64,000 nt of DNA from Eledone cirrhosa. Its lineage: Eukaryota. This document shows, piece after piece, positions 1-64,000 of this stretch (its first letter is position 1; the number at the start of each line of letters is the position of its first letter). The position numbers and the translations under genes are program-made. The notes below the pieces were generated by a model, which had not been told where the DNA came from, made no database searches, and saw nothing but the letters and a program-made list of their open reading frames with translations. The stretch is from positions 301,506,001 through 301,570,000 of the forward strand of contig OZ024742.1 of NCBI GenBank assembly GCA_964016885.1, in the 5' to 3' direction.

Positions 1-2553
1 ACTTCGATAGAGTTCAGCAAAGAACTAGCGTTAGAGAAAAATAGAAAGGAGGGGGAGCTGGTAGATAAGTTAGACGAGGCTATTTGTAGTGGCATCGCAA
101 CTGACGTGCTAGCGGCGAGAATGGCATTAGACCATTTCTTCAATGCCAAACACGAAGGTTGCATTGTCAGAGCTAAGGCGCGTGCGCTGAGAAACGAGGG
201 AACTAAAGCTGTTCGATGGGCCCGCGTGGCGGAGGCGCAGCGTGGTAATAAAACCACAATTCGGTCTTTGGCGGACCGAGACGGACACGAGATAAGCGAT
301 TCCAAGCGGATGTGTGAGGCCTTTCGCCAGCACTTTGCTCGGTTGTTCGGGGAGAGTGGCGAGTCAGAGAGAGTAGCGGATTTCAGTCCCTACCTTGACG
401 GCTTGCCGCGCATCTCGACGGTCGACGCTGAGCGCTGCGAAAGGCCGATTACTTCAGCCGAAATTCAGGACGCCCTTGTCGGCTGCATGAGGCGCAAGTC
501 ACCCGGTTTGGATGGCCTGCCCTACGAGCTTTACGTAAATATGCCAGACTTGTTCTCCGAACTCCTCAAAGCACTCTACTGTAACTGGCAGCAGAATGGG
601 AGTATTCCCAGTTCTGTGAGCAGGGGAGTGGTGACGCTGATAAGGAAAGACGAGAACAAGAGGGATACATTAGACAACTTCAGGCCCATAACTCTGCTCA
701 ACACAGAGTTTAAGATTTTGGCCAAGGTGTTAGCAAAGAGATTGGCGCTTGTCGTCGAGGATTTGGTTGGGGAGGCGCAAACTTGCGCAATCCCAGCCAG
801 GTCCATACACGACAATCTCCACCTCATGCGATATATCATAGAGAGGGTAGGGTGTAAACCTGGCTTCGGTGGGGCACTGATCAATTTAGATCAATCGAAA
901 GCATTCGATAGGTTCGACCATCGGTATCTGGAGTTTGTCCTCAAAGCAGCTGGCTTCGGCCCTGTCTTTAGAAGCTGGATCGTTGCAATGCACAGCGGCA
1001 CACGCTCGGTGGTCAAGGTTAATGGCCACCTCTCGGAACCATTTCGGCTCTCCCGATCGGTCCGTCAAGGGTGCCCTCTCTCTTCCCTTCTGTACGTATT
1101 GACTCTCGAGCCTTTACTGCGGAAGCTGGAGCTGTTGCAGGGCATCCCGCTCGAACCGGGACGTGGAAAGGCGGTGTCGGCTTATGCGGACGACATCACC
1201 GTGATGGTGTCGAACACCTCAGAAATCGAGGTGGTCGGCACCTTATTGAAGGAATATGAAAGGTTGACAGGAGCCAAACTTAACCCGGAAAAGTCGGTGG
1301 GCTTGCAGCTCAGAACCTGGAGAGGCAAGCCCATGCCGTCCAACAGCGTCGTGGGGCGCTGGACGGACAGACCAGTAAAGTTGCTCGGGGTTTGGTTCGG
1401 ACCAGACCTCCAGGTGGAAAAGAATTGGGACGAGGTAACGAGTAGAGTAGCCAGTCTCACCCAAAAATGGGCTGGGAGGAAGCTATCACTGAAAGGTCGC
1501 GCGGAGGTGGCGAATGCGTACATCGCGTCCGTCATCTATTACCGCCTAACCGTCGTGCCTTGCCCCCGTCCGCGCCTCGTCAAGTTGGAACGGCTCCTCT
1601 TCAAATTCTTGTGGAGGGGACAAGTTCCGTTGGTGAGGCGGTCCATCTGCTGCCAGCACCCTCTACGCGGAGGGCTGGGCATGCCGTGGCTAATGATGCG
1701 CAGACATGCGTTGAGGCTGCGACATCTCCAGATATTCTGCCTCAATGGTGAACAGGTATGGTCGCCGTTTATCAGACGGGCCTTTCCGCAGCTCATTTCT
1801 TTGACTGAGCTGCAGTCCTGGGTCAAGAAGAGACCGAGACTGGGTGACTGGCACCTGGAATGTTGCCAGGCACTCACTGCCCTCTACCAAGCGGGCAATG
1901 CGATCAGTGGAACTTCCACTCTCGAGTTCTATAGAGGATTAGTGGTGGGCAAGTGCGATGACGCACTCGGAGAAGCTTTGGGCCTCGACGAAGTCGAACT
2001 GACCAGTCTGTACCGGAGGACTTTTGAGCCGGGGACGATGGACAATTTCCAGAAATCCCTCGCTTGGCAGTGCTACCGGGGGGCACTGCTGGTTCGGGAT
2101 AAACTCTACAGGCACGGAAGTGCTGTCAGACGGACCTGCCCAAGATGCGCACAGAACGACGAAACCGTTCTGCACGCACTTGTCCAATGTCCGTGCATTA
2201 CTGACTTGTGGAGTTATGTCGAACAGCTACTGTCGCATGTGGAACGAATCCGGTTATCGGCCGAGTCCATAGTGAAGATCGAGCCGCCACCTTCCTTAGG
2301 TCAGGAAGAGCAGGACATTTTCCTCTGTCTGGTGGCAGTTGCGAAAGAGATTATATGGTGGACCAGGTTGAAAGGACTAAAAACAGACACTTTTCTCTTC
2401 GGCCAATCCCTCATCAACTTCTTCAAGTTTCACCTGGAAAGGAGGGTGAGGGTGGAGAGAGAAGTGCTGCCCCCCAGTACATTTGCTAAAAGGTGGGTGA
2501 ATGTGGCGAGAATCGCTCGTGTGAATGGGCCTACTCTGACCATGCGCCTATAG
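1..2553 (+). CDS. L1-clade (Tx1-like) non-LTR retrotransposon ORF2, 5' partial (RT and C-terminal zinc knuckle)
   Basis: Frame is open from base 1 to TAG at 2553. Motifs: KSPGLDG, NFRPITLLN, LDQSKAFDR, VRQGCPLS, AYADDI, GGLGMP and CPRC-x7-H-x4-C. Confidence 0.92.
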   Translation, partial: TSIEFSKELALEKNRKEGELVDKLDEAICSGIATDVLAARMALDHFFNAKHEGCIVRAKARALRNEGTKAVRWARVAEAQRGNKTTIRSLADRDGHEISDSKRMCEAFRQHFARLFGESGESERVADFSPYLDGLPRISTVDAERCERPITSAEIQDALVGCMRRKSPGLDGLPYELYVNMPDLFSELLKALYCNWQQNGSIPSSVSRGVVTLIRKDENKRDTLDNFRPITLLNTEFKILAKVLAKRLALVVEDLVGEAQTCAIPARSIHDNLHLMRYIIERVGCKPGFGGALINLDQSKAFDRFDHRYLEFVLKAAGFGPVFRSWIVAMHSGTRSVVKVNGHLSEPFRLSRSVRQGCPLSSLLYVLTLEPLLRKLELLQGIPLEPGRGKAVSAYADDITVMVSNTSEIEVVGTLLKEYERLTGAKLNPEKSVGLQLRTWRGKPMPSNSVVGRWTDRPVKLLGVWFGPDLQVEKNWDEVTSRVASLTQKWAGRKLSLKGRAEVANAYIASVIYYRLTVVPCPRPRLVKLERLLFKFLWRGQVPLVRRSICCQHPLRGGLGMPWLMMRRHALRLRHLQIFCLNGEQVWSPFIRRAFPQLISLTELQSWVKKRPRLGDWHLECCQALTALYQAGNAISGTSTLEFYRGLVVGKCDDALGEALGLDEVELTSLYRRTFEPGTMDNFQKSLAWQCYRGALLVRDKLYRHGSAVRRTCPRCAQNDETVLHALVQCPCITDLWSYVEQLLSHVERIRLSAESIVKIEPPPSLGQEEQDIFLCLVAVAKEIIWWTRLKGLKTDTFLFGQSLINFFKFHLERRVRVEREVLPPSTFAKRWVNVARIARVNGPTLTMRL

Positions 2554-2828
2554 GCTAGCTAACTTGAGGAGAGGGGTGCTCTCCTGGGTGCCCTAGGAGC
2601 GCAGGGTGGTTCAGGATTGGTGGGGTACCCGAATCACCCCAGGGTCGTCCACCCCCTATCGGGGAATTTATTTTGTTATATTTTGCATAGTTTATTTTAT
2701 ATTTTTATATTTTCATTGTTAAATTAGTTTTGCCATTGTGCACTTTTACTCGACCTTATTGTGAACCCCCACTGTCCCTGTCTTTGTATTGTCCCCTACA
2801 TGTCGGCCTTTGTGGCTAATAAATGAAA

Positions 2829-2907
<79 letters not shown>
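1..2907 (+). mobile_element. Tx1-like LINE with 3' UTR, AATAAA and (ATT)n tail
   Basis: ORF2 is followed by a ~280-bp 3' UTR, AATAAA at ~2818 and (ATT)n at 2831-2907. Confidence 0.88.
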
Positions 2908-3438
2908 GCCCCGCTGCCTTCCTTTAGCCAGGAAGAGCAGGCAGTTTTTATCTGCCTGGTGACCATGGTAAAAGAGATTGTATCATGGACACGTCTGAAA
3001 GGGTTGAAGACAGGTACTTTCCTCTTCGGTGACGCCCTCATTAACTTTTTCAGGTTTCACCTGAAAACGAAAATCAGGGTGGAAAGGGACGTGCTGCCTT
3101 CCAGCCAGTTTGTTGAAAGGTGGGTAAGAGAGGCAAGAATGGCCCGTGTGAATGGGCCTACCCTGAGCCTGTAACATAGTGGGAGGAAAACTGGAAGATG
3201 GCACTTGCCCTAGCGGTCAGGGTAACCGTGGCTTTTTTGTGAGCTTTCTCCATGAGTGACCCTCGGAAGTCTCTCCCCTATTGGGGAATTTTTCATTGTT
3301 TCCCTTTTTTTGTTACATCCTCTGTTTTTGTTTTTTTTACACACAGAAATGCCCATTTGTACCGTCCTGTATTGTCCTGTACCGTCCTTAATGTTATACT
3401 TTGTGTCAACCCTTGTGGTTAATAAAGAAAGCATTATT
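2908..3438 (+). mobile_element. 5'-truncated copy of a related Tx1-like subfamily
   Basis: Encodes ...KEIVSWTRLKGLKTGTFLFG...ARVNGPTL, homologous to the C-terminus of the 1-2553 ORF. It has a related 3' UTR ending AATAAA..ATTATT. Confidence 0.85.
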
Positions 3439-3441
3439 ACT

Positions 3442-3630
3442 GCAGTATCGGTAGAGGGTCGGACACCATGCTTTGACGCATAGAGTTACGGCCCTTGCCA
3501 TTCTGAGTTCAAATCCCGCCGAGGTTGACTTTGCCTTTCATCCTTACGGGGTCGATAAAATAAAGTACCAGCAATACACTGGGTATTTGCTGGCCTTGTG
3601 CCTAAAGTAAAAACAATTATTATTATTAAT
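3442..3630 (+). mobile_element. Short tRNA-derived SINE family A; other copies at 24735-24910(-), 53256-53356(+), 60877-60996(+) and, partially, 6810-6912(-)
   Basis: B-box GAGTTCAAATCCC, shared body GACTTTGCCTTTCATCCTTACGGGGTCGATAAAATAAAGTACCAG and (ATT)n tail; multiple copies in the window. Confidence 0.75.
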
Positions 3631-3836
3631 ATTATCTTTGTATTCTGTACCACCACGTTCATATGGCTTGTCATATTTATTTACACAAAGTTTGGTTCTT
3701 AAACACTGTTATGGATTAGACCAATGCTGAGAACATTTGTCTTATTTTGATGATTGTGGAAAACTACATTGAGCTGGAAGTGTTATTGGCATAACTCTAT
3801 ATTTACCAAGAATATTTACCCTTGTGATATATATAT

Positions 3837-3980
3837 TCTTCTTCTTCTTCTTCTTCTTCTTCTTCTTCTTCTTCTTCTTCTTCTTCTTCTTCTTCTTCTT
3901 CTTCTTCTTCTTCTTCGTCATCATCATCGTTGTTGTCATTACCATTGTCCATTTTCTTGTTTCGTTTTCCCTCCACTTCC

Positions 3981-4038
<58 letters not shown>

Positions 4039-4079
4039 ATACATATGTGTATATATATATATATATATGTGTATATATA

Positions 4080-4120
<41 letters not shown>

Positions 4121-4152
4121 TCATTATCATCATCATCTTCGTTTAACGTCTA

Positions 4153-4216
<64 letters not shown>

Positions 4217-4219
4217 CAT

Positions 4220-4292
<73 letters not shown>

Positions 4293-4790
4293 TATACATA
4301 TACATATACATGTATATATATATGTAAGATTTGGTGGGCAGCAGAAATAGTAACAACTTTGTTTTGTACAAAAGTCTCTCACCAGTGTTTCATTGGTTAA
4401 AAGTGCGGTCAAAATGCTGAAAACCAGTACATTGATGTTTACTACAAATATATCATCACTGCACCATTCTCCACATATTTTATTGTTTACTTTATATGCT
4501 GCTATGTTTTCCTTTTCCTTCAGCTCTCTATTCATTTCTGGTTTTCACATTCTTCTTCTTCTTCTTCTTCTTCTTCTTCTTCTTCTTCTTCTTCTTCTTC
4601 TTCTTCTTCTTCTTCTTCTTCTTCTCCTCCTCCTCCTCCTCCTTCTTCTTCTTCTTCTTCTTCTTCTTCTTCTTCTTCTTCTTCTTCTTCTTCTTCTTCT
4701 TCTTCTTCTTCTTCTTCTTCTTCTTCGCCATCATCATCGTTGTTGTCATTACCATTGTCCATTTTCTTGTTTCGTTTTCCCTACACTTCC

Positions 4791-4848
<58 letters not shown>
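3837..4848. repeat. Compound microsatellite block with a duplicated (CTT)n-unique-(TA)n unit at 3837-4020 and 4551-4848
   Basis: Both (CTT)n arrays are followed by the same ~65-bp unique sequence, CATCATCGTTGTTGTCATTACCATTGTCC...CACTTCC. Confidence 0.85.
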
Positions 4849-4851
<3 letters not shown>

Positions 4852-4968
4852 ATAGAGAAATGGCTTCTACAGGACTAGAACTGTTTCATTCGAAGGAAAT
4901 CATCAGGGTTTTCCTGATTATTTCCTTCGAATCAAACAGTTCTAGAATTGTAGAAGCCATTTCTATAT
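4852..4968. repeat. Fold-back palindrome containing hammerhead core motifs (Penelope pLTR remnant)
   Basis: Arms 4852-4907 and 4913-4968. The minus strand reads CTGATGA-TTTCcttcGAAT-GAAACAG...CTGTA. Confidence 0.7.
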
Positions 4969-5228
4969 TAAATATTTATACTCTGCTATGTATTGAGTAC
5001 CTTACTAACTGTGGTTACCCCTAATTGAACCCGGAGTACACACACACAGCTCGAGCTGTTCACCGGAGGAACAATTGTAATACATAATAAATTGAGTTCC
5101 GATGCATCACTGATTCTTCGTTTTCCATATTATCATACTTTTCTCCGAAGGAGCATAGAGTGCTCAACCAGCATACCACCTATGGAAGCATCCAAGCAAC
5201 CTTACTACATATATATATATATATATAT

Positions 5229-5565
5229 ACCACTTTTACAGGCCCTAACGGGTCTTTCTGTATCCACCATTCCTTCACCTGCACATCCACCCATGTTGTC
5301 TATGCCCTCCGGTGTCCCTTTGCGGGTCTTTATATATCGGACAAATGGGACGCCGTATGGCGGACCGTTTTGCCGAACATTTGAGAGACATACGACTCGG
5401 TTTGGATACTCCTGTCGCCCATCATTTCTGTTCTCCTGGTCATTCTTCCCTACATGTTTCAGTCCTGGGTGTCCTTTTACATCATGGATCACAGGCCTCG
5501 CGCACCAGGACTTGACAAAGTCTGATTCACTGTCTTGGGTCCTATTCTCCTCTTGGACTCAACTC
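5229..5565 (+). pseudogene. Penelope-like (Neptune-type) GIY-YIG endonuclease fragment, frameshifted
   Basis: FTCTSTHVVYALRCP/LCGSLYIGQMGRRMADRFAEH...VAHHF, with CxxC between the VVY and YIG motifs. Confidence 0.8.
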
Positions 5566-5868
5566 ACCTCCCCAATTTCTCTAATACCCCATCCATTATC
5601 ACACCCCTACCGATTGTGTTGTTATTTCTGTTTACCTTTTACATATATTTATATAAGTTAAGGTCTGTCTCAAGCCAGGGGGTTCAGCAAGCCAGTACTT
5701 AACCTGCTTTAATTAGTATTCATTTCTGATGTGTAGATAAAGGCATTAAAGCACTGTGTTTCATGGATATTTTGAACCTGGTAGAACACATTCCCCTCCA
5801 GATCTGAACACAGCCAATTACATCCACAGACAGAAAGTGAGACAGACAGACAGACAGATAGATAGATA

Positions 5869-5984
<116 letters not shown>

Positions 5985-6447
5985 GTGGGAAGAGAGTTAT
6001 TGAGAAGAAGTGAGAAAGAAATATAAAGGAAGAGTCAACTCCAGTACTAGACTGGGTTTTTTTTTTTCTGTTTTGATCAACCTCAAAAAATTAAAAGGCA
6101 AAGCTGACCTCCGAGATTCTATCTGACATTCTAACAACTCTGTCAATTCACCACCTATACTTCAGATTACAGAATATGTAGTGCCACATGTTTATTGCCT
6201 GTAATATCTACATATACTTCAGACTACAGACTCTATAATGTTTGTCTATATTATTTTCATAATATTTACAAAATACTGTCCTTTGATCCCTATTTTAGTT
6301 GTATATTACCATTCCAGTTTTGTTGAGTAAAATACAGGTTTTCATTATCTTGAATATCTACCGAAGAATTCACAACATCTCTTAACTGTTTGAACTAATC
6401 TCATGACTTCATATATATAATTATAGTGCTGATATACTGTAGTGTGT

Positions 6448-6775
6448 GAAGGTATGTGACTGAGTGGTTAGAGAGTTGGATTCGTAATCAGGAGGTTGTG
6501 AGTTCAATTTCCAGACTGGGTGGTGTATTGAATTTTTGTGCAGGACACTTTATTTCACGTTGCTCCAGTTCACTCAGCTGTAGAAATGAGTTGCAACATC
6601 ACTGATGCCAAACTGTATCAGCATTTGCCTTTCCCTTGGACAACATCGGTGGCATGGAGAGGGAAGACTGTCATACATGGACGACTGCTGGTCTTCCATA
6701 GAAACAGCTTGCCCAGACTTGTCCTTCTTTGGGGAACTTTCTAGGTGCAAAACCCATGGTCAAATGTGACCCAAC
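6448..6775 (+). mobile_element. tRNA-derived SINE family B; related heads or copies near 7204-7270, 7601-7696, 40900-41230(-), 42455-42760 and 47601-47880
   Basis: A-box-like TGACTGAGTGGTT, B-box GAGTTCAATTTCC and core CACTTTATTTCACGTTGCTCCAGTTCACTCAGCTG. Confidence 0.7.
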
Positions 6776-8373
6776 AGATCCATAGCATGTGTGTATTTGT
6801 GCTAAGGAAATAATGATTTCTACTATAGACACAATGCCAGCAATTTGGGGAGAGGGTAAAGTTGATTAAATTGACCCCAGTGCATTACTGGTGCTTTATA
6901 TTATCGACCCCGTAAATGGCCATAACTTTATGCCACAAAGCATAGTGTCAAAGCAATACTGCCAATCTGCTGCCCTGTATGCTAAGGAAATAATGAAATT
7001 GAAAACAAGTCCCCATTATTTGTCACATATTCCTGTGTTACTTTAGAATAAAAAGAAATTCCCTGCCCGCAGACCTTTGTTATGGTTTCCTTTCCTATTT
7101 ACAACCCAGTATAGCCTCAGCCTCTCGGCTAGAACATGTAATAGAGTAACCAATCCTATACGCAATGTTTCAATGTTACAAGTTCATAAAGTTGTGTGGA
7201 TTGGAAAGGCAAATGGCTTTGTGGTTAAGGTGTTCAGTTCATGATTACAAGATTATGAGTTCAATTCCAACAGAGCTAGTAGAATGATATTTAGATCAAT
7301 GGTATTGACAGCAGTGACATGAACATATTAACATATCAACTGGAACATAGCATTCTACCTTAGACTAGGTAGTTATACAAAGTTGTTATTGTTGTTGTTG
7401 ATTGTGGTGTTGGAGATGATGGTGGTGGTGGTGGTGGTAATGTTGCTGTTGTTATTGTTGGATGTGGTAGTTATAAATATGAAATATTTTCTCCACTGCT
7501 GAAGAAACAATTGTAAAGTTGACAGTGACAAAGAAACTAAACTATGCTAGACATTTTCTATCTTCCATTTAAGCCACATCCACACACACACCTGCTATAG
7601 TGAAGGTATTTGACTTAGTGGTTAAAGTATTCAGTTTGTGATTATAAGGTTGTCAGTTCGATTCCTAGCAGTGTGTTGTGTCTTTGACCAAGACACACGG
7701 AACTGATAGAGGTTCAACACATTAAAAAATACTGGTAAAAATAATATGATATGGTATGATATGGACCCATAACTCCTGAAGGAGTAGTGGGGGTACCATA
7801 TTGACATACAGCATTTCTTAGGGCATTTTTAAACCTGGCAGACCCATCCCCTCTCCAGGCCTGAGTACAACATGTACTTTAACTCTGAACAGAAACATCA
7901 AAAAGATAGTGAATTTTTTATATGTTGCTTTAAATGATTTGACTTAAATATATTCAGAGTTTCATCAGTATTTGTCAAAAAATGAATAATGTAGACAAAA
8001 ATATATATGGGGCACCCAATATTTTTTTAGTCACCCTGTACTGGCATTGGTTTTTCCTCTCTTCCTCTCTTCCTCTCTTTTTCCCTCTCTGGAAGAAATT
8101 GACTATCATCAGACCTAAAGAGAAATGAGTTTAACAAGGTTTTGAATTTCCAAGACACACCATGTGTCATTATGGCCTCCCTAAGATTATCATGAGTTAA
8201 AGGCTCTTTATCTACCTAAATTATTTAATCATGCTTTTTGTTTAATTACTATATTAACAATGTCTAATTCATACACTTCATTCAAGGGCCAGGAGATCAA
8301 ATTTTACTAAGATAGATAACCCTCCTCTTGGTTTCAAGTTGGCTTATGAAAATTTAACCTCTGTCTTCTAGGA

Positions 8374-8476
8374 TAGCGGCCGCCAACCTGCCGGACCTCA
8401 TGGGCCCCTAATATGAATTTTTTTAAATGATAAATACATTAAAATTTTTCTGCGGCCTACCGGTTGGTGACCACTG
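8374..8476. mobile_element. hAT (Charlie-like) MITE, 103 bp
   Basis: 8-bp TSD TTCTAGGA at 8366-8373 and 8477-8484. Imperfect TIRs TAGCGGCCGCCAACC / GGTTGGTGACCACTG. Confidence 0.8.
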
Positions 8477-9384
8477 TTCTAGGAGACATGGTAAATTTTC
8501 ATAATTTATTTTAGGAAAAAGCAATAGCATATATGATGCTGGGAAATTACAACTTCTTTACATTCTGAGTCCAAATGGTGTCACAGTTAATTTTGCTTTT
8601 TATCCTTCAGGGGGGAGGGGAGGAGTGGGGTGATAAACAAAATACCTGTCAGCTACTGGAGTTGAATATATATTGCTATAATAATCCTAGATGGGAATGG
8701 AATTATAACAGAAGAAGAAGAAGTAGATTTTATTGGTTTATTTATTTACTTTTGCGGTAGCAGAGGAAGTGGGCAAGTTGAATTATTGAGTAAATAGAGA
8801 GATAAGGTGAAAATCAAGATGTCAGATAAGGTGTGGTGATTTGCTTGAAGTTTACAAGAAAAATACACAAATTACCAGCAAGAAGTGATGGAGGTGAGTC
8901 TCATTTAATATTTACATCAAAAGAATAGGAATGGCAGGTTGATTGAAGGTATGCCAGAAGAGATATATGACCAGTTAAAGGAAGGGTGAATAGAATTCTC
9001 TTGCGTAGTTGCTGTGAAGTTGACAGATGAAAGGACAAGAGATAAAAAGGCATGGTGAAAGGTCAGAGAAAAGGAGAGAGTAAAAGAGAGAGGAAGAGAG
9101 AAAAAGAAAGAAAGGAAGAAGCGATAGCCAAAAAATGTCAGTTATCGGCTTAAAAACTACAATATTTTCAGAAGAGGTGTTATGTTAATTATCTATTTTA
9201 AAGGTAAAATAAAGTCCAAAGAAGCTAGCGAGGTGGGGAAAAGGTGGGCTGCACAGGCAAATGAAGAGAAACTTAATTAATTTTGTAATTTTTTAATGTA
9301 TTTTAGTTATTTTTTTAAACTTTTTTCTCAATCTGTTGAATGAATATTAGCAAAGTGAGAGCTTAACTTTGTACATGCCCCCTC

Positions 9385-9602
9385 ACACATACATACATAT
9401 ACCTACACACACACATATATATACATACACACACATGCATATACATACACACACATACATATACCTACACACACACACATATATATATATATACATACAC
9501 ACAGATACATATACCTACACACATATATATACACACACGTACATATACATACATACATATACCTACACACACACATATATATACCTACACACACATATAT
9601 AT

Positions 9603-9661
<59 letters not shown>

Positions 9662-9776
9662 CATATACATACGCACACATACATATACCTACACACACAT
9701 ACACACTTATATGTATACACACACACATATATATATACACACACATGCATATACACACACACACATACATATACAT

Positions 9777-9858
<82 letters not shown>

Positions 9859-9928
9859 TTATATATATATTTATATATATATATACACACACACACATAC
9901 ATATACCTACACACATATATACACACAC
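9385..9928. repeat. Compound (CA)/(TA)/(TACA) microsatellite
   Basis: Seen directly in the sequence. Confidence 0.95.
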
Positions 9929-10019
9929 TAATTTTGCAAACATTTTTCAGAAAATTGACATTTTGTAGGATGATCATTCAGTGGTCATTCAGTGTTGTTG
10001 TTTTTGTAGAGTAGAGGGT

Positions 10020-10320
10020 ATCATCATCATCATCATCATCATCACCATTTTACGTCCGTTCTTCCACGCTAGCATGGGTTAGACGGGTTGTCCTGTTGTG
10101 AGCAGTGTCCGGTCGGCTGACCTTGTCTTGCTCATACGGGAACTGATTCTGGCTTGATTTCTACAGCTGGATGCCCTTCCTAACACCAACCTCATCTTCA
10201 GTGAGTGCTGGGTGCTTTTTTTCCGTGGCGCCTACACGTCCACTTTACAGTGGGAGGGGTTGGGGGCATATTGTCTATATGCTTCAGCTTCGGCTTGTAC
10301 CTGTGGGGGGTCGGGCCTTC
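10020..10320 (-). mobile_element. 3' UTR-only fragment of RTE family 2; similar pieces at 39013-39293(-) and, more diverged, 41908-42200(-)
   Basis: Matches 36660-36960 and carries a (TGA)n tail. Confidence 0.8.
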
Positions 10321-10547
10321 TGTATATAGAATGAAATGGCATTTGACCCTGGATGGTTATAAGTTTTACACTTTTCTAAATCTACTCTAACAACAATAAA
10401 AATATAATTAGATGGCTTTTGAATGATACAATTCTCCTTCATTGCTGCCAAGTTATTTATGAAGAAGATTGACTGTTTTCTACCATATTGCTTATCTTTG
10501 TCATATGGGGTTGGAATCTATGAACTTATGCTATGTATGATAATATA

Positions 10548-13268
10548 TCATCATCCTCATCATCGTTAATGTCTATCTTCCACGCTAGCATGGGTTTAGA
10601 TGGGAATTGTCCCACGTGAGGCAAGATTGGTTGTCTTGCTCGTATAGGACTGTCTGGTGGGTTTTCTACGGCTGGATGCCCTTCCTAACACCAACCACGT
10701 TTACAGTGTGGACTGGGATGTTTTTACCGTGTTACCTACATGGCCACATTACAGCATGAACTGTGTGTTTTTTTTGTCGTGACACCTACACGACCTCATT
10801 TATTTAGGACTGGATGTTGTGGCACCAACATAACTTTACAGAGAAAGATAGGGGTGGGGGTAGGGGTAGTGGGATGGGGGTGTATTTTTGGTTAGGAAGT
10901 GCCTACTGACTGTAGGTGTCGCTTTGTACTTAGGCAAGGCGGGTCGTCTGTATTACTGCGTAGTACCAAAGATCTCGGTCCAGTGACATTGTCTTGGAGA
11001 GGTGCAAGTGTGTAAGGTCGGAATTGATCAAATTGTCCCAGGTTTTTCTGGGTCTACCTACTCCGTAGCTTCCATCTATTTTGATCGCCCTGCACTTTTT
11101 TATACAGCTGTCGTCTTTCATGCGCACCACGTGACCATACCAACGTAGTCTTCTCTCGAGTAAACAGCATCTGATCCCTCTTATTCCTAATTTCTCACTT
11201 AGTTCATTTATGCTTTGCCGTTCACGTATATTACTATTACACATCCAACGGAGCATGCAAGCTTCGTTCCTTTCCAGTTTGTGCAGACCCTCTGCACACA
11301 AGGCCCATGTCTCACTGCCATGTAACATTGCTGTTCATATGCAGGCATCATACAGTCTGCCTTTCATTTAGGGAGAAACCTTTAGCAGCCAATAGTGGTA
11401 TAAGCTCTCTGAACATTTTCCATCCCGTTCTGACTCTAGCTACTGTACTTTCGGAGCACCCTTCACCACTGCTGGTTTTGTCACCCAGGTAACGGAAGGT
11501 GTCCACTATTTCTATAGAACCATCTGGGCAATGGAAGGAGCTAGTATTCTGTGGGCACTTGCTACTACTTATTGCACCTGAGCACTGGCCACATATAAAA
11601 TCTATGTTCTTAGTTAGTTTACCTGTGATCCCACTACATCTTTTATGCACCCATACTTTGCATTTGGGACATAAAATGGAGTTTCTGTTTACTCCTTTCC
11701 TACACACTGAGCATGGCCATTTCCCAGAGGGGACCAGTGCCCTATTTTCCTTCCTACATACTAGAACTTTAGTCTTAGACAAGTTAATTTTAAGGCCTTT
11801 TGATTCTAGGCGATGCTTCCATGTTTGGAATTTCTTCTCTAGTTCAGCCATTGATTCAGCTATGAGCGTTAGATCATCTGCGTATAGGAGTTCCCATGGG
11901 CAGCTGGTCTTGAACTCCTCTGTTATAGCCTGAAGGGCAATAATAAATAGGAGGGGGCTAAGGACAGAGCCTTGGTGAACACCTACTTTTACACTAAATT
12001 CTTCACAATATTCATTGTTAATTCTAACCTTACTGACTGTTTCATTATACATAGCTTGTATAGCTCTCACAAGCCATTCATCTACACCTAGTTTTCTAAG
12101 AGCCCACCAGATAATGGAGCGGGGGACTCTGTCAAAGGCTTTTTCCAGGTCTACAAACGCTAAGTAGAGAGGTTTACTTTTAGCTAGGTACTTCTCTTGT
12201 AGTTGTCGTACAAGGAAAAGAGCGTCTGTGGTACTTTTACCTGACACAAACCCAAACTGCATTTCATCTAGATCAATTCGCTCTCTGATTAGTTGCTCTA
12301 TAACTCTTTCTGTGACCTTCATGACCTGGTCAACTAACTTAATGCCTCTATAGTTTCCTCTATCTAGAGCATCTCCTTTACCCTTGTAGCAGTTAATGAT
12401 GATGCTGCTACGCCAGTCTTTTGGTATGACCCCATTCTGTATTACTTGGTTAACTATACGTGTGACCATAGTATGTCTCACCATTCCAGATGCCTTCAAC
12501 ATCTCAGCAACTATCTCCGAAGGCCCAGCTGCCTTGCCTGTCTTCATATCTTTGATTGCCTTACTTATTATACTACCTTTAACTTGCACCGCTGGTCCTT
12601 CTATTGGATCAATTTGGGGCAGACTATCTTTTTCCCATTTATTCTCCTCATTTAATAGTCTCTCGTAGTGACACTTCCAGGCTATCTTCTTATCAGCATC
12701 AGTGAGGGCAAGTACACCGTTATCATTACGGACACACTTCTCCCTGACAATATCACGGTTTTCCTTGACACATTGTCTAGCAATCCTGAACACCTCGCGT
12801 TTTTGGTCCTCACGTTGTAGAATATGCTTGAACTTTCTTTCCTCTGCTTCCCTTTTTGCAAGGTACACTTGTCTCCTAGCTTTTCTCCTGGCCACTTGAT
12901 AGTGCTCTCTACTTCCCCCATCCTGCCATACTTTCCAAGCCTGCTTTTTGGCCTTGATTGTCTCTTCTACCTTACTGTTCCACCACCAAGTTACTCTTCT
13001 CCTGCCAATAGGTCTGCTCCAGCCACAGATTTCATCCGTTGCTTTCAGCAGGTTCACTTTCAAGAATTGCCACTATTCCTCTATATCGCACGTCTCTAAT
13101 TGCTCTTCCTTATTGTCAAAGGCATCAAGTAATAAGCTTTTAAATTTGTCACTGGCTATGGGGTCCTTCAACTTCCATATTCTTCTCCTCAAGGTAGGCC
13201 TCCTCTGTCGTCGAGTACGTCTATTTCTGACTGTGAGGTCACTAACTACTAGGCTATGTTGGGAGGTA
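10548..13268 (-). mobile_element. RTE-clade LINE family 1, 5'-truncated and frameshifted
   Basis: ORF pieces 13073-13276, 11348-13063 and 10930-11328 with NYRGIKL, FVDLEKAFDRVPR, GVHQGSVLSP, LYADDL and RLRWYGHV. Has a ~370-bp 3' UTR and (TGA)n tail. Confidence 0.92.
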
Positions 13269-13750
13269 TATATCAAAGGTTCTCAACGGGGGGGGGGGGC
13301 GTTTCGGAACTCCAGGGCAGCGTTTGAGAGTAAGGGGCGTTAGGGGGGCGTTTGGAGCTTTGGGGGGCACAGGAAGACTCTTTACTTTGGTAAGTTTTAT
13401 AAGCCATATTTGTATGCCTTTGAGACAGCCAGTGTGAATGCATTTGAATGACCATGCAGACAGCATAACTATGGTCTGACTGCAGCTGTGAGCAGATGCG
13501 CAGGCGTGTCTAGACATTAACCAGCAATTGGGATCTTAACAATGGAAAAACCCACAGTCAACTGGGTCAAGGACACTTTCAGCACAACCAGTTAGAATCT
13601 TGTCTTTCCTTCACCGATAACAAGGTATTTCATGTCTGAAATAATTGATTCAACTATAACGAGTTAACACTATGTAGGTCTATTTTATTCCCTATTGTAT
13701 AAATAATATTACAAAGAAAAAAAAATTAAAAAAACACAGAAGCGGGTAGC

Positions 13751-14180
13751 ACACACATCTAGGACCACATACAACACATAATCAGATAATACACACATCT
13801 AGGACCACATACAACACATAAGCAGGTAATACACGCATCTAGGACCACATACAACACATAAGCAGGTAATACACACATCTAGGACCACATGCAACACATA
13901 AGGAGGTATCACACACATCTAGGAGCACATACAACACAGAGGCAGGTAATACATACATTTAGGACCACATACAACACATAAGCAGGTAATACAAATATCT
14001 AGGACCACATACAACACATAAGGAGGTAATACACACATCTAGGACCACATACAATACACAAGCAGGTAATACATACAGCTGGGACCACATGCAATACATA
14101 AGCAGGTAATACATACATCTAGGACTACCTACAACACACAGGCAGGTAATACATACATCTAGGACCAAATACAACACACA
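13751..14180. repeat. 40-bp minisatellite, ~10.75 copies, inside the hAT
   Basis: Unit ACACACATCTAGGACCACATACAACACATAAGCAGGTAAT recurs at exact 40-bp spacing. Confidence 0.95.
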
Positions 14181-15246
14181 TTGTATCATGTGCTACGGAC
14201 GACGCAAGAGCAATGGTCGGCCAACATAAGGGTTTCGTCACTCTTCTGAAGAGAGAAAATCTATCTGTATTTGTTGTACATTGTGTCATTCATCGACAAC
14301 ACTTGGCTGCGAAGAAACTCAGCAAGCCGCTGAGCAAGTCCTTGCAGGTGGCCATTGATGTCATCAATTTTATCAAACACCATTCCCTCAATGAACGAAT
14401 TTTCCGGCAACTCTGCCAAGATAATGACGAAGAATTCGTCAAGTTGCTCCTTCATAATGAAGTGAGGTGGCTTTCAAATGGCAAGTGCCTTACTCACTTC
14501 TTTGAACTGTTCGACTCTATCATTGAGTTTCTGCGAGGACACAACACAGAACTGTACAAGAAAACCCTCGATGTGAGGCAAAACTGCGCCTACCTCACCG
14601 ACATGTCGACAAATGCAATAGCGTCATTTTGGCTTTGCAGGGGAAGAAGATCACCTTGGTTAAAGCAAGGAATGCTGTGAAAACATTCCTGGCCAAATTG
14701 AATGTCATCGAAAGGAATCTTTGTTGACGGGAATTCTATAATTTTCCTAGTGTCGCCAATGTTGAAAACATTGTAAGCGATGACCAACTCCAAATTTATA
14801 CCGCTCGCCTCTGTGCGCTACAAGACAACATGAGAGAACAGTCTGTCGACCTTTTGCCGATGGACATCCCAATGTGGGTAGCAGATCATCCCTTCATAGC
14901 TAACGTCGATGATTTGGACGTTATATTTCAGGAAGAATTCATTGAACTTCAAGCAGATGACATGATCAAAATTAGATTTCCCAAAATCGGTGAACCCCTT
15001 TTTGGGATGCAAGAGGAAATTCAGCGTCGATTTCCACACCTACATGCAGAGGCTAAGAGATTTGCTCTGCCTTTTCCAAGCTCATACTTAGTCAAGAGGA
15101 GGTTTGGTGCTGTTTCCAGACTGCACAGTAAGGCTCGCAGCCGCTACAATGCAATTACACGTGGAGATCTCCGGCTACATCCTACGAAAATCCAGCCTGA
15201 CGTCAAAAAGTTAGCTAGACTCCATAAAGTGAAAGGGTCCCATTGA
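14181..15246 (+). pseudogene. hAT transposase remnant (Buster/ZBED5-like, C-terminal half)
   Basis: CTDDARAMVG, HCVIHRQHLAAK, LLLHNEVRWLSNG, PFPSSYLV...RGDLRL; contains a frameshift and a stop. Confidence 0.85.
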
Positions 15247-16135
15247 AATGAGGTTAAACTTAAAGTTAGTTGATTTATCCGAAAACTTGGATATGCTATT
15301 GTTACAAAGCAAACTAACAATTTTTTTTATTTGTAGTTGCAGTCTGACTGGACTAGAAACCATCTACCACAATTCACTTACTCATTTGTTGTATATATTT
15401 TACCATTTACTAATAAATATACCCTCCCACGTGGGCATGAAAACCCTCTTCCGTGGTCTTTAAGCTCACAAAGCAGAGGGGACATCAAGTTAGATATCAA
15501 CATTTATTCTGTCCGTTTCATTAAAGGGAAAATTGAAAAGCTTTGAAATGATATAATTGCCACTTTCTTCCAGATAAGAGCACTCTTTGGATAGACGGAG
15601 TTGCTCTTGTATAAATGTTCAAAATAGCTGGTATCGCCTGGTGGGAATATAACAAATTCAACTGGTCCTTATTCATAAAAAAGAACATTTATGTTCCTTT
15701 TTTTGAAATTTATATATTTCCTTTCAAGGAATGTATTTATACTCTCAGCTGCCTGCAAATGGTATCTTTGGAAAATTGTTAATCAATTTTTTAGTAATCT
15801 ACTGATATCAAAATCAGTAGTATATTGAAAAATGGAAAAATAGGGTAGAGGGACGTTTCGTGATTTCGAGGGACAAAAGGGGGCGTTTGGTTTAAATGTG
15901 TTGAGAACCTGTGATATATATGATATATATATTTAATATATATTTATAACATATATAGGATATATATATAATATATATATATAACATATATATATATATA
16001 TAATACATATATAACATATATATATATATATAATATATATAATTTAATAAATGAACGGAGAACAAAAAACAGAGAGGCAGTACAAATGATATTAGTATTA
16101 GTTTCACGCTTGAGAGTGGGGGTGGGGGACATATA

Positions 16136-16593
16136 TGTAGCAAGAGTTGCCTCCCTTGTCATGACAATCTCATCACCGCTCTCTAGACAGGAAGTAGCTG
16201 GAGTTGCTTCCCTTTGGGATTGACAGACTCCCTGGTGGTCACTTCCGGTCACCTCCTATAAAAGGAACAGGTCGCCACGATATCTTTCTCTTGCCTCCTG
16301 ATTTCCGAAGTGGTAACACCTGCGACCTTAGCCTGAGATGATTCCCTTTTGATAATCACTCGCCACCAAGAACAATGCAACTTGCAGCCTGAGAGCCTAA
16401 GATGTTAATACCAGCTAGAAAAGATCTCTTCTTTTCTCTACCAACTTCAGCCTGGAGTTGTGACCATCGGGTAACGAATCCTTAATATTTAATACCTTTG
16501 ACTTCTATGAAGTAAAAACATTATCACAACACACACCGGTATTTACTGTCTTTTGTAATAATTTTATATGTACACCGATACTAATCTCCTAAA
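16136..16593 (+). repeat. 5' LTR; TATA box TATAAAAG at ~16257
   Basis: TGTAGC...CTCCTAAA, a direct repeat of 21590-22047. Confidence 0.93.
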
Positions 16594-16594
16594 G

Positions 16595-16613
16595 TGGTGA
16601 CCCTCGACGTGAT
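16595..16613 (+). promoter_or_regulatory. Primer binding site, tRNA-Trp type
   Basis: TGGTGACCCTCGACGTGAT versus the complement of the tRNA-Trp 3' end, TGGTGACCCCGACGTGAT (one extra T). Confidence 0.85.
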
Positions 16614-17077
16614 TTAAAACAAAATAAAAAAGAATGGGAAATGGTATACGGTGTATATAATAAAAAAAAAAAGAAAGACAGAAGAAAAAGAGAAAAATAT
16701 AACAATTTCATACAAAACCTACAATTATTGACACACAGACAAACAGCAATTGTATAAATGTTTTTGCCTTTTTTTTCTCTCCTTTTCTGCCCTTCTCTTC
16801 TCTGGCTAAAAATGTTTGAGGATGACAAGATGGAGTCTCTCTTCTCCATCAATAGTGTTTTTGGCGCGAAATAGTCCGCCATGTTGGATTTTTTTTTTTT
16901 TAGGTTCCTTACCCTTACCTTAGTATAACAGCATTCACTTAATCGCTTGTTTGCATATTGTCCCGGGTGCATTATTTTTCCGGTCCAGTGGTTTGACGGA
17001 AAAGTAAGCGATTTTGTTTTCCTTTTCTGTTGCGTTAGAGACAGTTTTCCAAACGGTAGATTGCCTACGGTATACCA

Positions 17078-17842
17078 ATGGCTTCCCACTCTGTTCTGCC
17101 AACGTACACGGGCGACGTGAGGCTATGGTTCGCCCAGTTAGAAGCATTCTTCAGGGCGAACAGAGTTGACAAGGAACTACAACGTTCTGTGGTCCTTAGC
17201 GCAATTCCGCCGGCAATTCTCCCAGCGGTTAAGGACCTCGTGTTAGAGACAACCACAGACTCGTCGTACACGTCTCTGAAGGCTGAAATACTCAGCCGGG
17301 CAGAACAGTCTTCAGAAAAAAGATTTAGGGCTCTGGTTCATCTGGAGCATATAGGGGATGGCACCCCCATCGAACCTCCTTAGGCGAATAAAGGACCTAA
17401 CGGAGGTGTCTACAGCGGAAACTGTCCTGCTGAAGCAGTTGTTCTTCTCGCGCCCATGAGGGATACAAGCACGGTGGATCAGCTTGCCGCATCTGCGGAC
17501 AAAGTTTTCGAGGTGACGAATGCCGGAGGCAGCAACCCCCTTGCCGCTGTTCACCACCCAGCTCGGGCCACACACGGCCATGCGATCTACGCGGCAGCGC
17601 CAATAGACAACTAGACCATTATAGCGATGCAAAGGTCCATTCAGGAGCTCACCATAGAGCTCCACAAGATGAAGGCCTTGTGTGGTGGCTGTTCGCGCCC
17701 CCGCAGTCGCGGGAGATCGCAAAGTTTTAGACGGCGTTCTAAATCACCAGCTTCATCTTTATGCTGGTACCACGAGCGATTTGCTGAGAACGCGAATGAC
17801 TGCGTGCAACCTTGCTCCTTTCATAAGGCGGGAAACGCCTAA
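17078..17842 (+). pseudogene. Gypsy gag, disrupted by frameshifts and stops
   Basis: LPTYTGDVRLWFAQLEAFF N-terminus and C-terminal LCWYHERF...CVQPC knuckle. Confidence 0.8.
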
Positions 17843-17853
17843 GAGGTCCTCCT

Positions 17854-20800
17854 TTGGGGACAGTCGACCTCAACGTAAAGCCACCAAACCGCCATTTCTT
17901 CATTAAGGACCTAATGTCCGGAAAAGGTTTCCTCGTGGATACAGGAGCCTCCTGTAGTATTTGGCCGGTCCATTGCCTGAAAGATACCCCCATAGAGTCA
18001 TCTGTTACGCTGCAGGCAGTTAACCACTCGTCTATAAAGACGTACGGGCAAATCTCGCTCCCTCTTAAATTCCTAAATCTTCGAAGGGATTTTAAGTGGA
18101 TTTTTACGGTTGCCGATTTGCCATATCCCATCTTAGGAGCGGATTTCCTCCACAACTTCTCCTTAACCGTGGCCAACGCCTGGTGGATAACATCACCGGC
18201 TTTTCAATTCATGGCCAGGAAGCCAATGCTCCAATCGTCAGCCCCATGTTCTTTGTCGTTGCCACTGGAGACGCCTACCATGCGTTGCTGGATTCTTTCC
18301 CGGAGCTCACGGATGGAAATTTTCGAGTCACTGACCCAACACACTCGACCGAACATTTCGTTTCCACCACCGGTGCTCCAGTGTTTTTGCGTCCACGCCG
18401 CTTACCGACGGAAAAATTAAAGGCAGCACGGTCCGAGTTCGACCATATGCTGCAGCTGGGCATTATTCGCCCATCTACGAGTCCTTGGGCTTCACCGTTA
18501 CACATGGTGCCCAAGACTTCCGGCGACTGGAGACCCACTGGAGATTATAGGAGGTTAAATGCCATGACCGTCCCGGATAGGTATCCCATTCCCCATCTCC
18601 ACGATTTTGCATCTTCACTGCAGGGGTGTAAGATTTTTTATAAGTTAGATTTAGTGCGAGCCTACCACCAAATTCCGGTCAGGAAGGAGGATATTCCGAA
18701 AACGGCGATTACAACCCCTTTCGGATCCTTCGAATTTTTGACCATGCTTTTCGGACTCAGGAACGCCGCTAGCACTTTTCAGAGGTTCATAGACGAGGTC
18801 ACGCGTGGTCTGGACTTCGTTTATGCTTACATAGACGATATTCTCGTCGCTAGTTCCTCTCCGGAAGAGCATATGCGCCACATGCTTCTCTTATTTCGGC
18901 GACTTCAGGATTACCGCGTTCGCGTGAATCCTGCAAAGTGTGTTTTCGGTTCCACTTCCCTACATTTTTTAGGCCACTTCATCGACGCCGAAGGTATTAG
19001 GCCGCTCCCTCAGCGAGTTCAAGCCATACAGGAGTTACCTCCGCCTACTACACTTCACCAGTTGCGTCACTTCTTAGGCCTAATCAATTTCTATAGGCGT
19101 TTCATTCCTCATTGTGCTAATTGGCTATCTTCCCTTACTGACATTTTAAAAAATCGTCGTAAGAAGAATGAAGACATTTCCTTGACACAAGGACAGCTTC
19201 AGGACTTCCAGTCTGCCAAGACAGCACTCGCTAGTTCTTCTTTGCTAGCCCACCCGGTACCAGAGGCCAAGCTTTCGCTTTGTGTTGATGCATCTGATAC
19301 CGCTGTGGGAGCAGTTTTACAGCAGTCTTACGCTGAAAACCAACAACCTTTGGCATTTTTCTCGAGGAAGTTGAAACCAGCAGAAACGCGTTATAGCACG
19401 TTTGGGCGGGAATTATTAGCCATATATCTGTCGGTGAAACATTTCTCTCATATTCTTGAGGGGAGAAATTTTACGGTTTTTACCGACCACAAACCGTTGA
19501 CCTTCGCTTTGAGGGCCAAAGCCGACAGATATTCGCCCAGAGAGACAAGGCACCTGGACTACGTTTCACAATTTACAAACGATATCCAGCACATTGCCGG
19601 CTCGCACAACATAGTGGCAGACGCATTGTCACGTTTGCCAATTAGCTCCATCTCGTCATCCCAGGAGATCGACTTAGGTCGTTTAGCTGCAGACCAACCT
19701 GCACTCCAATCGTTTGACACTCTTTCTACTGAATTTACGACTTGCATTTTCAAATATCTGCCCTTGTCCACCACCGACAGGCAGATTCTATGTGATGTAT
19801 CTACTGATGCACCACGACCACTTGTTCCTGAGACTCACCGTCGAATTGTGTTCCTGGCTTTGCACAATATTTCTCATCCTGGATCTGCTGCCACAGTTAA
19901 ACTCATAACAGCCAGATTCTTCTGGCCAAATATGAGGCGCGACATTGCTGCTTGGTGCCATTCCTGTATCGCTTGCCAGAAATCGAAGATCCATAGACAC
20001 ATCCGGACTCCACTTGGTACTTTCAGTACTCCAGATGCTCGGTTTCAACACATCCACATTGACATCGTTGAACCTTGGCCATTCAGCAGTGGATATTCTT
20101 ACATATTGACGTGTGTCGATCGTTTTTCGCGATGGCCTGAAGCCATCCCTTTACAAGTCATGACTGCTGAGACTGTAGCACGTGCCCTGGTATCAGGGTG
20201 GATTACCCGCTTTGGGGTACCAACTACACTCACCACAGACCGTGGTAGACAATTCGAGTCCTATCTCTTCTCTGAGCTCACAAAAATAATTGGAGCTCAA
20301 CGGATTCGGACCACAGCCTATCATCCTGCTTCAAATGGAATGGTGGAACGATTCCACCGCCAATTAAAGGCCGCTCTTCGCGCCTATCCAGACTCTCAAC
20401 GTTGGAGCGAGTACCTTCCTATTGTGTTATTAGGAATTCGGTCATCAATAAAGGAGGACCTTGGGTTCTCCCCGGCCGAATTAATTTACGGTGCTCCTCT
20501 AGCGTTGCCTGGGCAAATGCTTGCCCCTGTTGATCTTGCTTTCCAAGATCCGCTTTCCTACGTATCCCGTCTGCGTTCTTATTTTCAGGACCTGCCGCCG
20601 ATGGATACGAGGAAGAAAACTGTAAAACCTGCGGTCCCGAGGGATATTGCCTCGTGGACCCATGTGTTCGTAAGGAACGATGCTGTGAGACCACCCCTCA
20701 CACAACCATACTCTGGACCCTACCGTTTGTTAGCACGCACTGACAAACATTTCACTGTAGACGTTAAGGGGTCCAGAGAGACAATTTCAGTGGATAGACT

Positions 20801-20972
20801 GAAAAGGGCACACAATGACGCTCATACACCCGAGCCACAAATACCCCAATCTTTCTCTCTTGTGCATACACCTGCTCCTTCTGCCCCACCTTCACCTACA
20901 TACAAGACTACGACCCGTTCTGGTCGGAGAGTCCACTGGCCCAAAAAGTTCTGCCAAACTATTTTTATGTGA
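17854..20972 (+). CDS. Gypsy pol: protease (one frameshift near 18170), RT, RNase H, integrase
   Basis: FLVDTGAS; [24 protein letters not shown]; VDASD, FTDHKPL, ADALSR; HHCC zinc finger, [16 protein letters not shown]. Confidence 0.93.
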
Positions 20973-21589
20973 ACTGGCCATTGGAGCCTTATATATATAT
21001 TTTTTTTTTCCTGTTCTTGTTATTTATTGATTTATTGTATTACAATGTACCTCTCATTACCATTTCACTGGATGTATATATATGTTTTTCATTTCCTTTA
21101 CAACGAACATTTTAAGCTATATTCTTCTATTTGCCGGTTTATAAATTTACCACGTAAATTTGCCGTTGAAAACTGCGCATTTATTAAGAATGCTTATTTC
21201 TCTGGTCGCTGGCCTCTTGACCCTTCCAGGTCAATGCATTCACAACATCAACAACAACACAGCTTCATCAACGACTAAAACCAGCAGAACAAGCCAGACA
21301 ATTTATTTCTGCAGCACTCTGCCTGTGAGAAATTCCCTTCGGAAGTTGAAAATTTCATGTTATACCACAGACCAGAAACCACCTGCATTCATTCTCTGGA
21401 ACACATTCTTTACTGCTGTCATGTGATTGCACACATGTGAACTGTATTTTAGATATTTGAACTTTTGACCTCTTCTCTTACTTTTATTACATTGTACCAT
21501 AATTTCCATGCCTCTTACATGCTCGCCATCTTACTCCATGCATGCTTCTTTCGATTTTTATGTTTTAAAAATCTGGCGGGGGACATATA

Positions 21590-22047
21590 TGTAGCAAGAG
21601 TTGCCTCCCTTGTCATGACAATCTCATCACCGCTCTCTAGACAGGAAGTAGCTGGAGTTGCTTCCCTTTGGGATTGACAGACTCCCTGGTGGTCACTTCC
21701 GGTCACCTCTTATAAAAGGAACAGGTCACCACGATATCTCTCTCTTGCCTCCTGATTTCCGAAGTGGTAACACCTGCGACCTTAGCCTGAGATGATTCCC
21801 ATTTGATAATCACTCGCCACCAAGAACAATGCAACTTGCAGCCTGAGAGCCTAAGATGTTAATACCAGCTAGAAAAGATCTCTTCTTTTCTCTACCAACT
21901 TCAGCCTGGAGTTGTGACCATCGGGTAACGAATCCTTAATATTTAATACCTTTGACTTCTATGAAGTAAAAACATTATCACAACACACACCGGTATTTAC
22001 TGTCTTTTGTAATAATTTTATATGTACACCGATACTAATCTCCTAAA
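21590..22047 (+). repeat. 3' LTR, preceded by PPT GGCGGGGGAC (21575-21584)
   Basis: Direct repeat of the 5' LTR. Confidence 0.93.
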
Positions 22048-22316
22048 TATATATATATAATACATGTATATAATATGGTAACTAACTGCTTCTTCTAGCA
22101 ATGAACTTACTTGCCACCGGTCTACCCTTCACAACAATTATATCTTGCCCGTTAGCCACGTGATATTTTTCACCCCCTTTTGAATTCGTTACTAACGATG
22201 ATCACTTTGGAAATTTCGGTCCTAACTCAGGGAGTCTCTTGATAAGCTCGAAGCCTCATGGATAATGCAACGATTAGACATTTCTACAAAGTACGAGCGA
22301 AACGGTCGATAGTCGG

Positions 22317-22605
22317 GACTAGAGGAATTTTTGGTGACATTTATCTATTATTTCTTCAAACTTACATTTTCAACTTAGCTCTGTTGAAGTGATTATTTGT
22401 CTAGTTAATTTCTATGGACTAAGAGGAAAAGTTAGGTAGATTTTATCTGACTGTTCTTCATAAAGGAATATTGATGACATTTATCTATTATTTCTTCAAA
22501 GTTACATTTTAAACTTAAATCCGTTTAATTGATTATTTATCTAGTTAATTTCTATGGACTAAGAAGAAATTTTGGGTAAATGTTATCTGACTGTTCTTCA
22601 AACTT
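22317..22605. repeat. Imperfect tandem duplication with a ~140-bp unit
   Basis: TGACATTTATCTATTATTTCTTCAAA and CTAGTTAATTTCTATGGACTAAGA each occur twice. Confidence 0.75.
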
Positions 22606-22685
22606 ATAATTTTATATACACACACATATATATACAATATGTAATATATATATATATAATATATATGTATATATATATATGTATT

Positions 22686-22778
<93 letters not shown>

Positions 22779-23119
22779 TTATCATATACATAGAATTAAA
22801 TTAAAGATATATATATTTTGATTTTTTGATTTTAATTTATTAATTCTTCATTGAGCTTAAAAGTGAACAGTTGCAACATATATATATCTTTAATTTAATT
22901 CTATGTATATGATAACCTCTATATTTAATAATCTCCCAATTGGTTGAGATTAAATTTGGCGATACATGGTTGCGCTTTCTAGCAGTAAGCCTACCCGCCG
23001 TAAGCAACCAATCACACGCTTTCTCTCTGGCTGCTACACAGCTACATACCGATCTTAGCCATTTTTTAATCTAAATTTGGCGCGGTCGGTTTGAAAAATT
23101 AAATGTCTGATTTTGAGTT

Positions 23120-23198
23120 TATCTCCTGATGAAACCTAACTCTGGACAATTCACATTATTTGGATGTCCTAAATAAGGAAGAAACCATGGTAGAGATA
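23120..23198 (+). ncRNA. Type I hammerhead ribozyme (Penelope pLTR-type)
   Basis: TATCTC-CTGATGA-[48 nt with CCT/AGG and GGACA/TGTCC]-GAAAC-CATG-GTA-GAGATA: perfect 6-bp stem I and palindromic stem III. Confidence 0.8.
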
Positions 23199-23481
23199 TA
23201 ATTACGGTATGTGCGCATTTCTTCTAAGGTTAATTTTACTACTAATTATGTGTGATTGATAGTATATTTGATCGGATTCTGCATGCTGCCGAAATGTTTG
23301 ATAAATAATGGAACGGGGCTGCCGCAAAGAGGCTGCGATCAATTGTTTGTCAGAGATTTCCCCGTAAGAAAATTTATTCTTAAGGCTTGCTAGATTTGAT
23401 TTTGTATATGGTTAATTATGCTAATTGGAAGAAGAAATAGTATATATTTTAATATCTGATTGATTCTATAGACATGATTTA

Positions 23482-23529
<48 letters not shown>

Positions 23530-23796
23530 TCTTCAGCCGAGTTTACACTCGCATATATATATATATATATGTGTGTGTGCGAAATATTCATATTCATGGA
23601 AATTTAAGACTTGACTCGTTCTTCCTCACTTTTCGTTGCTTCACCATTTTTGTTTGTTTACACTCTCGCTGTTCCCTTTATTTACGTGTCCCTACGACTT
23701 TTTGTAGCCGTTGCTCGCACCAACCGGAGGTATATGGTCTTTAAAGCGAAGAAATACTGATGATGGTTGGAAGATCACTGATGAAGGACCACTTTA

Positions 23797-23797
<1 letters not shown>

Positions 23798-23832
<35 letters not shown>

Positions 23833-23851
23833 ATATATATATATATAATAT

Positions 23852-23935
<84 letters not shown>

Positions 23936-24003
23936 ATATATATATATATGTAATATATATATATATGTAATATATATATATATGTAATATATATATATAT
24001 GTA

Positions 24004-24035
<32 letters not shown>

Positions 24036-24152
24036 TATATATAATATATATATATATAATATATATATATATTATATATATGTGTATATATATATACATA
24101 TATATATATATATAATATATATATATATATTATATATATGTGTATATATATA

Positions 24153-24215
<63 letters not shown>
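23798..24215. repeat. (TA)n microsatellite; others at 22620-22775, 31892-32385 and 62894-63187
   Basis: Seen directly in the sequence. Confidence 0.95.
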
Positions 24216-24219
<4 letters not shown>

Positions 24220-24513
24220 AAATTAAATAAATGGAAACTATATTTATAAAACCATATTTATTTTATTATATATATTTCAAGGGTACCAAAAGACTTAGGT
24301 ACGCTTTCTTCAGATAAAATACAAAGTTTGTTTTATAAATAGAGACATACCCAGGAAAATCATACCTTATCAGTTGGATATTCTCTGGATAGTGGAAATG
24401 TATTAGGGATTTTTCAAACTTATGGGTGAATATGCAAATGAATATGTAAATAATTGAAAAACAACCGTTTATTTAAACGACTATGGAGAGAGAGAAGAGA
24501 AGAAGGACAAAAT

Positions 24514-24566
<53 letters not shown>

Positions 24567-25125
24567 AGAAGGAAAAAAAGCGAAGATGAATAAAAAAAAC
24601 TCATATAACGTGAATTTGAGGGAAATATATTCGGACAATTATGTATATATGTAAATATATATCATAATATTATGTGTATTTATATTAAAAGGATATTTTA
24701 CGATTATTAGTTGTTTAAAATTTGTTTATAATATAATTGTTTCTACTTTAGGCACAAGGCCAGCAATTACCCAGTGCTACTGGTACTTTATTTTATCAAC
24801 CCCGTAAGGATGAAAGGCAAAGTCAACCTCGGCGGGATTTGAACTCAGATCGTAAAGGGACATAACTATGCTGGAAAGCATGGCGTCCGACCCTCTACCG
24901 ATACTGCCAATCCAATACTTTTTCATTCGTTTATAAGTAGATAAATAAATAAATAGATGGGTATATCGTGTTATAGATAGTTGTTCTAATGAGTTATGAG
25001 GGATATTGGTTTTGTATTTTATGTAAATAAATATGTATTTAAAATTGAGAGTAATTTAAAATTAAATTTAATTAAATTAAATTAACTGAGTTAAGTAAGA
25101 ATATTTATATTATATGATTGAAAAG

Positions 25126-26379
25126 GGATCTTGTGGGGTTATTTATTAATAATACACTGCATAGAAAAATACCAGAGATGACCGGTGGTTTATATCGTGA
25201 TGATATGCTGCTTTTAATTGAAAATCATAGTAATTGGAAAATTAATAGGAAAAGAAAATCCATAATACAATTCTTCAATAACTACAACCTTAAGTTAGAA
25301 ATAGAGAATAACTATAAAATCGTTAACTTTTTAGACGTAACATTAAACCTTAGCACAGGGCTCTACTATCCATTCCATAAAATTAATGAGAATCTAAACT
25401 ATGTAAGTTTTAACTCTAATCATCCTAGATCTATCAAGAACACTATTGTCAATTGTGTCCAACAACGGATTTCACGCATCTCCGCTAATAAAAACATTTT
25501 TGATGATAAGGCTGAATATTATAATGAAGCTTTAAATAGAGCAGGGTATATAAATAAGATTAAATACATCGACAACAATAATAAGGCAAATCACCCTACT
25601 ATTAATTGTAATAATAATAAAAAATTTAACTTAAACTCTAAAACTAACAGAAGAACTAGAACTAGAAATATTATTTGGTATTCACCCCCATTCTCATTAA
25701 GCGTTAAAACACCTTAGCAAAGCTAATCTTTAAAGCACTAGACAAATGTTTTCCTAAAGCCCACAGATACCACTCAATCTTTAACAGACATACTATAAAA
25801 CTATTCTACTCTACTACTATGAACATAGCACAAAATATAAATAGAATTAATAATAGAAACTTAAATTTAAACCCTAACCAAAATAGCAGTAATAATTCTA
25901 GCAATATCCAACCTCATAGTACCGTTCCGAGCAACAACAACTCCGCAAAATGTAACTGTAGAATTAAATCAAACTGTCCTTTACAAAATAAGTGTTTAGA
26001 TAAAAACGTGGTCTATAAATGCACAGTTAAAACTAGTGATAATATATTTAACTATGTCGGTGCAACTTCTACAGAATTTAAAATTCGCTGGAATAACCAC
26101 AATTTTTCTCTCTGAAGATTTGATAAAAAATCTTCAACTTCTCTTTCAAACCTGATATGGAACTTAAAATGCAAGAATATAGACTATTCATTAGCTTGGG
26201 AAACAATTTCAAAAGCACCCGCGTACCGAAACACAGCTCTATCTAGATTCTTCAAATTGTGTATTGAGGAAATTTTTTATATACTTAACTGTAAAAACTC
26301 AATTAATCTAAGAACAAATTTATTTAATTCTTGTAGACATCACCAGAATTCAACATTCAGAACTATATATAACTTATAA
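25126..26379 (+). pseudogene. Penelope-like element (Naiad-type), 5'-truncated RT plus GIY-YIG, with one frameshift and one in-frame TGA
   Basis: DLVGLFI, GLYRDD, VNFLDVTL, SNHP, RNIIWYSPPFS, CNCR..CPL..CL..VVYKC, YVGAT, CIEE, SCRH. Confidence 0.85.
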
Positions 26380-26594
26380 TTATACTTATAATATTCCTAT
26401 TAATCTCCATAACAATCTCATCTACTTGGTTTTAATATATTGATATCTCTAAATCATAATATCTCTAACATTTGTTGTACTTCCACTTCTTAAAAATGTT
26501 CATATAATATATACGTATATAATTCTAATTTTTTTAAATTTTAATTTGAATAAATTTTTATTTCTTTAAAAATTACTTATTTCTTAAAAAATAA

Positions 26595-27581
26595 TCCACT
26601 AATACAAATACTGACCATAGGAACTCTTCTAGAACACAGCACATTATTATAAGTGAGAAGAAATTAACTAAAAGCCGCAAAAGAAACATAACATGGTACA
26701 ACGCACCCTTCAACCTGCAAACTATTGGACAAATCCCCCAAAAATTCTTCGAAATTCTACATAAACATTTTCCGCCAAACCACAGATACCACCAAATATT
26801 TAACAGGTATACTGTTAAATTCTCATACTCTACATCAAATAATCTCCAGCGGAAAATAAGCAACTACAACATTTATAAATTTAAAAATAAAAATAATTTG
26901 ACCACACCACCACAACATAATCTAAATAAGACTACATCTCTTAAAAGGACAAACAATACAATTCTTCGACCTGGAAAACACAACCACCCAAATCACCAAC
27001 ACAAAAACAGCATAACACAAAATCACAATACAACCCCAGCACTAAATCACCCACAAAGCAGCACTCATTTTCTCTCTAACATTAATTGCAATAAGAATAG
27101 CTTAAAGATTAATGAGAATTGTGTAGGTACCTCCAAAAACCATCTTACGTATGGTTGTAATTGCAGAAATAGAAGCGCTTGTCCCTTAAATGGAAACTGT
27201 TTGATTAATAATGTAATATATAAATGCACTGTGTCTATTAATAACTCCAACAAATCATATATAGGATCTACATCGAACACATTTAAGAAAATATATTACG
27301 CACACTCCAGTAGCTTTAACAATACTAAGCTAGCTAACACCACATCCTTAGCTGAAGCAGTAAATGAATATAAAAAGAAAGGAATAGATTTCAAACTATC
27401 GTGGAATACCATTCTACAAAGAACTCCATATCTTGGGAACAGGAGAGAATGCAGATTATGTTCCGGTGAGATCTTGGAAATTACTAAATCTAAAGACGAT
27501 TTATTGAATAAACGACAAGAACTGATTATAGTTTGTAATCACCGTATACGAAAAACATTTAAATACTATAAACCTAACTAA
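26595..27581 (+). CDS. Second Naiad-type linker plus GIY-YIG reading frame, uninterrupted, with no RT and no ATG
   Basis: Open from 26595: RKRNITWYNAPF, HFPPNHRYHQIFNR, CNCRNRSACPLNGNCL..VIYKC, YIGST, CRLC..E, LLNKRQE..CNH. Confidence 0.8.
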   Translation, partial: STNTNTDHRNSSRTQHIIISEKKLTKSRKRNITWYNAPFNLQTIGQIPQKFFEILHKHFPPNHRYHQIFNRYTVKFSYSTSNNLQRKISNYNIYKFKNKNNLTTPPQHNLNKTTSLKRTNNTILRPGKHNHPNHQHKNSITQNHNTTPALNHPQSSTHFLSNINCNKNSLKINENCVGTSKNHLTYGCNCRNRSACPLNGNCLINNVIYKCTVSINNSNKSYIGSTSNTFKKIYYAHSSSFNNTKLANTTSLAEAVNEYKKKGIDFKLSWNTILQRTPYLGNRRECRLCSGEILEITKSKDDLLNKRQELIIVCNHRIRKTFKYYKPN

Positions 27582-28142
27582 ACATTCTAGATAACAGCTC
27601 ACTATAGTTCTATGTGACGAACCTTTTTATTAATATCCCTTTCTCCTAAAATCTTTTAACCTTTGAATTTTTTAGCTTCCATAGATTCATGTGTTACTGA
27701 CTATTTTATTACATTATATTATATTAATATATTATTGTATTTAATTATCTTATTATAATTTTAATATTTTAATATACTATCCTTCCTAATTATGACCATT
27801 AACTTACCTATCTATATTTATTCTAGTTATTTCCGTATATCTCATATCTCTTTATTTATATTCACCTAAAAAAATCCATTCAACACAACTCAACATACAC
27901 ATTTTTTTTAAATTTCATTACACCAACTGCAATCCACTATTAATACAATCCCCTTTCTCTATAAGTAATTCTATTTTTAACACCTTTCAACCATTCCTTT
28001 AAAAAGGTCGTGACCTTAGCTGGAGTGGGTTTTATTTCGTCTTAGCATCATTTGGCAAAATACCATTTGATTGGTTTATTCTTCGGCAGCCTCCAAATAA
28101 GGTAATTAAACCCAATTTACTACTGATATTGAATAAAATTCT

Positions 28143-28284
28143 CATTGCTTTTGAGAACAGCTGATGATATACAAGTAGGTAAATATTCTACTTATCTGAT
28201 ATTTTGTAACTAACCTTACATAGATCGATAACGAAATATGCGTACGATGTATTATTATCACCTAGAAACGATCGTAAAGCAGTG
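28143..28284 (+). ncRNA. Degenerate hammerhead-like motif in the pLTR downstream of the GIY-YIG ORF
   Basis: CATTGCTT ... CTGATGA (28161) - ~97 nt - GAAAC-GATC-GTA-AAGCAGTG. Stem I is offset from the core by ~10 nt. Confidence 0.45.
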
Positions 28285-28368
28285 AAGTATTTTCCTAATG
28301 ACTTGAATTTTTATTTCATTGTTTTAACTTATATATATATATATATATATACATATATATATACACAC

Positions 28369-29427
28369 ACACACATACCACAATACATTTTCCCCTCCCT
28401 TGCACGTGTACATACACACACACACAGACTCGCACATATATTCTTACACATATGTATACATGTACACACATAAAAGAATGTACAAAAAATGCATGTAAGA
28501 AAAGCATATAAGGATACACATTGGGTTGTGCATGCAGACGGAGTTGATATTATGCTGCCAATGGGGATGAATCCGCGTATAGACACCTCAAGCAAGGCTA
28601 CATATGGGGAGTTCATGGTATTAACGTAAAGGGTATGCCCAGACCGTATATAGTAGATGTTTGTATGATATATAAAAGAATGTATGCAGAATATATTTTT
28701 TTTTAAATAAATAAATAAAATTTTTTTAAATTAAAAATATATAAAGAATGCATAAAAAATGTATATGTATATATAAAAAGATATATAAAAAAATATATAT
28801 TAAAAAAAATATATATATTAAAAAAAATACATACATCTGAATTATATAAGAAAAGTATACAAAGATATACATTGGTCTGTACATGGAAAAATACATGGGG
28901 TGTTACGTAATGGAGTCCGTGGAGAATATGCACATACCACTGAAAAAATACACATGCAGGGAGTGTGTGAACAGGCCATAAAGGAGCATGTCACTGAGGG
29001 TGATATAGAGTGCCTTATTGATGTATGGTACGAGACCGTCTATCCGTGGAAGTTGAGCCACCGTGTCCCGGCTCATGCGATGTCGTTGCCTAGGATGACG
29101 TGCCGAGTCCGATAGGCAGCATAGGCTGCGTCGACTTACCCCACAGGGCATACATAGTCAACCAGGTATGGTGTCTGAACTCTCCATATGTAGCCTTGCT
29201 TGAGGTGTCTATACGCGGATTCATCCACGTTGGCAGCATAATATCAACTCCGTCTGCATGCACAATGTGTATGCTTATATGCTCTTCTTACATGTATTGT
29301 TTGTACATTCTTTTATGTGTGTGTAGATGTGTGTACATGTATACATATGTGTAAGAATATATGTGCGGGTCTGTGTGTGTGTGTGTATGCACATGTGCAG
29401 GGCGGGGATGTATTGTGGTATGTGTGT
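28369..29427. mobile_element. Unclassified fold-back element with ~250-bp inverted arms
   Basis: Arms 28369-28615 and 29176-29427 are reverse complements. Confidence 0.65.
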
Positions 29428-30748
29428 ATCATCATCATCATCATCATCATCAACGTTTAACGTCCGTGTTCCACGCTTGCATGGGTTTGGACGGGGGTAG
29501 TCCCACTTGAGGCAAGAGTGATTGTCTTGCTCGCATAGGACTGTCTGGCAGGTTTTCTACAGTTGGATGCCCTTCCTAACACCAACCACATTTACAGTGT
29601 GGGTCTGGGAGGTTTTTACCGTGTTGCCTACACGGCCACATTACAGCGTGGACTGTGTGTTTTTTTGTCGTGACACCTACACAATCTCATTTGTTTCGGC
29701 CTGGACGGTGTGGCACCAACACAACTTTACATAGAACGGGGTGGCGTGGATGGGTTGGGGGTGGTGGGACGGGGGGGTATTTTGTTAGCGATGCCTACTG
29801 GCTGTAGTAGGTTTTACTATGTATTTAGGTAAGGCGGGTCTTCTCTGTTACTGAGTACCGCCAAAGGTCTCGGTCCAGTGACATTGTCTTGGAGAGGTGT
29901 AAGTGTGTGAGGTCGGAGTTTATCAGCTCGTCCCAGGTTTTTCTAGGTCTGCCTATTCCGTGGCTACCGTCTATCTTTATTGCCCTGCACTTTGTTATAC
30001 AGCTATCGACTTTCATGCGCATCACGTGTCCATACCAACGTAGCCTTCTCTCGAGTAAACAACATCTGATCCCTCTTATTTCTAATTTTTTCCTTAGTTC
30101 ATTTATGCTTTGCTGTTCACGTATATTACTGTTACACATCCAGCGGAGCATGCAAGCTTCGTTCCTCTCTAGTCTGCGTATATCCTCTGCACACAATTCC
30201 CAGGTCTCACTGCCATGCAACATTGCTGTTCGTATGCAGGCATCGTACAACCTGCCTTTCATTTTTAGGGAGAACCCTTTAGCAGCTAATAGTGGTATAA
30301 GCTCTCTGAACTTTTTCCAACCAGTTCTGACTCTAGCTACTGTACTTTCAGAGCACCCTCCCCCACTGCTGATTTTATCACCCAGGTAACGGAAACTGTC
30401 CACTATTTCTATAGAACCCTCTGCGCAATTGAAAGAGCTAGTATTTTGTGGGCACTTGCTGCTACTTATTGCACCAGAGCACCGGCCACATGTAAAATCT
30501 ATGTTCTTAGTTAGCTTACCTGTGATCCCACTACATCTTTTATGCACCCATACTTTGCATTTAGGACATAAAATGGAGTTTCTACCTACGCCTTTCCTAC
30601 ACACCGAGCACGACCATTTCCCAGAAGGGACCGCCGCCTTATTTTCTTTCCTACAAACTAGAACTTTAGTCTTAGCCAGGTTAATTTTAAGGCCTTTTGA
30701 TTCTAGGCAGTGCTTCCATGTTTGGAATTTCTTCTCTAGCTCGGCCAT
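29428..30748 (-). mobile_element. RTE family 1, 5'-truncated copy
   Basis: ORF 29825-30748 (PHD-like finger, RLRWYGHV), 3' UTR and (TGA)n tail. Confidence 0.9.
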
Positions 30749-30753
30749 ATATA

Positions 30754-31891
30754 TCATCATCATCATCATCATCATCAACGTTTAACGTCCGTGTTCCACG
30801 CGTGCATGGGTTTGGACGGGGGTAGTCCCACTTGAGGCAAGAGTGATTGTCTTGCTCGCATAGGACTGTCTGGCAGGTTTTCTACAGTTGGATGCCCTTC
30901 CTAACACCAACCACATTTACAGTGTGGGACTGGGAGGTTTTTACCGTGTTGCCTACACAGCCACATTACAGCGTGGACTGTGTGTTTTTTTGTCGTGACA
31001 CCTACACGATCTCATTTGTTTCGGCCTGGATGGCGCGGCACCAACATAACTTTACATAGAACGGGGTGGTGTGGATGGGGTGGGGGTGGTGGCGGGACGG
31101 GGTGTATTTTGTTAGAGATGCCTACTGGCAAGGCGGGTCTTCTCTGTTACTGAGTACCGCCAAAGGTCTCGGTCCAGTGACATTGTCTTGAAGAGGTGTA
31201 AGTGTGTGAGGTCGGAGTTTATCAGCTCATCCCAGGTTTTTCTAGGTCTGCCTATTCCGTGGCTACCGTCTATCTTTATTGCCCTGCACTTTGTTATACA
31301 GCTATCGACTTTCATGCGCATCACGTGTCCATACCAACGCAGCCTTCTCTCGAGTAAACAACATCTGATTCCTCTTATCTCTAATTTTTTCCTTAGTTCG
31401 TTTATGCTTTGCCGTTCACGTATATTACTGTTACACATCCAGCGGAGCATGCAAGCTTCGTTCCTCTCTAGTCTGCGTATATCCTCTGCACACAATGCCC
31501 AGGTCTCACTACCATGCAACATTGCTGTTCGTATGCAGGCATCGTACAACCTGCCTTTCATTTTTAGGGAGAACCCTTTAGCAGCTAATAGTGGTATAAG
31601 CTCTCTGAACTTTTTCCAACCAGTTCTGACTCTAGCTACAGTACTTTCAGAGCACCCTCCCCCACTGCTGATTTTATCGCCCAGGTAACGGAAGCTGTCC
31701 ACTATTTCTATAGAACCCTCTGCGCAATTGAAAGAGCTAATATTTTGTGGGCACTTGCTGCTACTTATTGCACCAGAACACCGGCCACATGTAAAATCTA
31801 TGTTCTTAGTTAGCTTACCTGTGATCCCACTACATCTTTTATGCACCCATACTTTGCATTTAGGACATAAAATGGAGTTTCTACCTACGCC
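30754..31891 (-). mobile_element. RTE family 1, 5'-truncated copy in tandem with the previous one
   Basis: Near-identical to 29428-30590, with a small deletion around the stop codon. Confidence 0.9.
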
Positions 31892-31897
31892 TATATA

Positions 31898-31962
<65 letters not shown>

Positions 31963-32074
31963 TTGTATGTGTATATGTATGTGTGTGTGTATATATGTAT
32001 GTGTATGTATATGTGCGTGTGTGTATATGTATACGTGTGTGTAGACGTATGTGTGTATACGTGTGTGTGGGTCG

Positions 32075-32150
<76 letters not shown>

Positions 32151-32382
32151 ATGTGTATGTGTGTATATATGCATATGTATGTGCAGATGTGCATATGTGT
32201 TTGCGTAAATGTATTTATGTGTATATATATCTGTGAGTGTATGTGTACATATATGTACGGGTGCGTACGTATGTGTGTGTGTGTGTGTGTGCATGTATAT
32301 ATACAGGTGCGTGTATGTGTGTGTCTGTGTATATGCGTGCGTATATAAACACGCGTGTGTGCCTCTCTGTGGGCATGTATGC

Positions 32383-33160
32383 GTATGGCAGTGAGACATG
32401 GGCATTGTCTGCAGAGGATCTGCGCAGACTGGAGAGGAACGAAGCATGCATGCTCCGCTGGATGTGTAATAGTAATATACATGAATAGCAAAGCATAAAG
32501 GAACTAAGTGAGAAATTAGGTATAAGAGGGATCAGATGCTGTTTACCCGAGAGAAGACTGTTGGTATGGTTACGTGATGCGCATGAAAGACGACAGCTGT
32601 ATAAAAAAGTGCACGGCGATCAAAATTGACAGAAGTTACGGAGTAGGTAGACCCAGAAAAACCTAGACCTTACACACTTACACCTCTCCAAGACAATGTC
32701 GCTGGACCGAGATCTTTGGCGCTACACAGTAATATAGAAAACCCGCCTTGCCTAAGTACAAAGTGAAACCTACAGTCAGTAGGCACCTCTTAATCAAACA
32801 TACAGCCCCCTCCCACTAACCCAACTCCCCCACCCCCATCAACACCACCCCTTTTTCTGTAAATTTATGTTGGTACCACAACATCCAGTCCTAAATAAAT
32901 GAGGTCGTGTAGGTGTCACAACAAAAAAAACACACAGTCCATGCTGTAATGTGGCCGTGTAGGTAACACGGTAAAAACCTCCCAGTCCACACTGTAAACG
33001 TGGTTGATGTTAGGAAGGGCTTCCAGCCATAGAAAACCTGCCAGACAGTCCCATACGAGCGAGACAACCAATCTTGCCTCAAGTGGGACAATTCCCATCT
33101 AAACCCATGCTAGCATGGAAGATAGACGTTAAACGATAATGATGATGATGATGATGATGA
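32383..33160 (+). mobile_element. RTE family 1, 3' fragment
   Basis: [20 protein letters not shown], 3' UTR and (TGA)n tail. Confidence 0.85.
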
Positions 33161-33209
33161 TACATATATATATATATATATTTGTATATAATATATATAT
33201 AATATATAT

Positions 33210-33770
33210 AGTAATAATAATAAATTTAAAGACAAAAATCTAAAGAGGGGTCGATAAGGATAAATATATATCAAATATATAAGAACCGTAGAGCAAATAT
33301 TTATTAGAATAACAGATTAAAGTTTAAGCAAAGAATCGCTGCTTTCACCCTTAACGGGATCTTCTGAAACTAAAAATATCAATCTCAGATTGATCATTTT
33401 AGTTAAGGGTGAAAGCAGCGATTCTTTGCTTAAACTTTAATCTGTTATTTTAATAAATATAATATATAGCAGGCGGGTAGCGATCTCTAGACCTACCAGT
33501 TCAGAGAAACAATTGTCAGCAAAGTGATTAAAAACCTTTTTTTGTATAGCAGACTGTGTCACTCTTCTTTCTTGATTTATCATTACTCCAAGTGTAAACA
33601 ACATAGAAATCACCGCGTCTCGCAGCACCACTATGGAAACGCCTTGTTGAGTCAAACTTAGCCAAGCGTTGACACAATCCACTACTCGGAGTACCCTAAC
33701 TGGACTACACCTAAGTGGACCACCTATAACAATAATCTGTTATCCCGTATATATATATATATAAAATATG

Positions 33771-33810
<40 letters not shown>

Positions 33811-33964
33811 CATATTTATTAAAAGGGTGAAAGCAGCAATTCTTTGCTTAAACTTTAATCTGTTATTTTAATAAATATTTGCTCTAGGGTTCTTATATAT
33901 TTGATATATATTTATCCTTATCGAGCCCTCTTTGGATTTTAGTCTTCACATTTATTATTATTAC

Positions 33965-33966
<2 letters not shown>
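33210..33966. repeat. Nested inverted repeats of an AT-rich family (probable Penelope pLTR); further copies at 63228-63310 and 63653-63845
   Basis: Arms 33297-33355/33402-33460 and 33210-33352/33823-33966. Confidence 0.65.
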
Positions 33967-34031
<65 letters not shown>

Positions 34032-34135
34032 TAAGTTATTCCGGGTTGAATCGGAGGTAACCACAGTAAGTAAGGTACTCAATACATAGCAGAGTATAAA
34101 AGTTTTAATATAGATGAGATTCTCATCCATATTAA

Positions 34136-34198
<63 letters not shown>

Positions 34199-34268
34199 AG
34201 TAAGTAAGACCCCAACGGCTGAGCTCAAGCCGTTTCGACGGCTAATTCTGTACTCACTTTTCCTTCGC

Positions 34269-34297
<29 letters not shown>

Positions 34298-34299
<2 letters not shown>

Positions 34300-36673
34300 A
34301 AACACAAAAGCCTTCCCTAGTGAGGAATGTACATCCCAACATAGCTTAGTTGTCAGCGACCTCACGGTCAGAACTAGACGAGCCCTGAAACAGAGGCCAA
34401 CCTGGAGAAGAAAGATCTGGAAGCTGAAAGTCCCCTCAACCAGTAACAGATTTAAAGATATTTTACTCAACGCCTACGACAGTAAAGAAGAACAGATAGA
34501 GACATTTAACGTAGAAGAGAACTGGGAGTTCCTAAAAAATAACTTACTAGAGGCGACGGATGAGGTTTGTGGCTGGAGTAAGACCTCAAGCAGGAGGAGA
34601 GTGACTTGGTGGTGGAACAATAAGGTAGATGAAGCAGTCAAGGCCAAGAGACAGGCATGGAAAGAATGGAAGAACGGGGGGAGCAGGGTACATTACATAG
34701 AGACCAAGAGGGAAGCTAGGCGACAAGTATACTTGGCTAGGAGGGAAGCAGAGGATAGAAAATTCAAGCATGTTTTACAACGTGAGGACCAGAAACAGGA
34801 GGTATTCAAGATTGCGAGGCAGTGTGTCAGAGATAGTTGTGATGTCATTGGAGAGAAGTGTATCCGGAATGATAAAGGTGAGCTTGCCCTCACAAGTGCT
34901 GAGAAGAAAGATGCATGGAAGAGTCATTATGATAGATTACTAAATGAGGAGAATGCATGGGAAGAAGAGACCCTACCCCACGTAGACCCTATAGAGGGAC
35001 CAGCAGTACAAGTCAGCGGCAGCGTAGTAAGTAAGGCAATCAGAGATATGAAGATAGGGAAGGCAACCGGTCCATCGGGTATAGCTGCCGAGATGCTGAA
35101 GGCATCTGGGTCTGTAGGTCACACTATAACCACACGTATCGTTAACCAGGTAATACTAGAGGGGGCCATACCAAAAGATTGGTGCAGTAGCATCATTGTC
35201 AACTGCTACAAAGGTAAAGGCGATGCACTAGATAGAGGAAACTATAGAGGTATAAAGTTGATGGACCAGGTCATGAAAGTAACAGAAAGAGTTATAGCAC
35301 AGCTGATTAGGGACCGGGTGAATATAGACGAGATGCAATTTGGGTTTGTTCCAGGGAAAGGCACCACTGATGCGCTCTTCCTTGTGAGGCAATTACAGGA
35401 AAAGTACCTAGCTAAAAGTAAGCCACTCTACTTGGCATTTGTCGACCTTGAGAAAGCCTTTGACAGAGTTCCACGTGCAGTAATCTGGTGGGCTCTTAGA
35501 AAACTAGGAGTAGATGAATGGCTTGTGAAAGCGGTACAAGCCATGTATAGGGGAGCAGTCAGCAAAGTTAGGATTGGCAATGAGTATAGCGAGGAATTTA
35601 GCGTACAGGTTGGGGTCCACCAGGGCTCTGTTCTTAGCCCTCTCCTGTTCATCATAGTCCTGCAGGCAATAACGGAGGAGTTTAAGACCGGATGCCCATG
35701 GGAACTCCTGTATGCTGATGACCTCGCACTCATAGCTGAATCTATGGTAGAACTAGAGAATAAATTCCAAACCTGGAAGCAGGGACTAGAGAGAAAGGGC
35801 CTCAAAGTCAACATGACAAAGACTAAGGTCCTTATAAGTAGACGAGAAAACAGAACCCAGATCCCCTCAGGGAAATGGCCTTGCTCAGTATGTAGGAAAG
35901 GTGTAGGTAGGAACTCCATTCTTTGCCCCAAATGCAAACAATGGGTACACAAGAGATGTAGCGGGATCTCAGGAAGCTTAATTAAGAATGTAGGATTCAC
36001 ATGCAGCAGCTGTGCTGAAACAGCAAGCAAACAGCCACAGGAAACAAGTACCACCAATCTCTGGGAGGGCCCTGTAGAAACAGTAGACAGCTTCTGCTAC
36101 CTAGGTGACCGAATTAGCAACGGAGGTGGGTGCTCAGAAAGTACAATAACTAGGGTAAGAACGGGATGGAAGAAGTTTAGGGAACTACTACCACTGCTAG
36201 CTGCAAAAGGCTTCTCCCTCAGAATGAAAGGCAGACTGTATGATGCGTGTATCCGAACAGCGATGTTGCATGGTAGTGAGACCTGGGCGCTGAAGGTGGA
36301 AGACTTACGTAGATTAGAGAGAAACGAAGCCTGCATGCTCCGATGGATGTGTAACAGTAATATACGTGAACGACAAAGCATAAATGAATTGAGAGAGAGA
36401 CTGAGCATAAGAGGAATCAAATGCTGCGTGCAGGAGAGGCGGTTACGCTGGTATGGACATGTGATGCGTATGAAGGATGACAGCTGCATAAAAAGGTGCA
36501 GAGCACTAGAAGTTGATGGAAACCGCGGAGTGGGGAGACCCAAGATGACTTGGGATGAGGTGATAAAAGCCGACCTTACCCAACTACACCTCTCAAAGTC
36601 AATGACACACGACCGTGACTTCTGGCGTCACGCAGTAATACAGGGTACCCGACCTCCCATGGGTACATGCTGA
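34298..36673 (+). CDS. RTE family 2 ORF, 5'-truncated within the APE domain, otherwise uninterrupted (RT and PHD-like finger)
   Basis: Open from 34298 (QHSLVVSDL) to TGA at 36673. RT motifs as in family 1; CSVC..CPKC..HKRC..CSSC at 35882-36013. Confidence 0.93.
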
Positions 36674-36957
36674 AGCATATAAACAATATGCCCCCCCCCC
36701 CCACCGCAAGGTGGTCGTGGAGGTGCCACGGCAAAAAAGCACCCAGCCCACACTGTAAAGTGGACGTGTAGGCGCCACGAAAAAGCACCCAGCACTCACT
36801 GTAAATGAGGTTGGTGTTAGGAAGGGCATCCAGCTGTAGAAATCAAGCCAGATCAGTTCCTGTATGAGCAAGGCATGGTCAGCCGACCAGACACTGCCCA
36901 CAACAGGACAACCCGTCTAACCCATGCTAGCGTGGAAGAACGGACGTAAAACGGTGA

Positions 36958-36960
<3 letters not shown>
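34298..36960 (+). mobile_element. RTE family 2 element with a long 3' UTR
   Basis: ORF plus a ~280-bp 3' UTR ending GGACGTAAAACGG(TGA)n. Confidence 0.92.
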
Positions 36961-36999
<39 letters not shown>

Positions 37000-37055
37000 T
37001 ATATAATATATATAAATATATAATATATATATATATAATATATATATATATATAT

Positions 37056-38221
37056 CATCATCATCATCATCATCACCGTTTTACGTCCATTCTTCCATGC
37101 TAGCATGGGTTAGACAGGTTGTCTTGTTGTGAGCAGTGTCTGGTCGGCTGACCATGCCTTGCTCATACAGGAACTGATTTTGGCCTGGTTTCTGCAGCTG
37201 GATGCCCTTCCTAACACCAACCTCATTTACAGTGAGTGCTGGGTGCTTTTTCCCGTGGCGCCTACACGTCCACTTTACAGTGTGGGTTGGGTGCTTTTTT
37301 GCCGTGGCACCTCGACGACCACTTTGCAGTGGGAGGGTGTGGGGGCATATTGTCTATATGCTTCAGCTTGTACCCATGGGAGGTCGGGTACTCTGTATTA
37401 CTGCGTGACGCCAGAGGTCACGGTCGTGTGTCATCGCCTTTGAGAGGTGCAACTGGGTAAGGTCGGCCCCTATCACCTCATCCCAGGTCTTCTTCGGTCT
37501 CCCCACTCCGCGGCTTCCATTGACTTCTAGTGCTCTGCACCTTTTTATGCAGCTGTCATCCTTCATACGCATCACATGTCCATACCAACGCAACCGCCTC
37601 TCCTGCACACAGCATTTGATTCCTCTTATGCTCAGTCTCTCTCTCAATTCATTTATGCTTTGTCGTTCGCGTATATTACTATTACACATCCATCGGAGCA
37701 TGCAGGCTTCGTTTCTTTCTAATCTACGTAAGTCTTCCACCTTCAGCGCCTAGGTCTCACTACCATGCAACATCGCTGTTCGGATACACGCATCATACAG
37801 TCTGCCTTTCATTTTGAGGGAGAAGCCTTTTGCAGCTAGCAGTGGCAGTAGATCCCTGAACTTCTTTCATCCCATTCTTACTCTAGTTATTGTACTTTCT
37901 GAACACCCACCTCCGCTGCTAATTCGGTCACCTAGGTAGCAGAAGCTGTCTACTGTTTCTACAGAGCCCTCCCAGAGATTGGTGGTACTTGTTTCCTGTG
38001 GCTGTTTGCTGCTTGCTGTCCCAGCACAGCTGCTACATGTGAAGCCTACATTCTTAATTAAGCTTCCTGAGATCCTGCTACATCTCTTGTGTACCCATTA
38101 TTTGCATTTGGGCAGAGAATGGAGTTCCTACCTACACCTTTCCTACATACTGAGCAAGGCCATTTCCCTGAGGGGATCTGGGTTCTGTTTTCTCGTCTAC
38201 TTACAAGGACCTTAGTCTTTG
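37056..38221 (-). mobile_element. RTE family 2, 5'-truncated copy, tail-to-tail with 34298-36960
   Basis: Reverse complement of ~35815-36960. Confidence 0.9.
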
Positions 38222-38235
38222 TATATATATATATA

Positions 38236-38419
38236 TGAAAAACGTAATATAAGAAAATTATAGTAATTAGCTTACTTACTTAAATTTCACTCCAACTAAT
38301 TAGTTTCTGAAAGGAAATATACATAGTCTTCAAATGGAGACCATGGAGAAACTAATTAGTTGGAGTGAAATTTAAGTAAGTAAGCTAATTACTATAATTT
38401 TCTTATATTACGTTTTTCA
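38236..38419. repeat. Perfect ~73-bp inverted repeat containing a GAAAC-TAATTA-GTT hammerhead stem III half
   Basis: Arms 38236-38308 and 38347-38419. Confidence 0.8.
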
Positions 38420-39292
38420 TATATATATATATATATTATATTTAGAGTTATAAACTCAAACAGTCTTTTACAATTAATTAGCTCAAAGAAAGAAGCATTT
38501 CTGAGCCGTGAAATACAAGTTAATATAAATTAATATATGATAAACACCAATATGAACATATAAGCGTTTGCATTGTAAATGACCAAGTTAGCTAGATTGA
38601 AAAATACTAATTAGATTAATACAGTTTGCCTGTCTCGATTTAAAATAATAAATCAATAAAAACAAACCCATATTGACAATAGCCGTGATACCTGGACAAA
38701 TTTAAATTTCAAAATCCAAACCTGTTCCGCAGACAAATTTAAATTTCAAAACCCAAATAAGTTTCGCAACGATAATTTAAGAAAGTGAAAAATTCCAATT
38801 CCTGTGGTCATCAACAGGTATCCAGAAATTAGCATGTTTCACCTCGAAATATTTTTGAAGGACTGGTAATCAAATGCTAACGCACGTGGTTTCCCAGCTC
38901 CTAGCTAGCCCCATACTCATGCTGCTAGAAATAACAGCCTTCTATATGGGATTAAAATTATATTATATATAGGAAAAGAGTCAGGACCCTGATGGCTGCG
39001 CTCCAGCCATTTCATCATCATCATCTTCACCATTTTTCATCCATTCTTCCACACTAGCATGGATAGACGGGTTGTCCTGTTGTGAGCAATGCCAGGTCAG
39101 GTGACCATGTCTTGCTCATACGGGAACTGATTTTGGCTTGATTTCTACAGACCTTCCTAACACCAACTTCATTTACAGTGAGTACTGGGTGCTTTTTTAC
39201 CGTGGCGCCTACACGACCACTTTACTGTGTGGGCTGGGTGCTTTTTTGTCATGACACCCCCACCACCACTTTACAGTAGAAGGGTTGGGGGC

Positions 39293-39323
<31 letters not shown>

Positions 39324-39983
39324 TGATGTCCATGTTTTAGGGCCATGTGACAATATAAAAACATAATTGCGTCAAAAGTTAAGGCTTGTTTGGTCCAGTG
39401 AATGAATCATGTTACAGTTGAAAAGTCATGACTGTAAATATTGTGAATGTCAAAGAACCATGGAATAAGTTTGTTGACTTTAAATAATCATAAATACTGG
39501 CGGGTGTGGCTGCATATAATTTAAAGCAGTGCTCCAGTGTGTGTGCAGTATAATAACTGAAACCAGTAAAATAGTCACACCCTAATTTATAAAGATATTC
39601 TTCTTTTTCTTTGTACGCAAATCAATAAAGATTTTTTTTTTTTTTAAATGAAATAAATATAGATTTAGGGAAAAAGAAATAAAATAAAATTCCTTTGCAA
39701 ATAGAACTACACAAAATTTTATTTACAATAATTTTTATATTTTAATTTTCTATATTTTACTTTACAGACAGAAGTTATACATTGGAAATACACAAAATAA
39801 GATAAAACCAAATTCAAATAATGAAAAAAGGGCAGATCTGGCTGTATAGGGAAGGGCTATAAATGCCATAAATGAGGAAAAAAAGAGGGAAAGAACAAGG
39901 ACTATTGGGCAACGGAAAAAAGAGAGGGGGTAGAGGAGAGTGTGATAGACTCTGCACCTAGGTTGGGGTGGTATGTCGACTGA

Positions 39984-40160
39984 ACCCTGCAGACAAAACT
40001 GCAAAGGTATTTCCATGGACAATAGCCAGCGACTCCTGCTCCAACAGCCACCAACCTCGCAGGGCTCCTTCCTCAGATGGGCTGCTGACATTCCGACTCT
40101 GAGGAGGAGCTCAGCTCTCCAGGGTCCAAGGATGCCTGAGGTCTCAACTGCGACTGGTTT
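39984..40160 (-). pseudogene. CRE-clade non-LTR element, C-terminal restriction-like endonuclease remnant
   Basis: PVAVETSGILGP...EP.E../WLLEQESLAIVHGNTFAVL matches the P.AVET.G..G and WL.Q.LS.A..RGN pattern; one frameshift. Confidence 0.65.
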
Positions 40161-40405
40161 CTATTTTTGGCAATGAGAATAGTTAGAAGCATTCAGTATT
40201 GGATTGGATGTAAATGAGTTCTGTTTGATTGTAAGACAGAGTTATTTTTACAGAACATTTAAACATGATTTGGAATGGACCTCCATCAGTTTCAATGAGG
40301 AGTGATCCAGCTGTTCAATCATCAGAACAGCCTGCTCATGAAATTAACATTAAATAGCTGAACATTTCAAAGACACATGCATTTAAACCAGCTGTATCCA
40401 GCCAA

Positions 40406-40693
40406 TATATATATATATGACAATATACCACCTATCAGCAGGTCAATACCTGGACAGAGACTCAGATTTGCTGGCTACTGTTGGCGCAGCAAGGAAGAAA
40501 TAGCAGGTGATGTATTGTTATGAAGTCCATCTCATGGTACAAGAAACGCTAGTCGTCCCAAGAAGACATACGTCAAGCAGCTTGAGGACGATACTGGATG
40601 CACTGTGGAAGAACTGGCAAACGCTATGAGAGACAGAGATGGAGGAAACGTGTGGTAGAAAGCCGAGCAAGCTCGACCTGATGATGATGATGA
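40406..40693 (+). mobile_element. Short 3' fragment of a fourth RTE-like family with a 13-bp TSD
   Basis: QRLRFAGYCWR...RPKKTYVKQL...AMRDR, (TGA)n tail, and TSD TGTATCCAGCCAA at 40393-40405 and 40694-40706. Confidence 0.82.
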
Positions 40694-41351
40694 TGTATCC
40701 AGCCAAAATTCTCTCATCTATTCCCGCTCAAACTAGCTGGAAACAACTGCTCATACTGATGTTAAGGTATTATTCTAAAAATAAATAACATCAAAATTTC
40801 ATAGATTCAATATTATGTGAGATAATTTTGTTAGATAAAGCCTTTACTGTGAAAATATAATTGTAAATATAGAGTAATGAAAGTGCTAAAGGGTTAAACA
40901 TGATTTGGAATGGACCTCCGTCAGTTTCAATGAGGAGTGATCCAGTTGTTCAATGAATAGAACAGCCTGCTCATAAAATTAACATGTAGGTGGCTCATCA
41001 TTTCAAAGACACGTGTATATTTAAAGTAATTCTCATTGAGATTCAGTATATAACAAAGCTGACCCTTTGAATTGCAAACACCGTCAATCCGATGGGCTTC
41101 CAAACAGTTTCTGCCTACACAAGGCATGGGTCGACCCAAGGCTATGATAAATAACACTTGCCCAAGATACTACACAGTGCGATTGAACCTGGGACCTAAT
41201 GATTGTCAAGTGAGCTTCTTAACCATTCCACCATTCTGTGTCCACAACAGTACATTTATACAAGATTTGGAATGATAAAAATAGTAAGAGAAAAAAATAA
41301 AATTGAAATAATCTGGAAATAAAAATAAAGAATAAAATAAAAAGTCCTTAC

Positions 41352-41490
41352 TAGAATGGAAAGCAGACTTTAAAGATGACGACGATGATGATGAAGACAA
41401 ACAGCCAGTGGTTTGTTGTTTGCTGTTGATCAAATTACGTGTTTCTTCCTCTAAATGTTGACACAACTTCAACTCTTCCTTAATAGTCAT
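41352..41490 (-). CDS. Candidate first coding exon of a host gene (46 codons, Ser-rich)
   Basis: ATG with an upstream in-frame stop, [46 protein letters not shown], then donor GTAAGG. Possible acceptor TTGTTTCAG near 41580. Lies in non-repetitive context. Confidence 0.25.
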
Positions 41491-43200
41491 TCATTAAATA
41501 TTGGATAATAGAAATATAGTAACCCTGAGAAGATTCTGGTACATTTTACAACATTATTTAATGTGTGGCCTTACACAACTGAAACAACTTCTCAATAAAA
41601 CAGTAATAAACACACACAAAAAATCAAGAAAGTTCTTAGTCGTTCCTTTATATGTTTGTACATATAGGTGCCTGTAGGTGTCGGTAGGTGAGTAGGTGTC
41701 AGTGTGTGTGTATGTCTACATGTAGGTGCATCTATGTCGGAGTGTGTATGTCTCTGTATGTGGTCTTGCAAAATAGTAACTATGAAAAAGTTTATTTCAG
41801 GTCAATATAATATAATATTTTTAGTGCTTTACAAAACTACCCTAACTAGTCTAACACTATTTACCTAGACTACAATAATCACAGTGATTCACTGAATAAC
41901 AAGACACATCATCATCATCATCATCATTTTACGTGTTCTCTACACTGGCATGAGTTAAATGGGGGTGTCGTGGTATGAGACTAGATGGATCAGATCAACC
42001 CATCTTACTTATATGTTCTATATTTGGCCTGCTTTCTAATGCTAGATGCCCTTTCTTATGCTAACCACTATACAGGGAGTAATGGGTGTATTTTATTGTT
42101 GCACCATGACTACCAGTTTACATTTTAACATAGTACCAGCAATAGAGAGATGTTGTCACATGCTCATCCAGACTGAAGGGTCCTCTCAAACCCTATATTT
42201 TCTCCATTTGATTGCCAATATATAATATGATCTAATAAAATATTTCCACTACAGAGGAATATTTACACTCAGTTCAGTCATCTTGAAAATATCACATCAT
42301 TTATCACATCTACATTGACAGATGTGGGAGATATTTACACTTAGTCAAGAGATCTTTCAAATGTCACATCATAGCACTTAAACAACCTGAACACCAAGAA
42401 GATGTGAAGTTATAAACAAATCATTAAATTCATCTCTTCATTATTCCATCTTATATGGTTTAAAGGTTTGGGTGTTTGGCTATCAATCTTAAAGTCAGTT
42501 CCTGGTGGTATATTGTGTCCTTGAACAAAACACTTTATTTTACATGGCTACAGCCCACTCAGATGGCAAAAATGAGTCATACCTGTATTTCAAAGGACCA
42601 GCCTTATCACATCTTGTGTCATACTAAATCTCAGATAGAATTATGTTAAGGGTACACATGTCTGTGGAATGCTCAGCCACTTACATGTTAATTTCATGAG
42701 CAGGCTGTTCCATTGGTCAAATAACTGTAACACATATTGTCAGAAGTGATGGAGATCCAACACACACACATTGCATCTTATTAAATGTATGTCTATTTTA
42801 TGCTAAACATCCTAACAAAAGACTTATGTCATGACAATTGTTCCTAATTTCTGAACAATCACCACCATATATTACAAAAGAAGGGTGTTAAAGTTGTATA
42901 TATGGTTGGCTACTCTATATTATTACAAAAGAATTGTGTTAAAATTGTATGTATATATTAGAATTTAATTATTCCAATCCATGCTTCTTTAAGTGTTGTC
43001 TTTGTCTTCAACACAAAAATGTCTGTAAAATAAAGATTATTCAAAAGCAATCTGATAAATTATTTAGTTATTTCATACATACTCACAAAACACACACATA
43101 CACACACGTGGATAAAACACACATATATACTCAGATCCACACATATCTATACACACATGCATACACGCACACACACATACATACATACATACATACATAC

Positions 43201-43564
43201 ATGGTGGCTGCCAACTCATTTTCGAGTACAGCCACTACTTTATATCCATGTAGGAGAACCCCTACCGATGCGCTGAACGAGTGTGACTTTTTAGTCCAGC
43301 CAGCGACTTGAAAACTCTGGTACAAACACTACACTTGTGACAATTATTGACACATAGTGCTGGGCCCATGGTACCATGTGACGACAAGTGCAGAGAGATC
43401 CCCAGATATAAAGCAATGCCCGTGCCGTGAAGCTTTTATAGTGAGCAAAGGCACTGCACAAAGCCAGTCCCACTCTCTTAACCAAGATGATATTTACCAA
43501 AAAGAAGAACAAGTCAACATCATTGGATACCATCAGGGTTGCAGGTGTTATATCAGAGTTTTCC
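43201..43564 (+). mobile_element. Non-coding interspersed element flanked by (TACA)n, 3'-incomplete copy
   Basis: Shares the ATG(G/A)TGGCTGCC..CTCAT start and the AAAAGAAGAA..TCAACATCAT..GCAGGT.TTATATC.GAGTT block with 45178-45713. Confidence 0.6.
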
Positions 43565-43597
43565 TACATACATACATACATACATACATACATACAT

Positions 43598-45108
43598 GGT
43601 GAGTCCAAGTGTGCATATTTGGCAGTAAAACGTGGAAGAGCTGTGCCCTCCTCTAGAAATCTAGAGATGAACCTGACAATACAACCTCTACAGTTAGGTG
43701 ACAACTACAGATATCTTGGACAGGATGAGAATGTCAGATATGATGGACTCATAAATAAGGAGAGAACCAGCACTGAATACCTCAGAAGAGTAAAGAAAAT
43801 ATGGTCATCAGAACTGTCAGCGTACAACAAATACATTGCCCACAATACTTATGCTGTGCCAATTCTAACGCCAACATTTGGCCTGCTGAACTGGTCATTG
43901 CAAGAACTAAGTGGGATGGATGTTAGAACTCGCAAACTTCTCAGTGTTACTGGTAACTTTAACATCAATGGTGATGTGGATAGGCTATACTTCTCACGCA
44001 AGGAAGGTGGCCGGGGTCTAAAATCCATATTAACATTATATGAGACCCGGATAGTAACACTGAAGCAACACCTGCAACAGGGGAAAAAGGTTGGCAACCA
44101 TCTTGCCCAGGTTTATGAGCATGAAAAAAAATATATCATTAGAATAGCGACTGATCTGGAGGATAGATATGGAATAAAGCCTGATATAAATCTCTCACCC
44201 AGAGAAATCGGAAGATCCTATTCAATGTTCAAACAAGATGAAAAAATTGACCAATTCACAGAAAAGGTTGTGCATGGATACTTGAGACGTAAAACACAGA
44301 CCATAGAGGGGATAAACCACTCAAAAAGCCTGGCATGGAGTTCAGACAGGTTTATGACATCACACCTTGAGGGATATCTCTATGCAATACAGGAACAAGA
44401 ACTCCCTACCAAATATCTGCTGCACAAAAGGGGAGGGCCATCAGCTGACAATAAATGTAGGCTATGTAAAACAAAGATCGAGGATGTAAACCACATTGTT
44501 GCCAGCTGCGAAAGAATGTCATCTCGCTACTACTTCCCCATGAGACACGATGGGATAGCTAGAACCATCTGGAATGCACTTCGGAAAACAAAATTAACAA
44601 CAAACGAGGAAGAATATATTGAGACAGATAGCACTAAGGAATACTGGTGGAACCTGAAAATAAAAACTGCCACCAAATTAAAGCACAACCGGCCTGATAT
44701 TGTTGTTTGGGACCACACATTGAAAACGTGTTCTGTTGTGGAGATCAGCTGCTCACTTGATGTAAACATTGTCAGAAAAATACAGGAGAAGGAGGACATC
44801 TACGGACCATTGATGAGGAGTTTACAAATCCAGTATCCAAGATACACCATTAGCTTCATACCCATCATTATTGGAGCTACGGGTTATATACCAACCCGCT
44901 TGGACCAAAGCATGACTGAACTTGGATTTGCGGACAAAGAGCGCAGCTCCCTAATTCATAGTCTACAAATGGCTGCGATAGCTGGCACCTTCAAAATTTG
45001 CAAAATATTCTTGCGATTCAAGGGATGACAATTTCTTTTCTTTTACAACCTTGCCACCAGGAAGGTGGCTGGTCAAAAAAATATACTCGAAATTAAGAGA
45101 AAGAGATA
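43598..45108 (+). mobile_element. R4/Dong-clade non-LTR retrotransposon, 5'-truncated, within (TACA)n; ORF open to 45028
   Basis: YRYLG, LY.SRKEGGRGL, CRLC..EDVNHIVASC, RHD, RPDIVV..VVEIS restriction-like endonuclease. Confidence 0.88.
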
Positions 45109-45177
45109 ACATACATACATACATACATACATACATACATACATACATACATACATACATACATACATACATACATG

Positions 45178-45713
45178 ATGATGGCTGCCCCCTCATATTC
45201 AAGTATGGTCATTGCACGATATACCATTATTAATAATTATTAATTAATTCTATCGTGCAATGCCTGTGCGCGTATATATTTTTTAAAGTGAAGAAAGACT
45301 GTGCACTGAGCCAATACAATGCTCTGAGTGACAGTAGCTATAACCCGAAAAGAAGAAAAGATCAACATCATCGGTAACTACTGAGCCGCAGGTTTTATAT
45401 CGGAGTTATCCCAGTTTCCTGAGTTGCCTTCTCCTAGAAGAATGCCCTGACAAAAGCTAGGGGTCCTTCACTCCCAGTGGTTTAACCGCGCGGTACATGT
45501 GTATATACATATTTACACACTTTCGGATGGCCGTTGACTCTTATGAGTTCTTCCGCCCTTTGTCAGGTTTTGTTTTTTGTCCTGCAGGGTGTCCAAAATC
45601 ACCCTCCTCACCAAGTAAACTTGGTGGGGTTGCCGGTTTAGTCGCCGACGACCCGACCATGCGACAGATTGTACTGGGTTACATGTTACCAGTAGCACTA
45701 AAGAGTGACCTGA
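45178..45713 (+). mobile_element. Non-coding element bounded by (TACA)n on both sides
   Basis: Paralog of 43201-43564 with an internal hairpin at 45210-45262. Confidence 0.6.
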
Positions 45714-46029
45714 CATAATATACATATATACATACATACATACATACAAACATACAAACATACATACATACAAACATACATACATACATAATTGTTTCTA
45801 CTTTAAAAGATTCATCAGCAGCAGATACATAATAGAAGCCAACTTGTGTCTGAGTACAGCCACTACTAAGACAAAAGAAAATAAAAATAAATCCCTGCAC
45901 ATTGGCAAAAATGTGTTGTTTGTTGTTGTTGTTGCTGATAACAATATTTAGTTATGTTCCTTTAATCCTTTTGATACCAAACTGCCTTAAACTGCCCCCG
46001 GTTCTATCATATGAACCTATTTATTTTAA

Positions 46030-46245
46030 CTCTTCAGCATTTATACCAACCGTACCCAGCCAGATTTCTCTCACCTCTTTCTGTTCAAACCAGCCGTAAT
46101 CAGCCACTCGTACTTATGTTCAGGTATTGTTCTCAAAATAAATATCAAAATCTCATAGGTTCAATATTATGTGAGATAATTATGTGAGATAAAGTCTACC
46201 ATGAAAATACAAGAGTAAATATAGAATAATGTAAATGCTAAAGGG
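46030..46245. mobile_element. piggyBac-like MITE; an interrupted paralog lies at ~40378-40893
   Basis: TTAA on both sides and TIRs CTCTTCAGCATT / AATGCTAAAGGG. Confidence 0.75.
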
Positions 46246-48234
46246 TTAAAATGTTTATAGTTATCTAAAACCTTCCATCATAATTTTATGTAAAAATATT
46301 TATTAAATTGTGCTCCAAACAGCAACTTAATAATGAGTAAGTTATATATTACTAAATCCCTCAAAATATTGATATATTTTCAAAATGGTTTTAAAAATTA
46401 TAAGCAGTATTTTCCATTAGAGATACCACATGGGGACTGAAGGTGGACTGACACTTGAATACTAAAATATGAAAGGAAAAACATCATAAGGACATGATTT
46501 CAATGGTGATTTAATTTGTAATGAATATATGCAAGAGGAAAAAATAATGTGAGAAAAATCAGAAAGCTAAAAAACATAGTCTATTAAATAACAAGAAAGG
46601 AAAACTGTATAAAAATTAAAATCTCTTTTTATTTACACTACATAAAATTAACATAACATTACTATTTAGGAAAAGATTATATACACAATAAATCCAACAT
46701 TAATTACAATGAAATAATGTAATGTGTTTTGTTTTGGTGTAAGTATTAATGAATGTTAGGCTAAATGATAAATACCTTAAGAAAACAATTTTCTTGTATT
46801 GACAGGACACACAATAGTTTGTGTCTTGTAGAAAAATAGCATAGCATAAAAATTGTTGGTGGGAAAGACTAGTAAAGATATAAATCTGACTGACATAGAT
46901 TCAGGAAAGATTTAGATCACTTGCCATCTTAAGATTTTCATAGCATTTTATAGACCTGCTAACCTCTAAAAACACCAAACAAGGAGAACCATGAAAAAAA
47001 GAGCTCCAAAGCCGGGGGAACTAATGCACAAAATGGTGAGATTTTACATAATGAAAGCTATACCCATTTTCACAAGAGAAGACATCTCTCACCTACCCCA
47101 AAGTGGGTGGAAGATCTCCCCATGGGATGGAGAGAGTTGACAGGTCTGATTTTATATAACTAGCCATTATGTGACCAAAAGGTTTCTAGAACATTGTAAA
47201 TTAATTCAGTGATTGAACATAAATTTTTTATGTGTAATTTGACAGATTAATGTATCCAATAAAAGGAGCATAAGTCAAAGATAACATATATTATTCACAC
47301 AGGAAGAGAGGGTGTTCAATGGACTGGACAAATTAATTTTTTTAGCATGTCCAAAGGTAGGGGTGAAACTACTCTGTTGAAGCTATTTATTTATAATGAC
47401 TCATGAAAGATATGAAGATGACATTTGTTTCAGTAGACTTGGCTACTAATGTGTCTAGATACCTGAAGAAGTTGCCTCTTCCATTTACTAAAAACCTGTA
47501 CCAGTTATTTAAAGAAGTTTCTCCATCCATTTGATAAAAGCTTGCATTAGTTTATTTTAATAGAATACATGCAAATAAACACAGCTTATATTTTTTTTAA
47601 GTGGAGGCGTGTAGCCTAATGGTTAGGGTGTTAGACTTACGATCATAATGTCATGGGTTCGATTCCTGGGCTGGGTTGCATGTTGTGTTCTTCAGCAAAA
47701 CACTTCCTTTCACGTTTCTCCAGTATACTCAGCTGAAAATGAGTACCAGTAATAGCTGGGGGTTTAACTCTGTGATGGACTGGCGTCGTGTCCAGGGGGA
47801 GTCTTGTACTCTCAATCACTTCATGCCATGAAACTAAGACAAGCACCGGCCTAACAAGCATTAAATAGCTTAAGACAGACTTTAGACTTAGACTTTAGGG
47901 GATGGTGGGACAAAAAAGTGGAAGAAGACATGCACACACTGAATCACATGTCTCAACAAGGGGTGCTGGAATTTTCCCCCTAATAATTTTTCAGGCAAGT
48001 CAACACACTTGCAGCATTACTGCAGGTGATAATGAGGATAAGACACTGGAATAATTAAACACCATTGTGGACATCACCTGTTACATTTGTAAAGCAAGCT
48101 ACCAACAATAACAAGGACTTCATTGGCAGCAACACAGCTCTCCAAAACATCTCAAATGTCACAGGCTAAAAAAAAAAGTTTGCTGATGATCCCTGGTGTT
48201 TTAGAATTTTATTCTGTTTATTGACCTTTATTTG

Positions 48235-48426
48235 TTACTACTCCTGTGCAATGGCCACATGTAAAACCTATGTTTTTAGCTAACTTACCACGGATACCAC
48301 TACATCTCTTGTGCACTGGTAGTTTGCATTTGGGTCAGATGATGGAATTTCTACCCACCCCTTTCCTACATACTGAGAAGGACCATTTCCCAGAAGGGAT
48401 CAAGGCCTTGTTTACATTACTACTTA
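48235..48426 (-). mobile_element. Internal RTE fragment (PHD-like region)
   Basis: KALIPSGKWSFSVCRKGVGRNSII..HKRCSG..FTCGHC. Confidence 0.75.
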
Positions 48427-48454
48427 CTTGAAGCTGTTCGAAGTAGAGCCTATA

Positions 48455-48781
48455 TATATAGGCTCTATATCGAACAGCTTCAAGACGAGATAACACTCGC
48501 ACCTCCACTCTTTCAAAAAACACAATCTAGCCAGCTCCACTTCTTTATCTAGCTACGTACACTCCCTGAAAACTAGGAATAGACCATTTACACTACAATG
48601 GGAAGTAGTAGGTAGGGCCTCATCGTATAAACCACCAAATAGATTGTGTAGTCTCTGTCTTCTAGAAACCCATACTATAATCTTTTCGAAACTAGACCTC
48701 CTTAATAGAAAGTCAGGGACATTTTCCTCGTGCCAGCACCAATATCGGCATTCATTCCATAACTTTAAACCCAGCTGTTAG
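48455..48781 (+). pseudogene. Naiad-type GIY-YIG C-terminal half (absent from the ORF track), with a 5' fold-back palindrome at 48427-48484
   Basis: YIGSISNSFKTR*HSHLHSFK...TSLS...LQWEV...CSLCLLE...LLNRK...SCQH. Confidence 0.8.
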
Positions 48782-50114
48782 TATACAACAATGTCAGATT
48801 TGGATTCCCCACCACCATTAACACTTCACATCTAGGACTTATCAGCACCCACAACTACACACTCTTTGATCAACCCTTTCCTCTACACAACTCCAACTTA
48901 TACCTAACCTTATGCTCTGTAATAACAGTTAGAATTAAACATAAAGTTAGCACCTTGTAATATAACTACAATAGATTAATTATATTATATACAGTAATGG
49001 ATATTTAGTATGTAAAGACATTTAATGTAATATGTGATAATAAACTATATATACATTTATAATTAAATATTTAAATTAATAACATGCATATAAGGGATCT
49101 ACCTTTAGCACAACATAATAATAATAAAGTATATATACATTTATAATTAAATATAAAATGTAATAGCATTGTATATTAGGGATCAACTTTTAAAACAATA
49201 ATGTATATTATTACACATATAACATATCTATTTTGACATATTAACAGCTATACAATTCTTCATAACATATACCTTGTCCAGTAATGAATAGATAACAATC
49301 TAAAGAGGCCTTTAATGTATTATAGTAAAATACACTGTATTTAAAATCAAGTATAAATATATAGCATAATGTAATAGAGATTCAATGGAATCACATTATA
49401 ATTTGTATTAGAGCAAAGAATTTAAATAACTGAATTGAATGTAATTAGCTAGTTACCTCCCCTTACGCATTAGCTCCCCTCATTCACTTCCGTAAATTAA
49501 CGATTGGAAAATTTACTGGTTGATCAACTATAGTCCATGAATATGAATATAATAAGACTAATTTACAATCCATTGCTCTAACTAACTTAAAACATTCAAT
49601 ATAAACATTAACTAAAATTTAATTCAACATATGTGATGGAAAAGACTGCAAAAACTTTATGTTTCTCAACACACACAAATTCAAACACCATCAACATACT
49701 ATATCCACCATAGACTTTAATGCATTAACATATTTGCTTAAAGTGCAGTATTTATTTATCTATATATGCATAATAACTTTGCTTGTTTCCTTCTCATATA
49801 TATGACTAACGCATGTGCACTCTCCACATGCCTACATATGTATTGTTAATGGACTATTATTCCTTTCTCAAAACTTCTTTCTCAATGCCTCTTTAATTAT
49901 TGGACTATTCTTTTGTTTTATCTGTTGCATGTATTCCACTCTGTGCTTTTAATTTGAATTTGAATTTGTTTACAATTATTGTACAATTCTCGTAAAATAT
50001 ATGTCACATCCATTCCACCCTGTAAATACGAAACTGTTGCTCACAACATCAATATATATGTATCTATATTATTGTTCAGTTGAATAGGAATTTAATTATA
50101 TGTACAAACATTGA

Positions 50115-50168
50115 TAATGCTCCGATGATTTCAACCGAGAGTTTGGAAGAAACGATTGTCAGCTATTA
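50115..50168 (+). ncRNA. Type I hammerhead ribozyme variant in the pLTR downstream of the 48455 GIY-YIG
   Basis: TAATGCT-CCGATGA-TTTCAACcgagaGTTTGGAA-GAAAC-GATT-GTC-AGCTATTA; core has U4->C. Confidence 0.65.
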
Positions 50169-50407
50169 AATGATTTGAACACAACTTTGATAATTGTCTA
50201 ATTTATTTATTTTCATTTATTTTCCTGCTCTGTAAAACAACTGATGTTCTTACATTGAGCTATTTCTCTTACTGGTAATAAGGTAGTAGGAAATTACTGA
50301 CCTTTCCTGTTTATAGTTGTTTATAGTATATACATAACTATAAACAGTATTATTATTATATATATATGGTATATTTGTGTGTGTGTGTATATATATATAT
50401 ATATACA

Positions 50408-50638
50408 AATGTATGTATAGTATATTTGGCAATATACCGTATGTTTAATTAAAAACATTTAGAAGACCTTGTACTATCATTTTAAAGTAGTGACTATGTC
50501 ACTTCTTTTTTCGGCAAAGGAAGAGTGCCGAAAAAAGAAGTAAGTGACATAGTAACTACTTTAAAATGATAGTACAAGGTCTTCAAAATGTTTTTGATTA
50601 AACATACGGTATATTGCCAAATATACTATACATACATT
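50408..50638. repeat. Long near-perfect palindrome (~110-bp arms, 9-nt loop)
   Basis: Centre reads TTTTTTCGGCA-aaggaagag-TGCCGAAAAAA. Confidence 0.88.
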
Positions 50639-50673
50639 CATGTATACATCGCTATTTCAGAGCACCAATCCTA

Positions 50674-50707
<34 letters not shown>

Positions 50708-50719
50708 TGTATATTTGTA

Positions 50720-50736
<17 letters not shown>

Positions 50737-50751
<15 letters not shown>

Positions 50752-52860
50752 AATGAAATATTGTGTACAGTGCTCAGGTGCACTACAACTCATCAAAAAG
50801 TGTATGTATAGTACATAGGGTAAATGTACAAACGTCAGGAAAATGAACAGTGCATGAGTCATGATACACACGTGTGCATGTGTATGGAAGGGGTACATCA
50901 GGTGTAGTTTTGGCGTATTTCGGGAAGCATGAGTATCTTAAAGGATGCAGTGTCTCGACAGCTAACAACTGACGCAGGCAGTTTGTTCCATGCTTCAGCA
51001 ACTCTGAGCGTGAAAAAATGTTTACGAAAGTCATGGGAGCTGTGCTGTTTTCTGATTTTGTAAGGCATGTCCACGTGTGTTAGACACATGGAGATCAACA
51101 AGGTGCTCAGGGTTGTTGTTGGCGAGATGGTTAATAACTTTGTGGGTATTTACCAAGTCCATTGCCAGACGTCGGAGCTTCAATGAATCCATGCCCAGGG
51201 AAGCAAGGCGTTCAGAGTATGGTAGGTGTCTGATGGAGGGTATGCGCTTGGTTGCACGTCTCTGAACAGATTCCAGGCGGTCAATGTTCTGAGCAAGATA
51301 GGGGTTCCAGACTGATGATGCGAATTCCAAGTGTGGTCGTACCATAGCTGTATACAGTTTTAAATAGATGGCTGGAGAGCAGTTAACAAAGGTCTTGCTG
51401 AGTGATGCCAAGACACCCTCGGCCTTTTTGACAATCTTAGAGACATGCTTTGTCCAATGCAAATCGCTGCTGACAGTAATGCCCAGGTCACGTTCACAAG
51501 AGGACTTCTTGATATCAGTGTTGTAGAGGGAGTATGTGGATGCTGGATTTTTCCTCCCAAAATGCATGTGGTACACTTGTCCACAGCCAGCTTCAGTTGC
51601 CAGTCTGTGATCCATTGCTGCATTGTGTCCAGGTCTGATTGTAGGAAAGAGTTGTAGATTTCAGGATCAGTCCTTTTGATTTCAAGGTACAGCTTGATGT
51701 CATCTGCATATTTCAGTACCATGGCATTCTATAAGTTGGCATCTATGTCATTAATATATGCCACAAACAAAAGGGGACCAAGAACAGATCCCTGTGGTAC
51801 ACCAGATGACATCTCATATGGTGAAGAATGCTGTCCTAGAACCGTGACTACATCTTTTCGGCTGAGAATGAAGGATTTCAACCAGTCGAAAAGATCATCC
51901 CTCACACCAATTGCAGAGAGTTTTGCCATAAGTCTTTTGTGTGGCACAGAATTAAAAGCCTTAGCAAAGTCAAGGTAAACAACATCCACCCATGAGCCGC
52001 TGTCAGTGATCCGGGTGATGTCTTCAAGGAACTCGATAAGCTGATCACAGCAGCTGGAGTTAGGGATAAATCCAAACTGTGAGGGCCGGATGAGGCTGTG
52101 AGAGCTCCAGAAGTTCCAAAGTGTTTCTCTGACACAGGATTCCATCAGTTTGGCCATACAGCTAGTAAGACTGACTGGACGATAGTTGACAGGTGACATG
52201 TGGTTGCCCTTTTTGAACAGGGGAATGACACTGGCAGTTTTCCACTGCTCCGGAGTAGCACCATTGTTGAGACAGTATTGAAAGAAGAAAGAAAGCTGGC
52301 GCAAAAGGAAATAGCCGCCACGTTTGAGAAGCAGGTATGTAACACCATCAAGACAAGGGGAGGCATAGTTGCGCTTATTCTTAAGGTGACGTCGCAACAT
52401 TGCAGGTGTAAATTCCATAGTTGTTATAGAATTTGATGTTAGAGATGGTGGAGAAGGTACATTCTGGTTTTCAACCGTAAAAATACTTGCATAGCACTCA
52501 GCAATGAGATCTGCGCATTCTTTGGGATCGTCAGTGATCTGGCTTGTGTGGGGATTGCGAAGAGGACCAACTGGAGAGTGAGGTCTCTGCTTTGAATGAA
52601 CATATTTCCAGAACACCTTACTGTCAGGATTGGTTGCTATGCACTGTTCAAATTCAAGCACTGCCTTCTTTGTCACTTGCTTGAGATGGTTAGAAGATTT
52701 ATTCCGCTTTTTTCTGTTGGCATCTGATTTATGCAGTTTATATTCCCGTTCAGCGTTCCGACGTTCTTTCCTGGCAAGTCGGACCACTGAAGTTTCCCAA
52801 ATTGCACTTTTGGGGTGGTTTTTTTTCTGCTTATGTGGCACCGATGCTGCACACGCTATC
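50737..52860 (-). mobile_element. CR1-group LINE, 5'-truncated and frameshifted, with an (ATT)n tail
   Basis: NYRPVSLTS, YLDFAKAF, SGVPQGSVLGPLLF, YADD, VRPHLEFASSVWNP, LESVQRRATK, TRGH. Confidence 0.9.
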
Positions 52861-52879
52861 CATATATATATTTGATGCT

Positions 52880-53220
52880 ACAATAACAGTATCAACACCA
52901 TTGTCTGCAGCAACAGCAGCAGTGAAATGAAGAACAACAACAACACCATTGTCTGTGTTGAATGTGTGTGTATGTATGTATTTATATATATGCGACTACA
53001 ATAACAGCATAAACACCATTGTCTGCAGCATCAGTGAAGAACAACAACAACGGCAGCAGCAGCAACAACAACAACAACAGCAACAACAACAGCAACAGCA
53101 GCAGCAACTACAATAACAACTACAGCAACAACAACTGCCAACACCATCACTGACCATCCACCACTATCACCATACTGACACCATCCACCACCATCACCAC
53201 CACCACCACCATTACCAGCG
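52880..53220. repeat. (CAA/CAG/CAC)n low-complexity block with a repeated AACACCATTGTCTG motif
   Basis: Seen directly in the sequence. Confidence 0.7.
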
Positions 53221-53604
53221 TAAAGCAATCAATTATTATATAAAAATAATAATTGATTGACTTTGCCTTTCATCCTTACGGGGTCGATAAAATAAAGTAC
53301 CAGTAATGAACTGGGTAATTGCTGGCCTTGTGCCTAAAGTAGAAACAATTATTATTATATAAAAAACTGAACTGGACTGGGAAAAGTCAACAGTTGACAT
53401 GATTTTGATTTTGTATCAGTACTGTCGGTAATATATATATATATATATATGTGTGTGATTGTGAGTGGTGTGTGTGTTTGTATGCATGAATGAGTGTTGG
53501 TATGTGAGTGGCGTGTGTGTTTGTGGTTTGTATGCATGAGTGTTGGTGTGTGAGTGTGTGTGTGTGTGTCGTGTCAATAAGTGTTTTTTTTGTTTTGTTT
53601 TTTT

Positions 53605-56600
53605 TTAATGACCATGCTGTAAAATGGAGGGGTAGAGAGGGCCCTTGAGTCTAGTAAGACATCCTCTCTAGTGCTGGTGGCACAAATAAAAGCACCCAGT
53701 CCATGCTGTAAAGTGGCGCTGGTGTTAGGAAGGGCATCCAACCAGTGTATCAATGCCAAAACGCTTATCAGCACAGCAACAAATAGGAACAACAACAAAA
53801 TATGAGACGTCGCATCTCAGAGTTGCAACACTTAATGTTGGCACTCTCAGAGGTAGATCTGCTGAAATAGCGGAGATGCTGGAGAGAAGGCATGTGGATG
53901 TGTGCTGCGTGCAAGAGGTGAGATGGAGAGGTGCCTCTGCAAGACTAGTCATAGGCAAACGTCTTAGCTATAAGCTATTCTGGGTAGGTAAGGATGATGG
54001 GTTAGGGGGAGTAGGCATTTTCCTGGCTGAGAAATGGATCAATAAGACAATAGAGGTAGTTTGAGTTAGTAATCGAATAATTAAGCTTAGATTAGTTGTA
54101 GGCAGGAGACTACTGAAAATCATCTCTGCCTATGCTCCCCAAGCAGGCCTAGGTAAAGATGAGAAAGACTGCTTTTACGAGCAACTTTTACAAACAACCA
54201 CAATGACAGAGGACGGGGACATCGTTATGCTAGCAGGAGACTTCAATGGTCATGAAGGACAGCTCCAGGATGGTTACACTTGGGTACATGGTGGCCACGG
54301 TTACGGCTCAAGAAATGAAGAAGGAGTGAGACTTCTTGAATTTTGTGATGCGGGTACATTGACTATTTGCAACACAAACTTCCAGAAACCTGCCAATCAC
54401 CTAATAACCTACAAATCTGGTGAACACATAAGCCAGATTGACTTCTTACTAGTTAGGCAGCGGGACAGGCAGATAGTGTCTAATACCAAGGCATACCCTG
54501 GAGAAGAATGTACCCCACAGCATAGGTTAGTCGTTAGTGATATCTCAGTAAGCAAGAGATGGAATGAGACATACAGGAAGGTGTGGAGAAGAAAGGTCTG
54601 GAAGCTAAAAGACCTTTCACTAAAATACAAATTTAGGAAAGCCCTTCAAGATGTATATGATGAAAAAGAAGACGATTTAGAGACGTATGACATAGATAAT
54701 AACTACGTGACAACTTGCTGCAGACTACTGATGAAACTTGTGGCTGCAGCAGAGCTCCAACCAGGCAGAGAGTGAGCTGGTGGTGGAACAGCACAGTAGA
54801 TAAGGCCATTAGAGACAAAATACTGGCATGGAAGGCTTGGAAAAAGGGTGGGAGTAGGGAAGAATATACAGCCACTAAGAGAGAAGCTAGACGTCAGGTG
54901 TACTTAGCACGCAGGGAGGCAGAGAGTAGGAAGTTTGCCAATGTTCTGTGACGGGAAGATCAGAGGTGTCCGGTGTTCCACATTGCAAGGCAGTGTTCTC
55001 AATGCAAATCAGGATGTTGTTGGAGATAAATGTGTCCAGGATGATGCCGGTGTACTTAGTGTCACGAATGATCAGAAAAAGGAGGCCTGGAAATGTCATT
55101 ATGAGAGACTGATGAATGCGGAGAACGAATGGGAGAGAGAGAAATTACCCTTAGTAGATCCGACAGAGGGACCAGCTATTGAGATTGACGAATATAGGGT
55201 CCAAGAGGCGATTAGGGAAATGAAAAATTATAAGGCTGCTGAACCATCGGGAATAGTTGCTGAGATGCTGAAGGCATCAGAGGATGTAGGCACTAAACTG
55301 GTTGCACGCATCATCAATCAGGCTATATATGGTGGTGTCATATCCAAAGACTGGTGCAGCAGTATTCTCATAAATTGATACAAATGTAAAGGCGATGCTC
55401 TGGAGAGGAGCAATTATAGGGGTATAAAACTGATGGATCAGGTTATGAAAGTGGCAGAAGGATATTAGCACAACTAATTAGAGAAAAGGTCAAACTAGAT
55501 GAGATGCAGTTTGGTTTTGTGCCTGGGAAGAGTACAACAGATGCCCTCTTCTTGGTGAGACAATTGCAAGAGAGGTTCTTAGAAAAAAATAAGCCACTAT
55601 ACTTAGCCTTTGTTGACCTAGAGAAGGCCTTTGATAGGGTACCCCGATCTGTCATCTGGTGGTCCCTAAGAAAGCTAGGTGTTGAGGAATGGCTTGTGAG
55701 GACAGTGCAAACTTTGTACAGAGGTACTCTCAGTAAAGTCAGGGTAGGAATGGAGTTTAGTGAGGAATTCCAGATACAAGTAGGAGTACATCAAGGTTCG
55801 GTCCTCAGCCCGCTCTTGTTCATTATCGTCCTCCAAGCCAAAACAGAGGAGTTTAAGACTGGCTGACCATGGGAACTTCTCTATGCTGACGATCTGGTTC
55901 TTATAGCAGAATCAGTAGAGGAGCTAGAGAATAAATTCTGGCTATGGAAACAGCAGTTGGAAGCAAGAGGACTGAGAGTGAACCTAGCTAAGACAAAAGT
56001 GTTGATGAGTAGAAAAGAGGACAAAACTCTGATTCCGTCAGGGAAATGGCCATGTTCGATATGCAGGAAAGGAACTGGCATAAATTCTATAAAATGCACA
56101 CAATGCAAATCCTGGGTACACAAGAGATGTAGCGGGATAGCAGGCAAACTAACAGGTAAGGAGAAATATGTATGCAGTAGATGTACAGGGAAATTAGACA
56201 GTAGAAGTCGCATTGATAGACACATTTTTCAAATGCGAGAGGGCGCTATAGAAGTGGTGGACAGCTTCCGGTACCTAGATCAGATTAGCATGGGAGGAGG
56301 GTGTTCTGAGGCCATAGTATCTAGAATAAGGACAGGCTGGAAGAAGTTTAGGGAGCTGCTGACGAAGAAGGGTTTCTCCCTGCCTACAAAAGGCCGGTTG
56401 TATGATGCCTGTGTGAGGAGCGCGATGCTGCATGGTAGTGAGACATGGGCAGCAACTGCAGAGGATATGCGACGGCTGGAGAGAAATGAGGCAAGCATGC
56501 TCCGTTGGATGTGCAGTGTAAATGTGCATGAACGACCCAGCATAAATGTGTTGAGAGAGAAACTGTGTCTGAGAGGGATAGAATGTAGTGTACGGGAGAG

Positions 56601-56875
56601 GAGACTGAGGTGGAATGGACATGTGATGCGCATGGAGGATGACCGATGGGTGAAGAAGTGCCAGGAAATGCCAGTTGAAGGAAGACGTGGTAGAGATAGA
56701 CCACGAAAAACATGGGCGGATGTGGTGAGAACAGACCTCAGATGATTGAAGCTCATGGTGGAGATGACGAAGGACCATGACGAGTGGAGAGATGCTGTGC
56801 TGAATAAGATCCGTCCCACCCTTGCAAGCAGGGAAAAGTGGACGTAAAATGATGATGAAGATGATGATGATGATA
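53605..56875 (+). mobile_element. RTE family 3, near full-length but degenerate (5' UTR, APE, RT, PHD-like finger, very short 3' end)
   Basis: ATLNVGTL, CVQEVRW, AGDFNGH, QIDFLL, QHRLVVSD and RT motifs, with several stops and frameshifts. Tail GGACGTAAAA(TGA)n. Confidence 0.92.
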
Positions 56876-56966
56876 TAATATATAATGGACCTGTTATTTT
56901 TGTCTAAAGTCATTTTTTCCAATTCCATCCCGGACGTCCCCTCAATCTATTTTATTTCTCATTCTT

Positions 56967-57002
56967 TCTTCTGATGAAGGACTAGCGTCCGAAACGTTAA
57001 GA
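56967..57002 (+). ncRNA. Minimal type I hammerhead ribozyme in a short pLTR-like remnant (~56880-57045)
   Basis: TCTT-CTGATGA-AGGACtagcGTCC-GAAACGTT-AAGA. Confidence 0.8.
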
Positions 57003-57068
57003 CCCTCTCCTGCTATATCAAGCGTTAACCTAATATATACCTTCCATATATATATATATATATATATA

Positions 57069-58181
57069 TCATCATCATCATCATCATCATCATCATTTTA
57101 CGTCCGCTCTTCCCAGCTTGCAAGGGTGGAACGGGTCTTATTCAGCACAGCATCTCTCCACTTGTCACAGTCCTTCGTCATCGCCACCATGAGCTTCAGC
57201 GATCTGAGGTCTGTTCTCACCACCTCCACCCATGTTTTTTGTGGTCTACCTCTACCACGTCTTCCTTCAACTGGCATTTCCTGGCACTTCTTCACCCATC
57301 GGTCATCCTCCATGCGCATCACATGTCCATTCCACCTCAGTCTCCTCTCCCGTACACTACATTCTATCCCTCTCAGACACAGTTTCTCTCTCAACACATT
57401 CATGCTGGGTTGTTCATGCACATTGACACTGCACATCCAACGGAGCATGCTTGCCTCATTTCTCTCCAGCCATTGCATATCCTCTGTAGTTGCTGCCCAT
57501 GTCTCACTTCCATGCAGCATCGTGCACAGGCATCATACAACCGGCCTTTCGTACGCAGGGAAAAACCCTTCTTCGTCAGCAGAGGAAGCAGCTCCCTAAA
57601 CTTCTTCCAACCCGTCCTTATTCTAGATACTATGGCCTCGGAACAACCCCGCCCCCCCCCTCCCATGGTAATCTGATCACCTAGATACCGGAAGGCACCC
57701 ACCACTTCTATAGCACCCGCCTGCATTTGAAAAATGTGTCTATCAATGCGACTTCTACTGTCTAATTTCCCTGTACATCTACTGCATACATATTTCTCCC
57801 TACCTGTTAGTTTGCTTGCTATCCCACTACATCTCTTGTGTACCCAGGATCTGCATTGTGTGCATTTTATAGAATTTATGCCAGTTCCTTTCCTGCATAT
57901 CGAACATGGCCATTTCCCTGACGGAATCAGAGTTTTGTCCTCTTTTCTACTCATCAACACTTTTGTCTTAGCTAGGTTCACTCTCAGTCCTCTTGCTTCC
58001 AACTGCTGTTTCCATAGCCAGAATTTATTCTCTAGCTCCTCTACTGATTCTGCTATAAGAACCAGATCATCAGCATAGAGAAGTTCCCATGGTCAGCCAG
58101 TCTTAAACTCTTCTGTTATGGCTTGGAGGACTATAATGAACAAGAGCGGGCTGAGGACCAAACTTTGATGTACTCCTACTT
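57069..58181 (-). mobile_element. RTE family 3, 5'-truncated copy, tail-to-tail with 53605-56875
   Basis: Reverse complement of ~55778-56850. Confidence 0.9.
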
Positions 58182-58245
58182 GGGACAAACTCATCTAACC
58201 CATGCTAACGTGGAAGCTAGATGTTAATTGATGATGAGGATGAAG

Positions 58246-58292
<47 letters not shown>

Positions 58293-58503
58293 CAGGATGG
58301 ATTCATTTTGAAACATGCTAGACCATTACTCAACAGAGTACTCAATACTTGGGGTAGTAGAGTATGATTATGTTATAAAGAATCGGGACCTCGATGACTG
58401 AGCTCTACCATTGGGGTCCTGACTTTTTATAATATATATATATATATAGAATAATATATATATATATATAGAAGTAGTAACACAACAGTTAATTCACCAT
58501 ACC

Positions 58504-58540
58504 GAGAACAATTGTTTCACCTTATGCAGATCTTCAGCTC
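58504..58540 (-). ncRNA. Minimal hammerhead within inverted repeat 58469-58534/58740-58805
   Basis: GAG-CTGAAGA-TCTgcataAGGT-GAAAC-AATT-GTT-CTC. Confidence 0.65.
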
Positions 58541-58905
58541 AGACTGGTCATGATTATACGGAACAGGAAGAACAACCGTATGAATGCGCATACACAGAAA
58601 AGGTCATTTCACCCAAGCGATACAAAACCACGGGCGAAAGGTGTAAGGGAGATAACTGCAAAAGTCCGGAATAAAATGTTCGAGTTGATTAGAAAATTAG
58701 AATGTTGTTGTTATTCAATCCGGAACTTTGTAGTTATGCAAGATCCGCATAAGGTGAAAAAATTGTTCTCGGTATGGTGAACTAACTGTTGTGTTACTAC
58801 TTCTACCAAACTCGTCCCATGAACTGAGTGCTCCAGCACTACGGATATTACCTTCCAGTGTTCTACCTCTCTCTCTATATATATATATATAATTCAAATT
58901 TATAG

Positions 58906-59554
58906 ATCATCATCATCATCATCATCATCATCAACGTTTAACGTCCGTGTTCCACGCTTGCATGGGTTTGGACGGGGGTATTCCCACTTGAGGCAAGAGT
59001 GATTGTCTTGCTCGCATAGGACTGTCTGGCAGGTTTTCTACAGTTGGATGCCCTTCCTAACACCAACCACATTTACAGTGTGGGACTGGGAGGTTTTTAC
59101 CGTGTTGCCTACACGGCCACATTACAGCGTGGACTGTGTGTTTTTTTGTCGTGACACCTACACGATCTCATTTGTTTCGGCCTGGATGTTGTGGCACCAA
59201 CATAACTTTACATAGGAAGGGGTGGTGTGGATGGGGGTGGTGGGACGGGGTTGTTAGAGATGCCTACTGGCTGTAGTAGGTTTTACTATGTATTTAGGTA
59301 AAGCGGGTCTTCTCTATTACTGAGTACCGCCAAAGGTCTCGGTCCAGTGACATTGTCTTGGAGAGGTGTAAGTGTGTGAGGTCAGAGTTTATCAGCTCGT
59401 CCCAGGATTTTCTAGGTCTGCCTATTCCGTGGCTACCGTCTATCTTTATTGCCCTGCACTTTGTTATACAGCTATCGACTTTCATGCGCATCATGTGTCC
59501 GTACCAACGTAGCCTTCTCTCGAGTAAACAACATCTGATCCCTCTTATTTCTAA
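58906..59554 (-). mobile_element. RTE family 1, 3' fragment
   Basis: Near-identical to 29428-30085. Confidence 0.9.
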
Positions 59555-59671
59555 ATGTATATATAAAGAGAGAAAGAACCATATATCTTAAGAGAAAACA
59601 TAGTATCTTGTACACACACAAAAAGCATATATATCAAGGAAGAATACGTATTTCAGATGGAAAAAGTTCTT

Positions 59672-59799
59672 ATTCCTTATGGTCATTTCATGATACGAGG
59701 CGAACCAAAACTTAAATTCGATCTAAGCAATCAATCATTGATCACCCACTATCAATTTTGGTTAAGTTATGGGAGAAGCGAATCAATCATCAGAGGAAT
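59672..59799 (-). ncRNA. Type I hammerhead with a ~97-nt stem II region
   Basis: ATTCCT-CTGATGA-TTGAT...ATCAT-GAAAT-GACC-ATA-AGGAAT: perfect 6-bp stem I. Confidence 0.65.
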
Positions 59800-59942
59800 T
59801 ATGTCTGCTATATAAATGAATTAAATATTGTTGCAATACAGTATATAGTACAAAATACCTGTCTATATCTGCTAGGGTTCGTGAGCTATCCCAACGTGAA
59901 ATATCATACATAATTGATATGTTATGATACCTTAAATTTGTA

Positions 59943-59975
<33 letters not shown>

Positions 59976-60083
59976 TGCAAAACGGTTGATGAAACTGCAG
60001 TAGGGACTTTGAAGAAAAAATAAGTAATTCTTTACATATTGTTTCCTCGCATTTATAATTTGATATATATATATATATAAAAG

Positions 60084-60688
60084 TTAAATATAAGTATGTA
60101 TACGTACATACATATATGTATACAGACGTACAGTAGTATGTATATATATACATACATGCACAAATATATATATGTACGTATGGATTCACCAAACATTAAT
60201 TATAATGCTCGGTGTGTCTGTAAACAAACATCCCGTATTAAGCAGTACAGTATCTAGCAACGACCGTTGCTCGTTTGTTCAACACTGACAAAGGAACGCT
60301 GTACTAGTTTTAAGCTTGTTAGCTATCGTCAGCAACGTATACCTTCCTGCCAGATAGTTGAACGTCCGAAAGTATATACTTTCCTTATGCGTATTAACGG
60401 CCCAATTTGCATATCGAGTGGGTTAATCGGCCGGGTGCACCGAAAACGATAAACGGAAAAAAATGAAACAAAATTTTATTTCCCACTCTTAGTACGGCTG
60501 TTACTTAAATATAAGTATGTATACGTACATACATATATGTATACAGACGTACAGTAGTATGTATATATATATACATACATGCACACATATATATATGTAC
60601 GTATGGATTCACCAAACATTTATTATAATGCTCGGTGTGTCTGTAAACAAACATCCCGTATTAAGCCGTAGTGTCTAGCAACCACCGT
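60084..60688. repeat. ~185-bp direct duplication (60084-60268 and 60505-60688) around a CpG-rich spacer
   Basis: TAAATATAAGTATGTATACG...CCCGTATTAAGC...TCTAGCAAC occurs twice. Confidence 0.85.
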
Positions 60689-61093
60689 TATAAACTATAA
60701 CAGAATAAATTACAAGTTTTATTGTAAAAAATGCAAATGTCTTTTGTGGTTATGAAAAGAGAGGGGAAAGCAACTGCCCTAGGGTCATAGGAGAAGGCTG
60801 TGGGCCTAGGGCACAGCAGTATTGGGGCTATATATATTGGTATATATATATTGTTTTCATTATTGCTATACTTACCTGAGTTCAAATCCCGCCGAGGTTT
60901 ACTTTGCCTTTCATCCTTACGGGGTCGATAAAATAAAGTACCAGTAATGTACTGGAATAATTGCTGGCCTTGTGCCAAAAAGTAGAAACAATTATTGCTA
61001 TACTTACCATGTTTGCTCAGTTTGTGAAATACACATACACACGTGCATATATGCGCACACACTCTCCCACACGCTCACACACACACATACACG

Positions 61094-61159
<66 letters not shown>

Positions 61160-61646
61160 ACACAGAGAAACAGAGAAACAGAAATGTGTGTAACACTGTT
61201 ACAACAACATTACAAAATGACGAAATAACAGTGACAGCCTTTGCAGACGTTGAATTAAATAACAAAAAGGGAAATAATAAACTAAAAAATATGAATAAGA
61301 AATTCAAAGAAAAAAACAACAACTAGAGAATTAGAAACTGTCCCGATATTTGTAAGTGACTCATCAATTATGAGAGATAAATTGGAGTGGGTTACTACAG
61401 AATAAAGCTACCTAGATGACCTGACTTACAATAATAATATATACACTATATTACTTTAATGTTAACAAACCTGCTTTTATTGATAAATTAAACAAATTAC
61501 TGTATTATGTAGTATATAAAGTAGTAGGAAAAAGGTTATTTACATGATCACAGCATAAAATAACCATAGTGGGACTTACGTATGTTTGTTATACATAAAA
61601 ATATTGTAAATGTATACATACATACATGTATATATATATATATATA

Positions 61647-62528
61647 CGAGGTGTGTCAGAAAAGTTCCAGGACTGATGTCACAAAAGATTTATTTCAAAC
61701 CCAAACTTCACACTAAGAGTTTTCTCCTTCAAAGTAATCCCCTGGAGTCTAATGCACTTTTCCTTTTCTGCCACGCTTGCATGCACTCCTGGAAGGATTC
61801 TTCCAGGATCCTCCGCAGTTCTGTCGTCATGGCCTTTTTGATATCGTCCACGTCATCAAAACGGGTCCCCTCCAGGTCGTACTCGAAGATCCATGACTCA
61901 TCACCGGTGATGACTGTCCCTAGCAAGTCTTGTTCAGTTTCAAGACGCTCGAGGATGTCCTGGCACACTTGCATGCGTCGACCCTTCTGGTTCAGCAGTT
62001 TTGGCACCATCTTCGCGCAGACTTTCCACATGTCCAAATCTTCAGTGAGAATCTTCCAGACGCTGTCCCGATTCATGCCCAGCTCATTTGCCATCAGTCG
62101 AACAGTCAGCCGACGATCGTTACCCACCATCTGCCTGACGCGCTCAACGTTGACCTCAGTCTTGGTTGTTGAGGACCTTCCGCTCCTGGGGTCATCTTCC
62201 ACGTCCTCGCGTCCTTCTTTAAACCTCTTGCACCACTCAAAAACACGGGAGCGTGACATCGTCTCATCTCCATACACTTGGAGCAATCCCAGTGCTTCTG
62301 ACGGAGTTTTCAAGTTTGTTCGTTGCTCTGTGCTCATTGCTTGACGACCTGAAACAGAGGACATGTATATAAAATTATGAAGGAAAAAGTTTGATCGCTG
62401 CAGAGAGCTAAGATTACAGTTACATACTCCAGGGGGATTACTTTGAAGGAGAAAACTCTTAGTGTGAAGTTTGGGTTTGAAATAAATTTTTTGTGACATC
62501 AGTCCTGGAACTTTTCTGACTCACCTTG
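61647..62528 (-). mobile_element. Internally deleted mariner element with ~103-bp TIRs and TA TSD
   Basis: VYGDETMSRSRVFEWCKRFKEGREDVEDDPRSGR, KVCAKMVPKLL and ITGDESW, then a jump to GTRFDDV. TIRs 61647-61748 and 62426-62528. Confidence 0.92.
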
Positions 62529-62546
62529 TATATATATATATATATA

Positions 62547-62893
62547 TCATTTCATCATCATCATTTCATTTTACGTCCGCTTTTCCCTGCTTGCAAGGGT
62601 GGGACGGGAACTGATTCTGGCTTGATTTCTACAGCTGGATGCCCTTCCTAACACCAACCTCATTTACAGTGAGTGCTGGGTGCTTTTTGCCGTGACACCT
62701 ACACGACCACTTTACAGTGGAATGATAGGGACCCCAGTCCCTATCATCTCATTTCTACAGCTGAGTAAACTGGAGCAATGTGAAATAAAGTGTCTTGCTC
62801 AAGGAAACAACACATCACCCGGTCTGAGAATTGAACTCACAACCTTTCGATTGCAAGGCCAATGCTCTGACCATTAGGCCATGTGCCTCTGCC
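62547..62893 (-). mobile_element. Complete tRNA-derived SINE with RTE-derived body and tail
   Basis: A-box TGGCCTAATGGTC, B-box GAGTTCAATTCTC, family-B core, hairpin ATGATAGGGAC/GTCCCTATCAT, RTE family 2 3' UTR block and RTE family 3 tail. Confidence 0.82.
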
Positions 62894-62971
62894 ATATATA
62901 TATACATATCCATATATATATACATATATATATATATACACATATATATATATACATATATATATATATAC

Positions 62972-63190
<219 letters not shown>

Positions 63191-63197
63191 ATTAATA

Positions 63198-63653
63198 ACT
63201 AGCAGAATGGCCCGGTGTTGCTCAGGATTTGCTCTAGGGTTCTTATATATTTGATATATATTTATCCTAAAAAAAAGACATCTGTGAACGCAGAAGTAAA
63301 TATTTCGAAAAACGTTATAAACTATATATATATATATACACACACTATATATACATATATACACACACACACAGCGTCATAATGTCATAATGCAGACAGC
63401 CAGACATACAGACAGATATTATAAGGGCGCAACGTTTTATCTATGTATCTATCTAAAAAGAAAGACTAAGAATTATAGAGAGAGATCGTTAAGCGGTCCC
63501 TAGGGCATTGAAAATTTGAAAGTTTTTTCCCTCAAAACACTCATAGGACCATAAGTATTACATGTGTAAAGTTTGAAAAAAATCGACTGGGTGGTTCTCG
63601 AGTTTTAGGGAGCTGACAGACAGACAGACATTCTCTGTTTTAGATATATAGAT
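63198..63653 (+). mobile_element. Fragments of a non-autonomous Helitron-like element
   Basis: ACTAGCAGAATGGCCCGGTGTTGCTC 5' motif and a (CAGA)n...TTTTAGATATATAGAT 3' end; interrupted. Confidence 0.45.
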
Positions 63654-64000
63654 AATAAATGTGAAGACTAAAATCCAAAGAGGGCTCGATAAGGATAAAT
63701 ATATATCAAATATATAAGAACCATAGAACATATATTCATGAAAATAACAGATTAAAGTTTAAGCAAAGAATTGCTGCTTTCACTCTTAACGGGATCTGAA
63801 ACTAAAAAAATCAATCTGTGAACGCAGAAGTAAATATTCCGAAAAAATTTGCAACTGAAGGAAAACAGGAGATGATACTTTGGTTTGTGAAGATGTTCCC
63901 TGGCAACGAACAGAAAAAAGCGAAGATAATATGTCGTTATATGGAGCGATGAGAACAATTACACGCAAAGACAAAACCACGTTCATGGCATAAATGGAGT

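What the first reader, a model, noticed from the sequence alone, without database searches (positions are those of the whole stretch)
23120..59799. A set of atypical hammerheads with long stem II inserts and a mismatched base of stem II
Unrelated elements in the window share the type I layout. Stem II is ~48 nt (23133) or ~97 nt (28168, 59690, possibly 22202). It opens with U.U (4888-4899, 58519-58530, 59690-59786) or A.A (23133) instead of the usual purine-pyrimidine pair. Standard hammerhead descriptors may miss such variants. Two sit downstream of Naiad-type GIY-YIG frames, suggesting a lineage-specific ribozyme architecture in which stem II might host an extra signal.
Basis: partly seen in the sequence, partly recalled or inferred. 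Interest (0 to 1): 0.7.

Follow-up and report, generated by a model that had tools for sequence, protein, structure and literature searches.

The report
Long-armed, pseudoknot-braced hammerheads in retroelements
These are hammerhead (predicted self-cutting) RNA motifs carried by Penelope-type jumping genes and their small non-coding passengers; their second arm is two to four times longer than standard search patterns allow, and in one subgroup a loop in that arm likely pairs with the sequence just upstream to brace the ribozyme, but cutting has not been tested.

Summary
Largely real, partly misread. Type I hammerheads sit at 23126 (domain II 48 nt) and 59793(-) (97 nt). The 28168 and 22202 registers are wrong: the true cores are U3-A8 variants at 28151 (107 nt) and 22239 (53 nt, normal G-C). 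4888-4899 lacks stem I. The coding carriers are Hydra-clade, not Naiad; three carriers are non-coding 556-675-nt tandem units with Penelope-type insertion marks. In 1.4 Mb sampled across the genome, 110 motifs passed (37 with domain II over 40 nt) against 0 in reversed sequence, and only C3-G8 or U3-A8 cores were enriched. U·U at the base of stem II is already published, and here the base varies (U·U, A·A, C·A, A·G, G-C). The newer part: the long arm is a short helix, an internal loop and a hairpin; in 7 of 8 clusters of 41-70 nt the loop can pair with the 5' leader (p=0.00015, post hoc; compensatory changes in one group). That mirrors a known type III design. No shared 'extra signal' sequence was found. 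Cleavage is untested. This scan noted long-armed and pseudoknot-braced hammerheads before on other DNA of this genome.

The parts
22077..22614 (+). Copy of non-coding tandem family F22 (unit about 557 nt; 3' end holds an inherited 141-nt duplication)
22223..22320 (+). Type I hammerhead, U3-A8 core 22239-22245, domain II 22246-22298 (53 nt, G-C base), predicted cut after 22314; leader-loop pseudoknot in the family, damaged in this copy
22800..23488 (+). Copy of non-coding tandem family F23 (unit about 675 nt), ending at the family's fixed 3' end before (TA)n
23115..23198 (+). Type I hammerhead: leader 23115-23119, stem I 23120-23125/23193-23198, core 23126-23132, domain II 23133-23180 (48 nt, A·A base), loop 23138-23142 complementary to the leader (5 bp), predicted cut after 23192
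24156..25128 (-). Inverted 3' UTR of Hydra-clade element A, with a type I hammerhead at 24321..24259 (core 24313-24307, domain II 28 nt)
25118..26591 (+). Hydra-clade PLE A, 5'-truncated: RT end, thumb, CxCx5C linker, C-terminal GIY-YIG, in three broken frames
   Evidence: motifs compared by eye
26593..28334 (+). Hydra-clade PLE B, 5'-truncated; ORF 26595-27578 with CxCx5C linker and C-terminal GIY-YIG; ends at (TA)n
28142..28285 (+). Type I hammerhead in the 3' UTR of PLE B: 9-bp stem I, U3-A8 core 28151-28157, domain II 28158-28264 (107-nt rod, C·A base), predicted cut after 28276; no leader pseudoknot seen
59547..59903 (-). 5'-truncated copy of old non-coding family F59 (unit about 556-630 nt)
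59672..59809 (-). Type I hammerhead: core 59793-59787, domain II 59786-59690 (97-nt rod, U·U base), predicted cut after 59678; a 4-bp leader-loop pairing in the family majority, lost in this copy
58469..58805 (-). 3' UTR piece of a third Hydra element with a short inverted partner; short U·U hammerhead 58542..58502 of the published Hydra type
4850..5030 (.). Foldback repeat whose two arms are hammerhead halves; core and U·U domain II at 4906..4873(-), no stem I
56967..57002 (+). Ordinary minimal PLE-type hammerhead (extra A, G-C pair, 13-nt domain II)
   Evidence: compared with PMC4209133

Best explanation
These are type I hammerhead motifs of Hydra-clade Penelope-like elements and of non-coding tandem units that are likely copied by such elements, and in the 46-60-nt group the long arm is predicted to work as a normal stem II whose loop pairs with the 5' leader. 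Shown in sequence: domain II is a basal helix of 4-8 bp (often after one mismatch), an internal loop and an apical hairpin; the 5' strand of the loop is complementary over 5-8 nt to the leader lying 0-2 nt before stem I. Inferred: this helix replaces the usual loop I/loop II contact and makes up for the weak base of stem II. The ribozyme would cut tandem precursor RNA after H17, as a monomer or as a dimer through the palindromic stem III; unit-length RNA would be circularised; a PLE protein would nick (TA)n and start reverse transcription at two internal sites downstream of the cut. The 63-116-nt rods, several in Hydra 3' UTRs, mostly lack this pseudoknot; they are most likely tolerated, structure-selected extensions.
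For: Enrichment: 110 hits in 140 x 10 kb, 92 with C3-G8 and 18 with U3-A8; the other 14 combinations gave 9; G17 gave 1; reversed sequence gave 0 for these two cores; 67 hits vs about 0.6 in 12 shuffles of 800 kb. Constraint: in three young families, columns with shared variants were 0 of 33 in the core, 2 of 95 in core+stem I+pseudoknot (p=0.004), 60 of 589 in flanks; N7 varied in 2 of 3. Covariation: alignment A1, 8 of 29 pairs with two-sided change, in stem I, basal helix and apical hairpin (two rows are out of register, which inflates some counts); alignment A2, 9 of 24 pairs, three of them in the pseudoknot, whose five central pairs are paired in 45 of 45 cells. Pseudoknot test: mean score 13.5 vs 9.5 in permutations among 8 clusters of 41-70 nt, p=0.00015; the other three flank/loop pairings were not significant; geometry is tight, 5-9 nt from each side of the core. 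Carriers: no protein match for the F22, F23, F59 units; two fixed 3' ends, scattered 5' ends in 7 of 7 tandem families; copies longer than one unit, inverted partners and (TA)n flanks, as for PLEs (PMC11167929, PMC8557442). Precedent: stem I/II pseudoknots raise cleavage over 100-fold (PMC3088659 section 7).
Against: No cleavage or expression data. The pseudoknot was first seen by eye in the same clusters, and several clusters are related, so the p-value is post hoc and the two-sided changes are few events. In A1 the pseudoknot is conserved but shows no two-sided change. A relaxed search gave 11 further hits of 41-70 nt, several probably spurious; only 1 (a distant relative of F23) showed the pseudoknot clearly. 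With a wider class it is 7 of 9 clusters; over 70 nt it is not significant (p=0.08) and under 41 nt absent. Shared variants in the rest of domain II (15 of 198) are not fewer than in flanks (p=0.17). 5' ends of copies do not pile up at the cut site. The minimum-energy fold of the 23105-23205 copy is not the hammerhead (pseudoknots are not modelled). A PLE hammerhead tested in vitro needed protein and was not needed for insertion (PMC11167929).
Confidence: 0.7

Rival explanations
1. The long arm is mainly a docking or packaging signal for the element's reverse transcriptase, which also switches cleavage on; the leader pairing is secondary.
For: Apical hairpins keep their pairing across subfamilies (5 of 9 pairs with two-sided change); rods of 103-116 nt persist among homologues; PLE protein is needed for hammerhead cleavage in one tested element (PMC11167929). 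Earlier scan notes propose this for the 80-92-nt Hydra arms.
Against: No 6-8-mer is shared by more than 4 of 17 long inserts, and those shared are A/T-rich. Families with 12-15-nt domain II spread just as well (35 of 110 hits). In the tested element the protein-binding region lay in the ORF start, not shown to be stem II (PMC11167929). Small non-canonical loop motifs were not searched for here.
Confidence: 0.2
2. The long forms are catalytically dead relics; hairpins grew by slippage and foldback in a dispensable loop and spread passively.
For: Lengths form a continuum; many single copies are damaged (5 of 30 F59 copies and 11 of 20 F22 copies pass a strict pattern); no pile-up of 5' ends at the cut.
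Against: Across about 26 clusters only paired 3-8 cores and non-G at position 17 occur; young families are mostly intact (21 of 25 F23, 19 of 25 F28); compensatory changes lie in stem I, the basal helix and the pseudoknot.
Confidence: 0.08
3. Chance matches of a loose pattern in A/T-rich repeats.
For: Two or three hits in A/T tracts are clearly spurious (40-nt and 222-nt rows; several rows).
Against: 0.6 expected vs 67 seen; 0 vs 110.
Confidence: 0.01

Closest known systems
Hammerheads of Hydra-clade PLEs (Craig et al. 2021, PMC8557442, section 11 and File S2)
   Same: Type I, in the 3' UTR after a C-terminal GIY-YIG; U·U or other mismatch at the base of stem II in most rows; stem III of 3-4 bp with a 0-3-nt loop; (TA)n targets. 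58537 is simply of this kind.
   Different: Listed Hydra domains II are at most about 24 nt; here 28-107 nt in Hydra UTRs, some with U3-A8. Three non-Hydra rows of File S2 flagged as deviating have longer domains (up to about 50 nt), so long arms are not without precedent.
Metazoan non-LTR retrozymes (Cervera and de la Pena 2020, PMC7229834; bioRxiv 10.64898/2026.07.22.740005)
   Same: Non-coding, low-GC tandem units with one type I hammerhead each; palindromic stem III; one axolotl type has U·U at the base of helix II; proposed to derive from PLEs.
   Different: Units here are 467-675 nt (published 150-450); domain II up to 97 nt; a Watson-Crick leader-loop helix instead of the conserved non-canonical loop contacts; circular RNA not shown here.
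Atypical type III hammerheads of toad and termite HDV-like RNAs and insect genomes (PMC7936874 section 3.1)
   Same: A short stem, an internal loop and an extra capping hairpin of about 20 nt; the 5' side of the internal loop forms a pseudoknot with the other arm.
   Different: There the extension is on helix I of a type III motif and pairs with loop II; here it is on helix II of a type I motif and pairs with the 5' leader. A mirror image.
Pseudoknotted hammerheads and core variants of Perreault et al. 2011 (PMC3088659 sections 7, 8)
   Same: Stem I/II pseudoknot in all three types (about 40%); natural U3-A8 and U10.1-U11.1 variants.
   Different: Text describes terminal loops or tails and stem II often of two pairs; a long capped domain II is not described in the sections read (figures not seen).
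Naiad PLEs (PMC8557442)
   Same: (TA)n targets, partial tandems, inverted partner copies; 'half cores' 35-50 nt apart are noted in Methods.
   Different: Naiads have an N-terminal endonuclease with CCHH and lack canonical hammerheads; the elements here have a C-terminal endonuclease without CCHH.

Membership tests
Type I hammerhead ribozyme | Core CUGANGA/GAAA/UH with paired 3-8 positions | tested here: met
   22239, 23126, 24313, 28151, 56971, 58537, 59793; only C-G and U-A enriched
Type I hammerhead ribozyme | Three helices round the core, stem I open | tested here: met
   Met for the seven above with covariation; not met for 4906, which has no stem I
Type I hammerhead ribozyme | R10.1-Y11.1 pair (typical, not strict) | tested here: not met
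   A·A, U·U, C·A at 23126, 59793, 58537, 28151; met at 22239. U·U is a published active variant (PMC3088659)
Type I hammerhead ribozyme | [quoted passage not shown] | tested here: inconclusive
   Predicted pseudoknot in 7 of 8 clusters of 41-70 nt; not seen for 28151 or the short class
Type I hammerhead ribozyme | Site-specific self-cleavage | not testable with these tools
   Needs a bench assay
Hydra-clade PLE (25118-26591, 26593-28334) | C-terminal GIY-YIG after RT | tested here: met
   Order RT, thumb, linker, endonuclease
Hydra-clade PLE (25118-26591, 26593-28334) | CxCx5C linker; no CCHH; CxxC and CxH near the end | tested here: met
   Read from translations against section 11 and, by eye, File S7
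Hydra-clade PLE (25118-26591, 26593-28334) | N-terminal RWK and DKT motifs; placement on an RT tree | not tested
   Window copies are 5'-truncated; no tree was built
Naiad PLE | N-terminal endonuclease followed by CxC and RT | tested here: not met
   Endonuclease ends the ORF in both elements
Non-LTR retrozyme (F22, F23, F59) | Non-coding tandem unit with a type I hammerhead | tested here: met
   Units 557, 675, 556 nt; longest stop-free frame 76 aa; no tblastn match to 5 window PLE frames
Non-LTR retrozyme (F22, F23, F59) | Unit of 150-450 nt | tested here: not met
   Longer (vs PMC7229834)
Non-LTR retrozyme (F22, F23, F59) | Abundant circular RNA | not testable with these tools
   Needs RNA data or northern blots

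The most novel reading that the evidence does not exclude
An undescribed subclass of type I hammerheads, the mirror image of the pseudoknotted type III form, is carried by tens of thousands of retroelement copies that Rfam and published descriptors cannot see (about 80,000 with domain II over 40 nt if the sample scales). Its leader-loop helix makes it a fast ribozyme despite a mismatched 10.1/11.1 position, and its capping hairpin is the handle by which the Penelope protein picks up non-coding passengers.
Probability: 0.3. Interest if true: 0.68.

Novelty: new variant of a known kind. Interest (0 to 1): 0.52.

Why it matters
Genome counts of hammerheads and retrozymes rest on patterns that cap domain II near 26 nt; here 68 of 110 sampled motifs exceed that, so most of this genome's hammerheads would be missed. 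The families form a natural series (domain II 12-116 nt, five kinds of base, two cores, with and without a brace) for asking how peripheral contacts make up for a weak core. Young, intact, high-copy families such as F23 make the open question of what PLE hammerheads do directly testable.

Tried and rejected
Naiad origin: rejected. Rfam: no hammerhead match. Pfam: no family for the Hydra frames, so the clade rests on motifs. In vivo cleavage from 5' ends of copies: not found; 0 of 47 (F23), 0 of 41 (F59), 3 of 39 (F22) starts lie near the cut, the F22 cluster at +6 to +19 is an inherited internal duplication, and the single +1 starts in F51 and F57 come from the reference locus itself. Shared motif in inserts: none. 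Pseudoknot with the 3' flank or the 3' side of the loop, and in the classes under 41 nt: not significant. The pooled Fisher test is void because the F59 alignment holds unrelated flanks; one search repeats it without F59. Expression: no RNA holder listed. Laying three contig sets of one sample on F23 showed the family at high depth; none of the 40 variants shown of 52 fell in leader, core, stem I, stem III or loop, which is weak. A link of the 49-nt family to a Neptune/Nematis-like endonuclease (clade label recalled) is adjacency in 3 of 7 members, not shown to be one element. A fresh hold-out sample for the pseudoknot was not obtained, so the test stays post hoc. Two relevant papers (small PLE hammerheads that cleave as dimers, 2017; Terminons, 2017) are not held; one search fetched an unrelated paper.
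Full report
Setting. The window lies in an animal assembly of 3.0 Gb, rich in (TA)n and retroelements. A descriptor scan found six type I motifs with an exact CUGANGA core against 0.56 in 100 local dinucleotide shuffles. Four are convincing and named by or near the finding: 23126(+), 59793(-), 58537(-), 24313(-); one is an ordinary minimal motif (56971); one (35715, 150 nt, inside an RT gene) is chance. Allowing core mismatches added 22239 and 28151, both reading UUGANAA, the U3-A8 variant known from PMC4209133 and PMC3088659.

23133 (48 nt, A·A), 59690-59786 (97 nt, U·U) and 58519-58530 (U·U) are right. The 28168 register is wrong: it gives 1 of 6 stem I pairs, against 9 of 9 at 28151; five homologues with 103-116-nt rods carry C3-G8 at that position and keep the same base of stem II. 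The 22202 register has no core. The 4888-4899 motif lacks stem I and is one arm of a foldback repeat present in many copies. The endonuclease frames at 25708-26376 and 26595-27578 follow the RT, have CxCx5C and lack CCHH: Hydra clade, not Naiad (by eye).

Families. Each motif belongs to a repeat family (40 best candidates scored per search; 486 to 2,901 first-look candidates). I aligned 30, 25, 25, 20, 20, 15 and 14 loci. F24, F28 and F58 are 3' UTRs of Hydra elements. F22, F23 and F59 are non-coding units of 556-675 nt. All 7 tandem families examined have two fixed 3' ends and scattered 5' ends; copies often exceed one unit, run across the predicted cut, carry an inverted partner and end in (TA)n. 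This fits the two internal RT starts and tail described for a Poseidon PLE (PMC11167929). It does not tell a circular from a tandem template.

Genome-wide test. In 140 evenly spaced 10-kb stretches, a strict descriptor gave 110 hits: domain II 8-24 nt 35, 25-40 nt 38, 41-70 nt 26, 71-120 nt 11, 121-250 nt 0. Of 16 possible 3/8 combinations, C-G gave 92 and U-A 18, the other 14 gave 9; reversed sequence gave none with these two cores. Hits cluster: 22 of 140 stretches hold one over 40 nt. Scaled up, this is about 235,000 motifs, about 80,000 over 40 nt; a rough figure, weighted to the large chromosomes, and the filter misses F28. The 10.1/11.1 position is U·U in 15 of 35 short and 7 of 11 very long motifs, and G-C in 9, C·A in 7, A·G in 5, A·A in 3 of 26 mid-length ones. 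So the mismatch is common but neither tied to long arms nor new.

Anatomy of the long arm. Of 25 cluster representatives with domain II of 26-96 nt (one spurious row aside), 23 fold with z below -2 against shuffles, best-folding member chosen. In the 46-60-nt group the fold is a basal helix, an internal loop and an apical hairpin. I then noticed by eye that the 5' side of the loop is complementary to the leader just before stem I: GAGUU/AACUC (F23), UGAGG/CCUCA (F22), GAGGU/ACCUC, GAGAAU/AUUCUC, GGAAA/UUUCC, GAGAAG/CUUCUC, GAAAAG/CUUUUC. A permutation test among 8 clusters gave 13.5 vs 9.5, p=0.00015, with three control pairings null. In one homologous group of 9 sequences the five central pairs are paired in 45 of 45 cells, two with G-C/A-U swaps. 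In another group of 11 the helix is conserved without swaps while neighbouring helices covary. Limits: post hoc, related clusters, 1 clear case among 11 relaxed extra hits, not significant above 70 nt. F59 shows a 4-bp version in its majority sequence only; F28 shows none.

Mechanism. [quoted passage not shown] Inferred: the basal helix is the true stem II, the loop is loop II, the leader supplies the partner strand, and the hairpin caps the loop. The non-coding units would be cut to monomers, circularised and copied by a PLE protein. Untested: cleavage, circles, the partner protein.

Against what is known. The published minimal descriptor allows an extra N10 and N11, stem II of 3-7 bp and loop of 3-10 nt, so at most 26 nt. 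Hydra rows of File S2 show the U·U form with short arms. PMC7936874 describes the mirror architecture in type III motifs. Six literature searches gave no paper describing a long, capped, leader-paired domain II in type I motifs of animal retroelements; two 2017 papers on PLE and Terminon hammerheads are not held, figures were not seen, and bioRxiv supplements are closed, so a prior description cannot be excluded.

What I read. PMC4209133: parts 1-2 of 4 and supplement passages (1 of its files not searchable). PMC8557442: passages, sections 6 and 11, supplement parts 1, 2, 24, 52 of 59. PMC3088659: passages, sections 7 and 8. PMC7936874: passages, section 3.1. PMC7229834, PMC11167929, PMC10085705, PMC13725137: passages. 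10.64898/2026.07.22.740005: part 1 of 5 and passages. The label Neptune/Nematis-like is recalled.

Earlier scan notes, opened after my reading was formed, report long-armed Hydra hammerheads and pseudoknot-braced retrozyme hammerheads elsewhere in this genome. They are not independent support. One claim, copies starting at the cut site, was not reproduced in my small sample.

Verdict. Real, abundant and missed by standard searches; a new variant of a known kind. The mismatch is known and the Naiad link is wrong; the long arm and its predicted brace are what deserve a bench test. Interest 0.52.

Noticed in passing
PMC8557442 File S5, 3' ends of two octopus Naiad consensus sequences: By eye the hammerhead blocks appear in scrambled order (cleavage block, GAAA block, CUGAUGA block), like type SGC of PMC10085705. 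Earlier scan notes report the same.
   Followed up: no
window 4850-5030: Foldback of about 62-bp arms whose centre lies just 5' of a hammerhead core; the same centre recurs in 15 of 15 loci aligned.
   Followed up: partly
F23, F22, F59 and four other tandem families: Each has two fixed 3' ends about 60-170 nt apart, downstream of the predicted cut; likely two RT start sites.
   Followed up: partly
window 60338..60296 (-): Short U·U hammerhead (14-nt domain II) with G12 changed to A; member of an abundant family.
   Followed up: partly
window 22323-22600: 141-nt tandem duplication just after the F22 hammerhead, shared by a subfamily (unit about 693 nt in L089).
   Followed up: yes
window 24156-28334: Nested layout: inverted 3' UTR of Hydra A, sense Hydra A, then Hydra B inserted or fused at 26593; A and B share a 190-nt UTR stretch.
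   Followed up: partly
window 5249-5700 (+): Broken CCHH-type GIY-YIG frame of another PLE clade; no hammerhead found after it by the scan.
   Followed up: no
window 11348-13072, 29825-32503, 34223-36673, 55420-58092: Several RTE-like LINE copies with a PHD finger after the RT (clade label recalled).
   Followed up: no
window 17827-20972 (+): LTR-retrotransposon pol frame of 958 aa (RT, RNase H, integrase).
   Followed up: no
L029, L192, L273: A 95-97-nt domain II that folds as a three-way junction and has a 4-5-bp leader pairing.
   Followed up: partly
L203, L213: The 49-nt family lies 2.1-2.5 kb behind a non-Hydra PLE endonuclease in 3 of 7 members; a second carrier clade is possible.
   Followed up: partly

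What the first reader, a model, noticed from the sequence alone, without database searches (positions are those of the whole stretch)
40393..40706. (TA)n lies inside the target-site duplication: LINE insertion appears to create TA microsatellites
The layout is TSD (40393-40405) - TATATATATATAT - truncated RTE - (TGA)n - TSD (40694-40706). The paralogous uninterrupted MITE at 46030-46245 shows the empty site (CGTACCCAGCCAGATTTCTCTC) with no TA run. Most other 5'-truncated LINE ends here also abut (TA)n: 13267, 30748, 31892, 34269-34295, 38222, 48451, 52862 and 59557, across RTE, CR1 and PLE. Inference: a non-templated or slippage (TA)n-adding step at 5' junctions, perhaps host repair, seeds microsatellites that later attract mariner, hAT, Gypsy and RTE insertions.
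Basis: partly seen in the sequence, partly recalled or inferred. Interest (0 to 1): 0.75.

Follow-up and report, generated by a model that had tools for sequence, protein, structure and literature searches.

The report
Rare TA birth at LINE junction
A short TA repeat did appear where this jumping-gene fragment was pasted in, likely by a slip while its end was being joined, but this is a rare event: elsewhere in the genome these elements sit next to TA repeats mostly because they land in repeats that were likely already there.

Summary
The local observation holds. A perfect 13-bp target-site duplication (TSD) encloses (TA)5 of extra bases, a 263-bp RTE-like LINE 3' end and a (TGA)5 tail, inside a MITE whose 37 of 37 matched paralogous sites lack TA. 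The generalisation fails. Among 36 copies of this family with a complex TSD, only this locus clearly has (TA)>=4 inside it, plus one doubtful case. TA abuts 3' tails as often as 5' ends (5'-only 11, 3'-only 12, both 19, of 82). A second family inserted 30 times into a TA-poor satellite; its one 5' TA run matches the element's own 5' UTR. Long TSDs show TA lying outside them. So TA adjacency is mostly target preference. This locus is a case of known 5' extra nucleotides, likely templated from the element's single CAATATA beside the junction (chance about 2-5%, post hoc) and lengthened by slippage. Earlier scan notes on other DNA of this genome also found TA-seeking LINEs. Low interest.

The parts
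40379..40405 (.). left part of the host MITE-like repeat (left end truncated relative to the paralogue)
   Evidence: aligns to 46037-46063
40393..40405 (+). 5' copy of the 13-bp target-site duplication
   Evidence: identical to 40694-40706; single-copy in 37 of 37 paralogous sites
40406..40415 (+). 5' extra nucleotides, (TA)5; neither target nor in-register element sequence
   Evidence: absent from empty paralogues and from sibling elements; junction unique in genome
40416..40678 (+). 5'-truncated 3' end of an RTE-like LINE (family A); first three bases TAT continue the TA run; ORF C-terminus with one stop and one frameshift
   Evidence: 94-95% identity to siblings; long sibling L102 carries APE and RT Pfam hits; translation
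40421..40427 (+). the element's only CAATATA, identical to the TSD end plus first extra bases; candidate template for the extra bases
   Evidence: 1 site in 3400 nt of L092, at +2 from the junction; 7 of 151 other truncation points have such a match
40679..40693 (+). (TGA)5 tail; first TGA is the ORF stop codon
40694..40706 (+). 3' copy of the TSD; its first two bases TG continue the tail (3' microhomology)
40707..40898 (.). right part of the host MITE-like repeat
   Evidence: 81% to 46052-46250
46037..46250 (.). uninterrupted paralogue of the host repeat (empty-site proxy, no TA run)

Best explanation
A truncated RTE-like LINE inserted into a TA-free site, and ten extra TA bases sit at its 5' junction, likely made when the target's free end briefly copied the element's nearby CAATATA, slipped on the TA unit and re-annealed at the TAT where the copy now begins, perhaps with later slippage growth. 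Shown: TSD, TA-free empty paralogues, sibling sequence, rarity. Inferred: target-primed reverse transcription with TG tail/target pairing; staggered second nick 13 bp away; annealing-type 5' end joining with a templated, slipped insert; enzyme unknown (element RT or a host end-joining polymerase). Genome-wide, TA next to LINE ends is mainly target preference: the GAT-ending tail pairs with AT at the nick, so copies fall in or at either edge of existing TA runs.
For: Empty paralogues 37 of 37 TA-free. Sibling sequence ends in TAT at the junction. CAATATA occurs once in 3400 nt, 2 nt from the junction; a 7-nt match of this kind lies within 12 nt of 7 of 151 other truncation points and 58 of 3360 positions. 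Other extras look templated or short: L038 repeats its upstream flank; B copy L231 has two extra AT units between a target AT and an element AT. Rarity. Target preference: tail/flank junction reads AT|AT in 47 family-A and 70 family-B copies, the top class in both; TA within 12 nt of 30 of 82 5' ends and 31 of 82 3' ends versus 5.5-7% at random positions; TA lies outside the 5' TSD in L009, L026, L079, L093; paralogous empty sites of TA-flanked copies such as L214, L216, L220, L228 already contain TA. Literature: extra 5' nucleotides templated by flanking genomic or LINE DNA (PMC4760211); POLQ inserts of about 10 bp with slippage (PMC5068794).
Against: The template match was found after the fact and its chance level (2-5%) is modest. 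A pure TA run carries no information on its template, so non-templated addition fits as well. How many of the five units date from insertion and how many from later slippage is unknown; no read or contig bridged the run in other samples. The run is also exactly in register with the element's own upstream 12 nt, with a 6/8 match between TSD end and element at -21, which this model leaves as coincidence. Family B TSDs are mostly too short to place TA inside or outside (4 complex TSDs of 207), so several 5'-only TA cases (L396, L401, L404) are unresolved.
Confidence: 0.62

Rival explanations
1. One-off non-templated addition: the reverse transcriptase running off its template, or a host polymerase, added T/A bases without a template; later slippage purified them into (TA)n.
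For: R2 polymerase adds non-templated bases and R1/R2 5' junctions carry them (PMC2718515 passages); short extras here are T/A-rich (T, TA, ATA, TTCC).
Against: Does not explain the unique CAATATA match beside the junction; that paper says such bases can be of any sequence, so a perfect 10-nt alternation needs later slippage.
Confidence: 0.17
2. The copy originally joined about 20 nt further upstream through microhomology between the TSD end and the element, and the intervening 12 nt were later replaced by TA through deletion between two AT motifs plus slippage.
For: Local alignment places the junction at -20 with the run in exact register; 6/8 match at -21; other copies truncate at -14 to -20.
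Against: 27 positions in 3400 nt match the TSD end at 6/8 or better, so one nearby is not rare; needs a deletion and an expansion of equal length in a copy otherwise about 95% identical to siblings.
Confidence: 0.1
3. One reading: a general TA-adding step at LINE 5' junctions seeds most TA microsatellites next to RTE, CR1 and PLE ends, which then attract further elements.
For: This locus; doubtful L089; two extra AT units in L231; 100 of 335 copies have (TA)>=3 at the 5' junction.
Against: Of those 100, only this locus has a complex TSD outside the run with no TA on the 3' side; symmetric 5'/3' TA; 30 satellite insertions without an unexplained run; TA outside long TSDs. CR1 and PLE were not sampled genome-wide.
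Confidence: 0.06
4. The TA run pre-existed in this one MITE copy or is an assembly error.
For: Empty sites are paralogues, not the orthologous allele; the run was not bridged by independent data.
Against: A pre-existing run would have to lie between TSD and downstream flank and should appear after the 3' TSD; it does not. Contigs of another sample match the 3' junction with 0-1 differences.
Confidence: 0.05

Closest known systems
5' extra nucleotides of LINE insertions (zebrafish ZfL2-1/ZfL2-2, human L1, Drosophila R1/R2; PMC4760211 parts 1-2 read, PMC4245944, PMC2912911 and PMC2718515 passages)
   Same: Short extra bases between the 5' TSD and a 5'-truncated element; most siblings show microhomology instead; extras appear templated from flank or element.
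   Different: Here the extra bases are a pure (TA)5 that reaches microsatellite length; different clade and host; extras are rarer than the roughly half reported for ZfL2-2 and near the 14.6% reported for truncated L1 (8 of 36 here have any).
RTE-clade insertion signature with tail/target complementarity (Nishiyama and Ohshima 2018, PMC6007223 passages)
   Same: Microsatellite tail; first TSD bases match the tail (TG here, AT in most copies).
   Different: In this genome the match drives landing in long TA arrays; the upstream T-stretch of that paper was not tested.
Microsatellite birth by non-LTR elements (Grandi and An 2013 review, PMC3812793 passages)
   Same: A microsatellite born with or soon after an insertion.
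   Different: The passages seen describe 3' tails and internal proto-microsatellites, not the 5' junction.
Polymerase-theta templated insertions (PMC5068794 passages)
   Same: About 10-bp inserts copied from beside the break, with slippage and re-priming on short homology.
   Different: Described for break repair in C. elegans; no evidence here on which polymerase acted.

Membership tests
LINE insertion by target-primed reverse transcription | TSD, 5' truncation, intact 3' end with repeat tail | tested here: met
RTE-clade LINE | APE endonuclease followed by RT in one ORF | tested here: met
   Sibling L102 has Exo_endo_phos then RVT_1 hits in successive broken frames; single ORF inferred, copies are frameshifted
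RTE-clade LINE | very short 3' UTR ending in a tandem-repeat tail | tested here: met
   stop codon is the first TGA of the tail
RTE-clade LINE | RT groups with RTE in a phylogeny | not tested
5' extra nucleotides (EX junction) | bases between 5' TSD and element that match neither the target nor the element in register | tested here: met
   10 nt
5' extra nucleotides (EX junction) | templated from flanking or element DNA | tested here: inconclusive
   7-nt match at +2, chance 2-5% post hoc
5' extra nucleotides (EX junction) | formed during integration, not later | not testable with these tools
   needs de novo insertions or alleles; one search did not bridge the run
General TA-adding 5' junction pathway (proposed) | TA inside complex TSDs is common | tested here: not met
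   1 clear plus 1 doubtful of 36
General TA-adding 5' junction pathway (proposed) | 5' excess of TA over 3' | tested here: not met
   11 vs 12 of 82; 10 vs 12 of 64
General TA-adding 5' junction pathway (proposed) | new TA runs in TA-poor hosts | tested here: not met
   30 satellite copies, 28 distinct junctions, one run that matches the element's own 5' UTR
General TA-adding 5' junction pathway (proposed) | holds for CR1 and PLE | not tested
   only the window's single sites were inspected

The most novel reading that the evidence does not exclude
A minor but real route of microsatellite birth: in a few percent of insertions, AT-microhomology joining at the LINE 5' end slips and writes a TA proto-microsatellite; with more than 11,000 young copies in one family this would seed hundreds of TA runs, which the same TA-seeking LINEs then use as landing sites, a feedback loop.
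Probability: 0.22. Interest if true: 0.5.

Novelty: new member of a known kind. Interest (0 to 1): 0.2.

Why it matters
It is a clean, datable example of a dinucleotide microsatellite arising at a LINE 5' junction in a TA-free site. If such events made a few percent of insertions they would add a small route to microsatellite birth in TA-rich genomes. The broader claim, that LINE integration makes most neighbouring TA runs, is not supported, so the finding does not change the view of LINE integration.

Tried and rejected
Reads: six runs listed; contigs of one other sample cover the 3' junction but nothing bridged the TA run, so TA-length polymorphism and the orthologous empty allele stay open. 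Search for other copies truncated at the same point behind TA found only this locus. Empty-paralogue search resolved few sites: 18 of 199 and 25 of 301 insertions had any collinear hit, several of them spurious; none besides this locus showed a new (TA)>=4. Family B TSDs proved too short for the inside/outside test. L207's 5' TA run in the satellite was rejected as de novo because siblings carry a TA run at that place of the 5' UTR. L068's apparent 22-nt extra was rejected as continuing host repeat. Point mutation of the element's own upstream bases into TA was rejected: five changes in 15 nt against about 5% divergence elsewhere. PDB search gave nothing; the Atlas gave no result. Ichiyanagi 2007 was not held; Kajikawa 2012 was seen only as a reference.

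Full report
Observation. The window has identical 13-mers at 40393-40405 and 40694-40706. Between them lie 13 alternating T/A bases, a LINE ORF C-terminus and a (TGA)5 tail whose first unit is the stop codon. The first two TSD bases continue the tail. The host is a MITE-like repeat: the flanks align at 81% to 46037-46250, and all 37 genome-wide sites matching both flanks are 30 bp long without TA. These are paralogues, not the orthologous allele. Siblings read ...CTCTAT immediately upstream of the shared sequence, so 40416-40418 may be element-derived and the extra part is (TA)5. The junction occurs once in the genome. Contigs of another sample cover the 3' junction with 0-1 differences; none bridges the TA run.

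The element. Family A has 211 exact matches to a 35-mer at its 3' end. A long sibling has APE and RT Pfam hits. The window copy is 95% identical to 95 siblings at the median, against 96.5% between siblings. 'RTE' rests on this architecture and on recall; no phylogeny was built. The host is likely an octopus (my inference from repeat content; earlier notes say the same).

Census, family A. Of 161 copies gathered, 8 lacked flank, 61 had no TSD of 8 bp or more, 55 had a TA-like or low-complexity TSD, 36 had a complex TSD, and one gave no alignment. Later loci were chosen for a non-TA 3' flank, which enriches the informative class. Of the 36, 26 show overlap with the element, 2 a direct join and 8 extra bases (T, T, TA, TTCC, a 7-mer, a 13-mer that repeats the upstream flank, L089 and this locus). 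(TA)>=4 inside the TSD: this locus, and L089, whose 8-bp TSD is all A/T and follows an AT-rich repeat end. Without the index case the rate is 0-1 of 35. In L009, L026, L079 and L093 a long TA run lies upstream of the 5' TSD, that is outside the duplication. In the position-ordered sample, TA lies within 12 nt of both ends in 19, the 5' end only in 11, the 3' end only in 12, neither in 40, of 82; random positions give 5.5-7% per side.

Census, family B (the window's abundant RTE-like family, 11,281 exact 3'-end matches). Outside the satellite: both 35, 5'-only 10, 3'-only 12, neither 7, of 64, against 16% background in those loci. Thirty copies (28 distinct junctions) sit in a satellite whose longest native alternation is 5-6 nt; 29 have no run at the 5' junction, and the exception, L207, starts at a TA run that siblings carry in the 5' UTR. 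Of 207 copies only 4 had a complex TSD; most seem to have 0-5 bp, so 5'-only TA cases such as L396, L401 and L404 cannot be placed. L231, in the same MITE family, has two extra AT units between target AT and element AT, a small hint for slippage at AT joins. Over both families 100 of 335 copies with flank have (TA)>=3 at the 5' junction; ten passed an automatic 'TSD outside the run' filter, and on inspection only this locus and L089 are not inside TA-rich arrays or satellite. Where empty paralogues were found, TA-flanked copies had TA in the empty site and TA-free sites gained none, but only 18 of 199 and 25 of 301 insertions gave any hit.

The other window sites. None has an established TSD. 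38222 is the flank of a TA-bounded MITE with a 40/40 inverted repeat; 48451 is the centre of a 24-bp hairpin of Penelope-like sequence that natively has TATATA; 34269 and 31892 belong to larger TA contexts; 30748 is shared with a 3' tail; 13267 and 59557 are 3.5-4 units; 52862 is unresolved. 3' tails abut TA at least as often.

Mechanism. Shown: anatomy, TA-free target family, rarity, 5'/3' symmetry, AT|AT as the commonest tail junction (47 and 70 copies). Inferred: tail-to-target pairing explains landing in TA. For this locus, the TSD end plus the first extra bases reads CAATATA, which occurs once in 3400 nt of the element, 2 nt past the junction; 7 of 151 other truncation points and 58 of 3360 positions have such a match. 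The simplest path is that the target's 3' end paired there, copied TATA, slipped, and re-paired at the upstream TAT to finish the second strand; later replication slippage may have added units. This fits published accounts of extra 5' nucleotides templated by flank or LINE DNA (PMC4760211, parts 1-2 of 4 read), their frequency in ZfL2-2 and L1 (PMC4245944, PMC2912911 passages), and POLQ inserts with slippage (PMC5068794 passages). Non-templated addition (PMC2718515 passages) and in-register replacement remain possible.

Literature and novelty. Microsatellite birth by non-LTR tails and internal proto-repeats, and TA-targeting MITEs, are reviewed in PMC3812793 (passages); tail/TSD concordance in RTEs in PMC6007223 (passages). 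Searches listed no paper on TA microsatellites born at LINE 5' junctions, but two key papers on extra nucleotides were not available, and no supplements were read. Earlier scan notes on other DNA of this genome reached the TA-seeking conclusion; I had reached it before the look-up and tested it here.

Verdict. Real local event, ordinary class, generalisation not supported for the two families tested. Interest 0.2.

Noticed in passing
family A copies, e.g. L003, L009, L012, L023, L040, L083, L093: 43 of 152 family-A copies have an inverted 5' segment, many with TSDs, against 3 of 183 in family B: L1-like twin priming at high rate in an RTE-like family. The search and passages describe twin priming only for L1; possibly more interesting than the finding itself.
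   Followed up: partly
L186-L211 (G000:C1 about 7.4-9.6 Mb): Family B copies inserted at one phase and nearly all in one orientation of a short-unit satellite; already noted by the scan.
   Followed up: partly
L190, L209, L219, L236, L237 5' ends: Family B has a 5' UTR of tandem monomers of about 500-600 bp, each holding (CT)n(CA)n(TA)n; near-full-length copies often begin at that TA, so the element itself carries TA repeats to new sites.
   Followed up: partly
window 48427-48484: 24-bp hairpin of Penelope-like GIY-YIG sequence centred on (TA)5, joined to an RTE fragment; fold-back or twin priming not distinguished.
   Followed up: partly
window 38237-38418: 182-bp MITE with a perfect 40-bp terminal inverted repeat and TA on both sides.
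   Followed up: partly
window 34223-36670 and 11351-13072: Family B ORFs carry a PHD finger after the RVT_1 match.
   Followed up: no
window 36960-37075: Two RTE-like copies lie tail to tail across one TA run; the same arrangement recurs in L144, L220, L221.
   Followed up: no
window 40259-40387 and 40894-41025: A 130-bp repeat (88% identical) flanks the host MITE on both sides; a third copy lies at 42621-42733 on the other strand.
   Followed up: no
window 16121-16593 and 21575-22047: 473-bp direct repeats (99%) flanking an RT/RNase H/integrase ORF: a young Gypsy-type LTR element with TA on both sides.
   Followed up: no
window 61629-62546: Mariner-like element with about 120-bp inverted repeats in a TA run.
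   Followed up: no
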